Origin: Trichoplax adhaerens
Lineage: Eukaryota; Animalia; Placozoa
Assembly (NCBI RefSeq): GCF_000150275.1
Contig: NW_002060946.1
Coordinates: 1,879,454-1,943,453, forward strand
Direction of reading: 5' to 3'
Length of the DNA: 64,000 nucleotides
Shown: positions 1-64,000 of the stretch, in pieces
How positions within the stretch are numbered: the first letter of the stretch is position 1
Layout: every line of letters starts with the position of its first letter
Program-made: the position numbers and the translations under genes
Notes under the pieces: generated by a model
Seen by the model: only the letters and a program-made list of their open reading frames with translations
Databases searched by the model: none
What the model was told of the DNA's origin: nothing

Positions 1-3000
1 GAATTTTGCCTCATGATAAAAACCTTAATATTTATGAGTTCAAAAATAGCTAACATTGTAAAAGATTAAAATTTATATTAATGATGTACATTTAACTTGT
101 GTTCATTTTTATATCAAATTTTAACATAGTCTGATGTTTCAGAAGCAATTGATGTCTTTAAGCTATTACATCAATAAGATCAAAATTGATAAAATTACAA
201 TTATGAACTTCATACGCATCCATAAAAGACTTTTTCAGTCTCTAAAGATAAACATCTTGTTAACTAGATTTTAATCTTTACTGCAGAATAATAGTAAATA
301 TAAGTTACTGGTATTTTTTAGATAATCTTGAAAAGATTTTGTGAAGTTCTTATCCGTAAAGTTTTTCTATATTTTTACTAATGAATGACCCCGGTGTAAC
401 TTTTTTGGATATATTAGTCAGAATTATCTGCTGTGTATTTGTTACCTAGGTACTTAAGTGTGGAATCATGGCATAACTTACTAACAGATAAAGTTAGACA
501 TCAGCCTGTAAGAATTTGATATTTCATGCTACAATAAATACTTTATGGGCGGGTTACACAATAAAAAAATTTAATTTTATAATTGTTTTTTTATTCGTAA
601 AACACTTAGCATCCAGATTATTGTCTGATATTAAATTTTGCTTTACATAATGTTACGTAAAATTGAGACAGTCTCTTCAATGCTGAAGAAATTATTTAAA
701 CTTTAGGTTAATACCAAACATAGCATATATTGTAAGAAGGTATAAAAATGAGCAAAATAAGCAATCATTATCATGAAGGGAAATGGAGGTAAAAAGTAAA
801 ATAATGAATGATAAAATTATACAAAATTATATACCTTATAGTTTTACAGTATTGCAATTAAAATTTGGTTTATGAAAATCATTTCATAAAAAGGCAATAA
901 AAGACTGCAAAATTATGATATCTTAGAAATTTGATCTAGATGATTGCGTCATACATTATGATATGAGCCTAGCTGTCAGTCTAAAGCTTGACATTGATAA
1001 TGTAAATAAAATATGAAATAATACAGTCACGTTATTAATACAAACAGTGACTTGATATCCGCCATTTAAATTAAATTTAATACAAGCAATTGGGCAGCTT
1101 TTTCACATAGCTTGGTCACTGATCACTAGATGTCATCGAAATAATATTGTTCGACAATTGGAGGTGGAACAAGAAGATATATTTTAAAGCCTACAATAGA
1201 GATTGTAACGTTCTAAGAACAAGGTAAAAGTATAAACTATTATAAATATTAGAAAATATATTGTTTAGTACATTACCTTTAATTTAGCATGATAGCAATA
1301 CAGATGGAACATAAGACTATCACACTAGGCAGTTAAACAAAGCTTAATAATACAACATTGTTTGGTTTGTAATCATTAATTGTTTAACGAAAGATATGTT
1401 GTATGATCAACGGTAATTTATCTTCGATATCTAAATTTTTGCAGATTCATTCTAAGATAATATAGAGCATGGTATATTTATCAAGGAATACAATAACCTA
1501 ACTCCTTTAAAAGCATTATTTATATAGAATAATCTGCTTTCCATCGAAGTACAGAGCACAAATTCTTTGCAACTCTAGCATAGAGAAAAGTAGCATATGA
1601 TGAAATGTCAAGATCATTTAAAATCAACAGTATTCAAGTATTGAAAATGAGTAGTTAAATAAATAAGTTATGTCAATAACTTTTTTTGACAGAATTAAAT
1701 TAGGGTAGATTAGGCTGAATTATACAACATTTAGTCTCTCGACGTTGATCACGCAAACCTTTCGTATAAATAATACATTGAAGCGACGCAGTGGTAATTA
1801 AAATTTGATTAAATAGTCACGATTTTTTAAGAAAATTCATTAACAACTCATTATGAATATGATATCGTAATTACAAAAGTGCGAACATGAATAATATTCA
1901 GAATTAATTCTTATTTTAAATATTGTCTCTAATGTTTGTAGCCCATTTTTTAGTTAAAATTTTTAAACAAAGACAAAGCCATCGCAAGTGAATAGAATAA
2001 AAAATTTTTGATAGAATTTCAATAAGAAGGTGGCGCAAGATGAAAAGAGAATTGTAATAGAAATCAATCTTATTTCTGAAAATCGATCATGTCAAAACAT
2101 GACTCATCGCTAGACAATGAAAATTTTGATCAATTCAGTTGTTTTATCGAATAGTGCAGCAAGTAGCTGATGTGGAATAATAATCATTACTAACAGTAAA
2201 TGTACTAAATTAACTCTTATTCTACCTTCTAGCGATCATATGAATCAATTTTATTACTGTATATAATTATCCAAATTTAACGTAGGACAAGGAGATCAAA
2301 TTGTAATCAACTGAAATTCCTTACCAAAATATTCGATTAGCGTGCTCAGGGCTGCATTACTCTTATCTTCAGCGTGGAAATTAAATGAAATTTCAATAAT
2401 TGGAAGAAAAAATTGATTTGATTAATAAATTCGTATTGTCTAATATAACCATTTAATTCCGTTATTATTGTCAAAAGGGCTAAATATCCTATGACTGTAG
2501 ATTAGTATGCAAGATGCATTTTATACATTCAATTTGGCGTCATTTACCTTCTCATTTTTTCGCGTTTTATACAGTATCGTAGCATGCTCTTAACGATTAA
2601 TTATAGACAAATTCAAAGACTGTAATTCTAATCAATTATAGAGTACGGTAGTTAATTCTGATAATAACTCGAATAGAAAATGATTGCACAGTAACGAATG
2701 TATATAATCGAATTGATCCTATAATTGCTATCAATACATTATTATATCTGTACATGTTTTAACACTTAACACAACCTATTACAAATACATTTCAGTTTAT
2801 TTATCTTCGATTGAAAATAATTAATAACATTGGAATTGTGGAAACAATTAGACAGTCGAATCAAGAGAATTCTTTCTGCAAATTTGAAACTATCTAACAT
2901 CGATAGATATACAGTACCCGTATACGCAGATAAATAGTACAATAGGAAGATATATCTTACATTTAGTCTTTATGCAGACATAACATATGTAAGTATAATT

Positions 3001-6000
3001 CAGAAGAAATACCTCTCTTCTATTGTATCGATGTTGATCATATCATAAGATGATGAAAACACCTTGATCAATTGTCGACATTATGTCTAGCCATCATTTA
3101 TCCTATCAAAAGTCTTAATTTTTTTTCTCATGTTATTCTTCATTGTTGTTAATGACTCATATTCTTTCCATGATAATCAAAACAAAAAATCTATTGCCAT
3201 TACATCACCTTCATTGTTAACCTTGACCGTAAAAGCCAACAACTTTTAGAATTTATTCTTCACGAAGCGTTCTTAAACTGCATTAACTAATGTATCTAGC
3301 ATTTGCGTAAAACGATGGTCATATACACGAAATTTTATTTTAACCCCAGTTGCAGATTGAACTGACTCTTATACTTTTTTTCCTAACTTTCAATTTCATA
3401 CCCTTGAAACAATACTAAAAAAAGAAATAATTATTGGTTTGTTAGTACGGCGTGTAGTCATAAATAACTTAATACTTGAACCATAAATCGTCGCTAAAGC
3501 ACGCTATTTACCCAGTATATTTCACTTTTGTGAACAAATACACATTATTAAAACCAATCCTACAATAAAGCTGCTCAAAGAAGATATGGTCGGAGGCGTA
3601 CGATTTAGCTAACAGGTAAGGAAGCTAATCATAAATCTAGTCCATAATTGAAGAATTTTAACTGCATTAATAATTTTTATCATTTTATCTTATTAATCAT
3701 CGGAAAGATTACGTTGGGGCTGTGCCCCACCAGTTCCATCTTCTAGTTATAAACGTGTTTAATACGCGTAACATCAAATGGAAAAGTACGGTATACCACT
3801 GCTAACCGTCAGACTTAAAATAATTCAATAGCCATCGTCAATATAAACGGTTAAATTTGAAAACACTCCAAAAGTCAGCGTTAATAAAAATCTCCACGAT
3901 ATAAAACTCTTTAAGCGTTAGTCCTGCCACGCGTACGAACAAAGCATTAAAATCGAAAGTAAACCAAGCATAAATCTAATAACGCTTTTACTACCGAAGT
4001 TAACAATCCTTTCACTAGCTTAAATCCATCATTACGGTAACCATAAAGATTCTATAACGCCCACCATATTCGTATAATCTTTACGGAAGCTATCGTACTA
4101 CAATTTGAGATTCGGTTAATATATAAATGAAATGTTCTTCATCATCATAATAGGTAAAAATGATGTTGTAAAAACGGGAATAGGTACCTTCATTTCACTT
4201 AGTAAACACGTTTTAAGTCCGAGTGCCACGGATGTGGATTTAGCTATCATGAATAAACTATGCAATTATTTTTTATAGAAATAATCGTGTGATTACTGCG
4301 TTAGTTTGTTGGATCTTCAAATAATGTAATTATAATTCTAGCATCATCCGTATAATATGGCAGACTTACTTCTTTTCGAATCTAGAATAAAACCTAAATC
4401 TAATTGTGCGTAGGTGTTAGCTAGTTAGTACATATGTTATTCTAGTTGTGTAATTATCCGAGATTATCCACAGTTTATCCATCAGCATATGAAATATCAA
4501 CAACGATATTCCATCAACTAATGTATTTTATACGAGATAATTCGCGATTGACGAGCATAAAAGAGTGATAGCGGTAAGATGCTAATACTATACTCCACTT
4601 TATTCATTTTACCAGAGCTATAAAATCAATACTACATCATATGAGATAGCATTAAGATGTTGATAATTGAAGAAATATTAATCACCTAGTGTCTTCTAAA
4701 TCATCTGAAAGTTAAAACTCGCTTCGTCTTTACTATACTGTCTCTACTTCTCGTAAGTCTCTAAATAAAAGGATACACTGATATTCACGATCAACGCTGA
4801 TTTCGCCTACAGCTCTATTAATTGCTAGGTTTGAAGTGGCATTTCTAACATATTCTGTGAGGCTGCATCATTTGTAGATCGACATCATAACCTAACATAA
4901 TTACTTTGATCGCTTAACCCTAGAAGTAACGCTTGTTTACTTCTACCCCAGTTCTTAAATTACGAATGAATTTTAAAGTATATGAAGACGTACTATTAAC
5001 GTTGATTTATTATTAACGCTGCTGTTTTCCTGATTTGAGGAGTTTCTTTGTTGATACTGCAGTTCTACTTTTTCGATATAAGATAAAATTTAGCAAAATA
5101 CAGAGGTAACCGCCGTAGATAGTAAACCTTGCATTGGTCAGTCATTGTATAACTAACTTACTCCACATAGACATTTTAACATGCAGTCAGGCATTATACG
5201 ATTATGTACAAGTATTATTAGGGACTCTTGTGGTGTGATAACTCCCCATTCGATATCGAAATCACTTAAACAAAACTTTCACTTCGAAGTGATTGAATTT
5301 CTCTCTTACGAGATAATTTTAGCTGCTGATAATGAATAAGATACTAGCATATGTGCACGAAGGATTTTCACGAATTAAATACTATCACGGCTACGGAATA
5401 TGCATCATATCGAGAAATCCATATCAGTGTTTACTGTAAAGAATATCTGAAAATTGAGATAGCTGTACATAGCCGCAAAAACCATTGGAAATTAATAAAT
5501 GAGACAAGCACCTTGATGAAAGAGAAATTATAATATCTCACCTTACTTACCGTATAGCAAGTTTAATTGGCCATAAGAGATCATACTGATCCACTGATCA
5601 GTTTTTTCGGTGCTGAGTGGTGAATATTACATATAGGAGTACCCTTCATTCTTCCATAGGAAAGTATTTATAACACTATACACAAAAGTAGAATTTAAAA
5701 TTCTCTATGGAGCGATAGTCTTCCCTGACATACTTATAATACTATCAGACATTAGTCAGGGGATATACAGTACTGTTACCAGTTATTCATCCTGTTATAG
5801 GAGCTAAAACATATCTCAGGATTGAAATTTTATAGCAACGATCTTAAAAACAATTATCGGCAGCCTGTATTACTCCCCGTATAGAAGAATGCGTACTTAG
5901 CTAGATTGAAATTTGTTCCTTTACTCTATAAATGTTGCTACTGTTGTGTAATCCCATATACATATCATATCCTGTACATTGTAGCATACAATTAATAGAG

Positions 6001-7143
6001 ATTTTATTTTCTAATGGACTATAATAATGTCCATAACTTAAAGCTTGCACCTTTACATTATTACGTCACTAATTTACCGCTACGTATATCCTTCCTTCAA
6101 ATTGATTGACTACTATTCGTTTACGCAGGTAATCTTTCACAATAAATATATCTAGCTTAGAATATAAATTTTTAAGATTATCTAGCAATACCTAAGTGGC
6201 CAGTATGTGATATATCTTCCTGTAATAAATTGCGTAGTTAATATGTTGAAATTTGAATAATATAGAGTACGTAAACGCATTTAGTATTCAATTTATTACT
6301 TGTATCATATTAGTTGACCAAAAGTTATAGGGGTCTATAGAATTCTACCTTCTATAATAAGGAACAACTACTAATACAAGCCTTGGTGTAGATTTATGAC
6401 AACTAAGGCTAGCGTAGCTATTAAAATGTAACTTCTACAGCAGTATTGATGCACATTACTTATTATAATTGTAGAACTTTTGACAATATTCATCGATAAG
6501 TTTTATGGTTGCTCACTGTTCTTAGCTTATATCATTTAATCATTGCGTCCCACAAATCATCTCAAAGAAGTTACAATATATACAGATTGACTATTCATAT
6601 ATCACCGGAATAGCTCGTAACTTATTATAAAAACTGAGGTAATGGGAAAACTTTCCTTAAGAGGAGAAGTAAGACCGGAGATCTAAAAATTACTTATAGC
6701 ACTTATATTCCTGCAATGATACAAAACAGTAAGTACCTAACCTGTGTCCTCTCTCGCTTAATGTACAGTGTATCACTATAATATGATTTTTGTTTTATTA
6801 ACTTGGTCCAACGATTTGCGTTCGCAAATTATTTCATTATTTACGAACAACTTTTACAAGCAGTACTTTTGAATTTCAGAATATTTTAGGATATTTCTTG
6901 CCGTTCATTTGCAGGAAGTACTAATTAATTAAACAGCATTTAAAATTCTTTATCCTGTAATCTGCAAATCTTTGACACTTTTTACTGTACCGTCATATTG
7001 AAAATAGTGGATACTAAGACAAGTCGTCTCACATTGATATTGAAGGCTTTCAATGTTTATCTGATAACATATTATGCATTGAATATTAACTTGAGCACAT
7101 GAGGATGCTTGCTCTTCTGACTTATCTGGAAAGTAATATGCAG

Positions 7144-7292
7144 ACTTGCGACATAGATCTTTCAATACGTTAGACACTGTACAAGCACTAACATCTACAT
7201 TGATGGAAAGTGATCCACCTATAAGATTTTCACGCTGCCGAGTCTTACATGCTGATGAATTTACCACAAAATACTTGCAGCATTGGAAGTAA
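7144..7292 (+). pseudogene. Possible divergent BH3-like relic or exon (MESDPPIRFSRCRVLHADEFTTKYLQHWK*)
   Basis: Shares LHADEFxxxY exactly with gene B on the same strand. ATG at 7203 and a possible acceptor (tgcag) at 7143. The conserved BH3 Leu is replaced by Arg. Confidence 0.25.
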
Positions 7293-10200
7293 AACTTTAA
7301 TGGGTGCAATATACGTACTTTTCTTCAGTATAAATCATATATTATTACATAATATATATTAATAGATAAACGTACGAGAATTAGCGAGATCGTTATTCAT
7401 AATCGCGAGCATTGACTACTTCAATCTAAGTAAAATGTCTTTGACGTATACGATTTTAGATATTGCTTCATTTACGATGGACCATGTTAAGTAGGAAATG
7501 TTGTACATAGCGGAACGTAAATTCTGTTATTTTCCATCTAGGACTCTAAGCCTATTTATAATTAAAATGATCCAATCAGATACAGTGTCTAGTATATAGA
7601 GGAATATATACCAGCATAGCAAATGATGTGCTTGTATTTGCATCGTAAAGTGCAAGAGTGAAAACATGTACTGGTTCAAGAAAAAGTTAAAATTTTCATA
7701 AGGAGGCAATCTGACTATGGCTAAATTAGTATATCAGGGGCTTTAAAAAATCCACAGTATCCTTGGATATCGCATTGTCGGCATGAGGATATCGTATATA
7801 CTAGCTTGTGACCATTTCTTAAAATAATGTACCTTAAGACTCTGACCGTACAAAACTTTTCTAAAATACAATATCTACATGCGGCATAGACACAGGTTAC
7901 TTTAATCAAAATCTTATTTGTGAGCAGCGCAGTTACTTTAAGTACGGTCTTTGATATCATTTACTACAGTAATAAAGCACATTAAAGCAGCCATAATCGG
8001 TACCTATACGTAATTATCAACTTGTTCCTTGGTGGTTAACAAAATTACCGAACGAAGGTCGCTTTACAGAGTAATAACTACCGCAACTGCAAGAATTTAA
8101 TTACTGTGCAGTCATAATTACATGATGTTGTCTTTCCTATTTTTAGACACTCGAATGCGACATCTTGTAAATTAGTATATGGCTAATGTTAAAATATTTC
8201 TCACGATCTGTCCAAAATCCATCCAAAATGTCGGTATCAAAAGACACATCAATAGTACTGTATACGTATGGTAATGCACTGAATAAATGATAGACAGGTT
8301 ATTTTCCCTTTTGCAGCACAGACCAAAAAGTTTTATAAATTAATGCAACTATACGGTCTAGAAGTCCATGGACATTAAATTATCACTACAGATAATTGCA
8401 TAACTTCCTAATCGACATCTATAGGTCTATAGAATCTTTCATCAGTCGTCTTTTACCACCCGCCAAACACAATTGAGCGTAAACCAACACACTGGATTTT
8501 CGCGATCATAAAGCTAACTACTGCTTATTAATCAAGTTGTCAATTTTGTTATTACTGTACAAAATAATGCAGTATAAATTACACTATACTTGAACGGGTA
8601 TTCATACTTTTTACGCTATTAAGTTAAGTAGAAAGCCCCTTACATCGCTCGCCTAAAAACCTCAGGAAGTTATCATACTATTGTATATGGTCAATGTAGT
8701 CCCCGCCTTTTTAGTTCTTTCAATTTCTATCCGGCCCTAATGGGAGGGGTATGGTTAAAATTCGTTGAAATTGAAATTTCCGCTGTCAGTTTGGTTGACG
8801 TAATGATTGATTTAAAAAAATACAAAATGCGTAATCGTACAAGTATATTAATAATCATGAAGAAAACTTGCGATGACTAGATCTCAGTCAAAGTTGCTAT
8901 CAACATTGGCAAATAAATACGAGTATGGGCGACGCTAATGGCTATTGCACCGCATCTTATAGTATCCAATAATTGAATTCTTGGTCAGTCAATATATCTT
9001 AGGCAAATTCGTTATACTCAATTTAAGCAGAGATATTCTGTACGTGCGTGTATCCACTCAGTTTAATACAGTAAAAAGCAACATAACGAAAATAGAAATT
9101 ACTCCTTTATAAGCTATTGAATCACTAGATCACTGTATCTAAGTCAAAAAATTTCAACCAATACGTACAGTAAGGAAGTCATTCAGCTCTGCCATGTACA
9201 GTATTAAGCTTTACATCGTTTTAAGGGAGCTATTGAAATAAAAGATTGAAGTTTATTTTGATTCAGATTGAAAGGTCTCTTGTGTAGATAAATATTAGCT
9301 GTTTAAAATTTCAATTATAAGGCTAAATTACAGGAATTCTTCATTGCCAGCCATCATCACCCTAATGTTATTTTAATTTTGCCCGGTTAATTTATTAATG
9401 ATGATGTAATGGTTAAATTACTCAACGTTTCCTGAAATACTTTTGTTTACAAATATTGTAAGATTACAGAGTGCTATAGCTGTATAATTTTGCATACAGA
9501 TATCTGAGCAAACTCATGCTTTGGCGAATCGTCATAATAAAATTATATTAAATTACTCACAAATCCAATTTAGGGTATTACATTGGCTATCAGTAGTGCG
9601 GTTACAGCAATGGATGCCCGTAAATTATGAAATTTTCATGAGACCTTATATAATATATACAGATTATCTTAAGGACTAGTCCAAATCCGTGCATCTCAAA
9701 TAGCTTTAGAAATGTTTTACCATTTGCTACCGATTAGTCATTTACCGGTCATCACTATTACATTAATTCTGTGCTATGTGCTTCTTTCGGCTGTATTGAA
9801 ATCTTTTTCCAATGCATATTGAATTGATTTTCTAGTTCTTACTCTATCTGCTGCGTATTATTCAGCACCTAAAAAGCTGAAGACTGGCAGTTGACTATGA
9901 GAGCCATCTCGTTGGACTGGATTACCATTTTACCGCCCATCAAGAATACTTTTAATATAAAAGTTAGGAAAATAGTGTAGATTGTAATACTATGATTAGC
10001 GCAATAGTCCTAGATTTGAATCATCCATCGTATCTAGCAAAGAAATCCGTTTAGTAAAGCCCGGCTCATGTCATTTAGCCGACAACACAAATGTGACATA
10101 CTGCCATCGGCAAAGTCAATATCAGCAGGCTTTGATCATAATCAAATTCATTGTACAATATATTGAGCATATCCATAAAATGATAGCAAAGGTATCCTGC

Positions 10201-11581
10201 GTTTACACAGCATCGATTCGAAAATAAGCCAATAAACTATTGTATGATACAATACAGGGCCGCTTCCTGACACACTTCCGCAATACTCTATAGGGCCACA
10301 CTAGCGACTGTAAATAAATCTGCAATGGTCCATAATATATAATAGGTGGCCAAATCAATCTTTGCTCAAATTATTAGTTCTAAGTCTTTTTTGTATGCTA
10401 GTACTTCGCTATTGTTTCATGCATGTATTTACTAAATCTGCTTTTTTGAAATTTCGTTTCTATCTTTCGTGACAAGTAAAAGAGTCACAAAGTAACGGAG
10501 AAGAAATGTCAATCAATTGAAGAAATAGGGTGCAATCTTGTGTTAAAGTTGTATTTCACGATGAAAATGACAATCGTTATCAAAGGAAATAATCAGCCAC
10601 TACTATTAGACTTGTCACTATCTTGGAGATTCGTTAAAATGATCCAATTACAGTTTATAATCTACGATCTACTTAAGGTCCCCTTGCCTCGCGGGAAAAT
10701 GAATCGTGATCGTATCATAAAAGATGACTGCCGCAATCATATTATTGACTCTTTCAGTGCTAATTTTCTTGGTTACCCTGCCAACTGTCGTAGATTGATA
10801 GCCAATTATCATACAGTACTGAAATAAACATGTCAAGTAGATCTGTTAACACCCTACCCAATGTTTCTCGTCTTAATTAATTATTATTCAATAGAACGAA
10901 GGTCACTATTGATCACCAAGTTCAAATTTATTACTGTAAATTTAATTTTAATTATTTTTGTGTTTTTATTCTCTCCATCTGTTATCCTTCATCATTTTCT
11001 TTCATTGTTATACTTTAGCTACGGTAAAAGCAGAAAGATAATAATTGTTTATTATCTAGTGTCCTACCAGTCGTCATCGTCAAATGTTAGTCGATAGTAA
11101 TTCATCTATTGCAAAGGTAAATATCCGAAATATTGTCGTTAATGTAAGCAAATTACGAAGCCCTTGCAATGTTTTCCCATTTCGTAGATGTTGATATACT
11201 AATTCACTACTGTCATATGTATTAAAATACTTGTATCTGGTAAAATAACATCAAATATCAACATAATGCATCCTTCTGTATTCAATAGATAAGCCACCGT
11301 CCAAAGATAAATTCTCATATATACTTACAAGGTGCGGTTTATTGAGTCAAATTTATGCCCCCCAAAATACCTGTCATCCATTTTTATCGCCAGCTAGCAA
11401 CGCTAAATTCAATATCTTCGTCGATCTGCATCTTGCACCCATGTTGCTAGATGAAAAGCATCGAGGGTTAAATTAACACGGTATACGTTCATAGCTTGTA
11501 TCGTATACCGTTTCAAGCTTTACTGCGAAAGAGTAAGAAAGTTATCAACGTTCAATTCACAATATTAACAATACTTTGACT

Positions 11582-11836
11582 ATGCAAGGGGCAAATATTC
11601 ATCTACATTTTCATCATGGTTTTAATGATGACTGTTACGGTAGCGAAGATGATGATTATCAGGTTAATAGATGGAATGAAATTGGTCAAAATTTACAACA
11701 ACTAGCTGATCAATTTGATTTGCAGACAAGGAAAAATTCTTCTTCTTGCTGGAGTAAAAGAATAGTTCGGATGGTTTTACTTCTTGGGATTACCTTAATA
11801 ATATTTGTCTTGGCTTGGATCTACGCCTTTCATTGA
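11582..11836 (+). CDS. Candidate BH3-only protein A (84 aa) with C-terminal transmembrane anchor
   Basis: ATG at 11582 (the ORF-track TTG start is two codons upstream). Acidic N-terminus, BH3-like motif IGQNLQQLADQF at 11681-11716 (compare BMF IARKLQCIADQF), then basic residues and a hydrophobic tail VLLLGITLIIFVLAWIYAFH. GTAAGT donor at 11872, 35 nt after the stop. Confidence 0.75.
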   Translation: MQGANIHLHFHHGFNDDCYGSEDDDYQVNRWNEIGQNLQQLADQFDLQTRKNSSSCWSKRIVRMVLLLGITLIIFVLAWIYAFH

Positions 11837-14663
11837 GGATTAATGATTCACTATAGTTGCGATTGACTATGGTAAGTCGAGCATCCAGTAATCTGCACTT
11901 AAATAGCAAACTAGCATAGTACCTCTATGTTACACTAGAACAAAATTGATGCCATCATTAATTATCAGTATTTCTTTACCCATTCAAGAAGATAATATAT
12001 TGTAAAAATGAATTTTATAGTTTAAATTAAATGTGATACCAAAACATTTTAATGCAGTCAAGTTTTATAGTTTTCGTCCTCATCAACACATTTATTTGAT
12101 GAGTTATAATCCGCGTTTAAATCAAACTAATTAACGAAATTATTAAAACTTTTGCATTCGTAGACCATTCTTATATCATGATCACAGCCTGTATAAAAAG
12201 AGAAAAATAATACCGCCTACGCTACGTGTTCTTCTCCTTACAAATTGTAATTGTTACCGCGATATTGCTTGGGTTGTTTAGTTACGTTAACAAAAGATGG
12301 CTACTAAATTACAGTATACGCCTATGCGAATTAAAGTACTGTAACACTTTTCCAAAAGATAGGAAAATTTCAGCTCCGCATAGATGTTATAGTCTCTCAC
12401 TTCGCATAATTTAGTATCTACAATAATAAATCTACTTATCATCAAGTTATACACCGTAAATTGGATTACTCTATGGTAAATTAATACTAGCAAATCGATC
12501 AAATACATGCGAATCTGTCGATAATAATAATGTTGCAATTGAAATTTCTCGGCATATCATAATGAAATCAAGTTAATCCTTCCTATTTTTTTCTGTATCA
12601 TCAAAGGACTGAATCACTTCCATGGATTTCATTTGATACCAATAGAATTACCGATATTAAGGTACCGAATTTCAGTGAAACTCGCTGACAAAAGCATTTT
12701 AACTGGATACGTCATTTCGACAACTTCAAGCGGTTACTGTATGAAGATCTAATTACTAAGAAGTTTGTAGAAACAAACATATTGCTGCTATATTGTAAAT
12801 GAACTATAACAATATGCAACCAATACTTATCGGTATTGATCGCGTAGCTGCAAGATCCCCTACTGTATTGATTGCTTAAAAGCGTGTTAAAATAGCATAA
12901 ATTAAGTAACTGATTGCTGCAGTATTTTATTATACTGTATATACACGAGATGCTTTAAAGAAAAGGCGCCGGTTCGATATCAAGCAACAAGTTTGGTGTC
13001 AAATTGAGTAGGCTTACAGGCAGGGCAGCTTGGAAAACATTTGTTATGAGGCGGTGCGAATTGTAAGATATGAATAGCATGATGTCATGCATAAAAAGAG
13101 GCTTTTTCTCGCATTTTAAGACTAGAGTTAGTACAAAACTGCCTGTTCATAGAGTACCTTTTTACAGGAAATCAGTAATACTAAATCGTATATTGATTTT
13201 GTTGATAGAAGTGCTGCTACATTTACAAAAACTGATCATAAACTACAAGGAACTGTCTAACTATTTTTACTTCGTTCTAATTCCTGACATACTCATAGAT
13301 TCTAAATAATAATTGATTTAATGCTTGGAGCTGTTAGAGTATGATATATCATTACAGATTGATACAGTTTACGTATTTTATGACAACATCAGAGGATAAC
13401 TACGTATCTCGATTAATGTTGTCACTCGTTTTAAACAAAGAAATATCTATGCGTGCACATTCATAGTACTATTTTAATTTTTAATCTACTATGAAGTAAA
13501 GCCTTGCGATCTTAAAGGATAGCACGGTCTTGACTTTTTTTGTGCTTCTTTGCTAGTTAGATGTCAGTACCTTTGTTGGCTCAAGTGAACAGTAGCCAAT
13601 CGAATAGTTAGGCAATTACTTTTGCCTATGCACTCAAGTACTTTAGTACTGGTACGTAATATTGATGCGCTTTCCGCTGAACATAGCTAAATTTGAATAT
13701 GTTATAATAATTTAAGCTACATGTATTATCATAAATCATAAATTGTAAAGTTACATTGCTTTTGTATAAGATTACAGGATAAACACTTATGTTATGGTAT
13801 TAAATTTTTATTATCCGAATAACAATAAAAATTTAAGAAAATTTTCTATATACATAACTCATTTGCGAAATTGTAAGTTGTAATATATGACATAGCTAGC
13901 CTATTTATCCAAAATATATCTAATCCTATACCTTATGTTGCATGCCTAAAATCATTTATTGATGTACCATACCGTATATGTTTTTGCGATTTTTATTTAC
14001 TTATGGCTTTATGAGCTATGACTCACCGAAGTGCGCCATTATGTAAAACTCGCATGACTGCAACTCTTTGGCAATCAAACTTCTCCTGGATTCCCTTCAA
14101 GTACACTAGTATTGATAACGTACAGTATCTGAATATTATGCCGAGTCATCTTGCATATTCTTAACTGATGTAATGTAGGTTAAAACTTACTGGTACCATT
14201 ATGAAAGTTCATATAAAACATTAAGGGTTCTAAGTTAATGATTTGAAGCATAATTAACTATTTCTAACGTATACCGCAACAGTACAAACAGTATAGTGCT
14301 AAAAACAGAATGAATTTATATGCATCTACAGTACACCGTATCAAAAGAGATTCTATTTTCACGCACTGTTAGTAGACATTTGTTGTATAAATTTGAGTGT
14401 GGATATTTATGAAATTGCACATTAGGATGCAGTGTTACCACCAGCGATGACTGTCTACTGGCAATCCATAATATTTACAACTATACAAAGAATGCTATCG
14501 GGCTTACTCCTATAAAATGTAACATATCTACCATAACATACAGGAATGATATTTAGTTGACAGCGAACTCTACAGTACTTCAATATAGATTTGTCACCTT
14601 ATGCTAATGTCAGGTAGAAATAAGCTGGCACTAAGATAGACGGTAATATAATTACATATTTAA

Positions 14664-14790
14664 TAAGGCTTTGGTATAGGTGAAGAACTGACAACTATCG
14701 CAGACCAAAATTTTTAATACTAGAACGTACAAGACATTCATTCTTACTTATTGATACTTTATATCATCAATACATCGATATACTAAAATT
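14664..14790 (+). pseudogene. Possible decayed BH3-only paralog
   Basis: 14676-14717 reads IGEELTTIADQNF*, bracketed by stops and with no ATG. Downstream gatactttatatcatcaatacatcg loosely resembles the 3' end of gene B (gtacttcacatcaccggcaattatcatcg). Confidence 0.35.
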
Positions 14791-17700
14791 CGCAGTAGTA
14801 TGGTATATTTCACTTTACCGCAAACTAGTATTTCAAAATAAGTTAGGGATAAAAAAAGGTAAGATATAGAGGCTGACCATGCTTAGAGTTTAATTATTAC
14901 GTTAAGAATTTAATTTAAAGCTTCATTAACCATGACATTGAATACATAAGTAAGTAATGGAGTAAAAGCATAATATTCAGATTATATATCTTTATTATTA
15001 CGAATGTGAATTCATGTGATTAGTTAATAAGGTAGTATCAAATCCTAAATAATATAGACAATAAGTAGTTGATTAATCATAAGTCAATAAAGTAATTAGT
15101 AGAAATAATGATGTGATGTCAAAATTTTTTGATTATCAATCTGTCATAATATTAATCAGTAATGTTGAACAATTGCTAATAAAAAAACATCAAGAAATGA
15201 ACTGCTTAAAGATTTATCTTTCGGTAGAAGTCAATGTAACTCTTTAGATTGATAGCCTTTAACCTATTGGTATCAAATCTCGTTTAATTCAGTTCAATGT
15301 GTTAATATGTTGATTATACTTTAACCGTTGTAAAACTTATTATTAAATGGCCTCCCTTACTGGTGCGCAATATAGTGTTAAATCACGTTAAGCAGCAATT
15401 TCTCGAATTTTCATCACTCCTAAAAGGATGATGTCATTGTAAGCTATTAATTACTTGAACGCCGTGTTATACGAACGTATGTCTTTTCTCATACATTGTT
15501 AAATTGCTTACCTAAAAATAAGAGCAATGTAAAGAGTAAAATAACAACCGTGTAAAGCTTTGAAATTAACGCGCATTGAATATTAATAGGATAAATTCTG
15601 AAGCTCAAGTTGTGTACACTGTCGGAACCAGTACTCAATTTGACAACGGATGAAAGTATTCATTAATATCATTACCGCTTCAGCGATTACATTTTAAATC
15701 TTACAGGAAATTTTCAGGAAAAAAAATATTTCTATGCAGGTGTAAATAGTATTCCGCGAAAAATATGGGATTTGTATTAACGAGCCATGCGTACTTTATT
15801 AGGCGGCCGACAACATACGAGCAGATGCCATTAAAGCTTCTTTCATTATATAACATATTATAGCGTGCTTTCGTATATGAATCAGAAAAGCATGAGTCAT
15901 ACTGCGTATTTAGTAAGTGAACGTATTGGTTAATTTTTGTCGTCGGAGAACCCATATTGAATTCGGCGCCGTTTCTAGACAAACCGGGCTGTTGCATCTT
16001 TGTTCACGGTATAAGGAGTATCAATTTATAATGGCGTCGATGGGCAAGTTAGCATAATGTACAGCAGTAAGTTTACATAATAAGTATGTATATTTATGTA
16101 GAAGTCCTACGTAATATTCAATATCTAAGCTATTACGACTTTATCAGACTGGACGCCATTGTACGCAAACAATGTGACCTTTATAAAAAAGTCAATCTAG
16201 CAATTTATTGCCTGTATTATGACAAGATTGTTGATAAGTGAACTAGCTTGCGATCCATTAAGTTATCATTTTAATTCAACAGGACTTACTACTAAGTTAG
16301 TAGAATTTACTAGATTAGCCTACGCTTTAAACAAATAATGTACAGAATACTTGAGTGACTGTGAATCCAATGTAGTAGTAATATACTGTAATATGCATTA
16401 AAATTAATTATTATTATTTTTCCCTTCTAGTAAATATACGACGGAATCTATTTTTTCTGAATAAAATGTATATAAACAATCAAGGCAATAAACAAGAATA
16501 TTCAACATCAATTTCATTTTATTTGATGGGGAATCGTAAATGGGTGTTTATGTGCTGTTTATTGACATTCAAAATGGGCAAGATTATGCCGTAGAAATGT
16601 AACCTGTTAACATCAACACGCAGTACAATACAGCAGTATTAGTACAGTATATGTCCGAGCGATCAGTTCGTTTCAATGCCATTTGATAGAAAGGAACAAG
16701 TCAACAAACAACACACTGCAGTCGCCGCTTTACATGCAATTCTATTCTTCTGTAGTCATGGTAAATCCAATAAAAAATATGTTTCTTGCATCGGTGACTA
16801 CCATTGGATCCAGTTTCACAAGTGGAAATGCTCATTGCGTGTATGAGACAAAAGGCGGAAATTTTATTAGCGTCTAGTTGTTTCTTTTTTTCATGTCGTT
16901 GTTGATCTCTCTTTACTATTGCCCACTCACAGTAGAGTGGAGATTTTGTTGCATTCTACTGAGGGCTGTCCACTGTCCACACTTGACAGTGGTGTACTGT
17001 GGCGTTTTCAATTTTTATTTTATTTTACTTCATTTTATTGATTGATTTTGTTTTGAATTTATTTTGATTTTATTTCATTTCCCATCGGCCTCACGACTGC
17101 ACTCTGCTGCAGTCGTAATATTGACCGTACACCCGTACAGTACAGTACAGTGTACAGTGTACAGTGTACAGTGTGGCGGGGATTGATGTGTTTGTGATGG
17201 TGACTACACCTGACACCCGGTATACTGAATCCACGTTCCTTTGTAAAATGCGCGGGAAATGTAATGTCAACATTGCCTCTCACTTTTCATTCATCCTGGA
17301 ACCTTTACAATACATTGTACTGTAATTTACAGTACAATGTATTTTTGGATCACAATGATCACTTCTTCACCAGGTTAGAATGACAGGTGCAGTGGAAAAA
17401 CTTGAAAAGGCAAGCTTGGACACGTTTATCACTCACAGCTGAGCACTGTACTGCACATCATTAATATTGAGTTGATGAACAGGACTCTAGATATCGATAC
17501 AGTATTTACTGGATAATGACGCCATTTCAATCAGGCAAATCGATATTCAACACCGTATTATTGAATTGGGTTTGGGTAAGATGATTTCCCACCATCACCT
17601 GTTCAATGATGACCGATACAGTATTTGGTTATCACGCAAACTAAGTCACTAAAAGTACGATGTTGTAGATCCGCACTATTTCATAGATGCATGCGTACGG

Positions 17701-19714
17701 TATGGGTGCCTCGGACAGAGTTGAATGATCGTTTTTTTGAACACAAGCCACTTTCCTGTCCTATAACATATAGTATTATGTTGTATTCGACGGTAAGTAC
17801 AGCGATGATTTTATTTCTATATCCGTTGGGTTAATCGTGAAAGGGCAGCATTACAGTGGCGATCATTGCGTGAGGTTCTTTTGTTCGATCAATACAGTAC
17901 AACTAAGATTAGAATACTGTAATACTTCCTTTGCATAATCTTGTACAGTGTACAGTACAGTAGTCTAAATCTCCATGTAAATTGATGTCAATCACGGCTT
18001 ACTGATCCAAAGTACAAGTGGATGCCAATGTTCCGTAAAGTGATTAATCAATTAGTTAAATAAACATGAGTCAAACTTCTTGAATTCATGATGCATGTGT
18101 ACTCTACACTTATTGTACAGTACAGAATAGGGTTGTTGCGATATACAGTGCAAAATGACAGAAACTTGTTATGATAAACAGTGTAAAAATGTTGATGCTC
18201 AATTGCACATTTTGCAATCTGCAGACTCCTGAGTGTAGTCGCTCGGCAACGAAGACTGTACAGTGTACAGTACGGACTGGCGCTCTCCAGTAGTGAGTAA
18301 ATAAATAAAGTACTGTACTCTAGAGCATGTTGGCCACGACAGCATGTACAGTACATTGTACAGTACAGCGGGATTAAATTGGCTGGCACTAAGGAAAATA
18401 AGCTGTGTAGGCTAAATCAAGCCCCAAGTAGATAAAAGCTTCAATGCAGACGTAGCCCAATAACTCAGGGATGTAAACCTGGCTTTCATTTCTATCCATT
18501 TGTTCTTATTTTTTCTCGTACAGTACTGTAGAATCTGTAAATAATGGAAAATTGTTACAGTACTGAATGAAAATTGTACAGTTCGCACAAATCCCGCCCA
18601 TTCTCTGATAGTCTACTGTACAGTGTACTGTACATTGTACAGTCATTTCAACTCACACATGACGAGGAAGGCTTGAATAATGGAATACAGTACTGTAATA
18701 ATAATAATGATAATTATTATTATTGTTAATAATATCATTATTAATCAATCGTTCCAGTACTCAATATTTTTTTTTTTCTAATGTTGGATTTGTGAGCAGA
18801 CAACAACAACTTCTTGTCAACATAATAATTACTAATTATACATACTGTACTATATATACAGTACTATACTGTATAGTGTATACCTGCATTTGTTGGTGAA
18901 CACCCAACAACATCAATAACAATGGCTATCGTATTCAATTTCGCTAGTCATTGCAACTGACATAACTTAACTCGTGAAATGGAATAAAAAGTTGAATGAG
19001 TAATGAATTGAGTACAGAACACCATAATAGGATCATACTGTATAGTGTATATCCATTGTTAAAGAAGAGAACTGTTGTTGGAATGATTACGCTAAAGATA
19101 AGGTCACGAGGAGGTGGACTATACAGTACAGATCATCATGCACTACCGTACTGTGAAAGTAGTGTACGTCAATAAAGCCGGGCTGGGAACACAGTAGTCG
19201 TTGTACGCTTATCCCTGGGATCGTTAATGTGGATGACGACTATCGTTCTGTGTTACCTTTTACCGACGTTTCATAATAGATCTCTAGGAAGTGGTATAGG
19301 TTGATCAATTTATTGATATTCATCAGGTGGTTGTACTCTTCACTAGAAAACTTGGAGTAACAAGTCATCTTGATTTTTTAACCCAGGATGAAATGGAATT
19401 TTTGTTTTGAGTGATTCATCCAACTACAGTACCGTACTTTGATACTGGTAGTCAGGGCCTACTTACTACGATAGCCTACACGTCCAAGTTGGAGTAGAGG
19501 ACAGTCGTCGCAGTAGTCTCTAGTTAGTGATTTCATTTTTTATTTATTTATTTCTATTTATCTTTTCTTTTTTATTGATTTCAACCTGTCATGGGCGTGT
19601 CTGTACTCCACAGTACGCTCAATCTACAGTGCAGTGCCGTATTGTACTCTACAGTACAAGTACTGTAGAGATGGAAAGCGACAACTACTACTGTACTGTA
19701 CCGGTGCGGTCTCG

Positions 19715-19873
19715 TCATCACGGTTGGGAAGTTCAAGTTGTAACCAGTCATAGGGTCATTGGAATAGTACGGTATTGTACCGTGCTGTCATGTACCGGTA
19801 CGGCCTCATCATCGCTGTTGGTAAGTTCAAGCTGTAACCAGTCTTGGGTGATTGGAACAGTACGGTATTGTAC
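19715..19873 (+). repeat. Diverged tandem duplication (~90-bp period) upstream of gene B
   Basis: aagttcaag.tgtaaccagtc..gggt.attggaa.agtacggtattgtac occurs twice. Confidence 0.8.
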
Positions 19874-20140
19874 TGGTGCTGTAATGTGAAGTACCGTACT
19901 CAACCGTACCGAACCGTACCGTGCATGCTCGACAGTACGTTCTGCATCCTACAGTACTTTTTCAAAGTTTGGACTTGATGTACAAAAACAACTTCTTCAT
20001 CTTTTACTACTATAACGCCACCAGTCTTGCCCGAGCATACAGTCGATCTTTTCCTATCCGTCGCCTATGACAGTACTAGCTTACAGTACAAAGCACAGTT
20101 CGGTACTGTAAGGTCAGCAGACCCGTTAAAGTTCACCACA

Positions 20141-20148
20141 ATATAAAA
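20141..20148 (+). promoter_or_regulatory. Putative TATA box of gene B
   Basis: ATATAAAA in relatively GC-richer context ~320 bp upstream of the ATG, with Inr-like tcatagt/tcaattc ~25-30 bp downstream. Confidence 0.4.
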
Positions 20149-20466
20149 CCAAGCTTCGCTCACTTTCATAGTCAATTCTCAAAAATTTTTACTACCGTGT
20201 AGTGGAAGATTGCGTAACAACATTTTGCTAACGCTCTTGATTGCTTATATTTTTTTTTTTTCCTTTTGCCAACTTTTCCAGTCAACTACTTTCAACTTTA
20301 CTTTTCAAGACTTTAGAGTAGATAGTAACATCTTTTTAAGCCTGTTTTACTGTCATTTTATTCGTCCAAAATACCGTCGCCATTTCAGTGTAGTCATTTT
20401 CATTGAATCGAATTTTCACTGTCAAGTGTACACACACACAACGATACATTACAAACGCGCACAACG

Positions 20467-20682
20467 ATGGATCAAGATACAACCAACGAGATCGATGAAC
20501 AAGTTTGGCCTGATATAGGGGCTGATCTAAGGCTCCATGCAGACGAATTTGACAATCAATATCGCCGAAACTCCAATCTTGAAATGGTCATTGCCACATT
20601 TGATGGTATAGTTCAATCAGTGCTATTTCATCAAGTTCTCCGGATCGTACTTCACATCACCGGCAATTATCATCGCCTCTAG
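20467..20682 (+). CDS. Candidate BH3-only protein B (71 aa), PUMA/BIM-like
   Basis: EQVWPDIGADLRLHADEFDNQYRR resembles PUMA EEQWAREIGAQLRRMADDLNAQYERR. Amphipathic C-terminus LFHQVLRIVLHI. 12/23 identity with protein A across W..IG..L...AD.FD.Q.R.NS. TATAAAA at ~20142 and GTAAGT donor at 20712, 29 nt after the stop. Confidence 0.75.
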   Translation: MDQDTTNEIDEQVWPDIGADLRLHADEFDNQYRRNSNLEMVIATFDGIVQSVLFHQVLRIVLHITGNYHRL

Positions 20683-23600
20683 TCTTGTCGGATTCATCTC
20701 TGAAAATTGCGGTAAGTACACTAGTAATGCATACATCAATTGATTGCCTACCATCAACAAAATGAAGGCCAAACCTTTCATCAACTTTCTATTATACCAT
20801 GACTTGTTTTGCAGCATAAGTCCCCCGACAAATGGAGGCTTTTACACGTCCAATTTTCAATCAGTTTCTGACCCTTTCAACATTCCTTTATTTCATTTTA
20901 TTTCACTCTATCTTAATATCGACAATACGCGCGGTCAATCGACCACTTCCATACGCATTCTAAAAAATATCGTCACTGAAATACTTGAAATCAAGAACGC
21001 CGGCCGTATACGTTATAAGGTCTTTGATCTAGTACATTACTGTACGTGCATAGGGCTTACCCCACCAAATAGAGAAGTACTGTACAAGTATACGGTGTCT
21101 TATTGATTGGATGATACGCTTATATACAGTACTTGAATTAGTTGATCTGTTTTCATCGCAGTTGAACTTTGGAGTTACTATAAATTACCAACAAGTAACT
21201 GACTGACAATAATCATGCACCAGTATTGAAGCACCTTTGTTGTGTATTGGCATTTCCGACTGGGTTTTTAATATTTGTCCAATGGTGGGCTTATGACGGT
21301 AACGACAGAGCTAATTTACTTAACAATGTACAAGTGTATTAATTCCTTGTCATGAAACGATCAGTCATGCAATAGCTCTTGTCGACTACCGTCGGCTGCT
21401 AAAAGAAAATCTTTCTAGTATTTCATCATTCAGCCTGAATGATTTCGTAGCAGGCGAAGATAAATGTTGAAGCGCTGCACACATCAACTTCAATTAATAA
21501 TATTAAATAAACTTCATTAATTCAAAATCAATTGCATATAATAGTTCGTGTCGCATGCTTGATACCCCTAAATATACATTTAGTAGCTTAGCCAGAAATC
21601 TTGCTTCAAACCACACTTTAAAACAACATCATTTTGCTGAATTAATACTTACTAAAGAGAAATATCCAGAGTAGCAACTCCGAACTGTTCTTCAAAGTCG
21701 AAATACCTTTGCTGGAGTTGCCCTATGGAATAGTGACGGTCATTGCATAGGGCCCTGGAAGTAAATTTAGATAGTTTAAATACAGTGCATTCTGACAGTA
21801 TTGCACTCATAAGAGGAATATCATTGCCTAACTACATAGACCACCAATGACCAAGATTCATAATAGGATTGGACTGTATATATTATAGCTTGTAATTTAC
21901 CGAAATTATATTTTATTGTATTATTGTCGGAAAAATAAGACCTGTGCTTTCTTGATCACTATAGACAAGCCGGAAACCATCCTCAATACATGAGGAAAAT
22001 GATAATGGCCCAAAAGGATATCGGAGAACGGACTCGTAAATGCCAACAAGTATGCTTTTCAACTGCATTCTTTATCAATTGGTAACTATTGCTAAGATTG
22101 ACAGTGTGATGAAAGCAGAAACTAGGAGAAAATTGGTGGAGAAGTGAATTTCAAAGATCACTTGTTAACCGTGTTGCTTAAAAAGTTGCTAGTTACTTAC
22201 TAATTATTCCGTATTTAATCCACCCACACGTTTTGTTTTATTACGCGTGCAAAATGCGTTACAATGAGTTGTTCAGTTTCTTGGTGACTTGCTGATATTT
22301 CTATTTTGAAAACGATGCATTAGGAAAGCTCTGTTGGTTTAACTGCATTGATTTATTTCGAAGTTGACAAAGGTACTGAAACGTAAACGATCATTACCTG
22401 TTGAACTGATTAAACTGCAGTCTCAAATCGTTAAACCCAAACGACTGGAAATGGTTCAGTCGTTGTAAGGGCATATATACGAACTGTGGTGTTGTTGCTA
22501 GATGTGATTTTGAAACACAAGTAAATCCCAATAGCTAGTACACACTGTGCTATTTTGTCCTGTCTAGTCTAATGCGAAATTTTTATCGGAGGACAGTATG
22601 TGCATACATTATATGACATTATATACATATATATACATATATATATATACATACTGCATATAGGCATTGATTGCAAAATAAGCTACAAGGTGTTACTCGA
22701 TGAAGGTTTTGTGTGCTCACCATTCTGTAACAGCCAGGGTGTGATGGTTGATATTGAAGGATATTTTTATGTTTTTGTAATCTCTGTATATTTGCCATGT
22801 GCAATGTACAGTTACTTACAGTAGGCTGTCCTACAGCACTACGGCATATTGATTATTGTCAATGGTATTATTTTTTTATTTTAAATTCGAGACCCTACTG
22901 TGTACATCGTACTTTGTTAATTAAATTGTATTTAATTTTTTATCGTTTTATTAGTCATAAAGATTTTACAGGCGATATTTCGTATCACTAGATGTAAATC
23001 ACGATTGGATGGAACTCCAAATCATTTTTTTAAGTTACTGATTCTTGTTTTATTCATGTACGATTTGTATTTTATTTCTAGCTCAACATACAAATACCAT
23101 TACTGTAGTATTGCAGTATGGGTTTATCTAAATGTAACGTAAAGACTTTGGAAATATAAACAATGATTAATAAAATATGCTTATGATCATGTCTCTCTGA
23201 ATTTACTTCTTGTGGTTATTTGTAACCACCAACATGCAGTACGTGTATATCCCCTCCAAATAGACAAAAATGAGAAAATACTGTATCCTATTTACGGCTG
23301 TCACTTCCATAGGTATACTGTTCCACCTAGGTGATTAACAGACGATTCTCTTTTACTGAATATCATTACTATCAATAATAATGACTCGCCTTTGCCCCCA
23401 TAGCAGTGTAATCAAGAGATTTAATTTTGTAATAAAAACATTATAATTAGCAATTGTTTCCTTCCGCACGAAACGCATAGAGCGTATCGGTTAGTATACC
23501 TTGTAAATTATGAAATCAAGTGAATGTTTCAATTAATCTTATTATATGATCAATTAATAAATCATGACACCCAGGCGTCGATTGCTGCTGAAAAGCCACA

Positions 23601-26600
23601 TTCAACCTTGATTGTTTAGTATCTTACAAAATACGACCATTTTACTTTGTTAACTTGTTTCATAAAACTGATGCAAATGCGTCAAGTCAATTTTAGTGCA
23701 ATAAATTTAATAATTATTTAGGTATGCAGTATCCTTGCTACTTTGTAAAGGATCCCATTAATCCAGTAGTAATCCTTGTGTTTATTTCTCGCTGCTGTGC
23801 ATACTCTGTCAGGTGTTCGCATTTGACATGATAGACGCAATCAGCTCTATAGACTATATAGTGTCCTACGGATAATGGCGGTATAATTGCGGACAATACG
23901 ACTGCCACAAGTCGGTAATAACCTTTTTTTTTTTTTACTATGACGTCAGCGCATCGAGAGATGGCGAAAAAAAAAAAATGTCCAAGAAAAAAAATTGGTG
24001 TTGTCATCGATTAAAAAAAAGTTTTCCAACAGTTACTATTGTAGATTCCTACGATATCGAGCGTTATCATGACAAGATTTACGTGTTTATAGCCAGTTTA
24101 ATCTATTTTTTACATGTCTAGAAAGATTTTTGAATCGTCGAACTAGAGAGTTCATCAAGATTTGAAGGATTTTATTTTTTTGTTTTTTATCGCTATGGAC
24201 GGTCTCGCTGGCGTTGACAGACAGACAAAAAAACTTTTGGAAAAAAATCTGCCAATTTTTTTTCTCGGATTATTTTTCATTTCGGAATTCATGATGATGA
24301 GATGATACGAATAACACGACCAATCAGTGGAGAATTTATTAGACAATAACATTAAAAAACTTGTCCCCTGTGTTTTTTTGATATAATTTGATACATTAAA
24401 CTTAAAAGGCTTTATTGTGTTATTTAATTCTATAATACTGTATAGAAAAGAAAAAAAATCACAGCAATAGGCATTCAATCAGTGAAAAGACTGTAAACAG
24501 TACATAGGTATACATTAAGGACACCTTCGCTATACAACTCTTAATATTAGCGGTAAACACGCCATTGACGTTTGGCAATTTCCATTGTCCAAAAAGTTTT
24601 TTTGCAAAAGTTCAATATCTTGTGAATCCCCTCTTTTTTAATAGGTAACCAATTGTTAATTAAATGTTTTGTTAGTGTCTTCAAACAAAGAAAGGGCAAT
24701 ATTCTTCCTGATCACCTTAGCTGTAGCTCGCTCGGTTGTCAACTTTACTTTGCTTACAAACAATAATCTACGACTGATTGATTGATGAACTTAATTGTGC
24801 AAAGAAATATACAGATCATCTGAAAGCGAAATGACCGCCTATTTCCACAACTACGAAATAATTAATGGAAATGAATCCAGGTTGTCTGAATGTTTGACTT
24901 ACTTAATGCTCATTCAATAATTTATCATACGCCACTCTAATCTCGACAAGAAGCTATTTTTTGGGAATGAGATTTTACCCTACAGTTATCATTATTGCCA
25001 TGAACTTAGGCAGCGTTTAGTGTAGCAATTGTTATACACTGTATTGCAAACGTGTAATCATGCTTATAACTTTTACCAGATGGTTCTGTAAAGTTAGATA
25101 GACTAAAGATTTAATGACTACACGAAAAGATAAAAACTCCTTGGCTGCAGTGTCTTTATTTAATTTGCATGCAAAAACGCAGTTGAAACGTTTAAACGTT
25201 TCAATGTTTACTGTAGGCGGAGGTTCCTCAAGGCCATTCATGTTCTTCAGTTAATCATGAAATCAAGATTCTCTAAGTACATACGGCACAAATAAATTAA
25301 TACATGATTGACATGGCGTTTGAAGAGATTTATAAGCTACTCGATCTAATTCCTTATCTAATTCTTATCATGATGGGGCTAGATATCACACTAACCCTTC
25401 TCTCTGCCATGTATCAACCTCTAATTTTAACGGACTTGGTAATTATAATATAAAAACACTTTTTATCAGTCGATGGGAATCATAACCTGTTTAAATTAAA
25501 CAGATTCCATGTATGGCACAAGATAATAAATCACTTTACTTGGTGAAGATACAGATCTCTATGTCCGATCATGACAGTCTGCATACTATCCCCTACAATT
25601 CTAGTGCTGTATACAATAAAGAAAACAAAATGATAAAATAAAAATTAACATTTTTAATAATTATTATTTTTTTCTTTAAATCAATCGGACTCCTCCCTCT
25701 TGTTGATGAAAATTGAATATGATAGACGCATATCAAATAATGTCAACTTATCATCGACCCACCTCTTCGTCCTTATTTTCTTTCTCTTATAACATTGATC
25801 ATCAATCCTAGCGCCCTAAGTACATTCTAATATCAAGACCTCCTTCACTAATAATTATAATGACAACCTCATGATAACTTGTCTTTACAAGTGCAATGCT
25901 ACCACTAGCCATTGGTATATTAAGTGTTATGTATCCTACGGTAAAAAGCTTGTCGTTAATTTTGCAAATGTAATTACGAAAATCGAATAATGATGCCAGG
26001 GCTAAATATTTTAAGAGACTACACAGTTTATTATGGTCGAACAATATAGCGATTAGTTTTACAACTCTAACTACTTACTCAAGTATAATTGAGTTTGTGT
26101 AAAAATTATTTTATCGTTACCCTTTAATATTAAAACCGTAACCTTGTGGCAATTCCCTTCCTAAATTAGAGATTTTACTCTGCTTTGCATATAATTCTAG
26201 AGGTGATATTATGTATGAGTAGAATGGATACAACGGTATCGGTGTGAATCTAGGCTAATTTGAAACATAATAATCGTATGTTTATGCTATCGATGGACTG
26301 TATACGTACAGTATGTGTTCATATACTGTCCATAAAATAAAATTCAATAAATTGACGAATCCCCTATTATCTTGATCGGGTCGATATTTTTGTTGAGCTT
26401 TGCTACTTTTTTTTCGTAGGTCTTTAAGTCATCAATGAGGGCATGGTAGTACAGCTAATATACACATTGTATGTAGATATACTGCTACTGATTTTTTACA
26501 AGTTGCCAATTAACACGTTAATTAAACTGTCGCGTATTAGACTAGTAATGACGTAATGAAATTTTTTTTATTTATTTTTTTTAATATCCTTTTTTATACT

Positions 26601-29600
26601 ATATTGCTGTACTTTGTATATATATACTCGTATATAATATTTCTTCTGATACTTCTTAGATGCAGCTGCTATGATATATTAATTTGTAGTGAGTATAACT
26701 TGATGATAATACTATTTTGGGATTCATATCTACTGACTGTATTGCGAGAAATAGTTGCGATTAACCTTCGAAATAAAAAGATAAATTATTACTTCGTCAC
26801 AATTGGCACTGTAATAGCAAAACTTGACAATAACACTTCTTTAATCATTATTATTGTGTAAATAGCTTTAGGTAAAAATGATTTTTCAGTTGTTGATATT
26901 TTATATACGATGTATCAATGAGCCGCACCTTATTGCATCATCATTTCATTAAATTTGTCTGTCCGTGGCTAGCATACGTCTCAGGCTAAAAAAGTTATAG
27001 ACTGGTTACGATAATTGCATTTGCATCGAAAATAGAAATAGCTCCATTAAATCAACGAATAAACAAAATGGATGGAGAAAAATAATAAATCTTTGATTAA
27101 ACAATAAACTTCAATACGGGAGCAATACGGAATTTTACGGCAGTATTATTAAAGTATGAATTTGGACGATACTTTATTACTTAAAACCCTATAACTAAAT
27201 TGGACGATGGTACGGATCGTACTAATAAAATGCTGTATTTATTTTTCCGTTTGTGTACATTTATTTCTTCAATGTAACCTTACACTAATGATGTACTGCA
27301 GAAGCAGATACTAAGCTCAGCAGCATCGCTAGTCTACACCATAACCCGTTAATCGTAGGGCATAGTTGCACAACAGATACGCATTATAAACGTACGTGAA
27401 TATGCTGTATAGTGATAGCCGACAGAAAAATTGTAACTGTATAAGCGGCTTTTTTTGAAAGCGCATAGCAGAAAAACGCTATCGTTTTCTAAAATCCTTA
27501 CCTGTTAATATTGGTAAGCATATTGAGCGATTTGATCAGCAATAAAGAATGTCAGCATTCACTATACAAATTAATGCTATGTTGAATTCCAGCTCGGCAG
27601 TAATAAGTAGGTACTTATCTACCAAGCCGAAGCAAACTGGTGTAGATAGAGAATCGTACGTTCATCAAGACATTTTTAAGTGATTGGGAGACATAAAAAA
27701 GTATGTCAATAACAATTACGATTTTTTGACACTAAATACAAAATATCCTTAGAAAATTTGCTCTACGGCTTAAATTAAATGTAGTGTTTGTTAAAAATCT
27801 AGTAAATCGAGCATATAAAGTCAATGATTGCATAGAATTTGTTGTCCTGTGATAAATGATATTTTTATGAGATAGTATCTTCTTCTTTGCTTCATTCTTG
27901 TACGTAGGTTACGCTACCTAAGTATTATGTCGTCATAAAATATATACAGTAAGCCTTATACCTAAAACTGTACAGTACACGAGAACAGGCAAAAGAACTG
28001 TTCGTATATATTTATAACGTAATTGCAATATAGCCTTATGCTAATCATGGAAAAAATACAATTATATGTAGTGTGCTAACACGGCTAAGTAATGCTAAAC
28101 TCTAGAGTATTTAAGTAAAATAAGTCCCAATAGGATATCTTGGAAAAATCTGTATAGGAAATAAATGTATTGAGCACAACATGTTTATATAAGCATGTTT
28201 GCATGCATGAACGAATATTCTTAAATTATAAGTTCTATCAATCTCTGTATTTCTATAATATATTAATTTTAACTGTTACTGCAATAAAGCTATCATATCT
28301 ATAGAAATAAACATAAAATATCCGGAATATAAGCTTTAAAAATAGTCTTTTATATTTAATTACTTAGTTATGTGAAAAGTTTTGATATTAAGATAAATGG
28401 TATTTTATAACACAGTCCTACCATCTCATATTATCAGAATAAAATGTTGGCTCAGGAGGCGTCAAATTTACTGATGTTTAGTACTCGCCTTATCTGGCAT
28501 ACAGTTATAATCATAATATATTTTCAAGCATTGATCTCATTAGTTTTTCATCACGAGAAAACGATTGATGACACCATTGTTAAAGGTTAATTGGTCAATA
28601 AATAGTTTAGTAATTTTTGTATTTGGGCTCTTTGATATTTCGTAGAATGTAATATCCTTACGCGAAAGTGGGAGGTAGACTATTTGGCAAATTACATTTG
28701 AAGGAATAATAGTGAGGATCAACAAAGAAAACAATGATTAATCATCTTTACTTGAAACTTGTCGTATCAAGATAGATATCATATCAATATTCTAATAGCA
28801 ACTGTCTATCGAAATGAATAATCGAATTGATTACTTTTCATAGATGGTCGTCATAATGCAGTATCAGTGGACTGTTGTATTTATTAATTTTTGACCCTTG
28901 TCTGGTGATGTAGGAATACACTGAAACTAATAACTTTACCTTATATTAAATATTATTAAGCTATATCTTAAAGAAAATAGTTTCCGGTATTCTTATAATT
29001 TATTTATCAAGTATTGAAGTGAGAATATTGTCTTGCAAAAATTCATTTCAGCTAACGTCAAACATAAATTCTATCGCAACTCAGTGTGACATATACGCAA
29101 ACTAAGTACATTATTATGCAATACGTAATCATTCAGCCTACAGTAGTAATTAGATTATAGCTATCTGTAGTAATATTTCTTAAATTTTGTAGAATCATAC
29201 TACGTTGCTTTTAAATCAATTGTAATTAGATATAGATTGTAATTTAATTAATATTGATAGAGGAAAAAAACGTGATGACTGCTGTCTGTTTACGTTCCTC
29301 TGACTTTAAAAAAATTCTTTTAGACCTATGATAGATTAGACAAGTTGAGATCTACAATCAATCAATTCAACAGCTTTAAAATAATTCATACTACATAAGA
29401 AGAATGCTGTTTTCTGTCAACTGTCATTAAAGAGTAATGCTATTTAATTTTCTTAACAATTGTAACTATTATAAAATAAGTTTACTCAATATCTCAATGC
29501 TGCTTCCGCCCTGCATTGTAGACATGCCCGCAATACCCGTAATTTGATTAATATACAGTTTACACTCAAATATTTGTATCTGTCACAGTTGTGCATCAAT

Positions 29601-31169
29601 TCGTTCAAGAAAATTGATCTACTGTTGCACAGTGAGAAATTTATTTTAGTTAACCTTAAACATGAGTTAATATTTTTAATCTACTAAAGGTGGGATTCAT
29701 ATCTTGCTGATCTGCATTAGTACTCATGTTTTGTAACAGCATGTGTACATGTACAGTATCTCGTATCGTAGGACCCTATAGACGAAATGATATTGCGCAA
29801 CATCACAGTAAAACGACTTCTGATTAAAATGTTGCTAATTAACGAAAATTGTAAAATATTGTCCTTCAATTTAACTGTATTCTCGCCATGACAACAGCCA
29901 TTTCATAAGTCAATTCTTTCATAATGATATTTACACCAGACCTAAAGAAGTCTAAGGATGGCACGTAATAGCATGACAGGTGATTTAATTCATTTGCCCT
30001 TATTTAATCTAATTGGATATTACAACAAATATCGTTAAATTGAAAATTAATGAATAATCTTTTTTAGGGTGTGTATGCTATGACCTTTATATTTATACTA
30101 TATACGGATAGTTATAAATCTTACTGTTTAATATCTAAGGGTTTACATATTGCATAATTGTATGATCAGTTTCGGTACGGTATTCGAATTAGCTGCATTC
30201 ATCGACGGTACTAGAAAGACAAAACTCACCCTTGACGTACTTATGTCTTTTTGCTAATGTTATTTTGTTGATTGCTGTCTATTCTTTCTATTGACGCCCG
30301 TAATTAATCTATGCTACATACTGCTATCTGATAAATTAATGTATCATTTTTTTCTAAATTAAGGTTTTCTGTGGTATAGAACGTAAAATAATGAAATATG
30401 AATTGGATACTAAATTGCTAGTGATGATTCTCTACAAATAGTAGAACGATCATAGCTTATAATTGGTTAAATATATGAAGCAAACCAATAGCGTGATTTT
30501 GTATTTATGCAATATAGTCACAAACACAGCAGGTGACCATATCGGAAGCAATTAAATTTATTACTTAAGTTTTATTTTAATATTGTAAACTGAAAAGTGC
30601 AGATTAAGTAATTTAATTAACATAGTCGATATAAGACCGCAGTGACCAAGAATCATGTTGTCAACCCATCTTCGGAAAGCCATTGTTGTAACATATTGTT
30701 TAAAATAGCTATTGATATACAATAACTATCTTTAATGTAATATAAGGAATGATGTGTAGTTCTAGAATGAGATTGTAGAGTCAGATATTTGGTTATTTAT
30801 TGAAGTTAGAAAGTATTTAGCCCGTATCTAATGGCTTGTCCTGCTGTATACCGGTGTACACATAAACAAAACTAAAGATGCCTATTTACATTCAGTAGCA
30901 ACAGTAATACCTTACGTTTAACTATAACAATGTCAACTCTGAACTTCTAAACAGGTCTCGTGCATTTCATGGGATGAATCTATGTGATAGAATGCACATC
31001 TGAAGAGTTTTAATTGTATTTCTTTCCTGTTATTGGCTATTAATAATGTATAACAAACATTTCACTATTATATAATGTATATGGTACAGACGGGTTATTC
31101 GTCCAGTCTATTTGCTGTCTAGTCAAGTTATAAATTGTCGGCTTGTAATGGCGGGTTACCAGCTGATCT

Positions 31170-31380
31170 ATCGACTTATAAATTGACGTATTGCCAGGTC
31201 AGTTTATAAACTGAGACCCATGCATTCTGTCGTTTATAAAACTGTAAAGGCGCCGATCAACTTATAAACTAAATAAATTGCTTTTATAGTATATATCTGA
31301 CCTGGTAATAGGTCAATTTATAAGTTGACCGGCGCCTTTGTAGTTTATAAACGGCAGAGCAATACGTCAATTTATAAAAT
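31170..31380. repeat. Foldback/MITE-like imperfect inverted repeat built from TTATAA-containing subunits
   Basis: ttataaattgacgtattgc pairs with gcaatacgtcaatttataa; gtttataaaactgtaaaggcgccgatcaacttataaa pairs with tttataagttgaccggcgcctttgtagtttataaac. Confidence 0.75.
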
Positions 31381-32117
31381 GAATTAAAAGCTTACCACGT
31401 AGATTCGGATAATAAATGCATAAATGTAGGTGGATAGATAAAACGATTTTATGGTAATCTTTAATTGGTTACTTGAAACGTATAGATTGTACAGGCTTAA
31501 TCTTCATGATCATGAGCAGAGGGAAATTTAAGTCTAGTTTCATCTTATCGTTTACAGCTCTTTAGATTGCCAAAGTTAAATTCGTTATCTAAATGGAGTT
31601 AAGGTCCGCTTTACTGGTTCCAGAAGAAGAAAACGAAGTATAAGTTCGTTCTGCATAATTGATACTTCAATCTTGACACTGCATCAACTCATACGTAATG
31701 TCCATTTATTTACTAATAATTTCCGTAGCAAGGGCATCTTTTTGAATTTTACAAAAAGTTATTATACACACAATAGTAAAGATTTACAAAAATTGTGCAC
31801 AGCACTCAGTAATCAGTAAGAACGGCTCAAATTTTTAATTACAAGCCATTCATTCCTTCGTAAATACTAGAAGGGTATTTCCGGTTATATATTTCCGATT
31901 GTTTCTTAACGGAAGATGTCCATCGTGATTTTAATGTTTATTTGTTCAAATGCGAATTTGTCAATATGTACTATTGAGCCTTAAGAATCTCTGTAATATT
32001 ATCCTGAGTTAACTGTTAAATAACAATCTCACATACAAATAAAGTAGTGTAGTCACGATGTAACGGATGGTTCTCGAGATAGTCTGGAATGAAATAAACA
32101 ATAGAACTAGATTTCAA

Positions 32118-34438
32118 TTAGAAGTATTCCATTTTTATCTTTATGATGTCAGTTTTGTAGCGCAACAGCGACTTCGGCAGATTTTCCTTTACGTAAGCGA
32201 CGTCTACGTTTTCTTTTCTAAATTATATAGGAATTATAGAAAGTATAAATACTTGCTAGCAGTTTTTACCTCATTAAGATCAACTAAAACATCGTTAGAG
32301 AAACGTACTACGTAATATCATGAAAGCCCAAAGTGTATTTCAGCTATTCATAAATTATTTAAATTAACATTTATTACCGTTTCTTCTCCTGCAGTCACAA
32401 TTTGTTTTTTCTTTTTCTTACAGGACAGAGGATTTGGTTCAGCTGGTCGTTTACGCTTTTTGCGCTTTATAAACTTTGTTTGTGATTCAGGAAGATAAGC
32501 CTTTTTCATTAGGTTTAAAACTTCTTTCTGGTACTGTGATGGCTGAAGTTTATCATGAGTAATCTAAACAAGTTTAGAATTTATTTTCAGTTATGACACC
32601 GCTAATACTTTGGAAGCAAATATATCTAAGGTTACATTCTTCGATGTTTTTAAGGCAGAAATTAGCTATTTGATTCAACGTACGTTCTCTGCAGTTGTTT
32701 TTGTCTTCATTGATGGCTTTTCAAGTATAATTGCATTATAATTGATATACAATATTGGTACACCTGCAAAATTTATTATTAATACGAGTAAATATTTTTG
32801 TTGAATCAGCGTCACAGCTATTGTAATCATTGATGACATATTATAAATTATCTTCAACTTACAACCAATTTTTCGCAACGCTGCCCGTAAATCTTTGTCT
32901 TGAGTTGCTACAAAGTAATGATTTTGATTCTTTTCTCCTAAAAAGGAAACGAATTAAAAATAAACAGTGTGTACTTATGAAGTTAATAAGGGTACAATTG
33001 TAATGTCACTGTGACAATAATTGTGCTAACAATTTCCACTAATTTACACACTATGATAAATCATGGAAGTTACATTTATTATGCAACAATTGATACATCA
33101 CATAGAGCAATAAAACTGTAGAATATTTATACTATGCAGAGAGGCTTCAAAACGTTGCAAATATGGCAGTAGTGTGATCTCTGTATTACTAATTGTCTAT
33201 CACAATGCAAATTACAATATTGAAATATCAATTTCAGGACATACTATAGCAACATTTCGGATTTGACAAATTTTCATTAGATCATGCAATACAATAAATA
33301 TTACATGAAAGGGATTTATACAAATAAAAATCTTTCTGTAGTAATGGAATAATAATCAATGTGTAAAATAGGTGAAAATTGTACCAATAAGATCCAAAAT
33401 GCATTCTGCAGCAGGCAAACTTGATTTATGGTGGCATTGCTTTTGGTAAAATCGCTTTGCAATTAAAACTGCTCCTAATAGTGATGGATAGTTGGTATCA
33501 ACAAGGTTTCTGCCTTCATGAACGACGCATTTAGTTGTACCTTCAATTTAAGGAATAACAGATATTTAGTAAATCGTTTATTTGTTAATAATAGGATCGT
33601 TCAGACAAGGTATCTATATTTAAATAATTGTCTGAATTTTTATTTAAAATAGCTTTCTTTCATTAAATACAAAGATTGATGAGATTCACCATCAAGGATG
33701 CCTAGCATAGTTTAGGGTATCTATTAAACAGTTTATGCATTACTATCCTATTTGCCGAGTTCACCTAGCAGTAGCAGCGTTTACTGTATAAGAATAAAGT
33801 TACCGTCTAGTCTAGTTTACTGCATTTATGAAGAGATGTGTATACATGTACAATTGCTTACAATAGCATTGAAAGTGGCGTCGACTACACGTATAGAGTA
33901 CTGCATGGAGGATATAGAAACATTGACAAATTCATACAAATAAGCGAGCTCGAGAATATTCTGTTCCACTTGATAATTTTATTTTATAATTGAGAATTAC
34001 GTACAAAGGTTGACCGATCCATCCAAGTATTTTGGTAGTTGCTCCTTGATATAAATTTTGTTGGACAAAGCAGCTTGGCAGAAAGTTCCATCCACTATTT
34101 ACGAGTGTGGGAGATTGTATCGCGCGCGTAGTACATTGATTTAGTTAGTATTTAGAGAGATCAGAAGAGAACAAGCATATATGATAGCAAAACAATTGCG
34201 ATCGTTTCATAGGAGAGTTGTTATATTAAGCATATATGTCTATCGCATCATTTCTACTATAGGAATATGAATTAATAAGTTCGTAATATGCTTTGATGTA
34301 TTCAGTGAGATTGATACGTTTACACGCATTTAGATAGGTCTATACTGTACCTAGTATTTGATAGGGTTCGTTTATACCCAAGGAATTATGATAAAATGAC
34401 AGAATTCGTCGAACATGTTTTAACCTAGTAATTTTCAT
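32118..34438 (-). CDS. UTP23: rRNA-processing protein UTP23 (PIN domain), multi-exon
   Basis: Exons 34438-34351, 34094-34005, 33540-33385, 32937-32863, 32763-32684, 32563-~32378, and a probable last exon ~32217-32118. Translation MKITRLKHVRRILSFYHNSLGINEPYQILVDGTFCQAAL...CTTKCV...HYFVATQD...VPILY...PNPLSCKKKKK matches the UTP23 family. The 3' end is uncertain. Confidence 0.93.
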
Positions 34439-34899
34439 TTTGCACAGATCTTCTAAGATTAACAGAATAAAGCCAGGGTTAAGAGCTCGATCATGTTCAT
34501 CAAGGTACACTCGACTATATACAAGATGATATCAATCCACTACGAATCTGGAAGTAGTGTTTAAAGCAGCTAGAAGATACAACACCATTACAGTAACTGA
34601 TTCCCGGAAACTATCACACATTGATTTCTTAATACACAGTAGAAATGCTTTTAATTCATTCTAAACATTATAACTTGTTCGGTAACTTACATCAACCCTC
34701 CGAAATAACCATCGTAGCCAGAACAGCCATATATTGAAGTTGAACTGAACGATGGCCTGGGCTGCAACAGCCTTCAAAGGCTCATTTACGATCTAGTACC
34801 AGTATGGTACTGTCGAGGTCTACGGCGCACTAGTACCGGTACTGGACTTAGAAATCGATATGGTCTGATCTGGTCCGGAGCTTACAGTAGTTTGCAGAA

Positions 34900-35120
34900 T
34901 ACTGTAGAATGCCTGTACTGTACACTGTAGGGACTTCTACACTTGTACTGTACAGTACAGTACTGTACTGTACTGTACACTCAGTACAGTTAGAGTGTAC
35001 AGTACTGTATGACTGTCGTACAGTGTACAGTACGTAAATTGCAGGTTCTCAGTACAGCACAGTACTGTAAAGTTCTATACTGTACAAGTACTGTACAGTA
35101 CATAGTACAGTACACTACAG
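34900..35120. repeat. Dense TACAG/TACTG low-complexity tract (also ~16.6-20.1, 39.9-43.2 and 55.2-55.4 kb)
   Basis: Mixed-orientation runs of tacagta, tactgta, tacagtgta and tacactgta. Confidence 0.85.
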
Positions 35121-37095
35121 TATGACAGGCGAAACGTTAGACCGGCCGCATGGGCAAGATTAGTGCTATTCGGATTTTCTGAGGCAAGAAACGCACATGG
35201 CTGCAGCGGAGGATGATCGGTCTCAGATATGAATTCAACATGAACGTTAAGAATCTTCCTTGCAAGTTCATCTTTCATGGAAAAACTGGATCAATGTTGA
35301 TCCGAAAAACTTTCAAGTACGAAAGGTAGAATAAAGTGCAATCCAGATCGATGTTGATCGCAGAAATTGTCGTAAAATGCATCTCCGATTCAAAATGAAG
35401 GACAAGTCTTGCTAAGTAAGGTGGCACATTGGAATCAATTATACAGTACAGTATATTTAGCTCAATTAAATTGAGGCTATGTAGAGTTTTGTCTACAAGT
35501 TTTACAATGTATAAGTTCAATGTTGAAGCCAAGATGATGAATACTTAATCTGTCAATCCACTGATCGTATAGTGTGATTATATCAAAAAATGTCCTCTAA
35601 GAAGTTCTGAACTGGCTTATAGTCCTTGTATATTGTTTTATCAGTGCAGTAGATTACTGTAATCGAACTGTATCTTTCACTTTGATCATAGGTTTATGCC
35701 CAAATGACGAATGTGCATGTAGAATCTCAGCGTGGTAAAAGCTCGCGATCAATTGTATCGATGACTTCTTTCGTGAGCTGCATCTCGGCGTTCATGACGA
35801 TACGTGCAATTGATTAGACGAAAGCCTGTAAGTTGACCAGAAATTATAGTCAAGTTTAATGGGGATACTATTCCGAGGGTCTGAACATTACAATTTTTAT
35901 CTTGCGTACATGAAAATCGTATAGGCTTGCAAAGAAAGTCACTTCCCAAGTTTTGCGCGAATCAATCATCGACATTCCGCAAGCAGTACTCCACGAGCCG
36001 TTTTCAAGCGGGTTCTCCTGTATTACGCTGTAATTTTCAGCATCCTGAAGGAGAGATGGCTCGTTCTTCTTAAATTAGCTACATAAACTGGGCGAATTGA
36101 TTTAGTAAGTACAATATGTTTGTTTTTTTGACATCGGGTAGTGATTTGCATTAGCTTAGTCACTTCGACTTGTAATGGTTCACATGTCTACTGTACTGCA
36201 GTACTTTGTTCTATCAGTCGTTAGCTATTACTGTTGCTATATAAAGAGAAGAACATTTTCTATAGGTAGAAGTTGGGTTCATACAGAATGTTTATAAATG
36301 TCTATCAAATGAAAATGATGATTTCTATGACTAATTACCAATGGATCCTGATGATCTACAATTCTATAAAATGAATTGTATATGATATTAAAAGTAAATT
36401 CTGATTGTAATGGCGTCCATTTACGCGTGTAGTATGTTAAGTGTATCAATTATGTTACCTTTTCTGTGGTATTTGACGACAGTTTGCAACTTTATTCTAG
36501 AGAACTACTAGGGACCTGGGACGAAATATTGCTATTGCTGGGAAGTTTGGCGAAAAATTTCATCAACATCTATTTAAGCTTAAGTAGATGTCATGTATTT
36601 ATTTCTATATTGCTTTCTTTGTAATACTGTACAGTGTACAGTAGTATGCATCAAGTTATCAATAAACCGAATTTACAGAACTGGTGCAGCTATCATAAGC
36701 GTACGTGTATTTATTTTTATATGTGATAAATTTATTCTGCATGCAGCATCATGGATAGGGTAGTGGTTTCTTGACCGAAATATCTCTTAATTCGAGACGT
36801 ACAGTATAATAAGGCTAGTTGGTAAGCATTTGCTGATTGTAGAAATTTGGATGTTATTTACCTTTCCTTGAGAAAAGAGGTTTACGACTATACACTATAC
36901 AGTACTCTAAGAGCAATTAGCGGGCTTACAGCAATGAGTAATTTGGTTGTATTCTCATAAAGTGGAAAATGAAGGACAATTAGCACTAGAGTACAATGTG
37001 CAGTATGTTCAGACTGAATTTAAGGTTTAATGTCCTAAGCTCTATAAAGTATTAACCTTTCAATTAGGAAAAAGTTAATTCGTAGTAAACATTAA

Positions 37096-37350
37096 CTTAA
37101 GGAATTCTGATCAACCAAGTTATTTGAAAGACTGTAGTTAGCATGACATTTTTTCTACAGTATATTGTCTATTATCACTGTTATTGTTTGTTTTTAGAGT
37201 ACTTAATAAGCCACCATCGTTTGATTAGCTAATCTGCCGGCCCAAGGTCGAGTCTTGCTGGACTTGTTGTTTACAGTACATTTCGTACAGTACAGTACCA
37301 GAAGACCGCGGTACAGTATTTAAATCATTATCGTTTGAATGGCCCAAGGT
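37096..37350 (-). repeat. Inverted copy of 42273-42465 plus 42925-42987
   Basis: For example, ccaccatcgtttgattagctaatctgccggcccaaggtcgagtcttgctgga (37212-) is the reverse complement of 42368-42419, and tgaaagactgtagttagcatga is the reverse complement of ~42938-42960. Confidence 0.9.
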
Positions 37351-37417
37351 AGTACTGTACTGTATCATACTACTGGCCAGCATTGCAATCTCATTCATCG
37401 TACAGTAGCGTGCAATC

Positions 37418-39740
37418 GGGCAGCAGTGTTGATATATAGCGCCGTGGGTTCCCTTCGGTGTTCATTTTGCTTGAAAGAACATCAGGACTCGACCAATTTT
37501 TCGTGTATCGGTCATCTCCAAATTATAACTTACAAGCTGCAAATCAATTTAAACCACCTTGGTTCGTATATTTTTGTTCCAATTAGAACTAAAAAAAATT
37601 GGGTTTTATCCTAAAGTGCAACATTCAATCGGTATCCGCATTACTGTAGTTGGTCTACTTCGTCGAAACGCCTTCAACCACCTGAGAGTCGCATTGAATG
37701 GATGATGCAGATAATATACGTGCTGAAGAAAGGAGGCTATGGCACATTGACGATTTTGCCGAGAACGCTGTACCAAGAGGAAGAAATTATGCTTGGTATG
37801 ATAATCTTCCTTTAATGCGGCGATATTTACGATATTTGCTGCAAGCTTGGCAACAACTACGCTATATTTTCTTCTAGTTGATGGAAACAATTCATTTCTA
37901 TTAAACGTTGAATTGCATAGAAAAAAGGAAAACTTTAATTTTTTTTTGTCTACGTATTTTCGTGCTGTACCATGTTCTACGTGAAGTACACCGATGATCG
38001 TAGCTGGTTTTAATCTGTATAAAACGATGCTGTCTATACTCTTTCTTTCCTTTTTTTCCATATTCTGCTTTGTGCTGGATACACTTAGCAAGATATGACT
38101 TTTTTGATCAATTTCGTATGAATTATCAGGTTATAAAGTTTCAATGCTCTGTAGTTAAATACTACTGTATGCGACAGTGTGATATCCAGTGGTCAATACA
38201 GTATTCAGATGGAATCGCCGTAGGCGGTAGTGCCGGTGAAAATTTGTTGTAGTCAACTTGGTAGTATGATGCTGTAGTATCGCTGATTTCAGCCATATCA
38301 AGTTATCTTGTAATTCTTTCCACTATTATCCATCACCTGTTTGTCATCAATCGCTTGGATCCGCTGTTAATTTCCGAAAAAGTAGCAGAGTACAGTACAA
38401 TATTATTATTATGAATGACCTCTGTAAACAGTGTGTGGACGGACGTACCATGTATTGCGCATGTTGGTCAGCTGCAAAGACTTTCACAGTATGCTGTCTT
38501 ACTCTGAAAAGCGTAAGCGGTACCGATTCCACCTGTAGAGGTAACAAACTGAATTAACCTCCTTGTTATCCTACAAACTAGAGTAAACTCTATACAGTAT
38601 TGTTATTCTTTTTTAGTTCGTTAGTCGGTTAGATAGTCAACTAGTTTTTCAATTGATATTTAATTGTAAAGACTATAATCTTGGGTGCCAAGATTCCTTC
38701 AGTAATAAATGATAGTAAATCTCTGACTATCTCGTCTACATCATCTGTGACGCTATAATTATACCATAGTATTCGGTTGTTGGAACTGAATTATTTGGTG
38801 ATATAGCTAATCTCGCCTCTTTAAGTTAGTAAGTGGCGTTCTACGCAAGGATTGGCGTGTGTAGACTACTTTGTTACTAGTGGTGTGTGACAAGTATCTA
38901 TATACAGATGTATACAGTACTGTACAGTACATATCGATAAACTACAAGCCGACGGACGCGTACGCAATCGAACATGAATTTCAATTGTAACCGCAATGTT
39001 AACTAGTTTTTAATTTTCTTCTTGTCATCGAGGTACAAATTTGTTACTCGATATGTTATGCTTGATTGATTATATATTGTTATTGTTGTACAGTATATAT
39101 AGTTAGTAATAGATTAAATACGATATCTTAACCATAAAGGCATAAATAAAGGAAACACTATACTGTATATGTACGTATACTGTACTGTATGATGATTGTA
39201 TGGTAGTACTTGTAATACAGTAGGTGATAACATTGTAAAAGGCGGACTGATAAGCTACTAATTGTAGTGCGAAGTATAAACTGTAATCGTATCGAGGTGT
39301 AACCTCGTGTAGCTGTAAATACCGATCAACTAATAATAAAATGCGGTTATCAATCTTACTCACGGAGTGAACTTATTATTGAAGAACATAACAGTTATTA
39401 CATGTAAAGTCAATGAACAGACTGTATTTGAAGATATTTTGCTTCATGAAAGGATAGACTAGAGAAATGGCGATGCAGTAATATTTGATATTTTGGTAAT
39501 GATGGAGTACAATCCGTATATTATGACGTCACAAAATGATGACCATTTTTCAATCAAGTATAGAATCCATGATCGCGCTAATTAACTTACTGTCATAGTT
39601 AATTTACTTTCATCGATCGACAAATTTTTCAAATCGTGTAAGACGTATTACTATTCATAAAATATATCTTGATAGCGTAATTTAAATTTAAATTTGTATT
39701 GATCAATTAACTCTATTAATAGCCCTACATAGGAACTTTT
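37418..39740 (+). repeat. Segmental duplication copy 1 (direct repeat of 43215-45170) carrying the BH3-dead paralog
   Basis: Long near-identical blocks with copy 2. Segments unique to copy 1 at ~38580-38897 and ~39085-39395. Confidence 0.95.
37698..37877 (+). CDS. Duplicate of protein C with mutated BH3 (59 aa); BH3-dead paralog or incipient pseudogene
   Basis: Manual translation: MDDADNIRAEERRLWHIDDFAENAVPRGRNYAWYDNLPLMRRYLRYLLQAWQQLRYIFF*. The ORF is intact, but AGRRLRRIGD has become EERRLWHIDD. Confidence 0.6.
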   Translation: MDDADNIRAEERRLWHIDDFAENAVPRGRNYAWYDNLPLMRRYLRYLLQAWQQLRYIFF

Positions 39741-39745
39741 AGGTT

Positions 39746-40978
39746 AACAATAGGTCTAAGGCGCATCTTGCGAAGATGCGCCTTAGACCTATTGTTCCCG
39801 TATGAAAACAATACAGCATGCATAGTAGGCGTGAACCTTCAGCAGCTAGTAGCAAAACGGCGTAGAATCTACTGCCTTTGCTATTAAACGAAAATGTTAC
39901 TGTACAGTACTGTATGCCATACAGTAGGATAAAGCTGGTGTCATGTCTAGTACTGTGGACGTTCGCCAGTTTTAATGAACGAACGTGCGAACGTCCAATT
40001 TGAACGTCGGACGTTCATTGAACGTACCAACGTACACAGTGTACAGTGTTAACACTACAGTATATAGTGTACACTGTACTGTACAGTAACCGTGCATTTG
40101 TACAGCATACAGTACAGTACATTACAGTACAGTACAGTACTGTACACAGTACACGATATAAAGTTACTGAACCTCTGACAGGTCTACACGGTACGGTATA
40201 AAGTTACTGAACCTCTGTTAAATGAGCACATTATCGTAAACCGTCAGTAAAGCGACGGGAGTTTGCACTACTGTACAGTAGTGACTCTGAAATACAAAGT
40301 GTTGTACTGTAAAAGACGTTTGTACTACTGTACTGTATGTACAGTACTGTACTGTACTGTATAGTATTGGGGTGGGATTATACAAACTGACTGTATACAC
40401 TGTACTGTACACTGTACACTGTACAGTACAGTTCGTCGACGTCCGATCTGACAACGAACGTACATACCGAACGTCCAAAATCGAACGTCCGTTGGACGTC
40501 CAATCGCTCGACGTCTACAGCACTAGTCATGTCTACTGTACTGTACTGTACTACTGGCCATTGCAATCTCCTTCATCGTACAGTAGCGTTCAATCGATCA
40601 AGCATTGAATTTTGTTAACCATTTTTTTTTTTGGGTTAACAAAGTTCAATGCTTGATCGATTGCACGCTACTGTACGATGTACGATGAAGGAGATTGCAA
40701 TGCTGGCCACTAGTATGATACAGTAGACATGGCACCAGCCTTAAATGCTCATTGTTAAACTGTACAGCGTGTATGGAAAGTCTCCAAAGACTTTCCAGTA
40801 TTTTTCCTAGAAATTTGAAACATAAATTCCTAACATTTTCGTTTAATTGCATAGGCAATAGCTTCTATGTCGTTTTGCTACTAGCTGCTGAAGGCCCACG
40901 CTTACTATGCATGCTGTATTATTTTCATACGGAACAATAGGTCTACGGCCGCATCTTCCTTTCCTTAGACCTATTGTT
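39746..40978. mobile_element. Two head-to-head copies of a ~340-bp hairpin-ended non-autonomous element (possibly Helentron/HINE-like)
   Basis: 39785-39899 is the reverse complement of 40831-40945, and 40558-40620 of 40635-40702. Terminal hairpin at 39746-39796. Further partial copies at 42984-43115 (+) and ~37355-37418 (-). Ends abut TTAA. The family assignment is inference. Confidence 0.6.
39948..40525. mobile_element. Non-autonomous hAT-type element (MITE), 578 bp
   Basis: TAG...CTA termini and 15-bp TIRs (tagtactgtggacgt / acgtctacagcacta, 2 mismatches). 8-bp TSD gtcatgtc at 39940-39947 and 40526-40533. The empty site is visible in the related copy at ~43075-43095. Subterminal AACGT/GACGT repeat arrays. 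Confidence 0.85.
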
Positions 40979-43214
40979 CCCGTATGAAAACAATACAGTT
41001 TAAACAATAAGCAGTACGTACAGTAAATACAGGCCAAAAATAGAAAAGTCTATTCAGCTCGATGGATGTTGCTTCTTAGTTAAATTGCCCTATTTTTATC
41101 GTTATACTGATCCAATCATTGATATATATTAACAATTATATGAATAGTGAACAATTTGCAATATGTTATGTATCTCTTTCTTGAAGATTAAGCTATAAAA
41201 GTTAAAAATGAAGTAAAAACGCTGCCCAAACCCGATCAAATTATTGATTTTCTAACCCGAAATGAGCACAATCGCTATACAAGCACTGCATTAGCACAGA
41301 ATTACTTGACTTTGAATCCCTCCCTGGAGTTGGGTTTGAGGTTGACTTTATTAAGGACACTAATGCTGGCTCTTCTCGGCCACCGTAGATAGCTGACTGA
41401 GAATGAAGGTTCCATTGATTAACGAGTCACCGTTTCTTTACAAATCTCATTTACTGTATATGACGTATGTACACACTATCCAGTATTATTTGCGAGTTAA
41501 GATAAAAAAGTTTATTCTCTTCCGGATGAATTGCTTATGTATTAGCAGCAGAGCTTATCTTCATATTTTGAATAGCTAGTCAATAACTCCTACCGTACTG
41601 TAAAAGTAAAGTAACCAATCTCAAGTACACGATCACTAAGTTAGTACACGTTGCAACGCGTTGTAGATCATCTTATATTCAATTAATTATTTGTCAGGGA
41701 CTACTGAAGGAAAGAGAAAGAGAGACAGAAAAGGATTTTTCATCGACAAAAATGTGAGAATCGATTTTTTTGCTGGTCATTTGGCTATACCTGAAGACTG
41801 AAAGCGTACAACGTCACCAATCACCTTGGAGGCACTTTTTTGCGAGCACACTTGTAAACAATGTACTGTACTGTACATTCAAGTGTACAAGTGTACTGTA
41901 CAGTACGATGTGTTCATTTCCTTTCAGACTGGGAAAAAGGGAAGAACAGTACCGAAATCAAGGTCAAATTACTATACTTTATACCATAATGGAGCTAGAG
42001 AGCTGAACTTTTTATACAAGTTGATAGAATTAAATGTCTATGCAAGAAGAGTCGAAGCAGATAGTAATCATTACTATGTACAATACTTTGCCATGCCAAA
42101 GTTGGAAACGAAAATAAACCCACGTTTACAGGCGGAGGGGGTTCCATTTTTATCGATGAAAAGTCGTCGTTTCCTGTCTCTTCCTTTTTCTTCCGTACAG
42201 TGTACAGTACAGTACACTACAGTACTGTATAAAATGTACTGTCAACATTGAACAATAAGTCAAGCAAGGTTCGACCTTGGGCCAATCAAACGATAATGAT
42301 TTAAATGCTGTACCGCGGTCTTTTCGTACAATACAGCACAGCACAGTACAGTACTGTCAACAACAAATCCAGCAAGACTCGACCTTGGGCCGGCAGATTA
42401 GCTAATCAAACGATGGTGGTTTAAATACTTTAAACAATAACAGTGATAATAGACAATATACTGTATATCACACTAGGCAATTGTCGATATTATGATAGCC
42501 CTTTAATAATCAATTAAAATGTTCCACTTAGCGCGCATTCAAATGTAAATGAAGCGTACAGTACATACTGTACGTACAGTACAATAGAGAGAGGAAAGAT
42601 AAAACCGCTATTGAATGGCATAGTACGTACAGTAGAAGTTGACCAACGGTATTACAGTACTGCAAGACTGCAAAGTACTGTACACTGTACAGTATGTTTA
42701 TGTGTACTGTACTGTACACACAAACTGTGCAGTATGAATAGAGTGTGTGGAAAGTCATTTGATATTTGTACAGTACAGCGTTTACGGGAAATTTTTGTAC
42801 TGTACAGTGTACAGTATACTGGTGTACTGTACAATGTACAGTACACGATAGTAGCGGATGTCGGAGACCTTTTACTATTTTGAACCCCCAAAAACACCAC
42901 GGGCGCTTTATTATTTTAATAAGAGTGTAGCAAAAATTCATGCTAACTACAGTCTTTCAAATAACTTGATTGATCATAATTCCTTAACAAAGTTCAATGC
43001 TTGATCGATTGCACACTACTGTACGTACGATGAAGGAGATTGCAATGCTGGCCAGTAGTATGTACTGTATGATACAGTAGACATGACACCAGCTTTATCC
43101 TATGGCATACTGTACAGTACTGTACTGTACAGTACAGTAGAACGATCGAACGAGGAGTCAGTCGATTGTACTCTACGGTACAATGTACTGTAGTGTTTCC
43201 CAAAAAAATTAGGG

Positions 43215-45170
43215 GGGCAGCAGTGTTGATATTTATAGTTAGCATTGTGATATATAGCACCGTGGGTTCCCTTCGGTGTTCATTTTGCTTGAAAAAACAT
43301 CACCACTCAACCTTTTTTTCCTGTCTCGGTCGTCTCCAAATTATAACTTACAAGCTGCAAATCAATTTAAACCACCTTGGTTCGTGTATTTTTGTTCCAA
43401 TTAGAGCTAAAAAAATTGGGTTTTATCCTAAAGTACAACATTCAATCGGTATCCGCATTACTGTAGTTGGTCTACTTCGTCGAAACGCCTTCAACCACCT
43501 GAGTGTCGCATTGAATGGACGATGCAGATAATATACGTGCTGCCGGAAGGAGGCTACGGCGCATTGGCGATTTTGCCGAGAATGAAGCACCAAGAGAAAG
43601 AAATTATGCTTGGTATGATAATCTTTTAATGCGGCGACATTTACGATATTTGCTGCAAGCTTGGCAACAACTACGCTATATTTTCTTCTAGTTGATGGAA
43701 ACAATTCATTTCTATTAAACGTTGAATTGCATAGAAAAAAAGGAAAACTCATGGATGACCGGTGACACTAGTTGGATAGTGTACGCACTTGGTATCTTGA
43801 GAAAAAAAAAATGAACTTCTTAATTAATTTAATATATCTTACACGTACATAGCTAAACGATTTACTGTGCTTCGTGAATTCTAATATATTATAGTAAGCT
43901 AAACATAGTCTAGCTTGCATCCAAGTGAAAGTGAATATTTTCTTAACTTCAACTTTTATTTTTTTTTGTCTACGTATTTTCGTGCTGTACCATGTTCTAC
44001 GTGAAGTACACCGATGATCGTAACTGGTTTTAATCTGTGTAAAACGATGCTGTCTATACTTTCTTCCCTTTTTTTTTTATATTCTGCTTTGTGCTGGATA
44101 CACTTAGCAAGATATGACTTTTTTGATCAATTTCGTATGAATTAACAGGTTATAAAGTTTCAATGCTCTATAGTTCAATACTACTGTATGCGACAGTGTG
44201 ATATCCAGTGGTCAATACAGTATTCAGATGGAATCGCCGTAGGCGGTAGTGCCGGTGAAAATTTGTTGTAGTCAACTTGGTAGTATGATGCTGTAGTATC
44301 GCTGATTTCAGCCATATCAAGTTATCTTGTAATTCTTTCCACTATTATCCATCACCTGTTTGTCATCAATCGCTTGGATCCGCTGTTAATTTCCGAAAAA
44401 GTAGCAGAGTACAGTACAATATTATTATTATGAATGACCTCTGTAAACAGTGTGTGGACGGACGTACCATGTATTGCGCATGTTGGTCAGCTGCAAAGAC
44501 TTTCACAGTATGCTGTCTTACTCTGAAAAGCGTAAGCGGTACCGATTCCACCTGTAGAGGTAACAAACTGAATTAACCTCCTTGTTGTCCTACAAACTAC
44601 AGTATATACAGATGTATACAGTACTGTACACTGTACAGTACATATCGATAAACTACAAGCCGACGGACGCGTACGCAATCGAACATGAATTTCAATTGTA
44701 ACCGCAATGTTAACTTGTTTTTAATTTTCTTCTTGTCATCGAGGTACAAATTTGTTACTCGATATGTTATGCTTGATTGATTATATTGTTATTACATGTA
44801 AAGTCAATGAATAGACTGTATTTGAAGATATTTTGCTTCATGAAATGATAGACTAGAGAAATGGCGATGCAATAATATTTGATATTTTGGTAATGATGGA
44901 GTACAGTCTGTATATTATGACGTCACAAAATGATCATTTTTCAATCAAGTATAGAATCCATGATCGCGCTAATTAACTTAATTAACTTACTGTCATAGTT
45001 AATTTACTTTCTTTGATCGACAAATTTTTCAAATCGATCGACTAATTTTCAAATCGTGTAAGACGTATTACTATTCATAAAATATATCTTGATAACGTAA
45101 TTTAAATTTAAATTTGTATTGATCAATTAACTCTATCAATAGCCCTACGGGACGTATCATAGGAACTTTT
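43215..45170 (+). repeat. Segmental duplication copy 2 carrying intact BH3 gene C
   Basis: Direct repeat of 37418-39740. Segment unique to copy 2 at ~43749-43955. Confidence 0.95.
43515..43691 (+). CDS. Candidate BH3-only protein C (58 aa), absent from the ORF track
   Basis: Manual translation: MDDADNIRAAGRRLRRIGDFAENEAPRERNYAWYDNLLMRRHLRYLLQAWQQLRYIFF*. The core LRRIGD is identical to BIM. The basic/hydrophobic C-terminus resembles the BIM tail (RLLRYIVRLVW). In-frame TGA immediately before the ATG; TATATAG at ~43251. Confidence 0.72.
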   Translation: MDDADNIRAAGRRLRRIGDFAENEAPRERNYAWYDNLLMRRHLRYLLQAWQQLRYIFF

Positions 45171-46708
45171 TTCTTCGACCTTCAGTAATAAAGTATGCTC
45201 TTGTAGCATTAAATATTCAACGGTCTAGTTTCTTATTGATTATTTGAATGTCAATCAGTATACAAACTTAAAATTACTTCCTTGAGGTCGCTTCCGGGTA
45301 CACTTGGAATCATTTGTTTATATTGGGATAGCATGCGTTTGGGGATGATGCCGAGAATTTCTCTGGCAAGGATGGATATATTGTATGTAAATAGGATGGT
45401 ACTATGAGCAGTTATTTTGACGCCTTATTTTATCAATGTTAGCTGAATTCGTTTTGGACGTCTCATTATTTTGGGCCAATTTGGAACGACTCGGCTATTT
45501 CTGCTTAGTTTATTTACCGTCATCAATTGATTTATATAGCGGTTTATACAATTGTCAGTCAGGATTGACACTAATTTTAAGTGTTTCAGATATAGCATAT
45601 TTTGTTCACTTTAGTAATGCTCTGCATATTGGCAATAGTAATTTGTAGAATAGTTACTGTATAAGAGCCGCAAAAATAATGTTGATAAGAATAGAAAACT
45701 ATAATCGGCGGTGCCGTAAATAGTCAAGGTTTGTCGTACTCGAACATGAATAAATTAGGGTGTATTACTGTTTACACAAACTTTCGAGGACAGATTGGAT
45801 ATCATTAATAAGGATTTTATAGCAATTCATTTAATAACAATTTATTGCTGGTGGAAAGGGGTTTCTTTGCGGTCAATAGATGAAAAATCAAATTAAATGA
45901 ATGGAAAGGTTGACACTAAATATCTTATTCCATTGATCCGCTGAATGTCAGTCATACCTAGTATGTCGTTAAAAGTATTTAAAAAGGATATAATTAAAAA
46001 TCGCTATTCGAAATATTTTATTTCTACATCATGCGTATATTGCTATGATATTAGCATTAAGAATACAGATATCAAGAGGATCCAACACATTCGTTATCGA
46101 AAAGTAACTGAGTAAAAAAGTTCCCTTGCAGTCTGGATGCAGTAAATAGCATTAATTTCTACGGAACGTATACTTTATTCAGCAAATTAAAATAAGTGTA
46201 TGTATAGAGCAATAATATTGGTTAGAAATATTAGCGATATAGCTATATTCTATATCATAACTGAAGATATTCCATACGGCTTAGATATTTTCAAAGAGAA
46301 ATGAGTTTAATCGCATATTTACAATAAAACTAGTCAATTATTCAAATTTGGACTATAATTCCATTTAGAGGTATCAACTGACAATTAGGATTTATTCATA
46401 TACAAGCTTCCATAGAAATTTATCTACAAAATCGCAGTATCTGAAATGTATCTTTCAGACGGTTAAAATTAAAACTTAGTTACAATAAAACTTTAATTTT
46501 AAAAATGTAATTAGTACGATACTTAATTGAAAGAAATTCAAGTGCTTTATGAAGTAGATGGAGGGAGCATTTGGATGTAAGGAATAATAACCATCACTGT
46601 GAAGCCTTGACTGGGCGTAGATATACTTTTAGTTTTTTTTATACAACATTCTCATTTTTTATAAATATTATTAGAACGTTTTCAAATGTTAACGATAGTA
46701 ATATTTTA

Positions 46709-49700
46709 CTAGTCGCTGCATTCGGGTGAACTTGATCGTATATTGTATTCTTCTTCGGTCGTAGTACTTGCTGCCGGAGATGAAACTTTAGTTGGTGGTA
46801 ATGGCTTAAATGGATTTAAACTGCGTACAGATTTTCCACCGCGCGTGTTTACTTCTTGAGATTTCGTTAACAGTGGTGGCATAAATGAAGACTGTAAATT
46901 GTTATCATTAACGTCAGGTTGACTTGAAGTTATCACAGATTGTGATAAACTTCGAGTCGTTGATGGCGTTACTGAGCTCATTCGTGATAAACTTTCGCTT
47001 TCTTCCGTTGATGAATCTACGTTATTCCTATTATTACTTTGCCAAAAAGGACTACTCAAAAACTGATTTCTGCTTTTATTGGACTGAATTGAAGAGGGTG
47101 TAGGGATTTCGTCTCTGGAGGACATGATCGAGCTTGAAGCTGCCGATTCACTACGACTAGGAGTATCTTGGTAATCTTCATTAGTGCCAAATTTGGATAA
47201 TTCAGAATACTTACTATCCCAAGCAGGTTTAGTTCGGCGCGATAACGATGGCAGACTTGAAGCAGAGTTAGGGCGAAAAACTGTTTTATCAAATTTATCA
47301 TTGCGAGATTTTTCTTCGCTACTCATCCTCCTATCCGAAATACTTTCACTAATACTGTTTCTCGCTTGAGTTTGAAATTGAGTATCAGGTTGAATCGATC
47401 GAGTTCTTGTCATTTCTTCGGAGGACATTGGTCTGTTTCGATTTGATTTTCGTTGTGATCGAGCCGAGTGACTCCTGTCGGTAGCTCTATTAGATAGATT
47501 ATCTGAGACTATATCATTTTTTGTCGGAGTTAAGGTTCGAGAAGATAGTTCAGTATCATTGTAACTGGATGCAATGCTTGACCTTGCTTGAGTTACATCT
47601 TCAATAATTATTGAATCTTCTCGCTGTACCTCTCTATTGTTAATTTCATGATCACTTTGACTAGAGATAGCATCCTCTTCTTGAGATACTAAATGCGCGG
47701 GATTTGGACTATTAATGGCTAATCTATATTTTTCCATTAACTCCTCTAATCTTTCATCTGAAATTTCAGTTCTGTCGGATTCCAAATCAGTACCAGTTCG
47801 AGAAGTGATTGGAGTACTGATGGAGGATCTGCATTGTTCAAGTAACTCTTGCAATCTGCTCTCATCGACGCTTTGGGTATCATCCTATTTTCATCAAGGA
47901 TTGATGCCATTATTCAATAGTAATCATGATGTGGCTACATGAAGAATCTTAAAAATGTAAGTGAATGAGATATAATATTAATTTACCTCTTCATCATATT
48001 TCATTTTATGCAATTGTTGTTCAATGGTCTTAAGGCGATGATTTAAATCTCGTTGAAATTTCGTTTCAAATAAGCTATACTCTCCTAGACCTAGGTAGAT
48101 GACAAGTGAAATAGGTTCATACGAGTGTTTCCCTAAATATCTCAAAAACCTTTCAGTAGGCAGGATATATGTCTATGATCAGTACCATAGTTATCGATAT
48201 CGTTTTCATCAGCTTGCCATGCTATTATTTCATCTTTAACGAGACTCTATAGGATTAATTGTCAACATATTGGAAATACAAAATGTTAAAAGTTGCTATT
48301 GTACTGCAAAATTGCTCATCTAATCGCCAATAGTTGTAAAAATTTATTTCTTACATCGATTTTAGTTACACTAGTAATATTTTCAGTCATATCTTCATTT
48401 GGAACCATAGTTAAACTTTCGAATTTATCTGCCGGCATGATAGATTTCAATTTTCTAATTGTCATACAAGTAAGAATACAAACTTTACTGCAAGAAATAA
48501 ATAATCAGAAGCAAATCGTGACTACTAGAAAATTAAAATTTCTCAGTCGTACGTATCAATGCTATCTAAGATCTCTTTTTCTCGCTTTTCCGGAAGAAAT
48601 CCATTTGAAAGATTTTTAGAACTTGCAATATGGGTGTTTGTCTGGTTGATATGGATTTAGTATCCGCATTAATACCAATAAAGTCAAATAGGCATCGAAA
48701 CAAGACTGTGATTATTGAATATAATCTAGTACCGTCTCAGTTTCGTCTTGATTTTCATCCGCTTCAAGCAAGAGCTGCTCAATTCTCTTTTTTTCTTCAT
48801 CTGTCATCGTAACTATATTGGCCGCATCTGCTGCGAGCTATGTCAGCCAATAAAACTCTTGTGTTACTTATTACAATTACGTTAATAGCAGGGATCACTC
48901 AAGAAATTTTTTTCTCCCATTCCCATACACGGGAAGGAATTTCTTGAGTAGTCCCTATTAACAGATAGAGAATTATGTTATATCTCAATCTAATATGATT
49001 ATATTACAATACCTCGATATTTCTTCTAATATAGTTTTTATTTTTAGAGTCCGTTTTTTCACTTTTTTGGTTACTATGGTGCCTTTTATCGTTTTTTCCC
49101 TTTTGCTTTCTGCTTTGTTTAATCTTTCTATGTATTCGAGTCCTTGTCATTTCTGAATGATTTTCAGTTCGAACATTGGATTTTTTGCTACTCGATATCT
49201 CTGTAGCTGCCAATAAATGGTCTCAGATATATATTTGATTGATAAAACAACAAACAGAAACATCAATATAGAAATTTACCTTGTTCTTCATCTGATATAT
49301 CGGAAAGGTTGTAATTGACATCTAGATTACTTTCAATTAGTCCCGGCGGTTGAGTAGCAAAGAGAGGTGAAAATGTTCCAGAATAAGCTTCTATTTCCTC
49401 ATCGTCACTGAAAGCTATGCAAAAATCGAACATCACTACAAAGAAACATCTTCAATGCTTATAACTATAAATTAACCTCTTACAGTTACGAGTAAATACT
49501 TTATAGAATTATATCAGATTACTTGATAAATCGGGCGCAGGGCCAATAGCGTTAATGTGATTTTTAGATAGTAAAGCAATTTCTTTTCCTTCTCGTTCGA
49601 GTTGCCTTTGCTGCTCTATTAACTGTTGTGACCATTGAGATTCTAACACTAGCCGTTTCTTCTTGACTTCTTTTTCTTTCTATTTATTGATTCATCATCA

Positions 49701-50812
49701 GAAATATATATTATGAATATTTAGCAGCAATGGAAACTTAAGTGCAGATAATAGTTCAAACCTTGACTACATCAGTAAGAAGAGAATCTAATTTCTGAAT
49801 TCTTTTTAATCCCTTAGCAATTCTGGGATCCAGAACTTCTTCCGGCGTAGCTGCAACATCTTCTTTGGCTGCATTTACATTACTTGAATCTGCGGTGTCA
49901 TTTTGTGATTGCTTCTCATCTGTGACTTCCGTACACTCCTATTGTTTAAGGTTGAAGAGTATTAAACGAATGGTTGTAAGGCATAACTTAAATTTTTAAC
50001 ATTTTATTATCGATAAATTAGCAATATTCTACGATAAATTTTAAAGTTTATTTGGTACTATAATTCATGTACTTCTTTTGGTTTGTTTAATTCGATATCG
50101 TTATCACTTTCAGCTTCCTCAACAGGTTCCTTTTATGTAATATTTTGTTGGAATATAAGATAATAGTTATTTAAATTATATTTCCGTTTTATTAGAGAAT
50201 AGTTCATAGAAAATACGAAATTAATCAGTATGAATCTGTACAAGTAAGATGCTACTATACCTCAATGCTTGCTACTTCTATTTCCTCCACTGGTCGTGAA
50301 AAAGAAAGAGCATATTGACGTCGTAATACGATATGGCAAAAAGTTTATCAGGAATTTTACAGATTTTGTTAGCTTATTAAAATGATTATTGGTACCTTCT
50401 GGTGTTAATACTTCCAGAGATGATGAAGCAGGTCTATTAGAGCGCTACACGATTGATAATATATGTTATTTTTAAACTCAGCTATGACAGTTAGTGTAAA
50501 ATAACTCAATATGTGTGTAATAAAAATAATCGAGCTTAGAAAGTATAGTTTTACATATTACTTTCGTAATAAATTTAGCTATAAAATATTATAGGTTGAT
50601 GATAGATACGTTCGTTGTGCGTCGTAGTAAGATATATGCAAACGCAGTAGGCATAGCATGATGATTAAAACTTGATATTATTTTACTTCCTCTTTAGGTT
50701 TTAAAGTTTTAAATTAAAATAGTGAATAAACGAGTAACTTAAACGAGCAATTTTAGATACTAACCACAGATGAATGACCTGATATTGGTGGATATTGGTC
50801 GTCGTTATCATT
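46709..50812 (-). CDS. FSIP1: Fibrous sheath-interacting protein 1-like, multi-exon, with long Ser/Arg-rich C-terminal exon
   Basis: Exon translations SSSLEVLTPE, DPRIAKGIKRIQKLDSLL..KEKEVKK, FSPLFATQP, NYIRRNIELAADAANIVTMTDEEKKRIEQLL, QRDLNHRLKTIEQQLHKMK and RLQELLEQC follow FSIP1 motif order. Includes the 381-aa ORF 46709-47854. First exon and true 3' end are not resolved. Confidence 0.75.
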
Positions 50813-52051
50813 CCTATAATGTTAATAAAAATTGATAGTTAGTAACAAACTGAGTTAATACGCTCTTTAATGACATTTATGGTACATCTTTTTGCAAGCT
50901 AATATTACGGCATCAAATTTTATACATTTGAGCCTTTTTATGGCGATATTTCATATTATAGCTTGGCTGTCAATATGTTATACGTTTATTCAACTAAGAT
51001 TTAAAATGTTTAAGTATAAAAATTTACATTTAATAGAATTATTGACTAATCCTATGTGGGTGAAACAGATTGTGGGTATACAGTACGTTTACTTCAAGAC
51101 TAATGAAATAAATTGATTAATTAGAAGATTTAGATTAAAGTAGCTAGAGCAATCGTATCAATTACAGCATAGATCAATCCTATTCTTAATTATATCATAA
51201 CTTGCCTGACACTTTCGGTACTATCCATACCAATAGCTTATAGTACATATAGGTACATAATTAAATAATTCAGTCAATTTATGATGTAATGATGTCACTA
51301 TGTAGAGTCCAGATGAATAAATAATTCCACGGGGTAATCCAAAATTCAGATATCATTTATTACTATACTAATTTATATCTAAGTCATAAAATTCTGGCTT
51401 CGTCGAGATTAAATAAGTAAGTAGTTACTGTCTATGTCAATGAAGAATTCGTCCAACTTGCAATGCTAACCGTGTGAACGTATTACACTCGTATTTCTAA
51501 TTGAAAGCTATTGCTAAATTCACACATCGATGTAGCAAACTATCTCCATTATCTCAAGTCGTTAGTAATTCAGTTTTATAGTATTTCAGCATATTCTATT
51601 GCCTATTTGGTATCTCAAGTACATATGATTATTTGTGCTTATGTTATGATTGATACGGTTGTGGTTTAAGAATTTCAACGGGAGGAATTCGTTACTATGA
51701 TACGAGCCATTTGAAATTAAGAATGATTCTATAATGCTCATGCGCAATGCTTCACGAAGTCTGCCGTCAAATGATCCTGCAGTAACTGTAACTGTGATAG
51801 TCAGACACCGAAGGCTCCAGTGGACTATACCCCCTATACAGTATCGTATACCATTATGATAGTATACGACACTATACTTCACGGCTATATCGAAAGATGT
51901 TCCATGTCTAGTGTTCCACATTCGCTTAGTCAAAAACCTCTTCGAGAGCACCAATTTCAAAATTGCTCCTAGCTGCGTTGCGGGCACTAGTAGCGAGACT
52001 GTTGGTGAACATTTTCCCTTTACCGGTTTACTAGTCCTTTTAGTTGCAGTA

Positions 52052-54701
52052 ATGGCCGATTCTCGAAGATATGAAAGAGGATCAGATAGAGATAAATATA
52101 GAAAAGAATCCTCCCGAAAAAATGAGTATAAGGACAGATCACCAAGCAGGAACAGAAGCGATAAACGAAGGTAGCCATCCAAATATTGCAGCAATAATTT
52201 TGCAATGTCAATATCGCTGTTCTAGTAATGTTTGCTGTAACCTGTTACTTATGTTTTGGGAACATATTTTAGAATGATTCACAAATAGGATTCATGCCAA
52301 TTACATATTTAATTGATTAATTATTAATCGTTGTAACATAACTTCAATCTATTTTGGTTCCCGTTGTTTTGAATGCCGAACTTGGTCAGATATCCAGATG
52401 AAGCAAGGAACTATCGTCATAAGGAAAGGAGAGACGAACGGGATAGTGAATCTCAAAGATTATCAGATAGTCATAAACATCAGCATTCGAATGATAGGAG
52501 ACAAAGAGATTCATACGAAGATAGAAGCTCTAGAAAGGACGATCGAAGGAGAAATAGAGATGATGAGCATAAACAGGTCGAAAATTAATAGCTATACAAT
52601 ATTAATTATAGTAAAAAGAATTTTGTAGTTCGAGTGGATTAGTAGTTTCCTTTTTGGACATGACTACGTAAATACGTGCCAGAAGTTTATAAAAGTGTTT
52701 CACACAACATGAATCACAGATATAATAATAAATTTAGCAGTTTATTCTGTAGAAGCATGATAGATTATTTTATTTTGAGGAATTAGCTGTAATTGTCTCC
52801 ACTCTACTATAAAGATAGAGACGCAATAGCGTAGATAAATATAGTAAATTAGTTGTATGGCTTGCAATTACTGCTAAGACGTTTTACTAAGAACTGCTAT
52901 TATACCTAAATCAGATTAGATGTGCTGTAAAATTCAAAGATTCTTTTTAGATTTAACTTTTGCTTTCCATTTTTGTAGAGAAATGATTATTCCAGAAATA
53001 GGGATGAAGCTGATCGTAAAAGGGAGGAATATAACGAAGGTAAATGTTTTGTGTATAGGATTTATATAATCGATTGTGTCTATGATTCTTGATGCTATGC
53101 ACTGGTAATAGACAGTGTTACCGAGTAGTTGGTGTAGTATTCTCTACTCTAATTACATAATTTTACTATAAAATTGGTCATGATTATGATACCACGTTAA
53201 AAGATTTTAGATATAAATAATCAGTTATCGAAATTCGATATTATGAATTAAAAGCGACTAGATTTACTATTATTTGGCAGATAGAACAGACAGAAAATTA
53301 GTATATGACTGCTTTTGTCGTGGTTTTAGCCGGTAATCATACCAGCAAATAATTTGCAGCAGTAATAATGAAAATATTTAGGACTGTTTTTGATGTTGCA
53401 GCTCGGCGTAAAAGGAGGAAGAGTGAAGAAAAAAATGACGAGTTAGTATATACGTATAATTTGTATCTTTTGATTCTGGTATGGCATTGGATAGTGTAAT
53501 ATTTTAAAATCTGTCCGGTATGATTCGTTAAAGCTTGGTTGAATACTTGTAATTTAATTTAGTTTTGGAAAACCTGTATCTGAATCAGAAACTGGCAAAG
53601 ATGATGAGGATAATGCTGCTACTGAGAAAGCAGAACCTGATTTTAAGCTTTCCGGCAACTTAGCAAAAGATACGAATACCTATAAAGTATGAATGTGACA
53701 TTGTTGAAAATCACGATATTTCAATTTTATTAACATTATGGGAACACATTTCATGTTAAGGGTGTAGTAATAAAATATAGTGAGCCGCCAGAAGCGAGGC
53801 AGCCGAAAACCAGATGGAGGCTATATGTATTTAAAGAGGATCAGTCACTGCGTAAGATTGAAGATGTTATTTTGTAGCACTAAATTCTGTGGATGACCGC
53901 CAGTATTGATAATACTCGAATGAAAGACAATACACTTCCTTAACACTGTGATATATTAATTTGCCTTTTATAGCAACTGTTTATATCCACCGACAAAGTG
54001 CTTTTCTGCTGGGTCGAGATAGAAGAGTAAGAAAAAATTCAGAATTTTAATAACTACTGAATCCACCGGCTTTTCCTAATTTTTATTATGCTCTCATTTC
54101 TTCTCTGCAGGTAGCCGATATTCCTATTGATCATCCTTCATGTTCGAGCCAACATGCTGTTATTCAATACCGATTAGTTGATGTAGAAAAGGAAGATGGA
54201 ACTCTTGGAAAGAAAGTGAAGTAAGTCCTATGGTTTGCTAACTTGCTGCTTGGTGTGATGATATTTTATGACTACAATTTTGTGCTTCTGTGAAGTTGTG
54301 ATAACGTATTTTGCTATCTCTAATTGTTCAATCTTTTTTTAGGCCATACATGATAGATCTAGAATCAACTAATGGAACATATGTGAATAATAACAGAATA
54401 GAGTCATCTCGTTATGTTGAACTGAAGGAAAAGGTAGTAATCCTACTATAATCACTTTACACCATAAATTTGTGATAATTGTAATTATACATCAATTAAG
54501 TGAAGTTTGCACTAAATGCTTTCCTGTATGGTAATTGTATTGAATTTAAAAAATTTACTTGGTATTCTGATTTCCGACTTATTAAACAAGGATATGGTGA
54601 AGTTTGGTTACAGTAGTAGAGAATATATCCTTCTTCACGAAAATTCACAGGATCAGCTTGACGAACCCGAAGCGGAAGAAAATACTGATGCTCAGGAATA
54701 A
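52052..54701 (+). CDS. SNIP1: Smad nuclear-interacting protein 1 / Pml1 (RES complex, FHA domain), about 10 exons
   Basis: RS/RD-rich N-terminus, then PDFKLSGNLAKDTNTYKGVVIKYSEPPEARQPKTRWRLYVFK...HRQSAFLLGRDRRVADIPIDHPSCSSQHAVIQYR...PYMIDLESTNGTYVN...KFGYSSREYILLHE, with canonical GT-AG introns. Confidence 0.95.
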
Positions 54702-55474
54702 TAATAAGTTTAATGTCCGCACTTGTATGAAATTTTTTTGTAAATCATCGTATCACTTTTTTATGAGAACCTTGAAGCTGCTAGTAGTTACTTTGTGCTA
54801 TATACTGTACATAGGTATATCTATTAATAATTTCTTGATGATGAATCGTCAATTTACAGTATTGCAAAGACATCTATGTGTATAAATAAAGAATTTACAA
54901 ATTTGTTCAATTAGCAAGTTGTTTGAACGTATGTACAGTATGTACATCATAATGAAATTAATAGCACACTTATCGACACATGGTGGATTATAATGATAAT
55001 TACATGTACAGTAGATGCATTACTGTACTACATAGAGTAACGCTGAGATCTGTAACATATCACAATATAGTATGCCATCTTGTTATTATGTAGTTTCTAG
55101 TTTATCCTAGAAGTAAACATACTCGTAGTGGTATCATATCGAATCAGTTGTGTCAAGTTTAGCTCCGTCAAAGTACGGTACGGTACGGTACTACTGCACT
55201 TGTTCTGGTACAGTACCAGTCTTTGCGTCCAGTGAAAAATACACAGTACAAATACAGTATAATGTACTGTACACTGTACGTTACGAAAGCTTTCAGAGCC
55301 CTCTCATGCGATAGTACACTGTACAGTACAGTAGTTACTAAGAGCGAATGATGAAGCACAGTAGTGTACTGTACTGTACCACGGTCAAAAGGTAGATCAG
55401 AGAATAACAAGTGCGAAGGTCGTAACGTATCATATCGTGATGTCGTTCAAAGGCGAGGAAGATGCACATTAATG

Positions 55475-55893
55475 GTCGCCATTAGAGTTGTAGTAAACTA
55501 CTTCAAGAGGTCTTTTAACACTTGATTTCTTCCAAGTCTTCTTTGAAAAATTCAACATTTTACTGTAGTTTTTTCGCTGACGTCTTTTAATGTAGTCTTA
55601 CCCATTGCTACGGTATTTTATTAAGGATACAATAGTGCCGTTATGTCATAGTAGTGACTGTAAGAAAAAAGAAATAGTCATTAAATAGTCGCCATTACAG
55701 TTGTAGTAAAACACTTCCAGAGGTCTTATAACGCTTGGTTTCTTTCAAGTCTTCTTTGAAAAATTCAACATTTTACTGTAGTCTTTTCGCTAACGTCTTT
55801 TAATGTAGTGTTACCCTTTACTACAGTATTTTATTAAGGATACAATAGTGCTGTTATATCATAGTAGTGACTGTAAGAAGAAAGAAATATTCA
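55475..55893 (+). repeat. Tandem duplication, 2 x ~213 bp
   Basis: Units start gtcgccatta at 55475 and 55688 and are highly similar through gtgactgtaagaa. Confidence 0.92.
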
Positions 55894-56773
55894 CTGTCAA
55901 AGAATCCACCTACAAACCACAAACTTCGTTGGCTACGGATTGCAATAACCGACGACCAATATTTTCTTAATTCATAGTGGTGGTATAGGCTTGAAAATCA
56001 GTCTTTTTTCTCACTGTCTGCTCCCTCTGGTTTTATCGATTACATCGATTGCCCATCTGCATTGGAATCAAGGTATCTACTCTTTTTATCCTGATACACT
56101 TAAGGTAAAAATGCCATTGTTTAGAAAAGGAGTGGATGAATTTACTAGGGCATCGATTTGTTAATATTGAATATCTTTAAAGAATTTTCCACGTACTAGA
56201 TGCATGACTAGTACTTTTGAATATGCTACTCTAATGTAATGATAGAGGTAGATAGAATGGTCGACATAGATCGGTAAAACGATGCTGCGGTATTAATGTC
56301 CAATTGTTTGATAAAGTTATTCTTCTTGGCAGTACGTATTCATAATTAATCTGTTACTGTTATTAATGTTATTAATTAAATAGGAATTGATATAAGCACG
56401 AAAATGCTTGTTGACACGATCCTCTACATCCTTGTAAATTCCGTATCAAACAACTCTAAAATAGTAATATTTATGTGGTACATACGATCATCTCTTTCCT
56501 CTCTCGATATCTTATTTGAATTGATGTTTCGACATCATCTAACTTCACACATAATTTAAGTACTGTAATCTTGATTGTACACCAAAGGCATAGTATGTTA
56601 TCTACGGCAATGGAAAGTATAATGAAAGTAAAAGGATGCGTTTATTAGATAGATGACAATTTGTAACAAAATTACGGAATGTTAATGCGATATTTTCACT
56701 CTCATGTAGCAACGCCGCCAAATTTGATTAGAATTATTACTCGCCCTTGCGTGAATTCATCATTGCTGCTGCA

Positions 56774-59700
56774 ATGAATCGACAATTGAAATTAGTTTGG
56801 ATATTGTTATGGCTTATCCATATTATAAATTGCCAATCATTACCCCCACGTGGTGGATTGGTAGCACAAGTGCAGAAATGGGCTAGTGAGATTGAAAATG
56901 ATATGCTGACATTAACGGAGGATGTATTAATGGGTCAAAAAATTCAGCAAATGTTTGATTCATCGCCATATGAAATTCAGATCAAAGACGGTGACCAGAT
57001 TGCTAATGAAGTCCAAGATACTTTGGCTGATTATTTTGTCAAGCGAGAACAAGTATTAAATGTATGCATTACTATATTATTTATTTTTACCATCTTTAAA
57101 TAGAATTGACATTACATATCCATTTATATGGAGATTTATGCCTGTTGTACGTTGAGATTTTGCATTATTTTACTTTTTTTTGACTATAATCACCTATAAC
57201 AAAGACGTGGCTATCATAAACATAAATACAAAGCTCAAAAATGTCATCTTCCAAACGTGAATCCAATAGGAATGGATGATAATAATTATAATTATTGACC
57301 TTAACATATACTAGCTATACTAAGTAATATAATTACATTACTGTATTGTACTTGTACGATATACAATTGTGTACTGTAGGTGCTAGGTGGCAAGTAGTGT
57401 AATTAAGTGATTGACAGCAGCCATGATGGATCGACATATGGAAGTTGTATACAGTAGCTTTTACGTAGACAGCAAATACCAGTAATAAGGTCCAGTTTGC
57501 GAAGACATAACTTTAGCAAGGCAACGTATTATATTATTAGTAATAAAAGTTAGCTATTCAAGTCTCTACTAGTCTAGCACTTGACTTATTTTTGTTAAAT
57601 ACCCGTCGTTGCAGAGGTTGGATGCATCAATCGAAGTACATGTACATACGCGTATATATACAAAAGGAAACATTGATGCAATGCTACTACCGTTCTGTAT
57701 ATACTCATCACGATCAGGAAATACATTATCAGGCATCATATTAGAGACCCATCTCAAATACATATTAATTATAGTATATATAAATTGGTATCTCCGTCCA
57801 ATTGTAAATAGTCTATGCAAAATAGTTTATTAACGATTGATGATGATTCGATTGAGTTTGAAACATATCTATTCAGTTAATTTATCTGCAATACGAACTT
57901 TTAAAAATTAGTAAATAATGATCAGTAACTCTTTTTATTAAGTTGTTAATTTATATACTTACCAATATCGTAGGATGTTTCAAAAGCGGCCGTAAATGCG
58001 TATGACGATTTTTATTTAAAAAACATGGGATCATTATTACCCAAGCAATTACAGAATTTGAGTTTTGATGTTTACTTCGATTCGGATATTCCTTCCAGAT
58101 ATCCGGAACCATTAACTTATGATACGTAAGTAAATCAATCTCATTTCTGATAAAATTATGGCAGAATGTACAATTTCATTGATTTTGCCCTTTATCGTAA
58201 TTAAACTGCTGATATGCGCTAGGCTAGAGTTTTTACAATATCATGTACATACTTTTACAACTATGTGTTATACTATTTACTGCAGTATTTTATTATTATT
58301 AATAGACTATTTTGTAACGATAGATAATGTAAAATGTATTTTAATCATCTCGTAGGCGGTACTTTCAAAAAGTGAATGCTACACGCGGATGTGTTAAAAT
58401 CTCTGATCAAGTGGACCGTAATTCCAAGGATATCATAGAAACAGTAGCTTGGACATCTGAGATTAATAAACAATATATTGCAAATTTAAAGAAAGATAAC
58501 TACTTAAAGTAATGACATTCAAATGAACGTACAGTATCTTGTATTGCGACCGTTGAAATACTGTAATTCATCCAAACAAACATTTCGTATGACATTTTTA
58601 TATTTTGTGTTAGGTGGCAATACTTTGGTTCCAAATTTGGTTTGTCCTATACTTTTCCCGGTAGACCCTGGACTACAAATTTTGTTGGTTTTACTAAGGA
58701 TTACGATCCAAGACTTCGACCCTGGTACATTGCTGCTACTTCAGGTCCTAAAGACGTAGTCATTGTTATTGACTGCGGCTTATCAATGCAAGGGAATAGA
58801 TTTAAGATTGCGAAATCGGTAGCTAAAACGGTGTTAGCAACTTTAACAAGGAACGATTATGTAAATATTGTTTGTACAAGATTTAGCCATTGGGATGAGA
58901 CTGGAAAGTAAGTTTTATATTCAATAATAATCTGTGATCAAAGTGGATCTACTCACTTAAGATGTACTTTTGCATTATTAGATGGCATTTCTACGAAACA
59001 ACGGTTTTAGGATGTTACAAAGATCAACTTATTCCTGCTTCATTGACGAATCGAAAAAGTTTATCTAATGCCATTGATAATTTAAAAGCAGGAGGAACTA
59101 GCGAAATGAAGTAAGCTCGATAGAAGATTTGTTTCATCTAAGACTACATTAAAGGGATCTAATTTATTTCTGCAATGTCTTGCTACTATAGGAAAGGATT
59201 TCAGAAAGCCTTTAAATTATTACGCGGTTCACATCGTACAGGCTGTCAGAGTATAATGATCGTAATTACCGATGGTGAAAAAACCGACGGACCAAAAGTA
59301 AGGTGTAGTCCAGGTTATTACACTCGTAGTGGATTTGTGCCCGGCCCAATATGCCGTTATGATTGGGAAAAAGTTGTTGAAGAAATCAAAGCACAAAATA
59401 AAATTACTAACCCAAAAGTTAGTTGTCACCTTTCTTTATTTAAAATGAAATTTTTTCAACATTAATTAATTTAAAATAATGAAACATATACTGTATATCT
59501 ATTTCATAATTAAGTACTGTATATTTATAGGCGAGAATTTTCTCTTACCTTACTGCCAGCAAAGAAGAATCTTTTGCTGGCGAGATCGCTTGTTCTAACC
59601 AAGGGGTTATGGTAAGGCTGGACAATACAGAACATTTAATATCAAATATGCAGGTATTATTATTATCTATATTGGACTCTTAACTACTTCAATCTCTTGT

Positions 59701-62700
59701 TGAGGACTTATACGCTACCGTAAAGATTCTTAATAAGGAAATTTTTTTAGCATTACTACAATTACCTAGCCAGTAGCAGCTTTCACAATCAGATTACATG
59801 GACTGCACCGTATCTTGATGCTTCTGGTTTAGGTTTAACTGTTACTTTGGCTAGTTTAGTAACCTCGGGACGTAATGAAAATAATGAGTATGTGAAGCTA
59901 ATGTTTAGTAATAAGGATCTTATTTCTAGATACAAGAAATTATTTTAAATCGATCTTAAACACGTTAAAATTATCATCTTCAATTACAAATATACCTTTA
60001 GTAATAGAATTATCCTGTAACTTTAAATCTTACTGAAATAGGACATTAGGTGTCGCTGGCATTGATGTTACCCTTGCGGAGATAGAAGACTTATTACAGC
60101 GCTATGAATGGGGTACAGTTTACTCATTTTTGATTAATACCGATGGAGAAGCGATTTTTCATCCTAGACTTAAACCTTCATCAGAGGTAAATTTTACGAT
60201 AGTAAACTTTGGTGTGATTGAGAGCGCTATGTTCAGGAATTTCGTTATCTATCTTTGTAGCTCGTTGACGATCCAATCTTTGTTTCGATTGATCAATTGG
60301 AAATGAGTCATGGGAGACCTAAAAATTTTACTGAAGTTAGAAGCGAAATGCAAGAAGGCAAATCCGGTCGTGCACACTTTTCGAACTGCATTCGAGGAAT
60401 TCCGAAAGGAGATTACGAAGATGGCGTTGACATTTTACAAGTTCCCTGTACATACTATTATCGTGGTATTACTGGTTCCACGTACTCGTTTGCTTTTAAT
60501 CTTGCCGATTCCGATAAACAAGATCGATACCTAGACAACATAAATAAATCTATTACATTGCCAACAAATTTTTTCACTGCTTTATACGATTATGACACTA
60601 TATATGCTAAAGAGCGATTACCGGACACCTATGAGCAGTTAGATGTGCAGCGTAACAACGCACAGTATAATGTTCCGATAACATTTGTACATTCTACATT
60701 TACATTAGCTCCACGATCTTATTGTGAGCCCAGTAAATATTTTCTTGAAGGGAATAGTACGCTAATAACATTAGCAGCTCATTTGTTTGCAAACTCACGA
60801 GAAGTTGATAATAAAACCTGCTTAAATGGTGCGAATTATAAACGTGGTGTTAGGTGAGAAATGTTCATTATATTAGCTATAGTTTTAATGTTGAAAATGT
60901 TAAGACCGTTATCTTGTACACTTTATTTTTAGAGCGGCAATACAATTGACTTCCTTATTAGAACGGGACTGGAAGCTAAAATTAGGATCAGTATTAAGAC
61001 AGGCTGTTAAGTGGGTGTATATTGGACTACGCAATGGAGTATTTAGAAGCTATCCCGGTCATATTGTTCGCAAAGGTTACGACCCTGTCAAGTTAGTAAC
61101 AGTGATAGTTATGATAGTTACCTACACTATCGATTTTTTTCTTATCTAGCGTCTTTAATTGTCGTAATATTTTGCTGTAGGCGTCCTTGGTATTTGAGGT
61201 CTTTAACAAATCCGACGAAGATTGCTATATCAACTGCATATTTAGATTCGGCGGGGCTTGGCAAAGTGATTACGATCTCCAAGGCGGTTCAGGAAGGGAT
61301 ATTCGAAATTTCGAATGATACCCTTTGCAATACTGAACAAATTGGTAACCTACCAGCGGGATGTCCATGTACTGTTAATACCGATTGTTCCTCTAAAATA
61401 TGCTATAATACCTCAACGAACTCTGATCCCCGAATTGTGCAGAGGTAGGATACACAATATCGCTTACTGGATTTTGATATACTAAGACTTTGTAAATTAT
61501 TTCTAATCATTTAAGTACTAAGTAATCTTTGCATTTGCTCCTTAGATGTGGAAGAGAGAACGTAGAAGCTGTCATAGCAATGGATATTCTATATAGTGAC
61601 TATTATTATCGTATCCTCAACAAGCTTAAATCTGGCGAAAAAGCATGTGAGGTGGAATATCAATGTCCGACAAATCCTAGCAAAATTTGTATTACCAGGT
61701 CTGTATTAGATAAAACAAAAATATTTTCGGTAGCTATCAAATAATATATATTTGTATAGATTTTATTGAGGTAATGGTGTACTCTGTATATTTTTAACGA
61801 AATTGCTATCACCTTTACTATTGTTTTTAGATGTTACCTTATTGATAATGTTGCAAATATTGTAACTGCAAAAGAATTCTTAACGGACAGTCAATATGAC
61901 GAAGCACAGTACAATCGTGTTACACTGTCACTAAAACAGCCAGAAGTCATGAGTAAATTGGTTCATAAGTTTCGTGTTTTTCAACGTCGTGAAAATATCG
62001 ATTATCAAGGCACCTGTAAGATTTCGGACACTTCTACTTCTCGCGTAAGTTCTTATCTATGTCGGGTATAGCTCTTAAATAGAAACCTGATTTGTTATTG
62101 ATACATCTTTACAATATTTTACGTTCACGAACATTATAACAGGTTGTTTTTAAACAAAATGTGAATAAGAGTTGGCGAGGATTTAGTGATGATATCCCTA
62201 ACCAAGGACCTTTTCCACCCTTTCAAAATGATTACGGTTGTATTCAAGACGTTATAGGTTATGAGGCCCATCCAGAAAACTTAGGTATGTCGAAGTAAAA
62301 AATGTAATAATTTTTGACCTTTATATATTTTGTAATTTGAACGTATTTTATGAATACCAGGCCAAAACCGAATGCTGTATGATTACTTCAGTGGTCCGTG
62401 TTCTGAAGGATTTTTCTACTTCATCCAGTTACCTCGAACCAATTTATTTTTATTAGTAGTTGAAAATTATTTACAACACGACACTTATTTCAATATAAAC
62501 TGTCATATAGCGCGCAGGTTAGTTTTCAGTGAAATCCTTGCATTAATCAGAATATTGTAGAAATTCATGCTTCATAATTATTTTCATTTTTCAATAATAG
62601 GGTAACCGCTGCCGGTTCGTTTGAATTAAAGAATGGAACTTGTCAGAATTCCTTATCATTTTATACCAAAAAGCCAATTTGTCCTACAATTCGTAAAGTC

Positions 62701-62802
62701 TTGATACCATGCTCATTCAACGCGGGCCATACAATTTCATCAATTAACATATATTATACGCTAGTAATAGCTACAATTGTATCTATTATCCATATGATAT
62801 AA
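56774..62802 (+). CDS. Voltage-gated Ca channel alpha2delta / CACHD1 family protein (signal peptide, VWA, two dCache domains, GPI-like tail), about 17 exons
   Basis: Signal peptide MNRQLKLVWILLWLIHIINC. Motifs YDPRLRPWYIAATSGPKDVVIVIDCGLSMQG, IMIVITDG, WTAPYLDASGLG, GVAGIDV, FRSYPG..YDPVKRPWY and QLPRTNLFLLVV. Ends CSFNAGHTISSINIYYTLVIATIVSIIHMI*. Confidence 0.9.
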
Positions 62803-64000
62803 TAATGTTACTATAACATATACTACAGTACATGATTGGTTTACTGTTACAAACAAATTGCATGTAATCAGCTTAGCATACTTGATAACGTTATTTTCCT
62901 ATTTAGAGTTTACAATAAATATAATTGGGTAATCTTAAAGATTTGGTTTGTATTTAAACTATAATGTAAGGAAAAGTATCATCAATCGTAACTCCTTAAT
63001 TGTTCATAAATTATAAACATATTGATGCATTATTGATATTAACAGTGTAATTAAGGTTATCTTATGATCGCTTAGCCCTCCCTCTTTTAAATTTGTCTCA
63101 CGAAAGGTATTAAAACTTGCGACAATTGTAAATAAAATGATTTTAACCCAGTTTTGGGAGAATTCCTTTACCATATTTGTTGCATAGGACATTTTCTGAG
63201 TATCTATTTACCTTTATAATTTTATTTTATATTGGTGTCTTCTTCATAGACATTACAATTAGATGACAACGTGACAAAGTAGACCACTATACAATAATAT
63301 TCTCAGTAATATCAGAAAAACAAAAACCGGACTTAGCCAAATGATGAAATAGTATTATATTCTCAGTATCATATGCCTTCTCTCGATTCTAGCTATGTTC
63401 ATTAGTAAAATTTTAAGTCATAATGAAGCTAATGATTTCTGTCAACGGATTGTAGATAATTATGAAGGTAAGATAGTAATATAATATAATACACGTAAAT
63501 GTATTGAGTGCAAACAAGTTATGATATCTTGTCATTAATGGTTAAAAATCACTAATTAATTATCTGCTTCTTAATAAGTCAGAAATTAACGGTGTCGGCA
63601 TTTAATTAAATATAATTAATATACTATGTAAAATTATGTATAAGGTTAAAGTCAACGAAAAGTTAATCGAAAGAATAAGAAGAGTTTTGTGGAGCTCCAC
63701 ACCATTCCTGGAGGAATTGTCGAACATTTTGGCATTCAGTGTTATACGGAAGCTGAAATATATTTAAGAGAATACTTTTAGCTTATTTATACTGTGTATA
63801 AGAAATGAGAGTACCTTATAGTAATTGAACTGATTCGATACCTTGGCTGATGTAACAAATTTATTCCAATCATCTTTGTTTGCGGCTTTACCAGGTTTCT
63901 TAAAATCAATTTTATTTTGTAACACAGGATAGCCTATGCAGCAATAATAGAATTGGAAGGTTTATGCTTTTATGCTCTTATAACTAATCTAGCAAATATC

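Follow-up and report, generated by a model that had tools for sequence, protein, structure and literature searches.

Does the genome of Trichoplax adhaerens encode BH3-only proteins, the apoptosis triggers that placozoans reportedly lack? Four multidomain Bcl-2 proteins have been described in this animal, and no BH3-only gene was found (Popgeorgiev et al. 2020, PMC7527217). A 2022 review also lists Placozoa as being without BH3-only proteins (PMC8998228), and no later report of a placozoan BH3-only protein was found in the literature searched. The initial annotation of the locus gave this same repertoire, in agreement with both sources, and proposed that a hidden cluster of BH3-only genes, comprising three small open reading frames (ORF1 to ORF3), a mutated duplicate of ORF3 and two possible relics, had evolved here by local birth and death. 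Its supposition of a placozoan host is borne out, as the window (the whole 64,000-nucleotide stretch analysed) matches contig NOWV01000046.1 of Trichoplax sp. H2 at 99.2% identity and so probably comes from T. adhaerens H1. Translation likewise reproduces the three plus-strand ORFs (84, 71 and 58 aa) with their coordinates and quoted motifs. The genes are hidden in one sense only: Trichoplax sp. H2 already has models for ORF1 and ORF2 (TrispH2_004895 and TrispH2_004896), but both are named 'hypothetical protein', and no link to BH3 or apoptosis was found in the sources searched.

The favoured reading, with a probability of roughly 0.55, is that ORF1 and ORF2 are real, tandem-duplicated placozoan genes for BH3-type small proteins; it leaves out both copies of ORF3 and the supposed relics. 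Judged from their sequences, ORF1 and ORF2 would be credible candidates for the missing apoptosis triggers.

ORF2 (71 aa; 20467..20682 including the stop codon, plus strand) is clearly under purifying selection in exactly its own frame. Its orthologue in a divergent placozoan (P0002, from L002/L003) shares its start and stop and has 68% amino-acid identity to it along the entire protein. The dN/dS analysis and comparison with a relative for which the initial annotation had called thus find ORF2 conserved, with dN 0.215, dS 0.92 and dN/dS 0.23 (Fisher p = 1.8e-5). Differences between the two sequences are distributed 15/11/29 by codon position, the conserved stretch of DNA begins at the ATG and ends at the stop codon, and in cross-species tblastx the ORF2 frame alone is stop-free, all other frames being interrupted. 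A 3'UTR intron (20712..21964, plus strand) is also conserved, with donor and acceptor kept across species: its GTAAGT donor lies 29 nt past the stop codon in ORF2 and 35 nt past it in the orthologue, its TATAG acceptor ends at 21964, and the following exon, starting at 21965, is identical between species at 36 of its first 38 nt. These junctions are also those of the H2 model. TrispH2_004896 corresponds to the first 46 codons of ORF2, and the retention of both tail and stop codon across species argues against the splicing out of the tail in that model.

Within ORF2, a BH3-like, PUMA-like core spans residues 14-37 (W-P-D-I-G-A-D-L-R-L-H-A-D-E-F-D-N-Q-Y-R-R-N-S-N; 20506..20577, plus strand), with the motif itself at 20515-20550. 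The C-terminal tail (residues 40-71; 20584..20679, plus strand) is moderately hydrophobic to amphipathic; its Kyte-Doolittle 19-residue mean of 1.43, and 1.88 in the orthologue, is borderline for a tail anchor. AF2 predicts a single helix over residues 13-70 (pLDDT 73).

ORF1 (84 aa; 11582..11836 including the stop codon, plus strand, from ORF calling and translation) is 99% identical to P0001, the 117-aa product of TrispH2_004895, and the last coding exon of that model, from 11589, corresponds to it. The proposal of a single coding exon stands for ORF2; for ORF1, the H2 model joins three upstream coding exons, namely a 6-nt first coding exon (8228-8233) and two further exons (11060-11116 and 11289-11331), all on the plus strand and placed by tblastn with P0001 and reading of splice sites. 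These exons may be either coding or 5'UTR. The H2 model places its acceptor at 11588/11589 (AG at 11587-11588), use of which would remove the ORF1 ATG at 11582. Downstream, the exon runs 35 nt beyond the stop codon to a GTAAGT donor read from the sequence (11872..11877, plus strand), which implies a 3'UTR intron here too. No ORF1 orthologue was obtained from a divergent placozoan, and the window and H2 show zero differences at ORF1, as do about half of same-size windows.

The BH3-like core of ORF1 covers residues 31-54 (W-N-E-I-G-Q-N-L-Q-Q-L-A-D-Q-F-D...; 11672..11743, plus strand) and contains a 12-residue motif (11681-11716, plus strand); the helical hydrophobic moment peaks at residues 28-45. 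An acidic N-terminus precedes the core, and residues 65-83 form a predicted C-terminal transmembrane tail anchor (11774..11830, plus strand) with K/R residues before it and a Kyte-Doolittle 19-residue mean of 2.70, ending one residue short of the C-terminus. By sequence, ORF1 fits the tail-anchored type: its one hydrophobic segment sits at the very C-terminus, and it lacks an N-terminal signal sequence. AF2 predicts disorder over residues 1-23 followed by helices at 24-51 and 56-83 (pLDDT 59), a helix-break-helix shape where ORF2 has one long helix. The proposed combination of BH3 helix and hydrophobic tail applies to ORF1, with its strong tail, and to ORF2, with a weaker one; it does not extend to ORF3.

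Sequence comparison identifies ORF1 and ORF2 as real, adjacent, co-oriented paralogues. They are each other's best six-frame match in the window (12/24 identical over the motif core, E ~5e-4), and a GTAAGT donor 29-35 nt beyond the stop codon is common to both and to the orthologue. All three share the signature Ile-Gly-x-x-Leu-x-x-(Leu/His)-(Ala/Gly)-Asp-x-Phe, preceded by a PUMA-like Trp and followed by Q-x-R-(R/K)-N-S, which reads Q-Y-R-R-N-S in both ORF2 and the orthologue. Among the invariant columns are Phi1 (I), Sigma (G), Phi2 (L), the Asp and Phi4 (F). ORF1 satisfies every position of a strict BH3 pattern; ORF2 and its orthologue fit except for a His at Phi3, a hydrophobic position, which is atypical in both species and could weaken predicted binding.

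An unbiased profile search indicates that this conserved core is BH3-like. When a profile (A5) of the shared 39-residue core, built from the three sequences, was searched against 177,635 distinct PDB sequences, the top five matches were all PUMA BH3 peptides (E 0.004-0.007), these E-values carrying no correction for genome-wide selection, since the ORFs had been picked by a BH3-seeking reader. Next came BAD (0.11), BIM (0.25-0.7), the BH3 of Bcl-xL/Bcl-2 (0.4-1.3) and EGL-1 (1.2), and BH3 motifs make up nearly all of the entries among the 60 matches listed. PUMA BH3 peptides also came first when ORF2 alone was searched against PDB (E = 0.8). In Pfam, ORF2 matches PUMA (PF15826) at 12 bits and E = 0.26, short of the 26.4-bit gathering threshold, and neither ORF1 nor P0002 has a PUMA match at E <= 1. 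The sole Pfam match of P0002 at that cut-off is Bclx_interact (PF08945, the Bim BH3 domain; E = 0.099), at 13 bits under a gathering threshold of 25 bits. No Bcl-2 family domain or other BH motif was found in ORF1, ORF2 or the orthologue (Pfam, E <= 1). As far as sequence can place them, then, the proteins show two features of the BH3-only class: a BH3-type motif and no Bcl-2 fold, AF2 giving one or two helices only.

Possible, though on the unlikely side, is that ORF1 and ORF2 are real tail-anchored small proteins whose helix has a function unrelated to Bcl-2, the BH3 likeness being a coincidence of helix composition; a truncated R-SNARE-like protein or another coiled-coil membrane micro-protein would be examples. 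The best Pfam match of ORF1 is indeed synaptobrevin (PF00957, E = 1.9e-4) and its best non-repeat PDB match is VAMP2 (E = 0.16), the two spanning residues 25-83 including the transmembrane segment. In this alignment ORF1 is matched to the SNARE motif's C-terminal half, to the juxtamembrane W/K region and to the transmembrane segment. However, these sub-threshold matches are driven by the transmembrane-tail segment: the synaptobrevin score is 21.6 bits (20.5 for P0001) against a gathering score of 26.4, coverage is confined to profile positions 41-88 of 89, so that nothing in ORF1 answers to the SNARE motif's N-terminal half, disorder is predicted for residues 1-23 of ORF1, and the signal is absent from ORF2 and its orthologue.

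The frequency of the motif bears on the same question. First-order Markov simulations of the window, giving chance rates per 64 kb, yield an expectation of 0.17 for a strict BH3 regular expression (observed once, in ORF1) and 1.9 for a loose pattern (observed twice, in ORF1 and ORF2), while a PROSITE-style BH3 pattern has no match in the window. Occurrence of the BH3 motif alone is thus not beyond chance, and no BH3 family reaches its curated Pfam threshold. What is beyond chance is the mutual similarity of ORF1 and ORF2 and the conservation of ORF2 under purifying selection. Against a coincidence of composition stand the BH3 signature shared by paralogues and orthologue, and the retrieval by A5 of the BH3 of at least six different proteins.

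It is improbable that ORF1, and possibly ORF2, are untranslated, whether as chance ORFs in non-coding transcripts or as annotation artefacts. As far as the protein collection shows, neither had a place in the original gene set of T. adhaerens, only the H2 models having been found, and those models depart from the simple ORFs, in the N-terminus for ORF1 and in the tail for ORF2. Nevertheless, the H2 models are MAKER evidence-based gene models, the ORF2 frame is under purifying selection with conserved start and stop, and ORF1 shares both protein core and gene structure with ORF2, unlike random sequence.

The remaining elements of the proposed cluster have a different character. ORF3 (58 aa; 43515..43691, plus strand) does have a mutated duplicate, as described (59 aa; 37698..37877, plus strand; 83% identical, motif degraded), and both are carried by a recent 2-kb segmental duplication that is present in H2 too (copy A, 37422..39728; copy B, 43241-45148; 89-97% identical by self-blastn and alignment), each copy being identical in H2. 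The duplicate is overlapped on the minus strand by a 151-aa ORF (37606..38061) that is exactly the annotated H2 protein P0005 and matches no Pfam family; its truncated paralogue lies over ORF3 (43423-43752, minus strand). Read in the ORF3 frame, the two copies give a dN/dS of 0.87; read in the antisense frame they give 0.27, with 11 synonymous and 11 non-synonymous changes (p = 0.003). ORF3 fits neither the strict nor the loose BH3 pattern, and a Phe immediately after the Asp puts Phi4 out of helical register. It lacks a hydrophobic tail, the Kyte-Doolittle mean over 19 residues reaching -0.37 at most, has no Pfam, PDB or family-HMM match and no similarity to ORF1 or ORF2, finds no homologue in a word search of 32-101 aa proteins, and has no H2 gene model in its frame. 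ORF3 and its duplicate were rejected as BH3-only members on selection in the antisense frame, the motif register and the missing tail; ORF3 is probably an antisense shadow ORF of a minus-strand gene within a recent duplication. The relic candidates examined, at about 7245, 14676 and 17593, fare no better, with tblastn E of 0.3-13, and the two of them found by the family HMM score E 1.7-1.9, which is noise level. With neither the two ORF3 copies nor the relics supported, a cluster of up to six elements is likewise unsupported. That all of these form one birth-and-death BH3-only cluster is accordingly very improbable and largely refuted, even though ORF3 has the L-R-R-I-G-D of the BIM BH3, its duplicate is intact with an in-frame 3-nt indel, and all the ORFs share the plus strand.

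Among known systems, vertebrate PUMA/BBC3 (PF15826) gives the best PDB match of the ORF1/ORF2 core (E = 0.004). Resemblance is not confined to the 12-residue motif but takes in a Trp 3-4 residues upstream, I-G-A-x-L-R, A-D and a downstream Q-Y-x-R-R, and PUMA too is small, with a predicted disordered N-terminus and a hydrophobic C-terminal segment. Unlike PUMA, whose Pfam model has 189 positions, ORF1 and ORF2 have 71-84 aa; there is no similarity outside the core, ORF2 has its His at Phi3, and its score of 12 bits compares with a threshold of 26.4. Exhaustive profile searching across 1.84 billion proteins brought up neither relatives outside Placozoa nor intermediates, which leaves descent from bilaterian BH3-only genes unsupported and common descent with PUMA undemonstrated.

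In BIM (BCL2L11), BMF, HRK and BIK, a BH3 helix is followed by a C-terminal membrane anchor, and ORF1 likewise has a BH3-like helix and a predicted C-terminal anchor. Sub-threshold matches include peptides of the BIM BH3 and, in Pfam, the Bim BH3 domain, but nothing beyond the motif is significant, and in ORF2 the tail has only moderate hydrophobicity. Among non-vertebrates, EGL-1 of C. elegans and the BH3-only proteins of cnidarians (Hydra) are recognisable by the short motif alone. EGL-1 is among the A5 matches (E = 1.2); no relationship to either was detected by the exhaustive profile search. Within Trichoplax itself, trBak (trBcl-2L4) is the currently proposed occupant of the niche suggested for ORF1 and ORF2, as a BH3-only-like sensitiser that neutralises trBcl-2L1 and trBcl-2L2 via BH3-in-groove contact (PMC7527217). 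It is a multidomain protein of Bcl-2 fold, unlike the two small ORFs with no other BH motif or Bcl-2 domain.

If ORF1 and ORF2 are BH3-type proteins, each would consist of a disordered acidic N-terminus, one amphipathic helix bearing the BH3 signature, and a hydrophobic tail at the C-terminus, by which it would be anchored in either the outer mitochondrial membrane or the ER. The four hydrophobic positions of the helix would occupy the groove pockets of Bcl-2-like proteins, and the invariant Asp would pair with a groove arginine. The trBax thereby freed would permeabilise the outer membrane, as with BH3-only proteins of the PUMA, BIM and BMF type. Membrane targeting, groove binding and killing by ORF1 and ORF2 are inferred. 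By analogy, groove binding is made plausible by published ITC, which gave affinities for the human PUMA BH3 of 5 nM with trBcl-2L1 and 81 nM with trBcl-2L2 (PMC7527217). If this reading is true, ORF1 and ORF2 would be BH3-only apoptosis triggers in a phylum reported to lack them.

ORF1 (11582-11836, +, 84 aa) and ORF2 (20467-20682, +, 71 aa) are real paralogous genes. When the entire window was searched in six frames, each came out as the other's best match (12/24 identical residues, E ~5e-4), and the limits of this match coincide with the motif core W-x-[ED]-I-G-x-[ND]-L-x-x-x-A-D-[QE]-F-D-x-Q-x-R-[KR]-N-S. Both carry a GTAAGT consensus donor 29-35 nt 3' of the stop codon. Their counterparts in Trichoplax sp. 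H2 (hereafter H2), TrispH2_004895 and TrispH2_004896, are adjacent MAKER evidence-based models labelled just 'hypothetical protein', leaving intact the novelty that an existing BH3-only annotation would have removed. Exact look-up of ORF1, ORF2, ORF3 and the ORF3 duplicate in a collection of 15 billion proteins returned nothing; ORF1 and ORF2 are represented there solely as H2 proteins with different gene models.

The initial annotation had described a cluster of three to six BH3-only genes, and its three plus-strand open reading frames were all found in place with their motifs. Two genes are supported instead: the interpretation is partly supported, for ORF1 and ORF2, and is not supported for ORF3, its duplicate and the supposed relics.

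Evidence that ORF2 is coding comes from P0002, its orthologue, which is carried by two Logan contigs, SRR30664517 and SRR30660616. Both run collinear with the window for ~4.7 kb and can be aligned just as islands of 72-82% identity, indicating that their source is a divergent placozoan. ORF2 and P0002 share 68% amino-acid identity across all 71 residues, and DNA conservation starts at the ATG and stops at the stop codon (~76% identity in the ORF). The ORF2 frame is the sole stop-free frame in this cross-species comparison, and differences per codon position number 15/11/29. The dN/dS analysis suggested in the initial annotation also spoke for the gene, with a ratio of 0.23 (dN = 0.215, dS = 0.92; Fisher p = 1.8e-5). 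ORF2 is thus very probably a real coding gene. For ORF1, protein searches (including an exhaustive profile search) and a scan of JGI metagenome contigs yielded no divergent orthologue; the gene structure it has in common with ORF2, their paralogy and the H2 model nevertheless make it a likely coding gene. Zero differences separate ORF1 in the window from its H2 counterpart, which is equally true of about half of all segments of that size and so says nothing on constraint.

The exact gene models differ between annotations. The H2 model of ORF1 has three extra upstream coding exons and an acceptor at 11588/11589, which would remove ATG 11582 and so leaves two alternatives for the N-terminus; either gives the same BH3 core and tail. 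For ORF2, TrispH2_004896 places a 77-nt intron within the tail (20604-20681; donor G/GTATAG, acceptor CTCTAG/), so that the tail is spliced out and the 3'UTR exons are read through to give an 80-aa product. This tail-less isoform is unlikely to be the main form, because both the tail and its stop codon keep their frame across species, the donor GT of the window is missing at that position in P0002, and the two mismatches in the first 38 nt of the next exon are non-synonymous when read as the H2 model reads them. The tail intron probably reflects an annotation error, or else a minor isoform.

Conservation continues 3' of ORF2. Both the donor past the stop codon and the TATAG acceptor of a 3'UTR intron are kept between species. 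In the exon that follows, the first 38 nt (21965-22002, vs ~1419-1456 of the P0002 contig L002) are identical at 36/38 positions, far above ORF2 itself. Read in the H2 frame, both mismatches would change the amino acid, and a 27-nt core occurs once in the window; the stretch resembles a conserved element of RNA or DNA more than it does coding sequence. Further islands collinear with L002 (22172-22405, 24258-24682, 24770-24842 and 25190-25315; 72-78% identity) are located in the ORF2-UTP23 gap, where H2 has no gene models. In tblastx they give short stop-broken pieces, with no frame open across any island, and they are conserved non-coding elements.

The occurrence of BH3 motifs alone is unremarkable in the window. 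For a strict BH3 expression, 0.17 matches would be expected and one was observed (ORF1); for a loose expression, the figures are 1.9 expected and two observed (ORF1 and ORF2). ORF3 fits neither. With frequencies this near chance, the case must stand on evidence independent of the motif hunt behind the initial annotation. The residues W, I, G, L, D, F, D, Q, R, N and S are shared by ORF1, ORF2 and P0002 without exception and take in Phi1, Sigma, Phi2, Asp and Phi4 of the BH3 scheme Phi1-Sigma-x-x-Phi2-x-x-Phi3-Sigma'-Asp-x-Phi4. Sigma' varies between Ala and Gly, and Phi3 between Leu (ORF1) and His (ORF2 and P0002). The residues retained by selection are BH3 signature residues.

Comparison with known structures points in the same direction. 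When all 177,635 distinct PDB chain sequences were searched with a profile of the core (39 columns), the five best hits were PUMA BH3 peptides at E 0.004-0.007, followed by BAD at 0.11, BIM at 0.25-0.7, the BH3 regions of Bcl-xL and Bcl-2 at 0.4-1.3 and EGL-1 at 1.2, values that, like those from Pfam, refer to ORFs chosen beforehand for carrying the motif and are uncorrected for this selection. Unrelated proteins made up a handful of the 60 matches listed. PUMA peptides were already the top PDB match of ORF2 as a single sequence (E = 0.8). In Pfam, ORF2 matched PUMA (E = 0.26) and P0002 had a single match at E <= 1, to the Bim BH3 domain (E = 0.099); both are sub-threshold, and no BH3-family match of either protein reached the curated threshold. 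The PUMA likeness of the ORF2 core exceeds the pattern originally sought, including an upstream Trp and a downstream Q-Y-x-R-R.

An exhaustive search of 1.84 billion representatives with an ORF1/ORF2 profile found three placozoan proteins and one spurious match, the bacterial cadherin-repeat protein P0004, with no non-placozoan relative and no ORF1 orthologue; since cluster representatives were covered, a relative >50% identical to the H2 counterpart of ORF1 would lie unseen inside that protein's cluster. Family patterns run against JGI metagenome contigs gave no confirmed match. Without relatives beyond Placozoa, the pair is a candidate addition to a functional class already known rather than a proven homologue of a bilaterian family. 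Shared ancestry with vertebrate PUMA is improbable.

The protein architecture adds a membrane tail to this core. In ORF1, the first third is net acidic, the helical hydrophobic moment peaks at residues 28-45, and the C-terminal segment is a predicted classical tail anchor (19-residue Kyte-Doolittle mean of 2.70, residues 65-83 of 84). ORF2 has a tail of moderate hydrophobicity (1.43 in the window, 1.88 in P0002). AF2 models show a disordered stretch (1-23) and helices 24-51 and 56-83 in ORF1, at low confidence (pLDDT 59), and a single long helix (13-70, pLDDT 73) in ORF2. A BH3 helix and membrane tail would fit these models, and so would other hypotheses. The main rival is that ORF1 and ORF2 are tail-anchored micro-proteins with a non-apoptotic role, for which a sub-threshold synaptobrevin match of ORF1 provides a lead. 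Matches of ORF1 to WD40-repeat proteins in the PDB (E down to 1e-19) are an artefact, because these E-values accumulate over numerous weak repeats that individually have a per-domain E >100.

The best-supported reading is that ORF1 and ORF2 are two tail-anchored ligands of BH3-only type, to which we assign a probability of roughly 0.5-0.55. In line with established BH3-in-groove biology, each protein would be directed by its tail to the mitochondrial outer membrane or ER; its amphipathic BH3 helix would enter the groove of trBcl-2L1 or trBcl-2L2 (two multidomain Bcl-2 proteins of Trichoplax) and thereby set trBax free. Consistent with this mechanism, BH3 peptides of human PUMA, BIM and BID are published ligands of the Trichoplax pro-survival proteins, with affinities of 5-170 nM (PMC7527217). 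The fuller claim, that Placozoa have their missing BH3-only initiators in ORF1 and ORF2, as PUMA-like, membrane-anchored ligands of trBcl-2L1 and trBcl-2L2, is an even bet.

A p53-response-element-like site (17408-17427, +) with two RRRCWWGYYY half-sites, a spacer of 0 and one mismatch is located in the ORF1-ORF2 interval, 3 kb before the ORF2 start codon. One site at <=1 mismatch was observed where 0.10 were expected, and 10/100 shuffles also contained one; as a sequence match, the site is suggestive only. Vertebrate p53 targets include PUMA and NOXA.

ORF3 (43515-43691, +, 58 aa) is a different case. Its mutated duplicate does exist (37698-37877, +, 59 aa), and both sit inside a ~2 kb segmental duplication (37422-39728 vs 43241-45148; 89-97% identical) also present in H2. 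Overlying the duplicate on the minus strand is a 151-aa ORF (37609-38061) that exactly matches the annotated H2 protein P0005; the second copy of this gene has an N-terminal truncation. A 95-codon stop-free frame is identical between the duplication copies (38270-38554 and 44289-44573), and the minus-strand ORFs of both copies contain no Pfam domains. Of the 13 substitutions that separate the copies in the ORF3 frame, 3 are synonymous and 10 non-synonymous (dN/dS 0.87), and 10/13 fall in its 'BH3' stretch; the antisense frame shows 11 of each kind (dN/dS 0.27, p = 0.003). Phe directly after Asp puts Phi4 out of register, and ORF3 has no hydrophobic tail and no match in Pfam, PDB or the family HMM. 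A word-indexed search covering proteins of 32-101 aa, other lengths not being excluded, found no homologues. ORF3 is best taken as an open frame that runs antisense to a gene on the minus strand, and neither copy is judged to belong with ORF1 and ORF2. The relic candidates at 7245, 14676 and 17593 score at noise level.

The wider window is AT-rich (~33% G+C), with a fragmented ORF landscape typical of a eukaryote and zero matches in tRNA and Rfam scans. Positions 1-21858 align end to end with H2 contig NOWV01000046.1 at 99.2% identity, and 28784-48642 match H2 at 97-99%. These alignments place the window in Placozoa, most likely in T. adhaerens H1 or something very near to it, and exclude a human origin. 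Gene order in the H2 annotation runs from the end of a 905-aa gene through TrispH2_004895 and TrispH2_004896 to UTP23 (Fcf1 domain), the 151-aa hypothetical gene and an FSIP1-domain gene, the last three on the minus strand. A 391-codon Ser-rich open exon (46712-47884, -) is part of this 836-aa FSIP1-domain gene, and exons of an alpha2delta-like gene (56732-64000, +; sub-threshold VWA_N and VWA matches) leave the window at its right end. Palindromic simple-repeat clusters of ACTGT/ACAGT units (for example ACTGTACTGTA, 29 occurrences) are dispersed at ~17.1-19.7, 34.9-35.4, 37.3, 38.9-43.1, 44.6 and 55.3 kb; they border the duplicated segments and give rise to many 'LYCTVQY'-type pseudo-ORFs. 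Tandem duplications occur at 19691-19887 (94-bp unit, 2.1 copies, 84% matches) and 55467-55893 (213-bp unit, 2.0 copies, 90% matches).

A search of the T. adhaerens genome found no BH3-only gene (Popgeorgiev et al. 2020; PMC7527217), and a 2022 review likewise describes placozoans as without BH3-only proteins (PMC8998228), as the initial annotation had stated. The published view is that these proteins are missing in placozoans and sponges (PMC7527217, PMC8998228); literature searches on placozoa or Trichoplax with BH3, and on both locus tags, found no later report in the papers covered. This absence underlies models in which BH3-only proteins originated later, perhaps from a Bak-like ancestor, and in which trBak (trBcl-2L4) fills their role in Trichoplax. 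ORF1 and ORF2 also illustrate how small genes are overlooked, being apparently absent from the first genome annotation, and how automated annotation distorts them, as the H2 model appears to splice away the conserved tail of ORF2. As two BH3-bearing, tail-anchored micro-proteins, they are concrete test objects for the question of BH3-only origin, and their peptides suit existing trBcl-2 assays (ITC, crystallography and Bax/Bak double-knockout BMK DKO cells). If the reading is true, the three-tier Bcl-2 switch of BH3-only, pro-survival and Bax/Bak proteins was already in place in the placozoan lineage, and the idea that outer-membrane permeabilisation in early animals was run by multidomain proteins alone, with trBak as sensitiser, would need to be revised.

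Follow-up and report, generated by a model that had tools for sequence, protein, structure and literature searches.

Results

Location and layout of gene A

The window (the whole 64,000 nt stretch of Trichoplax adhaerens contig NW_002060946.1 that was analyzed) is AT-rich (27–38% GC) and contains few long ORFs and no tRNA genes, while its first 21.9 kb are 99.2% identical to contig NOWV01000046.1 of Trichoplax sp. H2. Gene A lies on the forward strand at 11582..11836 as a complete single-exon CDS of 84 aa plus stop (ATG at 11582, TGA at 11834–11836) and corresponds to the last exon of the H2 gene model TrispH2_004895, the “hypothetical protein” product of which (P0001, 99% identical) was the sole match to the gene A ORF in a word search.

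All of the features of gene A are, naturally, encoded on the same strand. A His cluster (HLHFHH, residues 7–12) and an acidic/Asn-rich tract (residues 15–25), both pointed out by an earlier sequence-only reading of the locus and both indeed present in the ORF, make up an N-terminal part (11600..11656) that is predicted to be disordered. There follows a BH3-like amphipathic helix, W31–Q48 (11672..11725), that harbors a 13-residue BH3 core, I34–D46 (11681–11719; IGQNLQQLADQFD), in which the octapeptide LQQLADQF occupies residues 38–45. Alignments place a basic post-BH3 R-K-N-S stretch at residues 50–53 (11729..11740), which reads R-R-N-S in the paralog B described below and is only partly conserved in the orthologs of A (KKDRPS or MRDRPS); possibly, it is a basophilic kinase site. 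The protein ends with a transmembrane tail anchor, I61–F83 (11762..11830), after which only H84 remains.

The same sequence-only reading had seen in this C-terminus a hydrophobic helix preceded by K/R residues and had called it a typical mitochondrial or ER tail anchor. The helix itself stands: the hydrophobic segment spans the 23 residues 61–83, is preceded by a basic SKR..R stretch and reaches a best 19-residue Kyte-Doolittle mean of 2.70 (1.68–1.82 in the orthologs, which have kept the tail), and an AlphaFold2 (AF2) helix at residues 57–83 coincides with it. The assignment to particular membranes fared worse, since the charges beside the transmembrane helix are not conserved in the orthologs and give no indication of a target membrane. 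With a hydrophilic, His/Asp-rich N-terminus, no N-terminal signal sequence and a single C-terminal transmembrane helix, the protein nevertheless has, by its sequence, the make-up that defines tail-anchored proteins.

The chance expectation for such a layout was estimated from 150 dinucleotide shuffles of the window, in which a strict BH3 regular expression was sought both by itself and together with an anchor at the C-terminal end of the open frame that contains it. The expression was found 0.36 times per shuffled window, and the combination with the anchor 0.0067 times, which amounts to ~11 occurrences per 105.6-Mb genome (1414 contigs). The motif and the tail alone are, therefore, not significant genome-wide, and it is conservation, in two divergent orthologs and a tandem paralog, that raises gene A above chance.

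Conservation of gene A and its gene model

When the 84 residues were searched with phmmer against 1.84 billion representative proteins, only two matches were returned, namely, the H2 protein and P0004, an 83-aa protein with 35% identity to A (E=1.5e-8, spanning residues 5–83) that is encoded by a 525-nt metagenome scaffold (L005). With a profile search, P0005 (84 aa, 36% identity), encoded by contig L007 of run SRR30664517, was recovered as well, and a reciprocal six-frame genome search with P0005 returned gene A alone (E=1.2e-13). The same run also holds an ortholog of gene B on a contig (L003) that is collinear with positions 20501–25315 of the window over six conserved blocks of 72–83% identity, and the source of run SRR30664517 is, therefore, a divergent placozoan. 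Neither phmmer nor a profile word search revealed any relatives outside placozoan-like DNA, and six-frame searches of the whole genome with A, the family profile and P0005 yielded A and B, with no further paralogs. Like the window itself, all of the loci retrieved are placozoan-like, and none of the contigs resembled human DNA.

All three A orthologs share the same ATG, a length of 83–84 codons and the same stop position, and A aligns to P0005 on L007 without a single gap column over the CDS, in contrast to the 3′ flank, which has indels. Nucleotide identity between the window and L007 is 53% for the N-terminal codons, peaks for the CDS at the BH3 codons (76%) and is 63% for the tail codons. 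The dN/dS ratios (Nei-Gojobori, Fisher test), estimated at a dS of about 0.9–1.0 among the A orthologs, were 0.34 for P0004 vs. P0005 (p=0.006), 0.44 for A vs. P0005 (p=0.005) and 0.52 for A vs. P0004 (p=0.023). Gene A is a single-copy, conserved gene under purifying selection.

In the A lineage, invariant residues are few N-terminally to the helix (M1, H9 and F14), accumulate in the helix itself (W31, I34, G35, L38, Q40, A42, D43, Q44, F45 and Q48), continue after it with S55 and W57 and reappear in the tail (F75, L77, A78, W79, I80, Y81 and F83). The His cluster has been kept in composition only, with all three orthologs being His-rich and then D/E/N-rich.

Conservation extends past the stop codon into a 3′ UTR stub on the forward strand (11837..11876; 78% identity to L007) that ends in a GGTAAGT splice-donor consensus (11870–11876), beyond which the identity of the window to L007 is 53%. 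This donor, ~35 nt past the A stop, is present in all three species, and a GGTAAGT is likewise found 35–40 nt past the stop of B (about 20709–20715), which suggests an intron in the 3′ UTR of both genes that may affect the stability of their mRNAs.

The H2 annotation offers a different gene model, in which small upstream exons are spliced to an acceptor at 11587–11588 to give a 117-aa product; placed by reference to that annotation, the extra N-terminal exons lie at about 11060–11128 and 11289–11331, and the gene starts near 8228. This 117-aa model was rejected, as its acceptor is not shared by the orthologs, whereas the ATG is. Reading upstream from the ATG of scaffold L005, a stop codon is reached in frame after 12 codons, and the intervening stretch offers no AG; the ORF of A contains no other Met before residue 64. 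The 84-aa ORF was taken as the complete CDS on account of these four observations (the conserved ATG, the non-conserved H2 acceptor, the upstream stop of L005 and the lack of another early Met), and the worry raised in the sequence-only reading, that the ORF might be a single exon of some bigger and unrelated protein, is not borne out by the conserved ATG, the acceptor and the L005 stop. The expression evidence for A consists of the H2 gene model only, the N-terminus of which disagrees with the orthologs.

Tandem paralog B

A second gene of the same family, B, lies downstream on the forward strand at 20467..20682 (71 aa) and corresponds to TrispH2_004896, the next annotated H2 gene after TrispH2_004895. 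It carries a 25-residue module ahead of a C-terminus of moderate hydrophobicity, and the module common to A and B can be written as W-x-x-I-G-x-x-L-x-x-x-A-D-x-F-D-x-Q-x-R-[KR]-N-S. BLASTP of A against B gave 28 bits (E=1e-6, 12/24 identical), and an hhalign comparison of the two lineages gave a probability of 93% (E=2.7e-7) over 25 columns, with W, G, L, D, F and Q of the helix being common to both.

The orthologs of B (P0002 and P0006) retain the entire unspliced 71-aa ORF, including the hydrophobic C-terminus, and the dN/dS of the B lineage is 0.235 (p=1.5e-5). The H2 model of B, for its part, removes a 76-nt intron (20606–20681) and runs through the GGTAAGT donor to an exon at ~21965–22036, the start of which is covered by a block (21937–21996) that is 82.5% identical in the other species. 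Going by these sequences, B may exist as two isoforms, of which only one has the membrane tail, or the H2 version may be a mis-model.

BH3 character of the conserved helix

A BH3 motif can be described by a 13-residue rule: a hydrophobic residue (h1), a small residue, two arbitrary residues, h2 (Leu), two arbitrary residues, h3, a small residue, Asp, one arbitrary residue, h4 and a polar cap. Gene A follows it throughout (h1 I34, small G35, h2 L38, h3 L41, small A42, D43, h4 F45 and cap D46), and the three orthologs show either no change or a conservative replacement (L/I at h3) at the positions of the rule. In BH3 motifs, conservation is high for the Leu and absolute for the Asp that comes four residues later (PMC7022251). 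The helix is amphipathic in the whole A lineage, with hydrophobic moments of 0.44–0.54, and the value of the A segment (0.44) exceeds those of 98.4% of shuffles.

AF2, run on a six-sequence alignment, modeled A as two helices, 24–51 and 57–83 (the latter being the transmembrane one, with a pLDDT of 72–81), and left residues 1–23 without secondary structure at a pLDDT below 50. The low mean pLDDT of 61 is as expected for such proteins. No Pfam match to the Bcl-2 fold (PF00452) was found in A.

Profiles built from placozoan sequences only were compared with all of the 177,635 distinct PDB sequences (E<=10) as an unbiased test of what the helix resembles. With the profile of A and P0004, 11/13 matches were BH3-only peptides, among them BMF four times (best E=0.047), EGL-1, PUMA and BAD, and adding P0005 to the profile left the outcome much the same (11/14 BH3-only peptides, BMF best at a marginal E=0.037). 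The joint profile of A, B and the B ortholog retrieved PUMA at E=0.005–0.008 and then BAD, BIM and the Bcl-xL BH3, with these four making up nearly all of the 60 matches listed. A alone, or 33-residue segments, searched without a profile against the PDB (E<=10) and Pfam, gave no BH3 match. A WD40 repeat, suggested by PDB E-values down to 1e-19, was discarded as an artefact: these values are sums over 7–13 repeats of 4–6 bits each, with individual E-values above 100, and all of the repeat matches fall on one and the same 19–24-residue stretch of A.

Pfam searches at E<=10 point the same way, with BMF matching at the BH3 region of P0004 and P0005, PUMA at that of B and the BIM BH3 family at that of P0002, each as the top match or close to it, all of these BH3-only matches of the A and B families being far below the gathering scores. 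The named ESM-Atlas neighbors of A and of P0005 were PXT1, BIK, BIM, BMF and NOXA only, at low scores (0.75–0.85) that make them leads and nothing beyond that; PXT1 is a BH3-only protein as well (PMC10298792). Taken at the level of sequence, the A helix appears to be closer to BH3-only ligands and to the BH3 of the Trichoplax Bak than to anything else in the PDB. It should be kept in mind that the BH3 motif is degenerate and has known false positives (PMC9171138, PMC4611713), ApoL2 being a case in which a BH3-like domain does not go along with BH3-only behavior (PMC4611713).

Discussion

Comparison with known proteins

The parallel between LQQLADQF of A and LQCIADQF of BMF that the sequence-only reading had drawn holds, as the BMF chains in the PDB (IARKLQCIADQFH) align to the A core and are the top PDB match of the A-lineage profile; the orthologs of A read IG[QE]DLRQIADQFH. 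No similarity to BMF (PF15185) exists beyond the 13-residue core, and the gathering score of that family (27 bits) is not reached by any of the sequences (no match for A, 12.0 bits for P0004 and 13.3 bits for P0005). “BMF-like” is a label that covers the BH3 core only, and A belongs to none of the BMF, PUMA and BIM families, which it resembles in that core alone. A also lacks the (K/R)xTQT dynein-light-chain motif of BMF.

For PUMA and BIM (PF15826, PF08945), the likeness is that PUMA peptides (REIGAQLRRMADDLNAQYER) are the best match of the joint A and B profile (E=0.005), and PUMA shares with A a Trp just upstream of h1 and a Q-x-R-basic stretch past the motif; the Trp of A is, however, one residue nearer to h1, no full-length homology is detectable, and the resemblance is strongest for B. 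Since A and B are paralogs of each other, the difference between their best matches (BMF vs. PUMA) is probably no sign of orthology, but a consequence of the shared BH3 rule. In overall architecture, A resembles HRK and BIK, which are likewise short and disordered, carry a single BH3 helix and end in a transmembrane anchor, and BIK clusters rank with the closest named ESM-Atlas neighbors of A, although no alignable sequence similarity of A to either was found and the Harakiri Pfam family was not matched.

A comparison closer to home is provided by the organism itself. The genome encodes four Bcl-2-fold loci, which are the four known genes, and the BH3 stretches of two of them (L009 and L010, on contigs C1388 and C1414) match exactly the published trBak and trBax peptides, therefore confirming the identity of the assembly and of those two loci. 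The BH3 of trBak (trBcl-2L4; EIGRHLAQLGDSY) is identical to that of A (EIGQNLQQLADQF) at 7/13 positions, with G/A and Y/F replacements in addition, and the two proteins come from the same organism, in which the receptors are available. The trBak BH3 peptide binds trBcl-2L2, and the two have been crystallized together (PMC7527217). The difference is that trBak is a multi-motif protein with the Bcl-2 fold (PF00452), which A lacks.

VAMP2 and the Synaptobrevin family (PF00957) share with A the tail-anchored layout, a juxtamembrane Trp with basic residues and a weak profile similarity that covers the end of the helix and the transmembrane segment; they differ from it in that A scores below threshold and has neither a full SNARE motif nor a zero-layer residue, and in that the B lineage shows no such similarity.

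Proposed function and its rivals

The proposal of the sequence-only reading that A is a BH3-only candidate finds in silico support in the BH3 rule, the placozoan-only profiles and the conservation, and we think it reasonably probable that gene A is a genuine tail-anchored BH3-only candidate, its BH3 function being a prediction. A would then be a largely disordered, placozoan-specific initiator or sensitizer of the BH3-only type in Bcl-2-regulated apoptosis that would be inserted, after its translation, into either the outer membrane of mitochondria or the ER. Its cytosolic helix would dock with I34, L38, L41 and F45 in the groove of the pro-survival trBcl-2L1/L2, with D43 paired to the conserved arginine of that groove, and such docking would free trBax and promote mitochondrial permeabilization; alternatively, the helix might engage trBax or trBak directly. 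Paralog B would act like A, and possible points of control for A are its transcription, its R-K-N-S site, its His cluster or its 3′ UTR intron.

The most serious rival holds that A is a real, conserved, placozoan-specific tail-anchored micro-protein whose helix serves some other partner (e.g., as a membrane-organelle regulator or an oligomerization helix), the BH3 resemblance being convergent or coincidental. We consider this unlikely, albeit worth real weight: the motif is short, the PDB E-values of the A lineage are marginal and A alone finds no BH3 match there, ~11 ORFs combining motif and anchor are to be expected per genome by chance, there are precedents of BH3-like motifs without a BH3-only function (PMC4611713), and the invariant W31, Q40, Q44 and Q48 fall outside the requirements of the BH3 rule. 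Coincidence would, on the other hand, have to account for PDB profiles, Pfam and language-model neighbors, as well as two paralogous lineages, converging on BH3-only proteins with nothing else consistent emerging from the three methods, for the invariant positions being exactly h1, small, h2, small, D and h4 and for a core similar to that of the native trBak ligand.

Far less probable is that A represents a degenerate or truncated R-SNARE (brevin-like), comprising the C-terminal half of a SNARE motif with a VAMP-like W-x-K and transmembrane segment. Synaptobrevin (PF00957) is, admittedly, the best Pfam match of A (E=1.9e-4, 21.6 bits), with residues 36–83 aligning to positions 41–88 of the 89 in the profile; the family also matches P0001 (4.1e-4) and P0005 (0.0063, 16.8 bits, residues 16–81), and VAMP2 chains in the PDB are matched by A at E=0.16–0.33. 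All of these PF00957 scores are, however, under the gathering score of 26.4, and neither P0004 nor the B lineage is matched; the predicted helix of A has 28 residues vs. the ~53 of the SNARE motif, with the sequence upstream being His/Asp/Asn-rich and disordered; and the A lineage has no conserved zero-layer Arg or Gln. In the SNARE register, which is our own mapping from the offsets of the VAMP2 PDB alignments, the invariant I34, G35 and D43 lie off or against the layers, fitting the BH3 register instead, and the polar N52 occupies the would-be +8 layer.

The last possibility is that the frame is open by chance in DNA that codes for nothing, or that A is an exon, wrongly annotated, of some larger and unrelated gene. 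It can draw on the motif and anchor alone not being rare genome-wide and on the H2 annotation joining A to upstream exons in its 117-aa model, but is hardly credible and effectively refuted by the conservation data: start, length, frame and stop have been kept at the dS given above with 84 codons free of indels, dN/dS is significantly below 1, the H2 acceptor is not conserved, L005 has its in-frame stop (with no AG between it and the ATG), and no other Met precedes residue 64.

Significance for the placozoan apoptotic network

Experimental papers as well as reviews report that BH3-only genes went undetected in Trichoplax, or in placozoans at large (PMC7527217, PMC7022251, PMC8998228), and some of the ideas on early apoptosis rest partly on this absence, namely, that early Bcl-2 networks comprised multi-motif members only and that trBak acts as a sensitizer (PMC7527217, PMC7022251, PMC8998228). 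A literature search found no later report of a placozoan BH3-only gene. Gene A is, thus, a BH3-only candidate, with a predicted functional role, in a phylum from which such proteins have been reported absent, and A and B together are concrete, conserved candidates for the missing placozoan BH3-only protein. The gene is missing under the T. adhaerens name from the protein collection searched and is merely “hypothetical” in H2, which would explain why BLAST-based surveys missed it.

A bolder version of the proposal, in which A and B are the missing functional BH3-only initiators and share a common ancestral tail-anchored gene with the bilaterian BIM/BMF/PUMA/HRK, is speculative and strikes us as rather improbable. 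Were it true, the switch made up of guardians, effectors and a BH3-only trigger would predate the split of placozoans, cnidarians and bilaterians, and the proposal that trBak stands in for absent BH3-only proteins would need revision. Should A bind and kill, the origin of the BH3-only trigger would move to or before the placozoan branch, and should it fail as a BH3 protein, it would still make for a useful, well-controlled case of a conserved BH3 look-alike. A direct test could draw on reagents that are already at hand, i.e., recombinant trBcl-2L1/L2, ITC with 26-mer peptides and the BMK DKO cell assays (Popgeorgiev et al.).

Other features of the window

The longest ORF of the window (46709–47854 on the reverse strand, 381 aa) encodes a Ser-rich, low-complexity product with no Pfam match at E<=1. 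A segmental duplication (37430–39075 and 43248–44786, 92–99% identity) carries two short “LRRIGD / LWHIDD” ORFs, 37698–37877 and 43515–43691, which were considered as members of the A/B family and rejected, having no Pfam match and being missed by the family profile; both are overlapped by longer antisense ORFs. Lastly, ~260 nt past the stop of A, there is a block of 240 nt (12096–12335) that has no Rfam match, folds no better than its shuffles (z=+1.3), contains no frame that is open in both species, shows no third-position bias and occurs as a single copy. The block is 90% identical (216/240) to L007, far above the CDS of A (63%) and the flanks (35–53%), and is, judged by these properties, a conserved non-coding element.

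What the first reader, a model, noticed from the sequence alone, without database searches (positions are those of the whole stretch)
20467..20682. BH3-only candidate B: PUMA-like helix with an unusual His at the third hydrophobic position
EQVWPDIGADLRLHADEFDNQYRR aligns to PUMA at IGA.LR..AD....QY, with EQ and W just upstream, and the tail resembles BIM's amphipathic C-terminus. His at h3 (normally I/M/L/F) suggests partner selectivity, i.e. a sensitiser-type protein.
Basis: partly seen in the sequence, partly recalled or inferred. Interest (0 to 1): 0.82.

Follow-up and report, generated by a model that had tools for sequence, protein, structure and literature searches.

The report
Likely missing placozoan cell-death trigger gene
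This is a transcribed, spliced and conserved 71-codon gene of the very simple animal Trichoplax whose protein carries a BH3 cell-death motif and likely switches on apoptosis by blocking Bcl-2 survival proteins, a kind of protein that published surveys could not find in this animal group.

Summary
The gene is real. ORF 20467-20682 (+, 71 aa) lies whole in a spliced Trichoplax mRNA whose intron falls in the 3' UTR (5 of 8 runs laid). An unnamed ortholog (68% identical) keeps the BH3 core, His24 and the tail. NCBI's model of this locus splices out the tail, which neither RNA nor the ortholog supports. The BH3 register is I17-L21-H24-D26-F28. The best PDB and language-model neighbours are PUMA, BIM, NOXA, BMF and BIK, all weak and under family cut-offs. 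A second gene 9 kb upstream (11582-11836) shares the extended motif and the 3' UTR intron. A p53-site-like sequence lies between them. Two papers report no BH3-only gene in placozoans. Best reading: a BH3-only apoptosis initiator (0.6). Binding is untested: the complex-prediction queue was full. 'Sensitiser because of His' is plausible but not shown; His could simply weaken binding. The scan earlier noted a 79-codon BH3 candidate on other Trichoplax DNA (e1-9793586), apparently a different gene, unchecked here.

The parts
20467..20682 (+). Candidate B coding sequence, 71 aa, in one exon; first ATG from 20100 onwards, in-frame stops upstream
   Evidence: RNA contigs read through it without a joint; ortholog P0001
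20506..20574 (+). Extended BH3 segment W14-S36; core I17 (20515), L21, H24 (20536-20538), A25, D26, F28 (20548-20550)
20578..20679 (+). C-terminal amphipathic, moderately hydrophobic helix (residues 38-71), likely membrane-binding tail
   Evidence: conserved in ortholog (residues 48-71, z 17.7 against shuffles)
20211..20711 (+). First exon as far as contigs show (5' UTR, whole CDS, 29 nt of 3' UTR); true start site not shown by contigs
20712..21964 (+). GT..AG intron of 1253 nt in the 3' UTR, 29 nt after the stop codon
   Evidence: joint in 5 of 8 runs laid; ends read
21965..23174 (+). Second exon, 3' UTR only; AATAAA at 23169
   Evidence: contigs to 23167
20142..20148 (+). TATA-like sequence 325 nt upstream of the ATG (lead only)
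17398..17427 (.). Three abutting p53 half-site-like decamers; the two right-hand ones match RRRCWWGYYY twice with one mismatch; 3 kb upstream of B, between A and B (lead only)
   Evidence: consensus recalled
11582..11836 (+). Candidate A, likely paralog: 84 aa, same extended BH3 (Leu at h3), strong C-terminal transmembrane segment
   Evidence: whole ORF covered by a spliced contig in 1 of 4 runs
11872..12606 (+). GT..AG intron in the 3' UTR of A, 35 nt after its stop, the same layout as in B
   Evidence: one contig of run X11; ends
11117..11288 (+). GT..AG intron in the 5' leader of A; the spliced leader holds four upstream ORFs
   Evidence: one contig of run X17

Best explanation
This transcribed, spliced and conserved 71-residue Trichoplax protein is likely a BH3-only apoptosis initiator, whose BH3 helix would bind the groove of the animal's pro-survival Bcl-2 proteins and free trBax to perforate mitochondria. 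Shown here: the gene, its mRNA structure, conservation of motif and tail in an ortholog, the tandem partner A, and the lack of an NWGR (BH1) motif or Bcl-2 fold length. Inferred from Bcl-2 family biology: (1) helix 15-34 puts I17, L21, H24 and F28 into the four groove pockets, matching trBak I109, L113, L116, Y120, with D26 pairing to trBcl-2L2 R97 as trBak D118 does (PMC7527217); (2) the tail holds the protein on an organelle membrane, probably the outer mitochondrial membrane; (3) His at h3 lowers direct activation of trBax, so it works mainly by neutralising trBcl-2L1 or trBcl-2L2 (about 0.6 if it is BH3-only); (4) weakest step, about 0.2: Trichoplax p53 induces B or A through the site at 17398-17427.
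For: Spliced mRNA with the ORF intact: joint 20711/21965 in 5 of 8 runs laid; two single contigs span the whole ORF and the joint (X17 record 10, X15 record 9); in X15 that contig has depth 150 against 4-6 for intron contigs. Ortholog P0001, 68% identical over the full length with an indel of one residue, keeps W, I-G-A, L-R, H, D-E-F-D and has the canonical G-D. PDB search with the two-sequence profile: 7 of 8 hits at E<=10 are PUMA or BIM BH3 peptides, best E 0.022. With the three BH3 segments: 36 of 40 hits are Bcl-2-family chains, BH3 peptides or their mimics, best E 0.005, many redundant. Pfam: PUMA E 0.26 (0.096 for residues 1-38), ortholog BIM-BH3 E 0.099; B is the only one of 79 window ORFs to hit a BH3-only family. 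ESM Atlas: all 7 named rows for B are PXT1, NOXA, BIM, BMF or BIK. A shares 11 invariant positions of 27 with B and the ortholog (z 9-12 against shuffles) and the same 3' UTR intron layout. trBcl-2L1 and L2 bind human PUMA BH3 at 5 and 81 nM (PMC7527217 passage), so the host has grooves that accept a PUMA-like helix.
Against: All family scores are below curated cut-offs (PUMA 12-13 bits against 26.4), and 16 of 79 window ORFs got some Pfam hit at E<=1. All Atlas scores are under 0.9, which the tool calls leads, and it warned that only 1 of the ten best named hits shares the top family. His at h3 is atypical; three H-A-D peptides were near background on arrays (confounded). Only one ortholog was found, of unnamed source, and none outside it among 1.84 billion representatives, so depth of conservation is unknown. 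The only coding difference among the 7 runs covering the ORF is a replacement, E27K, in three runs of one study; 1 site in 216 nt against 13 in 1253 intron nt is too few to show constraint. Many human proteins hold BH3-like peptides that bind in vitro with the motif buried in a folded domain (PMC4072508 passages). In Hydra only one of four putative BH3-only proteins was pro-apoptotic (PMC7489894 passage).
Confidence: 0.6

Rival explanations
1. A and B are small tail-anchored membrane proteins of another function, perhaps shortened synaptobrevin-like (R-SNARE) proteins, and the BH3 likeness is a shared helical pattern.
For: A scores Synaptobrevin E 0.00019 over residues 36-83 and VAMP2 E 0.16 in the PDB; A alone has no BH3-family hit in Pfam or the PDB.
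Against: The hit is below cut-off (21.6 against 26.4 bits), covers only the C-terminal half of the profile and vanishes when A is split at the membrane segment. B and its ortholog have no SNARE hit. No VAMP is among the 40 PDB hits of the shared segment. The positions shared by A, B and the ortholog include the BH3-defining I-G, L, D, F.
Confidence: 0.15
2. B is a true BH3-motif protein, but His24 makes it a weak binder that tunes non-death Bcl-2 roles (calcium flux at the ER, autophagy or mitophagy), like atypical BH3 proteins, and does not trigger apoptosis.
For: Conserved polar h3; near-background H-A-D peptides; most putative Hydra BH3-only proteins were inactive; the abstract of bioRxiv 10.1101/816322 raises ER calcium control by Bcl-2 proteins in this context (search listing).
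Against: The other three pocket residues, both small positions, the Asp and an h0-like Trp are canonical; the closest matches are PUMA and BIM, strong killers.
Confidence: 0.18
3. The transcript is real but the ORF is not the functional product, or the product is NCBI's 80-aa spliced form without the hydrophobic tail.
For: NCBI model TrispH2_004896 removes 20608-20682 as a 75-nt GT..AG intron; the exact 71-aa protein is not among 15 billion sequences; contigs drop rare isoforms.
Against: 0 of 8 runs laid show that joint. The window's residues 48-71 match the ortholog (z 17.7); the NCBI tail does not (z -0.4). The BH3 is present in both forms.
Confidence: 0.07

Closest known systems
PUMA (BBC3), Pfam PF15826
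   Same: Best BH3 match: IGA.LR..AD....QY.R with an upstream W; no Bcl-2 fold; possible p53 site nearby.
   Different: 71 aa against about 190; no similarity outside the BH3; His, not Met, at h3; score below the family cut-off; no orthology shown.
NOXA (PMAIP1), EGL-1 and HRK, the very short BH3-only proteins
   Same: Small size, BH3 close to the N-terminus, one C-terminal helix; NOXA cluster at cosine 0.80 in the Atlas. EGL-1 and HRK are recalled, not tested.
   Different: No Pfam hit to these families; selectivity unknown.
BIM (BCL2L11), Pfam PF08945
   Same: Ortholog scores E 0.099 to BIM's BH3; amphipathic C-terminal helix, as described for BIM (PMC6980855 passages).
   Different: No long disordered N-terminus; tail net charge 0 in B (+2 in the ortholog) while BIM's tail has two key arginines; no sequence match tested for the tail.
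Hydra HyBH3-only-2
   Same: The earliest-branching BH3-only protein with binding data (KD 149 nM to HyBcl-2-4); has the same IGA.LR start of the motif (PMC7489894 passages).
   Different: Ile at h3; cnidarian; did not appear in my homolog searches.
trBak (trBcl-2L4) of Trichoplax
   Same: Proposed to act as the BH3 sensitiser in this animal; same register, and an acidic residue just before h1 (E108, here D16) (PMC7527217 section 9).
   Different: trBak is a multi-motif Bcl-2-fold protein; B lacks BH1 and BH2 and is 71 aa.

Membership tests
BH3-only proteins | BH3 core: hydrophobic h1, small, Leu h2, small, Asp, hydrophobic h4 | tested here: met
   I17, G18, L21, A25, D26, F28, all kept in the ortholog (G for A25)
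BH3-only proteins | Hydrophobic residue at h3 | tested here: not met
   His24 in B and in the ortholog; Leu in A. h3 is less fixed than Leu and Asp (PMC4072508 passages), so this lowers but does not exclude membership
BH3-only proteins | No other BH motif and no Bcl-2 fold | tested here: met
   71 aa in one exon, no PF00452 hit; tail not above shuffles on a Bcl-2 profile; model is two helices
BH3-only proteins | Motif accessible (disordered or free helix), not buried in a domain | tested here: inconclusive
   Model from two sequences, pLDDT 68, pTM 0.41, helices 5-34 and 38-70; too small for a globular domain, but low confidence
BH3-only proteins | Expressed and conserved | tested here: met
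   one ortholog only
BH3-only proteins | Binds the groove of a Bcl-2-family protein in a Leu/Asp-dependent way | not tested
   The complex prediction never ran because the queue was full; ITC needed
BH3-only proteins | Promotes mitochondrial permeabilisation or cell death | not testable with these tools
   needs cell or liposome assays
PUMA (PF15826) or BIM (PF08945) orthologs | Pfam curated score | tested here: not met
   12-13.4 bits against 26.4; 13 against 25
Multi-motif Bcl-2 proteins (PF00452) | BH1 NWGR, BH2 and eight-helix fold | tested here: not met
   (probability 26%)
Synaptobrevin/VAMP (PF00957) | Full SNARE motif at the curated score | tested here: not met
   no hit for B; A 21.6 against 26.4 bits, profile positions 41-88 only

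The most novel reading that the evidence does not exclude
Placozoans have a tandem pair of true BH3-only genes under a p53 site, so the p53 to BH3-only to Bcl-2 to Bax death switch of worms and mammals was already built in the common ancestor of placozoans, cnidarians and bilaterians. The conserved His at h3 would be a natural selectivity or pH-sensitive element that splits the work between A (Leu, membrane-anchored) and B.
Probability: 0.15. Interest if true: 0.9.

Novelty: new member of a known kind. Interest (0 to 1): 0.72.

Why it matters
Two papers searched the Trichoplax genome and found no BH3-only gene (PMC7527217, PMC8998228). On that absence rest the proposals that early animals ran mitochondrial apoptosis with multi-motif proteins only, that trBak stands in as sensitiser, and that BH3-only proteins begin with cnidarians. 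The first paper itself allowed for a divergent gene missed by sequence search. B and A are concrete candidates, and recombinant trBcl-2L1/L2, a crystal form and a cell assay already exist, so two synthetic peptides would test the question directly. It would also give Trichoplax p53, which binds consensus sites (PMC5039725), a candidate death target in an animal studied for radiation resistance (PMC8635375). The public gene model of this locus appears mis-spliced, which may be part of why it was missed.

Tried and rejected
Complex prediction of B residues 6-38 with a human BCL-xL alignment: the queue was full and the job never ran, so there is no result either way. No Trichoplax-named Bcl-2 protein was among the 120 listed of 394 hits, so only a stand-in was at hand. 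No host genome is held, so other paralogs and genome-wide chance rates could not be counted. No further orthologs: profile search of 1.84 billion representatives gave only P0001 and P0002; metagenome scan 0 confirmed of 440 pattern matches; A gave only its own NCBI model; run X18 of a third organism label covered only 272 nt of intron. Idea that B is a shortened multi-motif Bcl-2 (tail like helix 4 and BH1; hhalign probability 26%): not supported; the tail alone was reached by 47 and 61 of 1000 shuffles, and with the BH3 fixed by 746 and 307 of 1000. WD40 hits for A are sums of 5-6 bit repeats, rejected. FH2 hit for B (E 0.1) is generic helix. Rfam: 0 matches in the window. Literature search for His at h3 substitution data found nothing direct. 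Earlier-finding look-ups by place and by sequence were empty. Runs X1 and X4 run on across exon and intron without a joint and were treated as DNA-like, not as evidence of expression.

Full report
Organism and setting. The window is AT-rich animal DNA with short introns. The ORF's only named relative is TrispH2_004896 of Trichoplax sp. H2, and the second candidate matches the adjacent tag TrispH2_004895, so this is a Trichoplax genome. No whole genome is held.

The observation. ORF 20467-20682 (+) encodes 71 residues with the stated peptide. Its ATG is the first from 20100 on, with in-frame stops upstream. The BH3 register is I17, G18, L21, H24, A25, D26, F28. A six-frame scan found 9 loose L-x-x-x-small-D-x-hydrophobic matches in the window. 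Only two have the fuller pattern inside an ATG ORF of 50 aa or more: B, and an 84-aa ORF at 11582-11836 (A). In 150 simulated windows the mean was 0.02, and 0 of 150 had two. The pattern was chosen after the fact, and over a whole genome some tens of chance matches are expected, so I looked for independent evidence.

Expression and gene structure. Of 23 runs listed I laid 8. Five show a GT..AG joint removing 20712-21964 (X6, X8, X17 on record as RNA; X11, X15 guessed as RNA). None shows a joint inside the ORF. Two single contigs span the whole ORF and the joint. In X15 that contig has depth 150, intron contigs 4-6. X1 and X4 look like DNA; X18 covered 272 nt of intron only. The intron lies 29 nt after the stop, inside the distance that usually escapes nonsense-mediated decay (rule recalled). 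NCBI's model cuts 20608-20682 as an intron and gives a different tail. No run shows that cut, and only the unspliced tail matches the ortholog (z 17.7 against -0.4). The 71-aa protein is not in the 15-billion collection. The accession numbers of the two NCBI models are three apart, so further isoform models that I could not see may exist.

Conservation. P0001, from assembled public runs and unnamed, is 68% identical over the full length. It keeps W14, P15, I-G-A, L-R, His24 and D-E-F-D, has the canonical G-D, and ends in the same HITGNYHRL. I take it for another placozoan; this is inferred. No other relative was found. Within Trichoplax the one coding difference in 7 covering runs is E27K, in three runs of one study.

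What the motif resembles. The two-sequence profile finds 8 PDB sequences at E<=10, 7 of them PUMA or BIM peptides, best E 0.022. A profile of the three 27-residue segments finds 40, of which 36 are Bcl-2-family chains, BH3 peptides or mimics (two of these by my reading of their names), best E 0.005; the other 4 are unrelated. Pfam gives PUMA E 0.26 and, for the ortholog, BIM-BH3 E 0.099, far below cut-off. Among 79 window ORFs only B hits a BH3-only family, though 16 hit something at E<=1. The ESM Atlas lists three unnamed clusters, then PXT1, NOXA, BIM, BMF (three rows) and BIK for B, all under 0.9, and a similar set for A. These lines are not independent of each other: all read the same 20 residues. 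The fold model is two helices, 5-34 and 38-70, at modest confidence.

The tandem partner. A has W..IG..L...AD.FD.Q.R.NS with Leu at h3 and a strong transmembrane tail (hydropathy 2.7). It aligns to B and the ortholog over this segment only (0 of 2000 shuffles reach the score; tails unrelated). It also has its whole CDS in one exon and an intron 35 nt after the stop (one contig). This points to an old duplication. A has a weak synaptobrevin hit that is lost when the membrane segment is separated; I keep it as a rival.

Possible p53 control. The only match to two p53 half-sites with at most two mismatches in 64 kb lies at 17408-17427, with a third half-site abutting it, 3 kb upstream of B. 5 of 150 simulated windows had a two-half-site match with at most one mismatch, 0 of 150 a triple (criterion set after seeing it). 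Trichoplax p53 binds a consensus element but did not transactivate in human cells (PMC5039725 passages). No conservation could be checked. This is a lead.

His24. It is conserved, so it is probably selected. PUMA M144I at this position raised BAK activation (bioRxiv 10.1101/2022.05.07.491048 passage), which fits a His lowering direct activation. Three human H-A-D peptides gave array signals of 0.02-0.12 in 7 of 7 rows, where positive controls were 76-209% of Bim (PMC4072508 passages and supplement 9; two picture PDFs unreadable); one has Glu at h1 and two have Ile at h2, so His is not isolated. Selectivity and 'sensitiser' remain hypotheses.

Mechanism and odds. Real protein-coding gene, about 0.93. 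BH3 binds a Bcl-2-family groove, about 0.7. Pro-apoptotic BH3-only initiator in the animal, about 0.6. The docking model follows the trBcl-2L2:trBak structure (PMC7527217 section 9). The planned complex prediction with BCL-xL, the closest structural relative of trBcl-2L2 by that paper, did not run because the queue was full.

Literature. PMC7527217 (passages and section 9) and PMC8998228 (passages and section 2.4) state that no BH3-only gene was found in Trichoplax. Searches listed no paper reporting one; I judged these by listing and abstract start, apart from passages of bioRxiv 10.1101/2021.12.21.473695, which left BH3-only proteins out. Subscription journals are mostly missing, bioRxiv supplements are closed, and gene tables in placozoan single-cell papers were not checked. 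The scan's own notes hold a 79-codon BH3 candidate on other Trichoplax DNA. It did not come up by sequence with A or B, so it is probably a third gene; it is unchecked and not counted as support.

Verdict. Observation confirmed; interpretation partly supported. A well-supported candidate for a protein class reported missing from placozoans, with function untested. New member of a known kind; interest 0.72.

Noticed in passing
window 11582-11836 (+): Candidate A: second BH3 plus transmembrane ORF. NCBI's model adds an upstream exon through an intron from 11332 that the one covering contig does not show; without it the leader holds four upstream ORFs.
   Followed up: partly
window 17398-17427: Triple p53 half-site-like sequence, unique in the window, between A and B.
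   Followed up: partly
window 2085-2104: Weaker p53-like site with two CATG cores and three mismatches, about 9 kb upstream of A.
   Followed up: no
window 20545: G>A (E27K) inside the BH3 in three runs of one study.
   Followed up: no
window 37400-45150: A block of about 2-2.5 kb present twice, 5.4-6.0 kb apart, at 91-99% identity, with inverted repeats and many TGTACAGTAC-type runs; a 52-nt inverted pair at 40569-40685; likely a repeat or transposon family.
   Followed up: no
window 32300-33550 (-): Exons of a UTP23/Fcf1-family rRNA processing gene.
   Followed up: no
window 56730-62800 (+): Multi-exon gene with a VWA domain and signal peptide, likely alpha2delta/CACHD1-like (VWA; family name recalled).
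   Followed up: no
window 46709-50450 (-): Multi-exon gene with a 391-codon Ser/Arg-rich exon and no Pfam hit.
   Followed up: no
window 19947-20250: About 14 variable sites and two small deletions among runs just upstream of B, against one site in 20251-20711.
   Followed up: no
L003:133-1203 (+): A metagenome Bcl-2-like exon with a long N-terminal extension that looks like a CARD domain followed by a coiled coil (look recalled, not tested).
   Followed up: no

Follow-up and report, generated by a model that had tools for sequence, protein, structure and literature searches.

The concentration of substitutions in the BH3-like motif of a duplicated short reading frame of Trichoplax adhaerens looks like a patch of local mutation or recombination rather than the result of selection against a toxic gene. 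The two copies of the reading frame, C and D, belong to a genuine tandem duplication of approximately 2.3 kb in the 64,000-nucleotide window, which is the whole stretch of DNA that was analyzed. The initial annotation had proposed that selection altered the motif of D, either to remove a toxic extra dose or to make a decoy, and that the pattern was an independent sign that the motif is functional. Nothing in the compared sequences points to selection as the remover of the motif. We tentatively favor, with somewhat less than even confidence, a reading in which D, the proximal member of a lineage-specific pair of micro-genes, lost its motif through a regional process and is decaying or functionally released.

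Organization of the duplicated segment

Positions 37422–39728, no strand: duplication unit D (proximal copy), matching 43241–45148 in self-BLAST and also present in Trichoplax sp. H2
Positions 43241–45148, no strand: duplication unit C (distal copy), which H2 carries with 99% identity
Positions 43746–43950, no strand: C-specific insertion of ~205 nt relative to D, anchored at 37930
Positions 38158–38567, no strand: 410-nt tract without C/D differences in this assembly
Positions 37698–37877, plus strand: ORF D, 59 codons, without a BH3-like motif (E10, E11, W15, H16, D18)
Positions 43515–43691, plus strand: ORF C, 58 codons, with an LRRIGD BH3-like core

The self-BLAST blocks of unit D that match unit C span positions 37422–37934, 37931–38585, 38899–39084, and 39394–39728. 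The duplication is located in satellite-rich intergenic DNA, with an Fcf1/UTP23-like gene on one side and FSIP1 on the other. A TACAGTA satellite adjoins the duplicated locus, the exons of the neighboring UTP23/Fcf1 correspond to 30–55 amino acids, and the 9 kb surrounding the locus contain 26 ORFs of at least 58 amino acids. An Rfam scan of 36.5–45.5 kb returned nothing in the duplicated unit, with sub-threshold hairpin matches in the satellite only, and six ORFs of the duplicated unit that were compared with Pfam have no match.

D is a true duplicate, as initially annotated. The independently assembled contig NOWV01000046.1 of Trichoplax sp. H2 carries both C and D in the same order and with identical ORFs. 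Contig C933 represents a separate D-type allele that is 99.4% identical to D and includes all the D-specific changes in the ORF; its D protein has a single replacement, A4T, and the D protein of H2 is identical. The presence of both copies in H2 together with the C933 allele rules out an assembly artefact or collapsed haplotypes. A whole-genome search found no further copies or older paralogues of the C/D unit and no third copy that could have served as a donor; a transposon origin is rejected because there are no copies elsewhere in the genome. The near-identity of the non-coding flanks, which had been described for positions 38180–38560 and 44200–44580, is complete over the 410-nt tract; the D alleles of C933 and H2 deviate from the tract at 38345–38346.

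Sequence differences between ORFs C and D

Positions 37725–37751, plus strand: codons 10–18 of ORF D, with six substitutions in 27 nt, the stretch singled out initially
Positions 37808–37810, plus strand: in-frame 3-nt indel, an extra Pro codon in D

ORFs C and D differ at 13 of 177 nucleotides, and the encoded proteins are 84% identical. Our comparison reproduced the annotated changes in codons 10–18, all of which replace residues. They are located at positions 37726, 37727, 37729, 37740, 37744, and 37750, and result in the replacements A10E, G11E, R15W, R16H, and G18D from C to D; six substitutions yield five replacements because one of them affects the third base of a codon that also differs at the second. 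The frame remains open, as had been reported, with the Pro codon as a single in-frame indel. All seven differences in codons 1–18 have G or C in C and A or T in D, and the GC content of the motif is 0.67 in C and 0.48 in D, compared with 0.33 in the window. This bias mildly favors the C-type sequence as ancestral, and the changes probably occurred mainly on the D lineage.

Two islands of divergence

Positions 37477–37514, no strand: hyper-divergent island 1, within the non-coding leader, with 9 of 38 nt substituted (24%)
Positions 37703–37780, no strand: hyper-divergent island 2 in codons 2–28, including synonymous sites, 12 substitutions in 78 nt (15%)

Outside these two islands, C and D are 98.4% identical, with 17 differences in 1034 positions (1.64%); the divergence of the rest of the 5′ part is 1.57%. 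The two-island description supersedes a model of two blocks, in which a 5′ block with 5.4% divergence was followed by a 3′ block with 1.7%. A scan of the whole duplicated unit identified 12 substitutions within an 80-nt window (P = 0.0005), and the clustering remains significant when island 1 is taken out (P < 0.001). The clustering of substitutions is therefore upheld; however, it is not specific to the motif. Island 2 affects codons 2–28 and thus reaches codons 23–28 beyond the BH3-like motif, and the densest cluster is the non-coding island 1, in which the best 27-nt window holds seven substitutions. When adjacent changes are merged into events, the 27-nt window contains four, which is unremarkable (P = 0.66). 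The substitution density of the ORF, with 13 of 177 positions differing, is not distinguishable from that of the upstream leader, with 14 of 267 (Fisher p = 0.42).

Synonymous sites within island 2 are raised approximately tenfold above the 1.6% background, as are replacement sites; three synonymous changes are observed in the plus frame, and about 0.3 would be expected at the background rate. There are five multi-nucleotide events between C and D, several of which are tandem-dinucleotide changes. Because non-coding, synonymous, and replacement sites are hit alike, and because tandem dinucleotides are involved, a regional process is the likeliest origin of the islands. They may be remnants of the incomplete homogenization of an older duplication by gene conversion, or they may result from clustered multi-nucleotide mutation.

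Putative micro-genes on the plus strand

Positions 37430–37697, plus strand: ATG-free leader 5′ of the start codon of D; its partner in C is at 43248–43514
Positions 37433–37438, plus strand: TATATA, a TATA-like hexamer 265 nt 5′ of the start codon, with the C copy at 43251; a consensus match only
Positions 37900–37905, plus strand: ATTAAA, which may be a poly(A) signal, 23 nt past the stop codon in all copies (43714 in C); a consensus match only

In the favored reading, each copy would be a plus-strand unit that includes the TATA-like box, a leader of 268 nt or more without any ATG, an ORF of 58–59 codons, and the ATTAAA hexamer. The leader shared by all copies is 268 nt long, and in this haplotype the ATG-free stretch extends to 358 nt. 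Of the 64 trinucleotides, all except ATG occur in the leader (356 nt), where 5.6 ATGs would be expected (P = 0.0005); for the shared 268 nt the probability is 0.01–0.02. The window has 12 ATG-free gaps of at least 300 nt, and an ORF of at least 55 codons opens only after those that precede C, D, and ORF B, the last of which has a 400-nt ATG-free leader; three such combinations are observed and 0.42 are expected. The criterion of an ATG-free leader sets B, C, and D apart in the window and may help to rank unannotated micro-ORFs in the genome. ORFs A and B resemble C and D in being short, located on the plus strand, predicted to contain a BH3-like helix, and unannotated or barely annotated; however, no sequence similarity of C or D to A or B was detected. 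ORF A corresponds to the annotated TrispH2_004895 of H2, and a homologue search with A returned only its H2 counterpart.

It is unlikely, but to be weighed seriously, that neither strand codes, and that the locus is intergenic DNA with chance ORFs, a chance LRRIGD, and neutral differences between C and D. The adjoining satellite and the 26 ORFs of similar length around the locus are consistent with this explanation, as is the plus-frame omega of 0.86 between C and D (3 synonymous and 10 non-synonymous changes), which is not well below 1 and thus gives no sign of purifying selection. Searches for homologues of C and D were also empty: a word-based search of 5.8 billion clusters and a phmmer (HMMER) search of 1.84 billion representatives returned no matches, and no Pfam family was matched by C or D at E values of up to 10. 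However, the ATG-free leader is retained in five of five haplotype copies, the indel is in-frame and the ORF is open despite 13 substitutions, and the evidence-based MAKER annotation of H2 contains a gene model at the locus. ORFs C and D themselves are without annotation in H2 and are missing from the protein collection. The ORF caller applied to H2 transcripts presumably had a 100-amino-acid minimum, and would thus miss them. Codon usage cannot decide for 59 codons: on a log-odds measure for which 13 Trichoplax ORFs served as the training set, even the four real Bcl-2 genes reach only −0.02 to 0.14.

BH3 likeness of C and its loss in D

The BH3 motif follows the pattern hydrophobic-x3-Leu-x2-hydrophobic-small(G/A/S)-Asp-x-hydrophobic. 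The sequence of C fits the L-x-x-I-G-D core and departs from the PROSITE-style pattern at its final two positions. The corresponding region of D, E10-E11-R-R-L14-W-H-I17-D18-D19, has Asp at the small residue and two Glu upstream, and does not fit. Exact LRRIGD occurs once in the six-frame translation of the genome, in ORF C, which is within chance (expectation of roughly 3–9), and a reversed-pattern control gave 22 degenerate matches. In the favored reading, the N-terminus of C would form an amphipathic helix containing a Bim-like LRRIGD core, which D lacks.

The helix of C can be modeled in the BH3 groove of trBcl-2L2 (residues 34–176) with an ipSAE of 0.83, compared with 0.06 for the best control; however, the model may echo memorized solved Bim complexes, and peptides with a Bim core are expected to dock in structure models even if the locus is non-coding. 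Among solved complexes, 51 of 78 attain the ipSAE mark of the C model, compared with 2 of 108 mismatched pairs. At least 72% of the contacts agree between runs, and the pLDDT of the partner is at least 57. Residues G18 and D19 of C are placed on N123, G125, and R126 of the BH1 sequence NWGR. Four of the five residues replaced in D (10, 11, 15, and 18) are modeled groove contacts in C, in agreement with the annotated alteration of the motif, and D is predicted not to be a canonical binder of Bcl-2 proteins. In a protein-language-model atlas, C has a recognition value of 2471, and its neighbors include clusters of PMAIP1 (Noxa), Bclx_interact (Bim), and PUMA; D has a value of 1423 and is without a hit. 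The value of C is reached by only 9 of 100 shuffled proteins, which speaks against a non-coding origin.

With 58–59 residues and no Pfam domain, C and D are short, non-globular, and devoid of BH1, BH2, and BH4. A C-terminal membrane anchor was not found in either, as the best 18-residue hydropathy windows are −0.09 in D and −0.20 in C, compared with 2.81 in ORF A. Such an anchor occurs in many BH3-only proteins, but not in all. It is quite unlikely that both ORFs are translated lineage-specific micro-genes in which C is a true BH3-only ligand and D an expressed paralogue with an ablated BH3 motif, acting as a regulated, non-killing decoy or partner or representing a snapshot of a death gene being disarmed after its duplication.

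Antisense reading frame

Positions 37606–38091, minus strand: ORF over ORF D, 161 codons (151 from the ATG at 38061), hypothetical protein P0001 of H2

It is very unlikely that the antisense ORF (37606–38061, 151 amino acids) is the real gene, and that the plus-frame replacements are mainly its silent third-position changes under purifying selection. Over the 103 codons shared by the copies, the antisense frame has 8.5 synonymous and 6.5 non-synonymous changes (omega 0.21), with P = 0.008 for this frame alone and 0.038 across six frames. Read on this strand, the six changes in the motif amount to three silent changes and two replacements, I/V and L/R, and the antisense proteins of the two copies are 94% identical, more than those of the plus frame. 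The ORF is also annotated in H2; however, the H2 pipeline would select whichever ORF is longest in an unspliced transcript, and the libraries are assumed to have been unstranded. The low omega is confounded, since second positions of the plus frame, which account for 7 of its 13 changes (hand count), are third positions of the antisense frame. Owing to indels of 1 nt and ~205 nt, copy C does not share the N-terminal third. Three to four ATGs are located within 300 nt upstream, a poly(A) hexamer was not found downstream, and the codon-usage score of −0.17 to −0.22 is lower than those of the plus ORFs. The AlphaFold model has a pLDDT of 34 and lacks a folded region, the protein has no Pfam match, and a homologue search returned only the protein itself.

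Proposed selection against a toxic duplicate

The least likely of the readings is that C is a working BH3-only killer and that D owes its motif-destroying replacements to selection. Substitutions are significantly clustered across the N-terminal half, island divergence is about ten times the background, modeled contacts are replaced, and D retains its open frame, leader, and ATTAAA in all haplotypes. Islands that escape gene conversion can at times be kept distinct by selection. However, selection-driven detoxification is unsupported because the islands are non-specific, silent sites are raised equally, and omega is 0.86 in the plus frame and 0.21 in the antisense frame; the denser island is non-coding, island 2 runs on past the motif, and tandem-dinucleotide events lower the number of independent changes. 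Nor does an acid at the small position always block binding, as had been stated: binding is lost in tBid G94E and Bad S118E, whereas in live cells BimEL G154E behaves like the wild type (PMC3478303).

What this follow-up chiefly contributes is a correction: the pile-up is no independent sign that the motif is functional, because it is one of two islands, non-coding and silent sites are hit too, and the changes are mostly silent on the opposite strand.

Comparison with known systems

C and D resemble tandem paralogues shaped by patchy gene conversion or multi-nucleotide mutation in combining a 98.4% identical background with islands of 15–24% divergence and tandem-dinucleotide differences, and in that the D alleles vary in their match to C within the 410-nt tract. 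They differ from such paralogues in that the genome holds no third donor copy, and we infer the mechanism from the pattern of differences alone.

Placozoans have been reported to lack BH3-only genes and to regulate apoptosis through four multi-motif Bcl-2 proteins (PMC7527217, PMC8998228). Translation of the C/D unit would make C a candidate BH3-only trigger in Placozoa. Like the BH3-only proteins (PF08945 Bclx_interact, PF15150 PMAIP1, and PF15826 PUMA), C is short (58 amino acids) and has no other BH motif; like Bim, it has the exact LRRIGD core in a predicted helix, with D19 modeled on the BH1 arginine of trBcl-2L2. By contrast, C matches none of the family profiles, and F-A follows GD in place of an acidic and then a hydrophobic residue. 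C and D are without a membrane anchor, and D is devoid of BH3-like features. The G18D replacement of D is a natural counterpart, at the equivalent small residue, of the engineered changes in tBid G94E, Bad S118E, and BimEL G154E. D differs from these BH3-dead mutants by four additional replacements in the helix, and the effect of the mutants depends on the protein. If the unit is translated, binding and killing assays could use D as a BH3-null control of natural origin.

Organization of the duplicated locus

Two plus-strand ORFs of the window, ORF C and ORF D, occupy the two units of a duplication; ORF C carries a BH3-like LRRIGD core, which is missing from ORF D. The locus contains the following features.

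37422-39728: duplicated unit D, corresponding to 43241-45148 (unit C)
37698-37877, plus strand: ORF D, 59 aa
43515-43691, plus strand: ORF C, 58 aa
37606-38091, minus strand: antisense ORF of 161 codons, covering ORF D completely
37477-37514: island 1, in the leader, 9 substitutions in 38 nt
37703-37780: island 2, codons 2-28, 12 substitutions in 78 nt

We tentatively read the locus as a lineage-specific pair of plus-strand micro-genes, in which the BH3-like helix of D was lost by regional mutation or conversion, and D is probably a released or decaying paralogue. The units are interrupted by indels of ~205, 313, and 309 nt. The differences reported in the initial annotation are accurate: six substitutions in the 27 nt of 37725-37751, which read from C to D as A10E, G11E, R15W, R16H, and G18D; an in-frame 3-nt indel equivalent to an extra Pro codon; and near-identical flanking non-coding DNA, with zero differences over the 410 nt of 38158-38567.

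The duplication is genuine and not an assembly artefact. Contig NOWV01000046.1 of the independently assembled Trichoplax sp. H2 also has the two copies, arranged as in the window, and its two plus-strand ORFs encode proteins identical to those of ORFs C and D; therefore, the duplication is older than the H1/H2 split. Contig C933 of the T. adhaerens assembly is an allele of the D type that shares 99.4% identity with D and has one replacement (A4T), and all differences between ORFs D and C are fixed between three D and two C sequences. No further copies were found in the genome at the DNA or protein level. The flanks are 99.0–99.1% identical between the window genome and H2, matching the 99.1% genome-wide identity of the two genomes (PMC6057997). 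C933 is unplaced and represents an alternative haplotype at the D locus; it shares with H2 a ~1.2-kb insertion just upstream of 37160, parts of which resemble 42274-42947 in inverted orientation. The segment 38506-39160 (~655 bp of unit D) is replaced in H2 by ~60 bp. Since the sequence immediately preceding unit D (37097-37418) is an inverted copy, 84–94% identical, of 42274-43069 upstream of unit C, the rearrangement was more complex than a simple tandem duplication.

The window corresponds to C1411:1879454-1943453. According to the H2 annotation, the neighbors are an Fcf1/UTP23-like gene (~32.1–35.2 kb by our mapping of the H2 models) and FSIP1 (from ~46.7 kb), both on the minus strand, and the 11.5 kb between them contain the duplication and a TACAGTA-type satellite. 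Several frames of the satellite (39700-43200, rich in TACAGTA/TACTGTA) contain long stop-free ORFs, the longest of 141 aa, so that ORF counts near the locus are inflated. On either strand, a near-perfect palindromic hairpin within the satellite (40583-40671) gives matches below threshold to models of several unrelated miRNA precursors (best score 46 bits, gathering score 89), and is probably a structural look-alike.

Gene-like features of the plus strand

The sequence upstream of the start codon is free of ATG for 358 nt in D and 331 nt in C. The 356-nt leader of D contains all 63 other trinucleotides but no ATG, and the complement of ATG, CAT, is found there 10 times; shuffles that preserve dinucleotides predict 5.6 ATGs (P = 0.0005). 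The corresponding probability is 0.0045 for the leader of C and 0.01–0.02 for the 268 nt common to all copies, and at least 268 ATG-free nucleotides are retained in five of five haplotype copies. The window contains 12 ATG-free gaps of at least 300 nt, nine of which are followed by ORFs of 3–24 codons; ORFs of at least 55 codons follow only the gaps before B, D, and C (3 observed, 0.42 expected). Every copy has TATATA 265 nt upstream of the start and ATTAAA 23 nt past the stop. Because none of these features was used in picking the ORFs, they lend modest but independent support to the idea of a translated micro-gene. That C and D are non-coding ORFs formed by chance is the less likely reading; profile and sequence searches found no relatives of either.

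The start codon of ORF B, a BH3-like ORF of 71 codons, marks the exact end of the longest plus-strand ATG-free stretch of the window (20067-20467, 400 nt), for which the local dinucleotide-shuffle P is only 0.08. Another BH3-like ORF, ORF A (11582-11836), has a strongly hydrophobic tail (hydropathy 2.81) and along its entire length matches the 117-aa hypothetical H2 protein TrispH2_004895 with 99% identity; the H2 model is 33 residues longer.

The antisense ORF

It is improbable that the antisense ORF is the real coding unit. Read in its frame, the substitutions amount to 8.5 synonymous changes against 6.5 non-synonymous ones (omega 0.21; P = 0.008, or 0.038 over six frames), the six motif changes become three silent ones, one I/V, and one L/R, and the copies are 94% identical in antisense protein versus 84% in sense. 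A 151-residue version starting from the ATG at 38061 is the sole H2 gene model on the locus (P0001). However, second positions of the plus frame are third positions of the antisense frame, which confounds the signal. Furthermore, the antisense N-terminus is not common to copy C, the ORF has 3–4 upstream ATGs, a lower codon score, and no poly(A) hexamer, its protein is predicted to lack a fold (pLDDT 34), and searches found no homologues. For the H2 annotation, MAKER was supplied with transcripts from Trinity and Cufflinks and with ORFs from TransDecoder (PMC6057997). If the libraries were unstranded and ORFs had to reach 100 aa, as we assume, this pipeline would report the long antisense ORF for an unspliced transcript from either strand and could not report one of 59 codons. 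P0001 is thus indirect evidence for transcription of the D locus, not for its strand.

Clustering of differences between D and C

The 38 substitutions among 1150 aligned sites are distributed non-uniformly, with 21 of them in the two islands. Divergence is 1.64% outside the islands (17/1034) and 1.57% in the remainder of the 5′ part (6/381). The nine substitutions of the best 40-nt window were equalled in none of 4000 uniform placements, and the 12 of the best 80-nt window (P = 0.0005) are significant even without island 1. The proposed clustering stands for islands over the unit, but not for the motif against its flanks: the densest 27-nt window, with seven substitutions from 37477, lies in the non-coding leader, and divergence of the ORF (13/177) and leader (14/267) does not differ (p = 0.42). 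The differences include five multi-nucleotide events (GG/CC, AA/TT, AAGA/CCGG, CGCTGT/TGAAGC, and CC/TT). Counted as events, four per 27-nt window are unremarkable (P = 0.66), and even with the motif window specified in advance, the probability is 0.02.

In the plus frame, D and C differ by 3 synonymous and 10 non-synonymous changes (omega 0.86). Synonymous sites of island 2 are about as divergent as replacement sites, roughly ten times the 1.6% background, which predicts ~0.3 synonymous changes there. The pile-up is a regional phenomenon, because amino-acid selection would raise neither silent sites nor the non-coding island 1. Adaptive detoxification of D is accordingly improbable. The observations of the initial annotation were correct; its inference of a toxic extra copy disarmed by selection is unsupported, as is its claim that the mutation pattern vouches for motif function.

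The islands would fit either an older duplication homogenized by gene conversion except at these two places or two clustered mutation events. A single site pair, 38345-38346, at which D in the window equals C but the C933 and H2 alleles of D do not, would fit a recent conversion. At all seven differences in codons 1–18, D has A/T where C has G/C, other regions being balanced, and the motif segment has a GC content of 67% in C and 48% in D (window 33%). Given an A/T-biased mutation spectrum, this rough calculation, a composition argument and not a test, favors a C-like ancestor with changes on the D lineage.

The BH3-like motif of C and its loss in D

LRRIGD occurs once in the six-frame genome; because we roughly estimate ~3–9 exact chance matches, uniqueness alone is no proof. 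Its degenerate back-translation matches 8 sites, and that of the reversed control 22. The genome (105.63 Mb, 1414 contigs) encodes exactly four Bcl-2-fold genes, one of which is essentially the same as chain A of PDB 6YLD (E = 1.8e-95), an entry that we regard as the crystal construct of trBcl-2L2 from PMC7527217. Two of the four lie ~20 kb apart on opposite strands of contig C1388 (405634-425576): this trBcl-2L2-like gene and a Bak-like gene with an LAQLGD BH3 motif.

The predicted complex of C with trBcl-2L2 (residues 34–176) reached an ipSAE of 0.83, against 0.06 for the best control; 51 of 78 solved complexes reach the mark used, as do 2 of 108 mismatched pairs, and a pass may reflect memory of solved look-alikes, Bim complexes being many. 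The runs share at least 72% of contacts, with a partner pLDDT of at least 57. Modeled groove residues of C are 3, 6–15, and 17–22; G18 is placed against N123, G125, R126, V128, and A129, while D19 lies next to G125 and R126, which belong to the BH1 NWGR motif. On this model, C is a candidate binder of the trBcl-2L2 groove. ESM Atlas recognition was 2471 for C, with sub-threshold neighbors including PMAIP1, Bclx_interact, and PUMA clusters, and 1423 for D, with no hit. Hydropathy indicated no hydrophobic tail in C or D.

Four of the five motif replacements of D (positions 10, 11, 15, and 18) fall at modeled contacts of C. The initial annotation held that acidic changes at the two small BH3 positions block groove binding, which is true of tBid, where G94E abolishes binding, but not of BimEL, which still binds with G154E (PMC3478303). 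From the contact positions and the similarity of G18D to tBid G94E, canonical groove binding is predicted to be lost in D, the complex having been modeled for C alone. In comparison with engineered BH3 mutants, G18D of D is a natural analogue of tBid G94E.

Follow-up and report, generated by a model that had tools for sequence, protein, structure and literature searches.

A probable transcribed Trichoplax adhaerens micro-gene with a 58-codon reading frame and a candidate BH3-like motif

A transcription unit at 43274-45213 of the window (the whole 64,000-nucleotide stretch of Trichoplax adhaerens DNA that was analysed) contains, as its longest + strand open reading frame (ORF), a frame of 58 codons at 43515-43691. 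The evidence strongly indicates that the locus is a young, lineage-restricted Trichoplax micro-gene, TATA-driven, unspliced and polyadenylated, with an RNA of about 1.94 kb, and the 58-codon frame is probably a real and translated gene. That its product acts as a BH3 ligand—by fitting an N-terminal helix into the groove of a Trichoplax Bcl-2 protein—is suggested by structural modelling and is our best specific hypothesis for the ORF, to which we give a probability of roughly one in three.

The transcription unit and its reading frame

The features of the unit are listed here by position in the window, with the strand and the basis of each assignment.

43250..43257, + strand: TATA-like box (ATATATAG), from sequence, right where the segment in common with the paralogue begins
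43274..43514, + strand: 5' leader of 241 nt with no ATG; contig starts at 43274 (run X1) and 43276 (run X3)
43515..43691, + strand: ORF of 58 codons plus stop; first ATG of the transcript and its longest + strand ORF
43542..43580, + strand: BH3-like motif, A10-E22 (A-G-R-R-L-R-R-I-G-D-F-A-E), from sequence and the modelled interface
43623..43688, + strand: C-terminal basic amphipathic helix, L37-F58, from hydropathy, hydrophobic moment and charge; pLDDT about 90
43692..45213, + strand: 3' untranslated region of about 1.5 kb, unspliced, from the X1 contig
45187..45192, + strand: AATAAA polyadenylation signal, 21 nt before the end of the X1 contig (45213)

The stretch is present in 20 public runs from eight studies, and four of these runs were aligned to 41500-46500. 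In run X1 a single contig of 1940 nt spans 43274-45213 with no mismatches, and in run X3, which comes from a separate study, two contigs cover 43276-44081 and 44065-45180. Depth in the flanking bins is zero in both runs except over short high-copy repeats; this pattern is that of RNA and unlike that of genomic DNA, the RNA label of the two runs being the tool's guess. Run X20, a declared RNA-seq library from organism B, covers 43434-43894. Run X13 covers the flanks too and is fragmented, as expected of DNA with both paralogues. The RNA-type contigs begin 17-19 nt beyond the end of the TATA box, and the positions of this box and of the AATAAA signal indicate that the unit reads on the + strand; the contigs themselves carry no strand information, and the strand is taken from these signals. 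As the contigs are unspliced, the 58-aa ORF is complete and is not an exon of a larger protein.

The ORF had been proposed in the initial annotation, from the sequence, as an unannotated 58-aa frame hidden by longer overlapping ones. It is present at 43515-43691 on the + strand with an ATG start, 58 codons and a stop, and it encodes the residues that had been singled out: the LRRIGD core with G11, L14, G18 and D19, and the atypical Ala residues at h1 (A10) and h4 (A21). It is indeed unannotated, and two longer frames overlap it, one of 121 aa with a TTG start on the + strand and the other of 109 aa and antisense. The contigs of X1, X3 and X20, taken with the direction of the TATA and AATAAA signals, place it on the sense strand of a transcribed unit.

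Several properties of the frame point to translation. There are 42 ATGs in the whole RNA and none in the leader; ATG-free stretches of 241 nt account for 1.3% of those in the 64 kb (p ~0.013), and ATG-ORFs that reach 58 codons account for 2.8% of the ATG-ORFs there (p ~0.028). Codon usage, scored with a table built from five Trichoplax exons, is +9.9 bits for the 58-aa frame (0.17 per codon, equal to that of the trBcl-2L2 exon) and -9 to -24 bits for the other five frames at the locus; among 122 ATG-ORFs of 45-80 codons in the window, 4% score as high. ESM recognition of the sense product is 2471, a level attained by 9 in 100 shuffled sequences. The frame is also open in all three copies of the sequence described below, and the sole indel among them is in frame.

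Duplication, relatives and alternatives to translation

The unit has a tandem paralogue, referred to here as copy 2, copy 1 being the unit at 43274-45213.

37422..39728, + strand: paralogous segment of transcription-unit size, a tandem duplicate about 5.8 kb upstream (blastn identities of 93.4%, 97.9%, 94.8% and 88.7%)
37698..37877, + strand: paralogous ORF of 59 codons, open, with one in-frame extra Pro and the motif E-E-R-R-L-W-H-I-D-D-F-A

The duplicated segment is the whole unit, with 43241-45170 matching 37422-39728 apart from several indels and the homology starting at 43241. A third copy, near-identical to copy 2, lies on a small 2.5-kb contig (C933), where the 59-codon frame is open and the motif reads EERRLWHIDD; this is probably a haplotig of copy 2. 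Conservation of the copy 1 motif among homologues was not seen, the only homologues being copy 2 and the C933 sequence, both with EERRLWHIDD.

Divergence between copies 1 and 2 is patchy. Substitutions number 12 in the first 86 nt of the ORF (p 8e-4), nine in 43295-43332 and zero in 44197-44586, where the copies are identical over about 390 nt; copy 1 also has an insertion of its own of about 200 bp in the 3' untranslated region (43750-43950). Strain X3 has copy-2 states in its copy 1 leader, at 43406 and in an insertion behind 43408, and its ORF remains of copy-1 type. From these sequence comparisons the copies look like products of mosaic gene conversion in which the differences in the motif region survive. 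The sense-frame pN/pS between the copies (Nei-Gojobori) is 0.88 and gives no sign of purifying selection. The clustering of changes in the N-terminal half of the ORF was rejected as proof of positive selection, as the leader island at 43295-43332 and the identical tracts indicate mosaic gene conversion and pN/pS is about 0.9.

Hand counts of changes from copy 1 to copy 2 give nine GC-to-AT and three AT-to-GC within the ORF, as against 13 GC-to-AT and 18 AT-to-GC outside it. These counts are a weak hint that copy 2 is the copy in decay. X1 assembles copy 1 cleanly through tracts identical to copy 2, so that copy 2, judged from contig assembly, is probably silent or rare in X1 RNA. Copy 2 carries G11E and G18D, the equivalents of two changes that abolish binding by Bim. 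By that analogy copy 2, which is not visibly expressed, would most simply be read as a disabled duplicate.

Beyond these copies, searches for relatives of the 58-aa product were blank. No homologue was found in 5.8 billion clustered proteins by a word-indexed search or in 1.84 billion representative proteins by HMMER, and an exact-product look-up returned nothing. Pfam hmmscan at E-values up to 10, with the Bim and PUMA models included, assigned no family; phmmer at E-values up to 10 against all PDB chains, those of Bim included, had no match, and neither did a profile of the three copies in the JGI metagenomes. Membership of the Bim family, or of any other, is thus not borne out at the level of sequence: Pfam (with no profile match to either the Bclx_interact or the Bim N-terminal model), the PDB and the 1.84 billion representatives are all blank. 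Nor is there a basis for a second subfamily beside candidates A and B, the product having no detectable similarity to either; candidate A itself has as its best Pfam match a synaptobrevin C-terminus (E 1.9e-4), below threshold.

Three further observations concern the genome and the flanks. A fourth, weak genomic match (C1411:3662492-3662614; E 0.043), interrupted by two stops and 35% identical to copy 2 across 37 aa, was rejected; it resembles copy-2 states, but the profile is two-thirds copy-2-like, so that an ancestral copy is not indicated. A search of 43100-45400 with Rfam yielded no more than a plant miRNA match below threshold, which falls on a flanking palindromic repeat. The neighbouring Ser-rich exon at 46712-47854 (- strand) has homologues, 51-52% identical, on two short contigs whose source is apparently a distant placozoan; when the exon is used as a guide to synteny there is no ORF match on either contig, and the longer of them (4.2 kb) stops short of the expected position.

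Two alternatives dispute that the 58-codon frame is a gene. In the first, the unit would be an RNA without coding function, or noise of transcription following a recent tandem duplication; the ORF would be untranslated and would have arisen, with its motif, by chance. The ORF is only 9% of the 1.94-kb RNA, the 3' untranslated region is long for an ORF of 177 nt, and T occupies position -3 of the ATG; conservation does not reach past organisms A and B, the copies have diverged in a neutral-looking way, and the paralogues are mosaic, with long identical tracts that are typical of gene conversion and less so of selection. Against these stand the ATG-free leader with the ORF at the first ATG (a chance of about 1 in 40 to 1 in 80), codon usage that is positive in this frame only, the ESM recognition of the sense product relative to shuffled sequences, the frame kept open in three copies with an in-frame indel, and a confident helical model from the single sequence. 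We regard a non-coding unit as quite unlikely.

The second alternative takes the overlapping antisense frame as the real product and the 58-aa frame as its shadow.

43423..43752, - strand: antisense ORF of 109 aa (43752-43423), rejected as a gene on ESM, Pfam, codon usage and signal direction

This frame is the longer of the two, stays open in both copies throughout the segment they share, and has a pN/pS of 0.29. That ratio follows from the placement of the substitutions, seven of the 13 between the copies being at sense codon position 2; frame +2, which contains stops and has the same third codon positions, yields the even lower ratio of 0.18, so that the value of 0.29 is an artefact of position class. 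The antisense product has an ESM recognition of 1175 with no hits, no Pfam match and negative codon usage (-0.08 bits per codon); its N-terminus differs between the copies, owing to the 200-bp insertion, and the TATA and AATAAA signals fit the + strand. The antisense frame was accordingly rejected, and we consider it very improbable as the true product.

BH3 likeness and predicted fit to a Bcl-2 groove

The LRRIGD hexamer had been put forward as a perfect Bim core. Across all frames of the genome (105,631,681 bases in 1414 contigs; 105.6 Mb) its exact translation occurs only at the 43515-43691 ORF, and the back-translated pattern has eight sites genome-wide as compared with 22 for a reversed control pattern. 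One LRRIGD in about 2x10^8 six-frame positions is about, at or below chance expectation; the hexamer alone therefore carries no weight, and the case rests on its context.

From a single sequence, AlphaFold2 gives an all-helical 58-aa product with a weak hinge at residues 21-30 and a mean pLDDT of 81, and in this model the product is, on strong indications, a pair of amphipathic helices. The second of these, L37-F58, has a hydrophobic moment of 0.48-0.54 and a net charge of +4. The tail, LLMRRHLRYLLQAWQQLRYIFF, is rich in Arg and Gln as well as hydrophobic residues. A Bim-like tail had been claimed for it and does not hold: no C-terminal transmembrane segment of some 18-22 hydrophobic residues was found, the tail having four Arg, one His and three Gln, and a tail-anchor reading was rejected on a best 19-residue Kyte-Doolittle mean of -0.37, as against 2.7 for candidate A. 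What is found in its place is the basic amphipathic helix.

The BH3 motif has four hydrophobic positions, and the consensus of Aouacheria and colleagues (2015) reportedly runs h1, small, x, x, h2, x, x, h3, small, Asp, acidic, h4. In the 58-aa ORF the register is A10 (h1), G11 (small), L14 (h2), I17 (h3), G18, D19 and A21 (h4), so that both small residues, h2, h3 and the Asp are present; h1 and h4 are Ala, and Phe occupies the acidic position. The product has no other BH motif and no Bcl-2 fold (58 aa, no Pfam match, two-helix model). The claim that the N-terminal helix bears BH3 residues is upheld for the small residue after h1, the h2 Leu and the Gly-Asp pair, all of which are individually essential in the Bim BH3. 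In Bim, the substitutions L62A and F69A cost 18-45-fold in binding to Bcl-xL and Bcl-w, F69A costs only 2-fold on Bcl-2, and h1 is absent from the sensitive positions (PMC2213596). Judged by analogy with Bim, the ORF keeps all of the individually essential positions (G11, L14, G18 and D19) and would lack only tolerated ones, h1 and h4 each being tolerant of change in Bim.

Bcl-2-fold loci in the Trichoplax genome number exactly four, and in every one of them an intron directly follows the BH2 Trp. Exon 1 of one of these matches chain A of PDB entry 6YLD (E 3.7e-95), a structure from the published study of Trichoplax adhaerens Bcl-2 proteins (PMC7527217), and human Bim BH3 binds trBcl-2L1 at 83 nM and trBcl-2L2 at 41 nM (PMC7527217). 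The structure prediction with a Bcl-2 homologue that the initial annotation had suggested was run with exon 1 only of trBcl-2L2 (residues 30-174, without the last eight or so residues of the crystallised construct), and the N-terminal helix was confidently modelled in its groove. The ipSAE is 0.81, compared with 0.01 for the best of three controls, with a tool that is uncalibrated on peptides; 51 of 78 solved complexes attain this ipSAE mark, as do 2 of 108 mismatched pairs. Agreement among the three model runs extends to at least 67% of contacts, with a pLDDT of at least 55 for the partner. On the ORF side the interface consists of residues 3, 6-15, 17-22 and 25, and the pairs of lowest error are canonical contacts: D19 with R125 of NWGR, G18 with G124 and A128, I17 with F87 and L83, L14 with L116, and I7 and A10 with V112. 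The score may reflect a memory of solved Bim complexes, or likeness to them, and is to be read as likeness and not as binding.

The only named look-alikes in the ESM Atlas are Noxa (0.78), PXT1 (0.76) and Bim/Puma/Noxa (0.75), all below the 0.9 level and leads only. When the product is compared with trBak by BLASTP, the top segment coincides with the BH3 motif of trBak, GRHLAQLGD (E 0.15).

The mechanism that we propose is as follows. Helix 1 (residues 3-25) would be a BH3-type ligand in which L14 and I17 fill the h2 and h3 pockets, the two glycines, G11 and G18, leave room for tight packing, and D19 forms a pair with the Arg in the NWGR sequence (BH1) of trBcl-2L2 and, probably, in that of trBcl-2L1. 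By occupying the groove in competition with trBax and trBak, the peptide would lower the threshold for mitochondrial permeabilisation, which is the role of a sensitiser. With Ala at both h1 and h4, it would probably bind with modest affinity. The C-terminal helix, which is basic and amphipathic, may keep the peptide at the membrane surface.

The same observations can be read differently, namely that the micro-gene is real and translated and that its BH3 likeness is a coincidence in an Arg-rich amphipathic helix; the product would then act through its two helices on membranes or on some other partner, or would be a young de novo protein of unsettled function. The gene-level evidence is identical for this reading. 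Arg makes up 11 of the 58 residues, so that the RR of the motif is unremarkable, and the exact hexamer is within genome-wide chance; the consensus is departed from at h1, at the position after the Asp (Phe) and at h4, the paralogue has a different motif (LWHIDD) with pN/pS at about 0.9, and the ORF is an orphan. A coincidence accounts less readily for the retention of exactly those residues that are individually essential in Bim, for a model in the canonical register with its Asp-Arg pair and a score far from that of the controls (0.81 as against 0.01), for paralogue changes that include both of the Gly-to-acidic types known to kill binding, and for a small size and N-terminal motif that match a Noxa-like architecture. 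We consider a coincidental likeness only slightly less probable than the BH3-ligand hypothesis, which we retain as the best specific one.

Implications and comparison with known systems

Two surveys (PMC7527217; PMC8998228) report that no BH3-only gene is findable in Trichoplax, and our literature search found no later paper with one. The only BH3-only-like sensitiser proposed for the animal is trBak (trBcl-2L4), and the model that both surveys build is that early animals ran mitochondrial apoptosis by multi-motif Bcl-2 proteins alone, with trBak in the sensitiser's place (PMC7527217; PMC8998228). A further and unlikely extension of the present hypothesis is that copy 1 is a working BH3-only sensitiser, recent within the Trichoplax lineage and not part of an ancient family, and that its twin was switched off through the Gly-to-acidic changes. 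If this is true, a death motif was born or kept in a de novo micro-gene; placozoans, reported to be without BH3-only genes, would gain a lineage-specific one, and the birth and death of a BH3 motif would be seen within one duplicate pair. Engagement of trBcl-2L1 or trBcl-2L2 by the product would challenge the multi-motif-only model and would agree with the idea that BH3 motifs, as short linear motifs, have originated again and again. The BH3 claim is cheap to test, since recombinant proteins, an ITC protocol, crystals and a cell assay are all in existence. Were binding to fail, the locus would still be a clear case of a micro-gene that is unannotated and recently duplicated, and would show the ease with which a 'perfect' motif can originate by chance.

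The closest comparison in the motif itself is with Bim (BCL2L11), whose BH3 has an identical six-residue LRRIGD core, a small residue three positions ahead of the Leu, and a helical, amphipathic motif. The two differ at h1 (Ile in Bim, Ala in the ORF) and h4 (Phe in Bim, Ala in the ORF), Bim has DEF where the ORF has DFA, and the 58-aa product is without a hydrophobic C-terminal anchor; homology is undetectable and the likeness is confined to the short motif. In size, in its single BH3-type helix and in the LRR-hydrophobic-G-D core, the 58-aa product is like the minimal BH3-only proteins, Noxa (PMAIP1) among them. No named look-alike in the ESM Atlas scores higher than the Noxa cluster, at a value below the reliable level, and Noxa has no sequence homology to the product. 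Within Trichoplax the comparison is with trBak, which has a similar core (IGRHLAQLGD, against AGRRLRRIGD in the ORF) and with which the product would, on the model, share a proposed target, the groove of trBcl-2L1 and trBcl-2L2; trBak is a multi-motif protein with a Bcl-2 fold and a transmembrane tail, whereas the 58-aa peptide is without a Bcl-2 fold.

Repeats and sequence identity at the two gene copies

The probable 58-codon micro-gene with a BH3-like motif (copy 1) and its tandem paralogue (copy 2) are associated with repeats of two kinds, and share a tract of identical sequence.

43106-43139, 44617-44642 and many further sites in 40000-43200: short palindromic repeats TACAGTAC/GTACTGTA, which flank and interrupt the copy-1 unit
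39736-39786: perfect inverted repeat of 24 nt with a 3-nt loop, at the exact end of the homology between copies 1 and 2
44197-44586: tract of about 390 nt in the 3' UTR of copy 1, with the same sequence in both paralogues

In the RNA-type runs (public runs X1 and X3), the summed contig depth at the TACAGTAC/GTACTGTA sites is very high, reaching about 1400, and numerous joints to other loci are seen, so the palindromic repeat occurs in a large number of transcripts or loci across the genome. The homology between the copies stops at the 24-nt inverted repeat, and the 3' end of copy 2 is thus unlike that of copy 1 and is without its AATAAA.

Where contigs from organism B (the source of RNA-seq run X20) cover the 3' UTR tract, they too have this sequence. 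In the motif region, which lies 600 nt upstream, 14% of sites differ between the paralogues. This juxtaposition suggests that gene conversion took place recently or that the tract is an RNA element under constraint.

Other BH3-like candidates and a weak genomic match

Two further ORFs in the window had been proposed as BH3-like in the initial annotation.

11582-11836, + strand: candidate A, a BH3-like stretch followed by a hydrophobic tail
20467-20682, + strand: candidate B

The tail of candidate A is truly hydrophobic (19-residue Kyte-Doolittle mean of 2.7), and its top Pfam match is Synaptobrevin (PF00957; E 1.9e-4; 21.6 bits, under the cut-off of 26.4), with residues 36-83 aligned to positions 41-88 of the 89 in the profile. 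Instead of a BH3-only gene, candidate A may represent the final exon of a tail-anchored, SNARE-like protein. The sole Pfam match for candidate B is PUMA, and is very weak (E 0.26, 12 bits); similarity between candidate B and the 58-codon ORF was not detectable.

The family profile, which was built from three copies of the ORF, also matches weakly at G000:C1411:3662492-3662614 (L010:1493-1615; E 0.043). This site contains two stops, has 35% identity with copy 2 across 37 aa, and may be a relic in decay or else match by chance.

Neighbouring gene and Bcl-2-fold genes

46712-47854, - strand: Ser-rich exon of 381 aa, belonging to a well-expressed neighbouring gene

Homologues of this exon, with 51-52% identity, are found on two short contigs (L008 and L009), both AT-rich, one from an ENA metagenome assembly and one from a Logan run; these presumably derive from a distant placozoan.

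In all four Trichoplax Bcl-2-fold genes (L004-L007) the first exon ends directly after the BH2 Trp and is followed by GT, an intron position that we take to be the one conserved across animal Bcl-2 genes.
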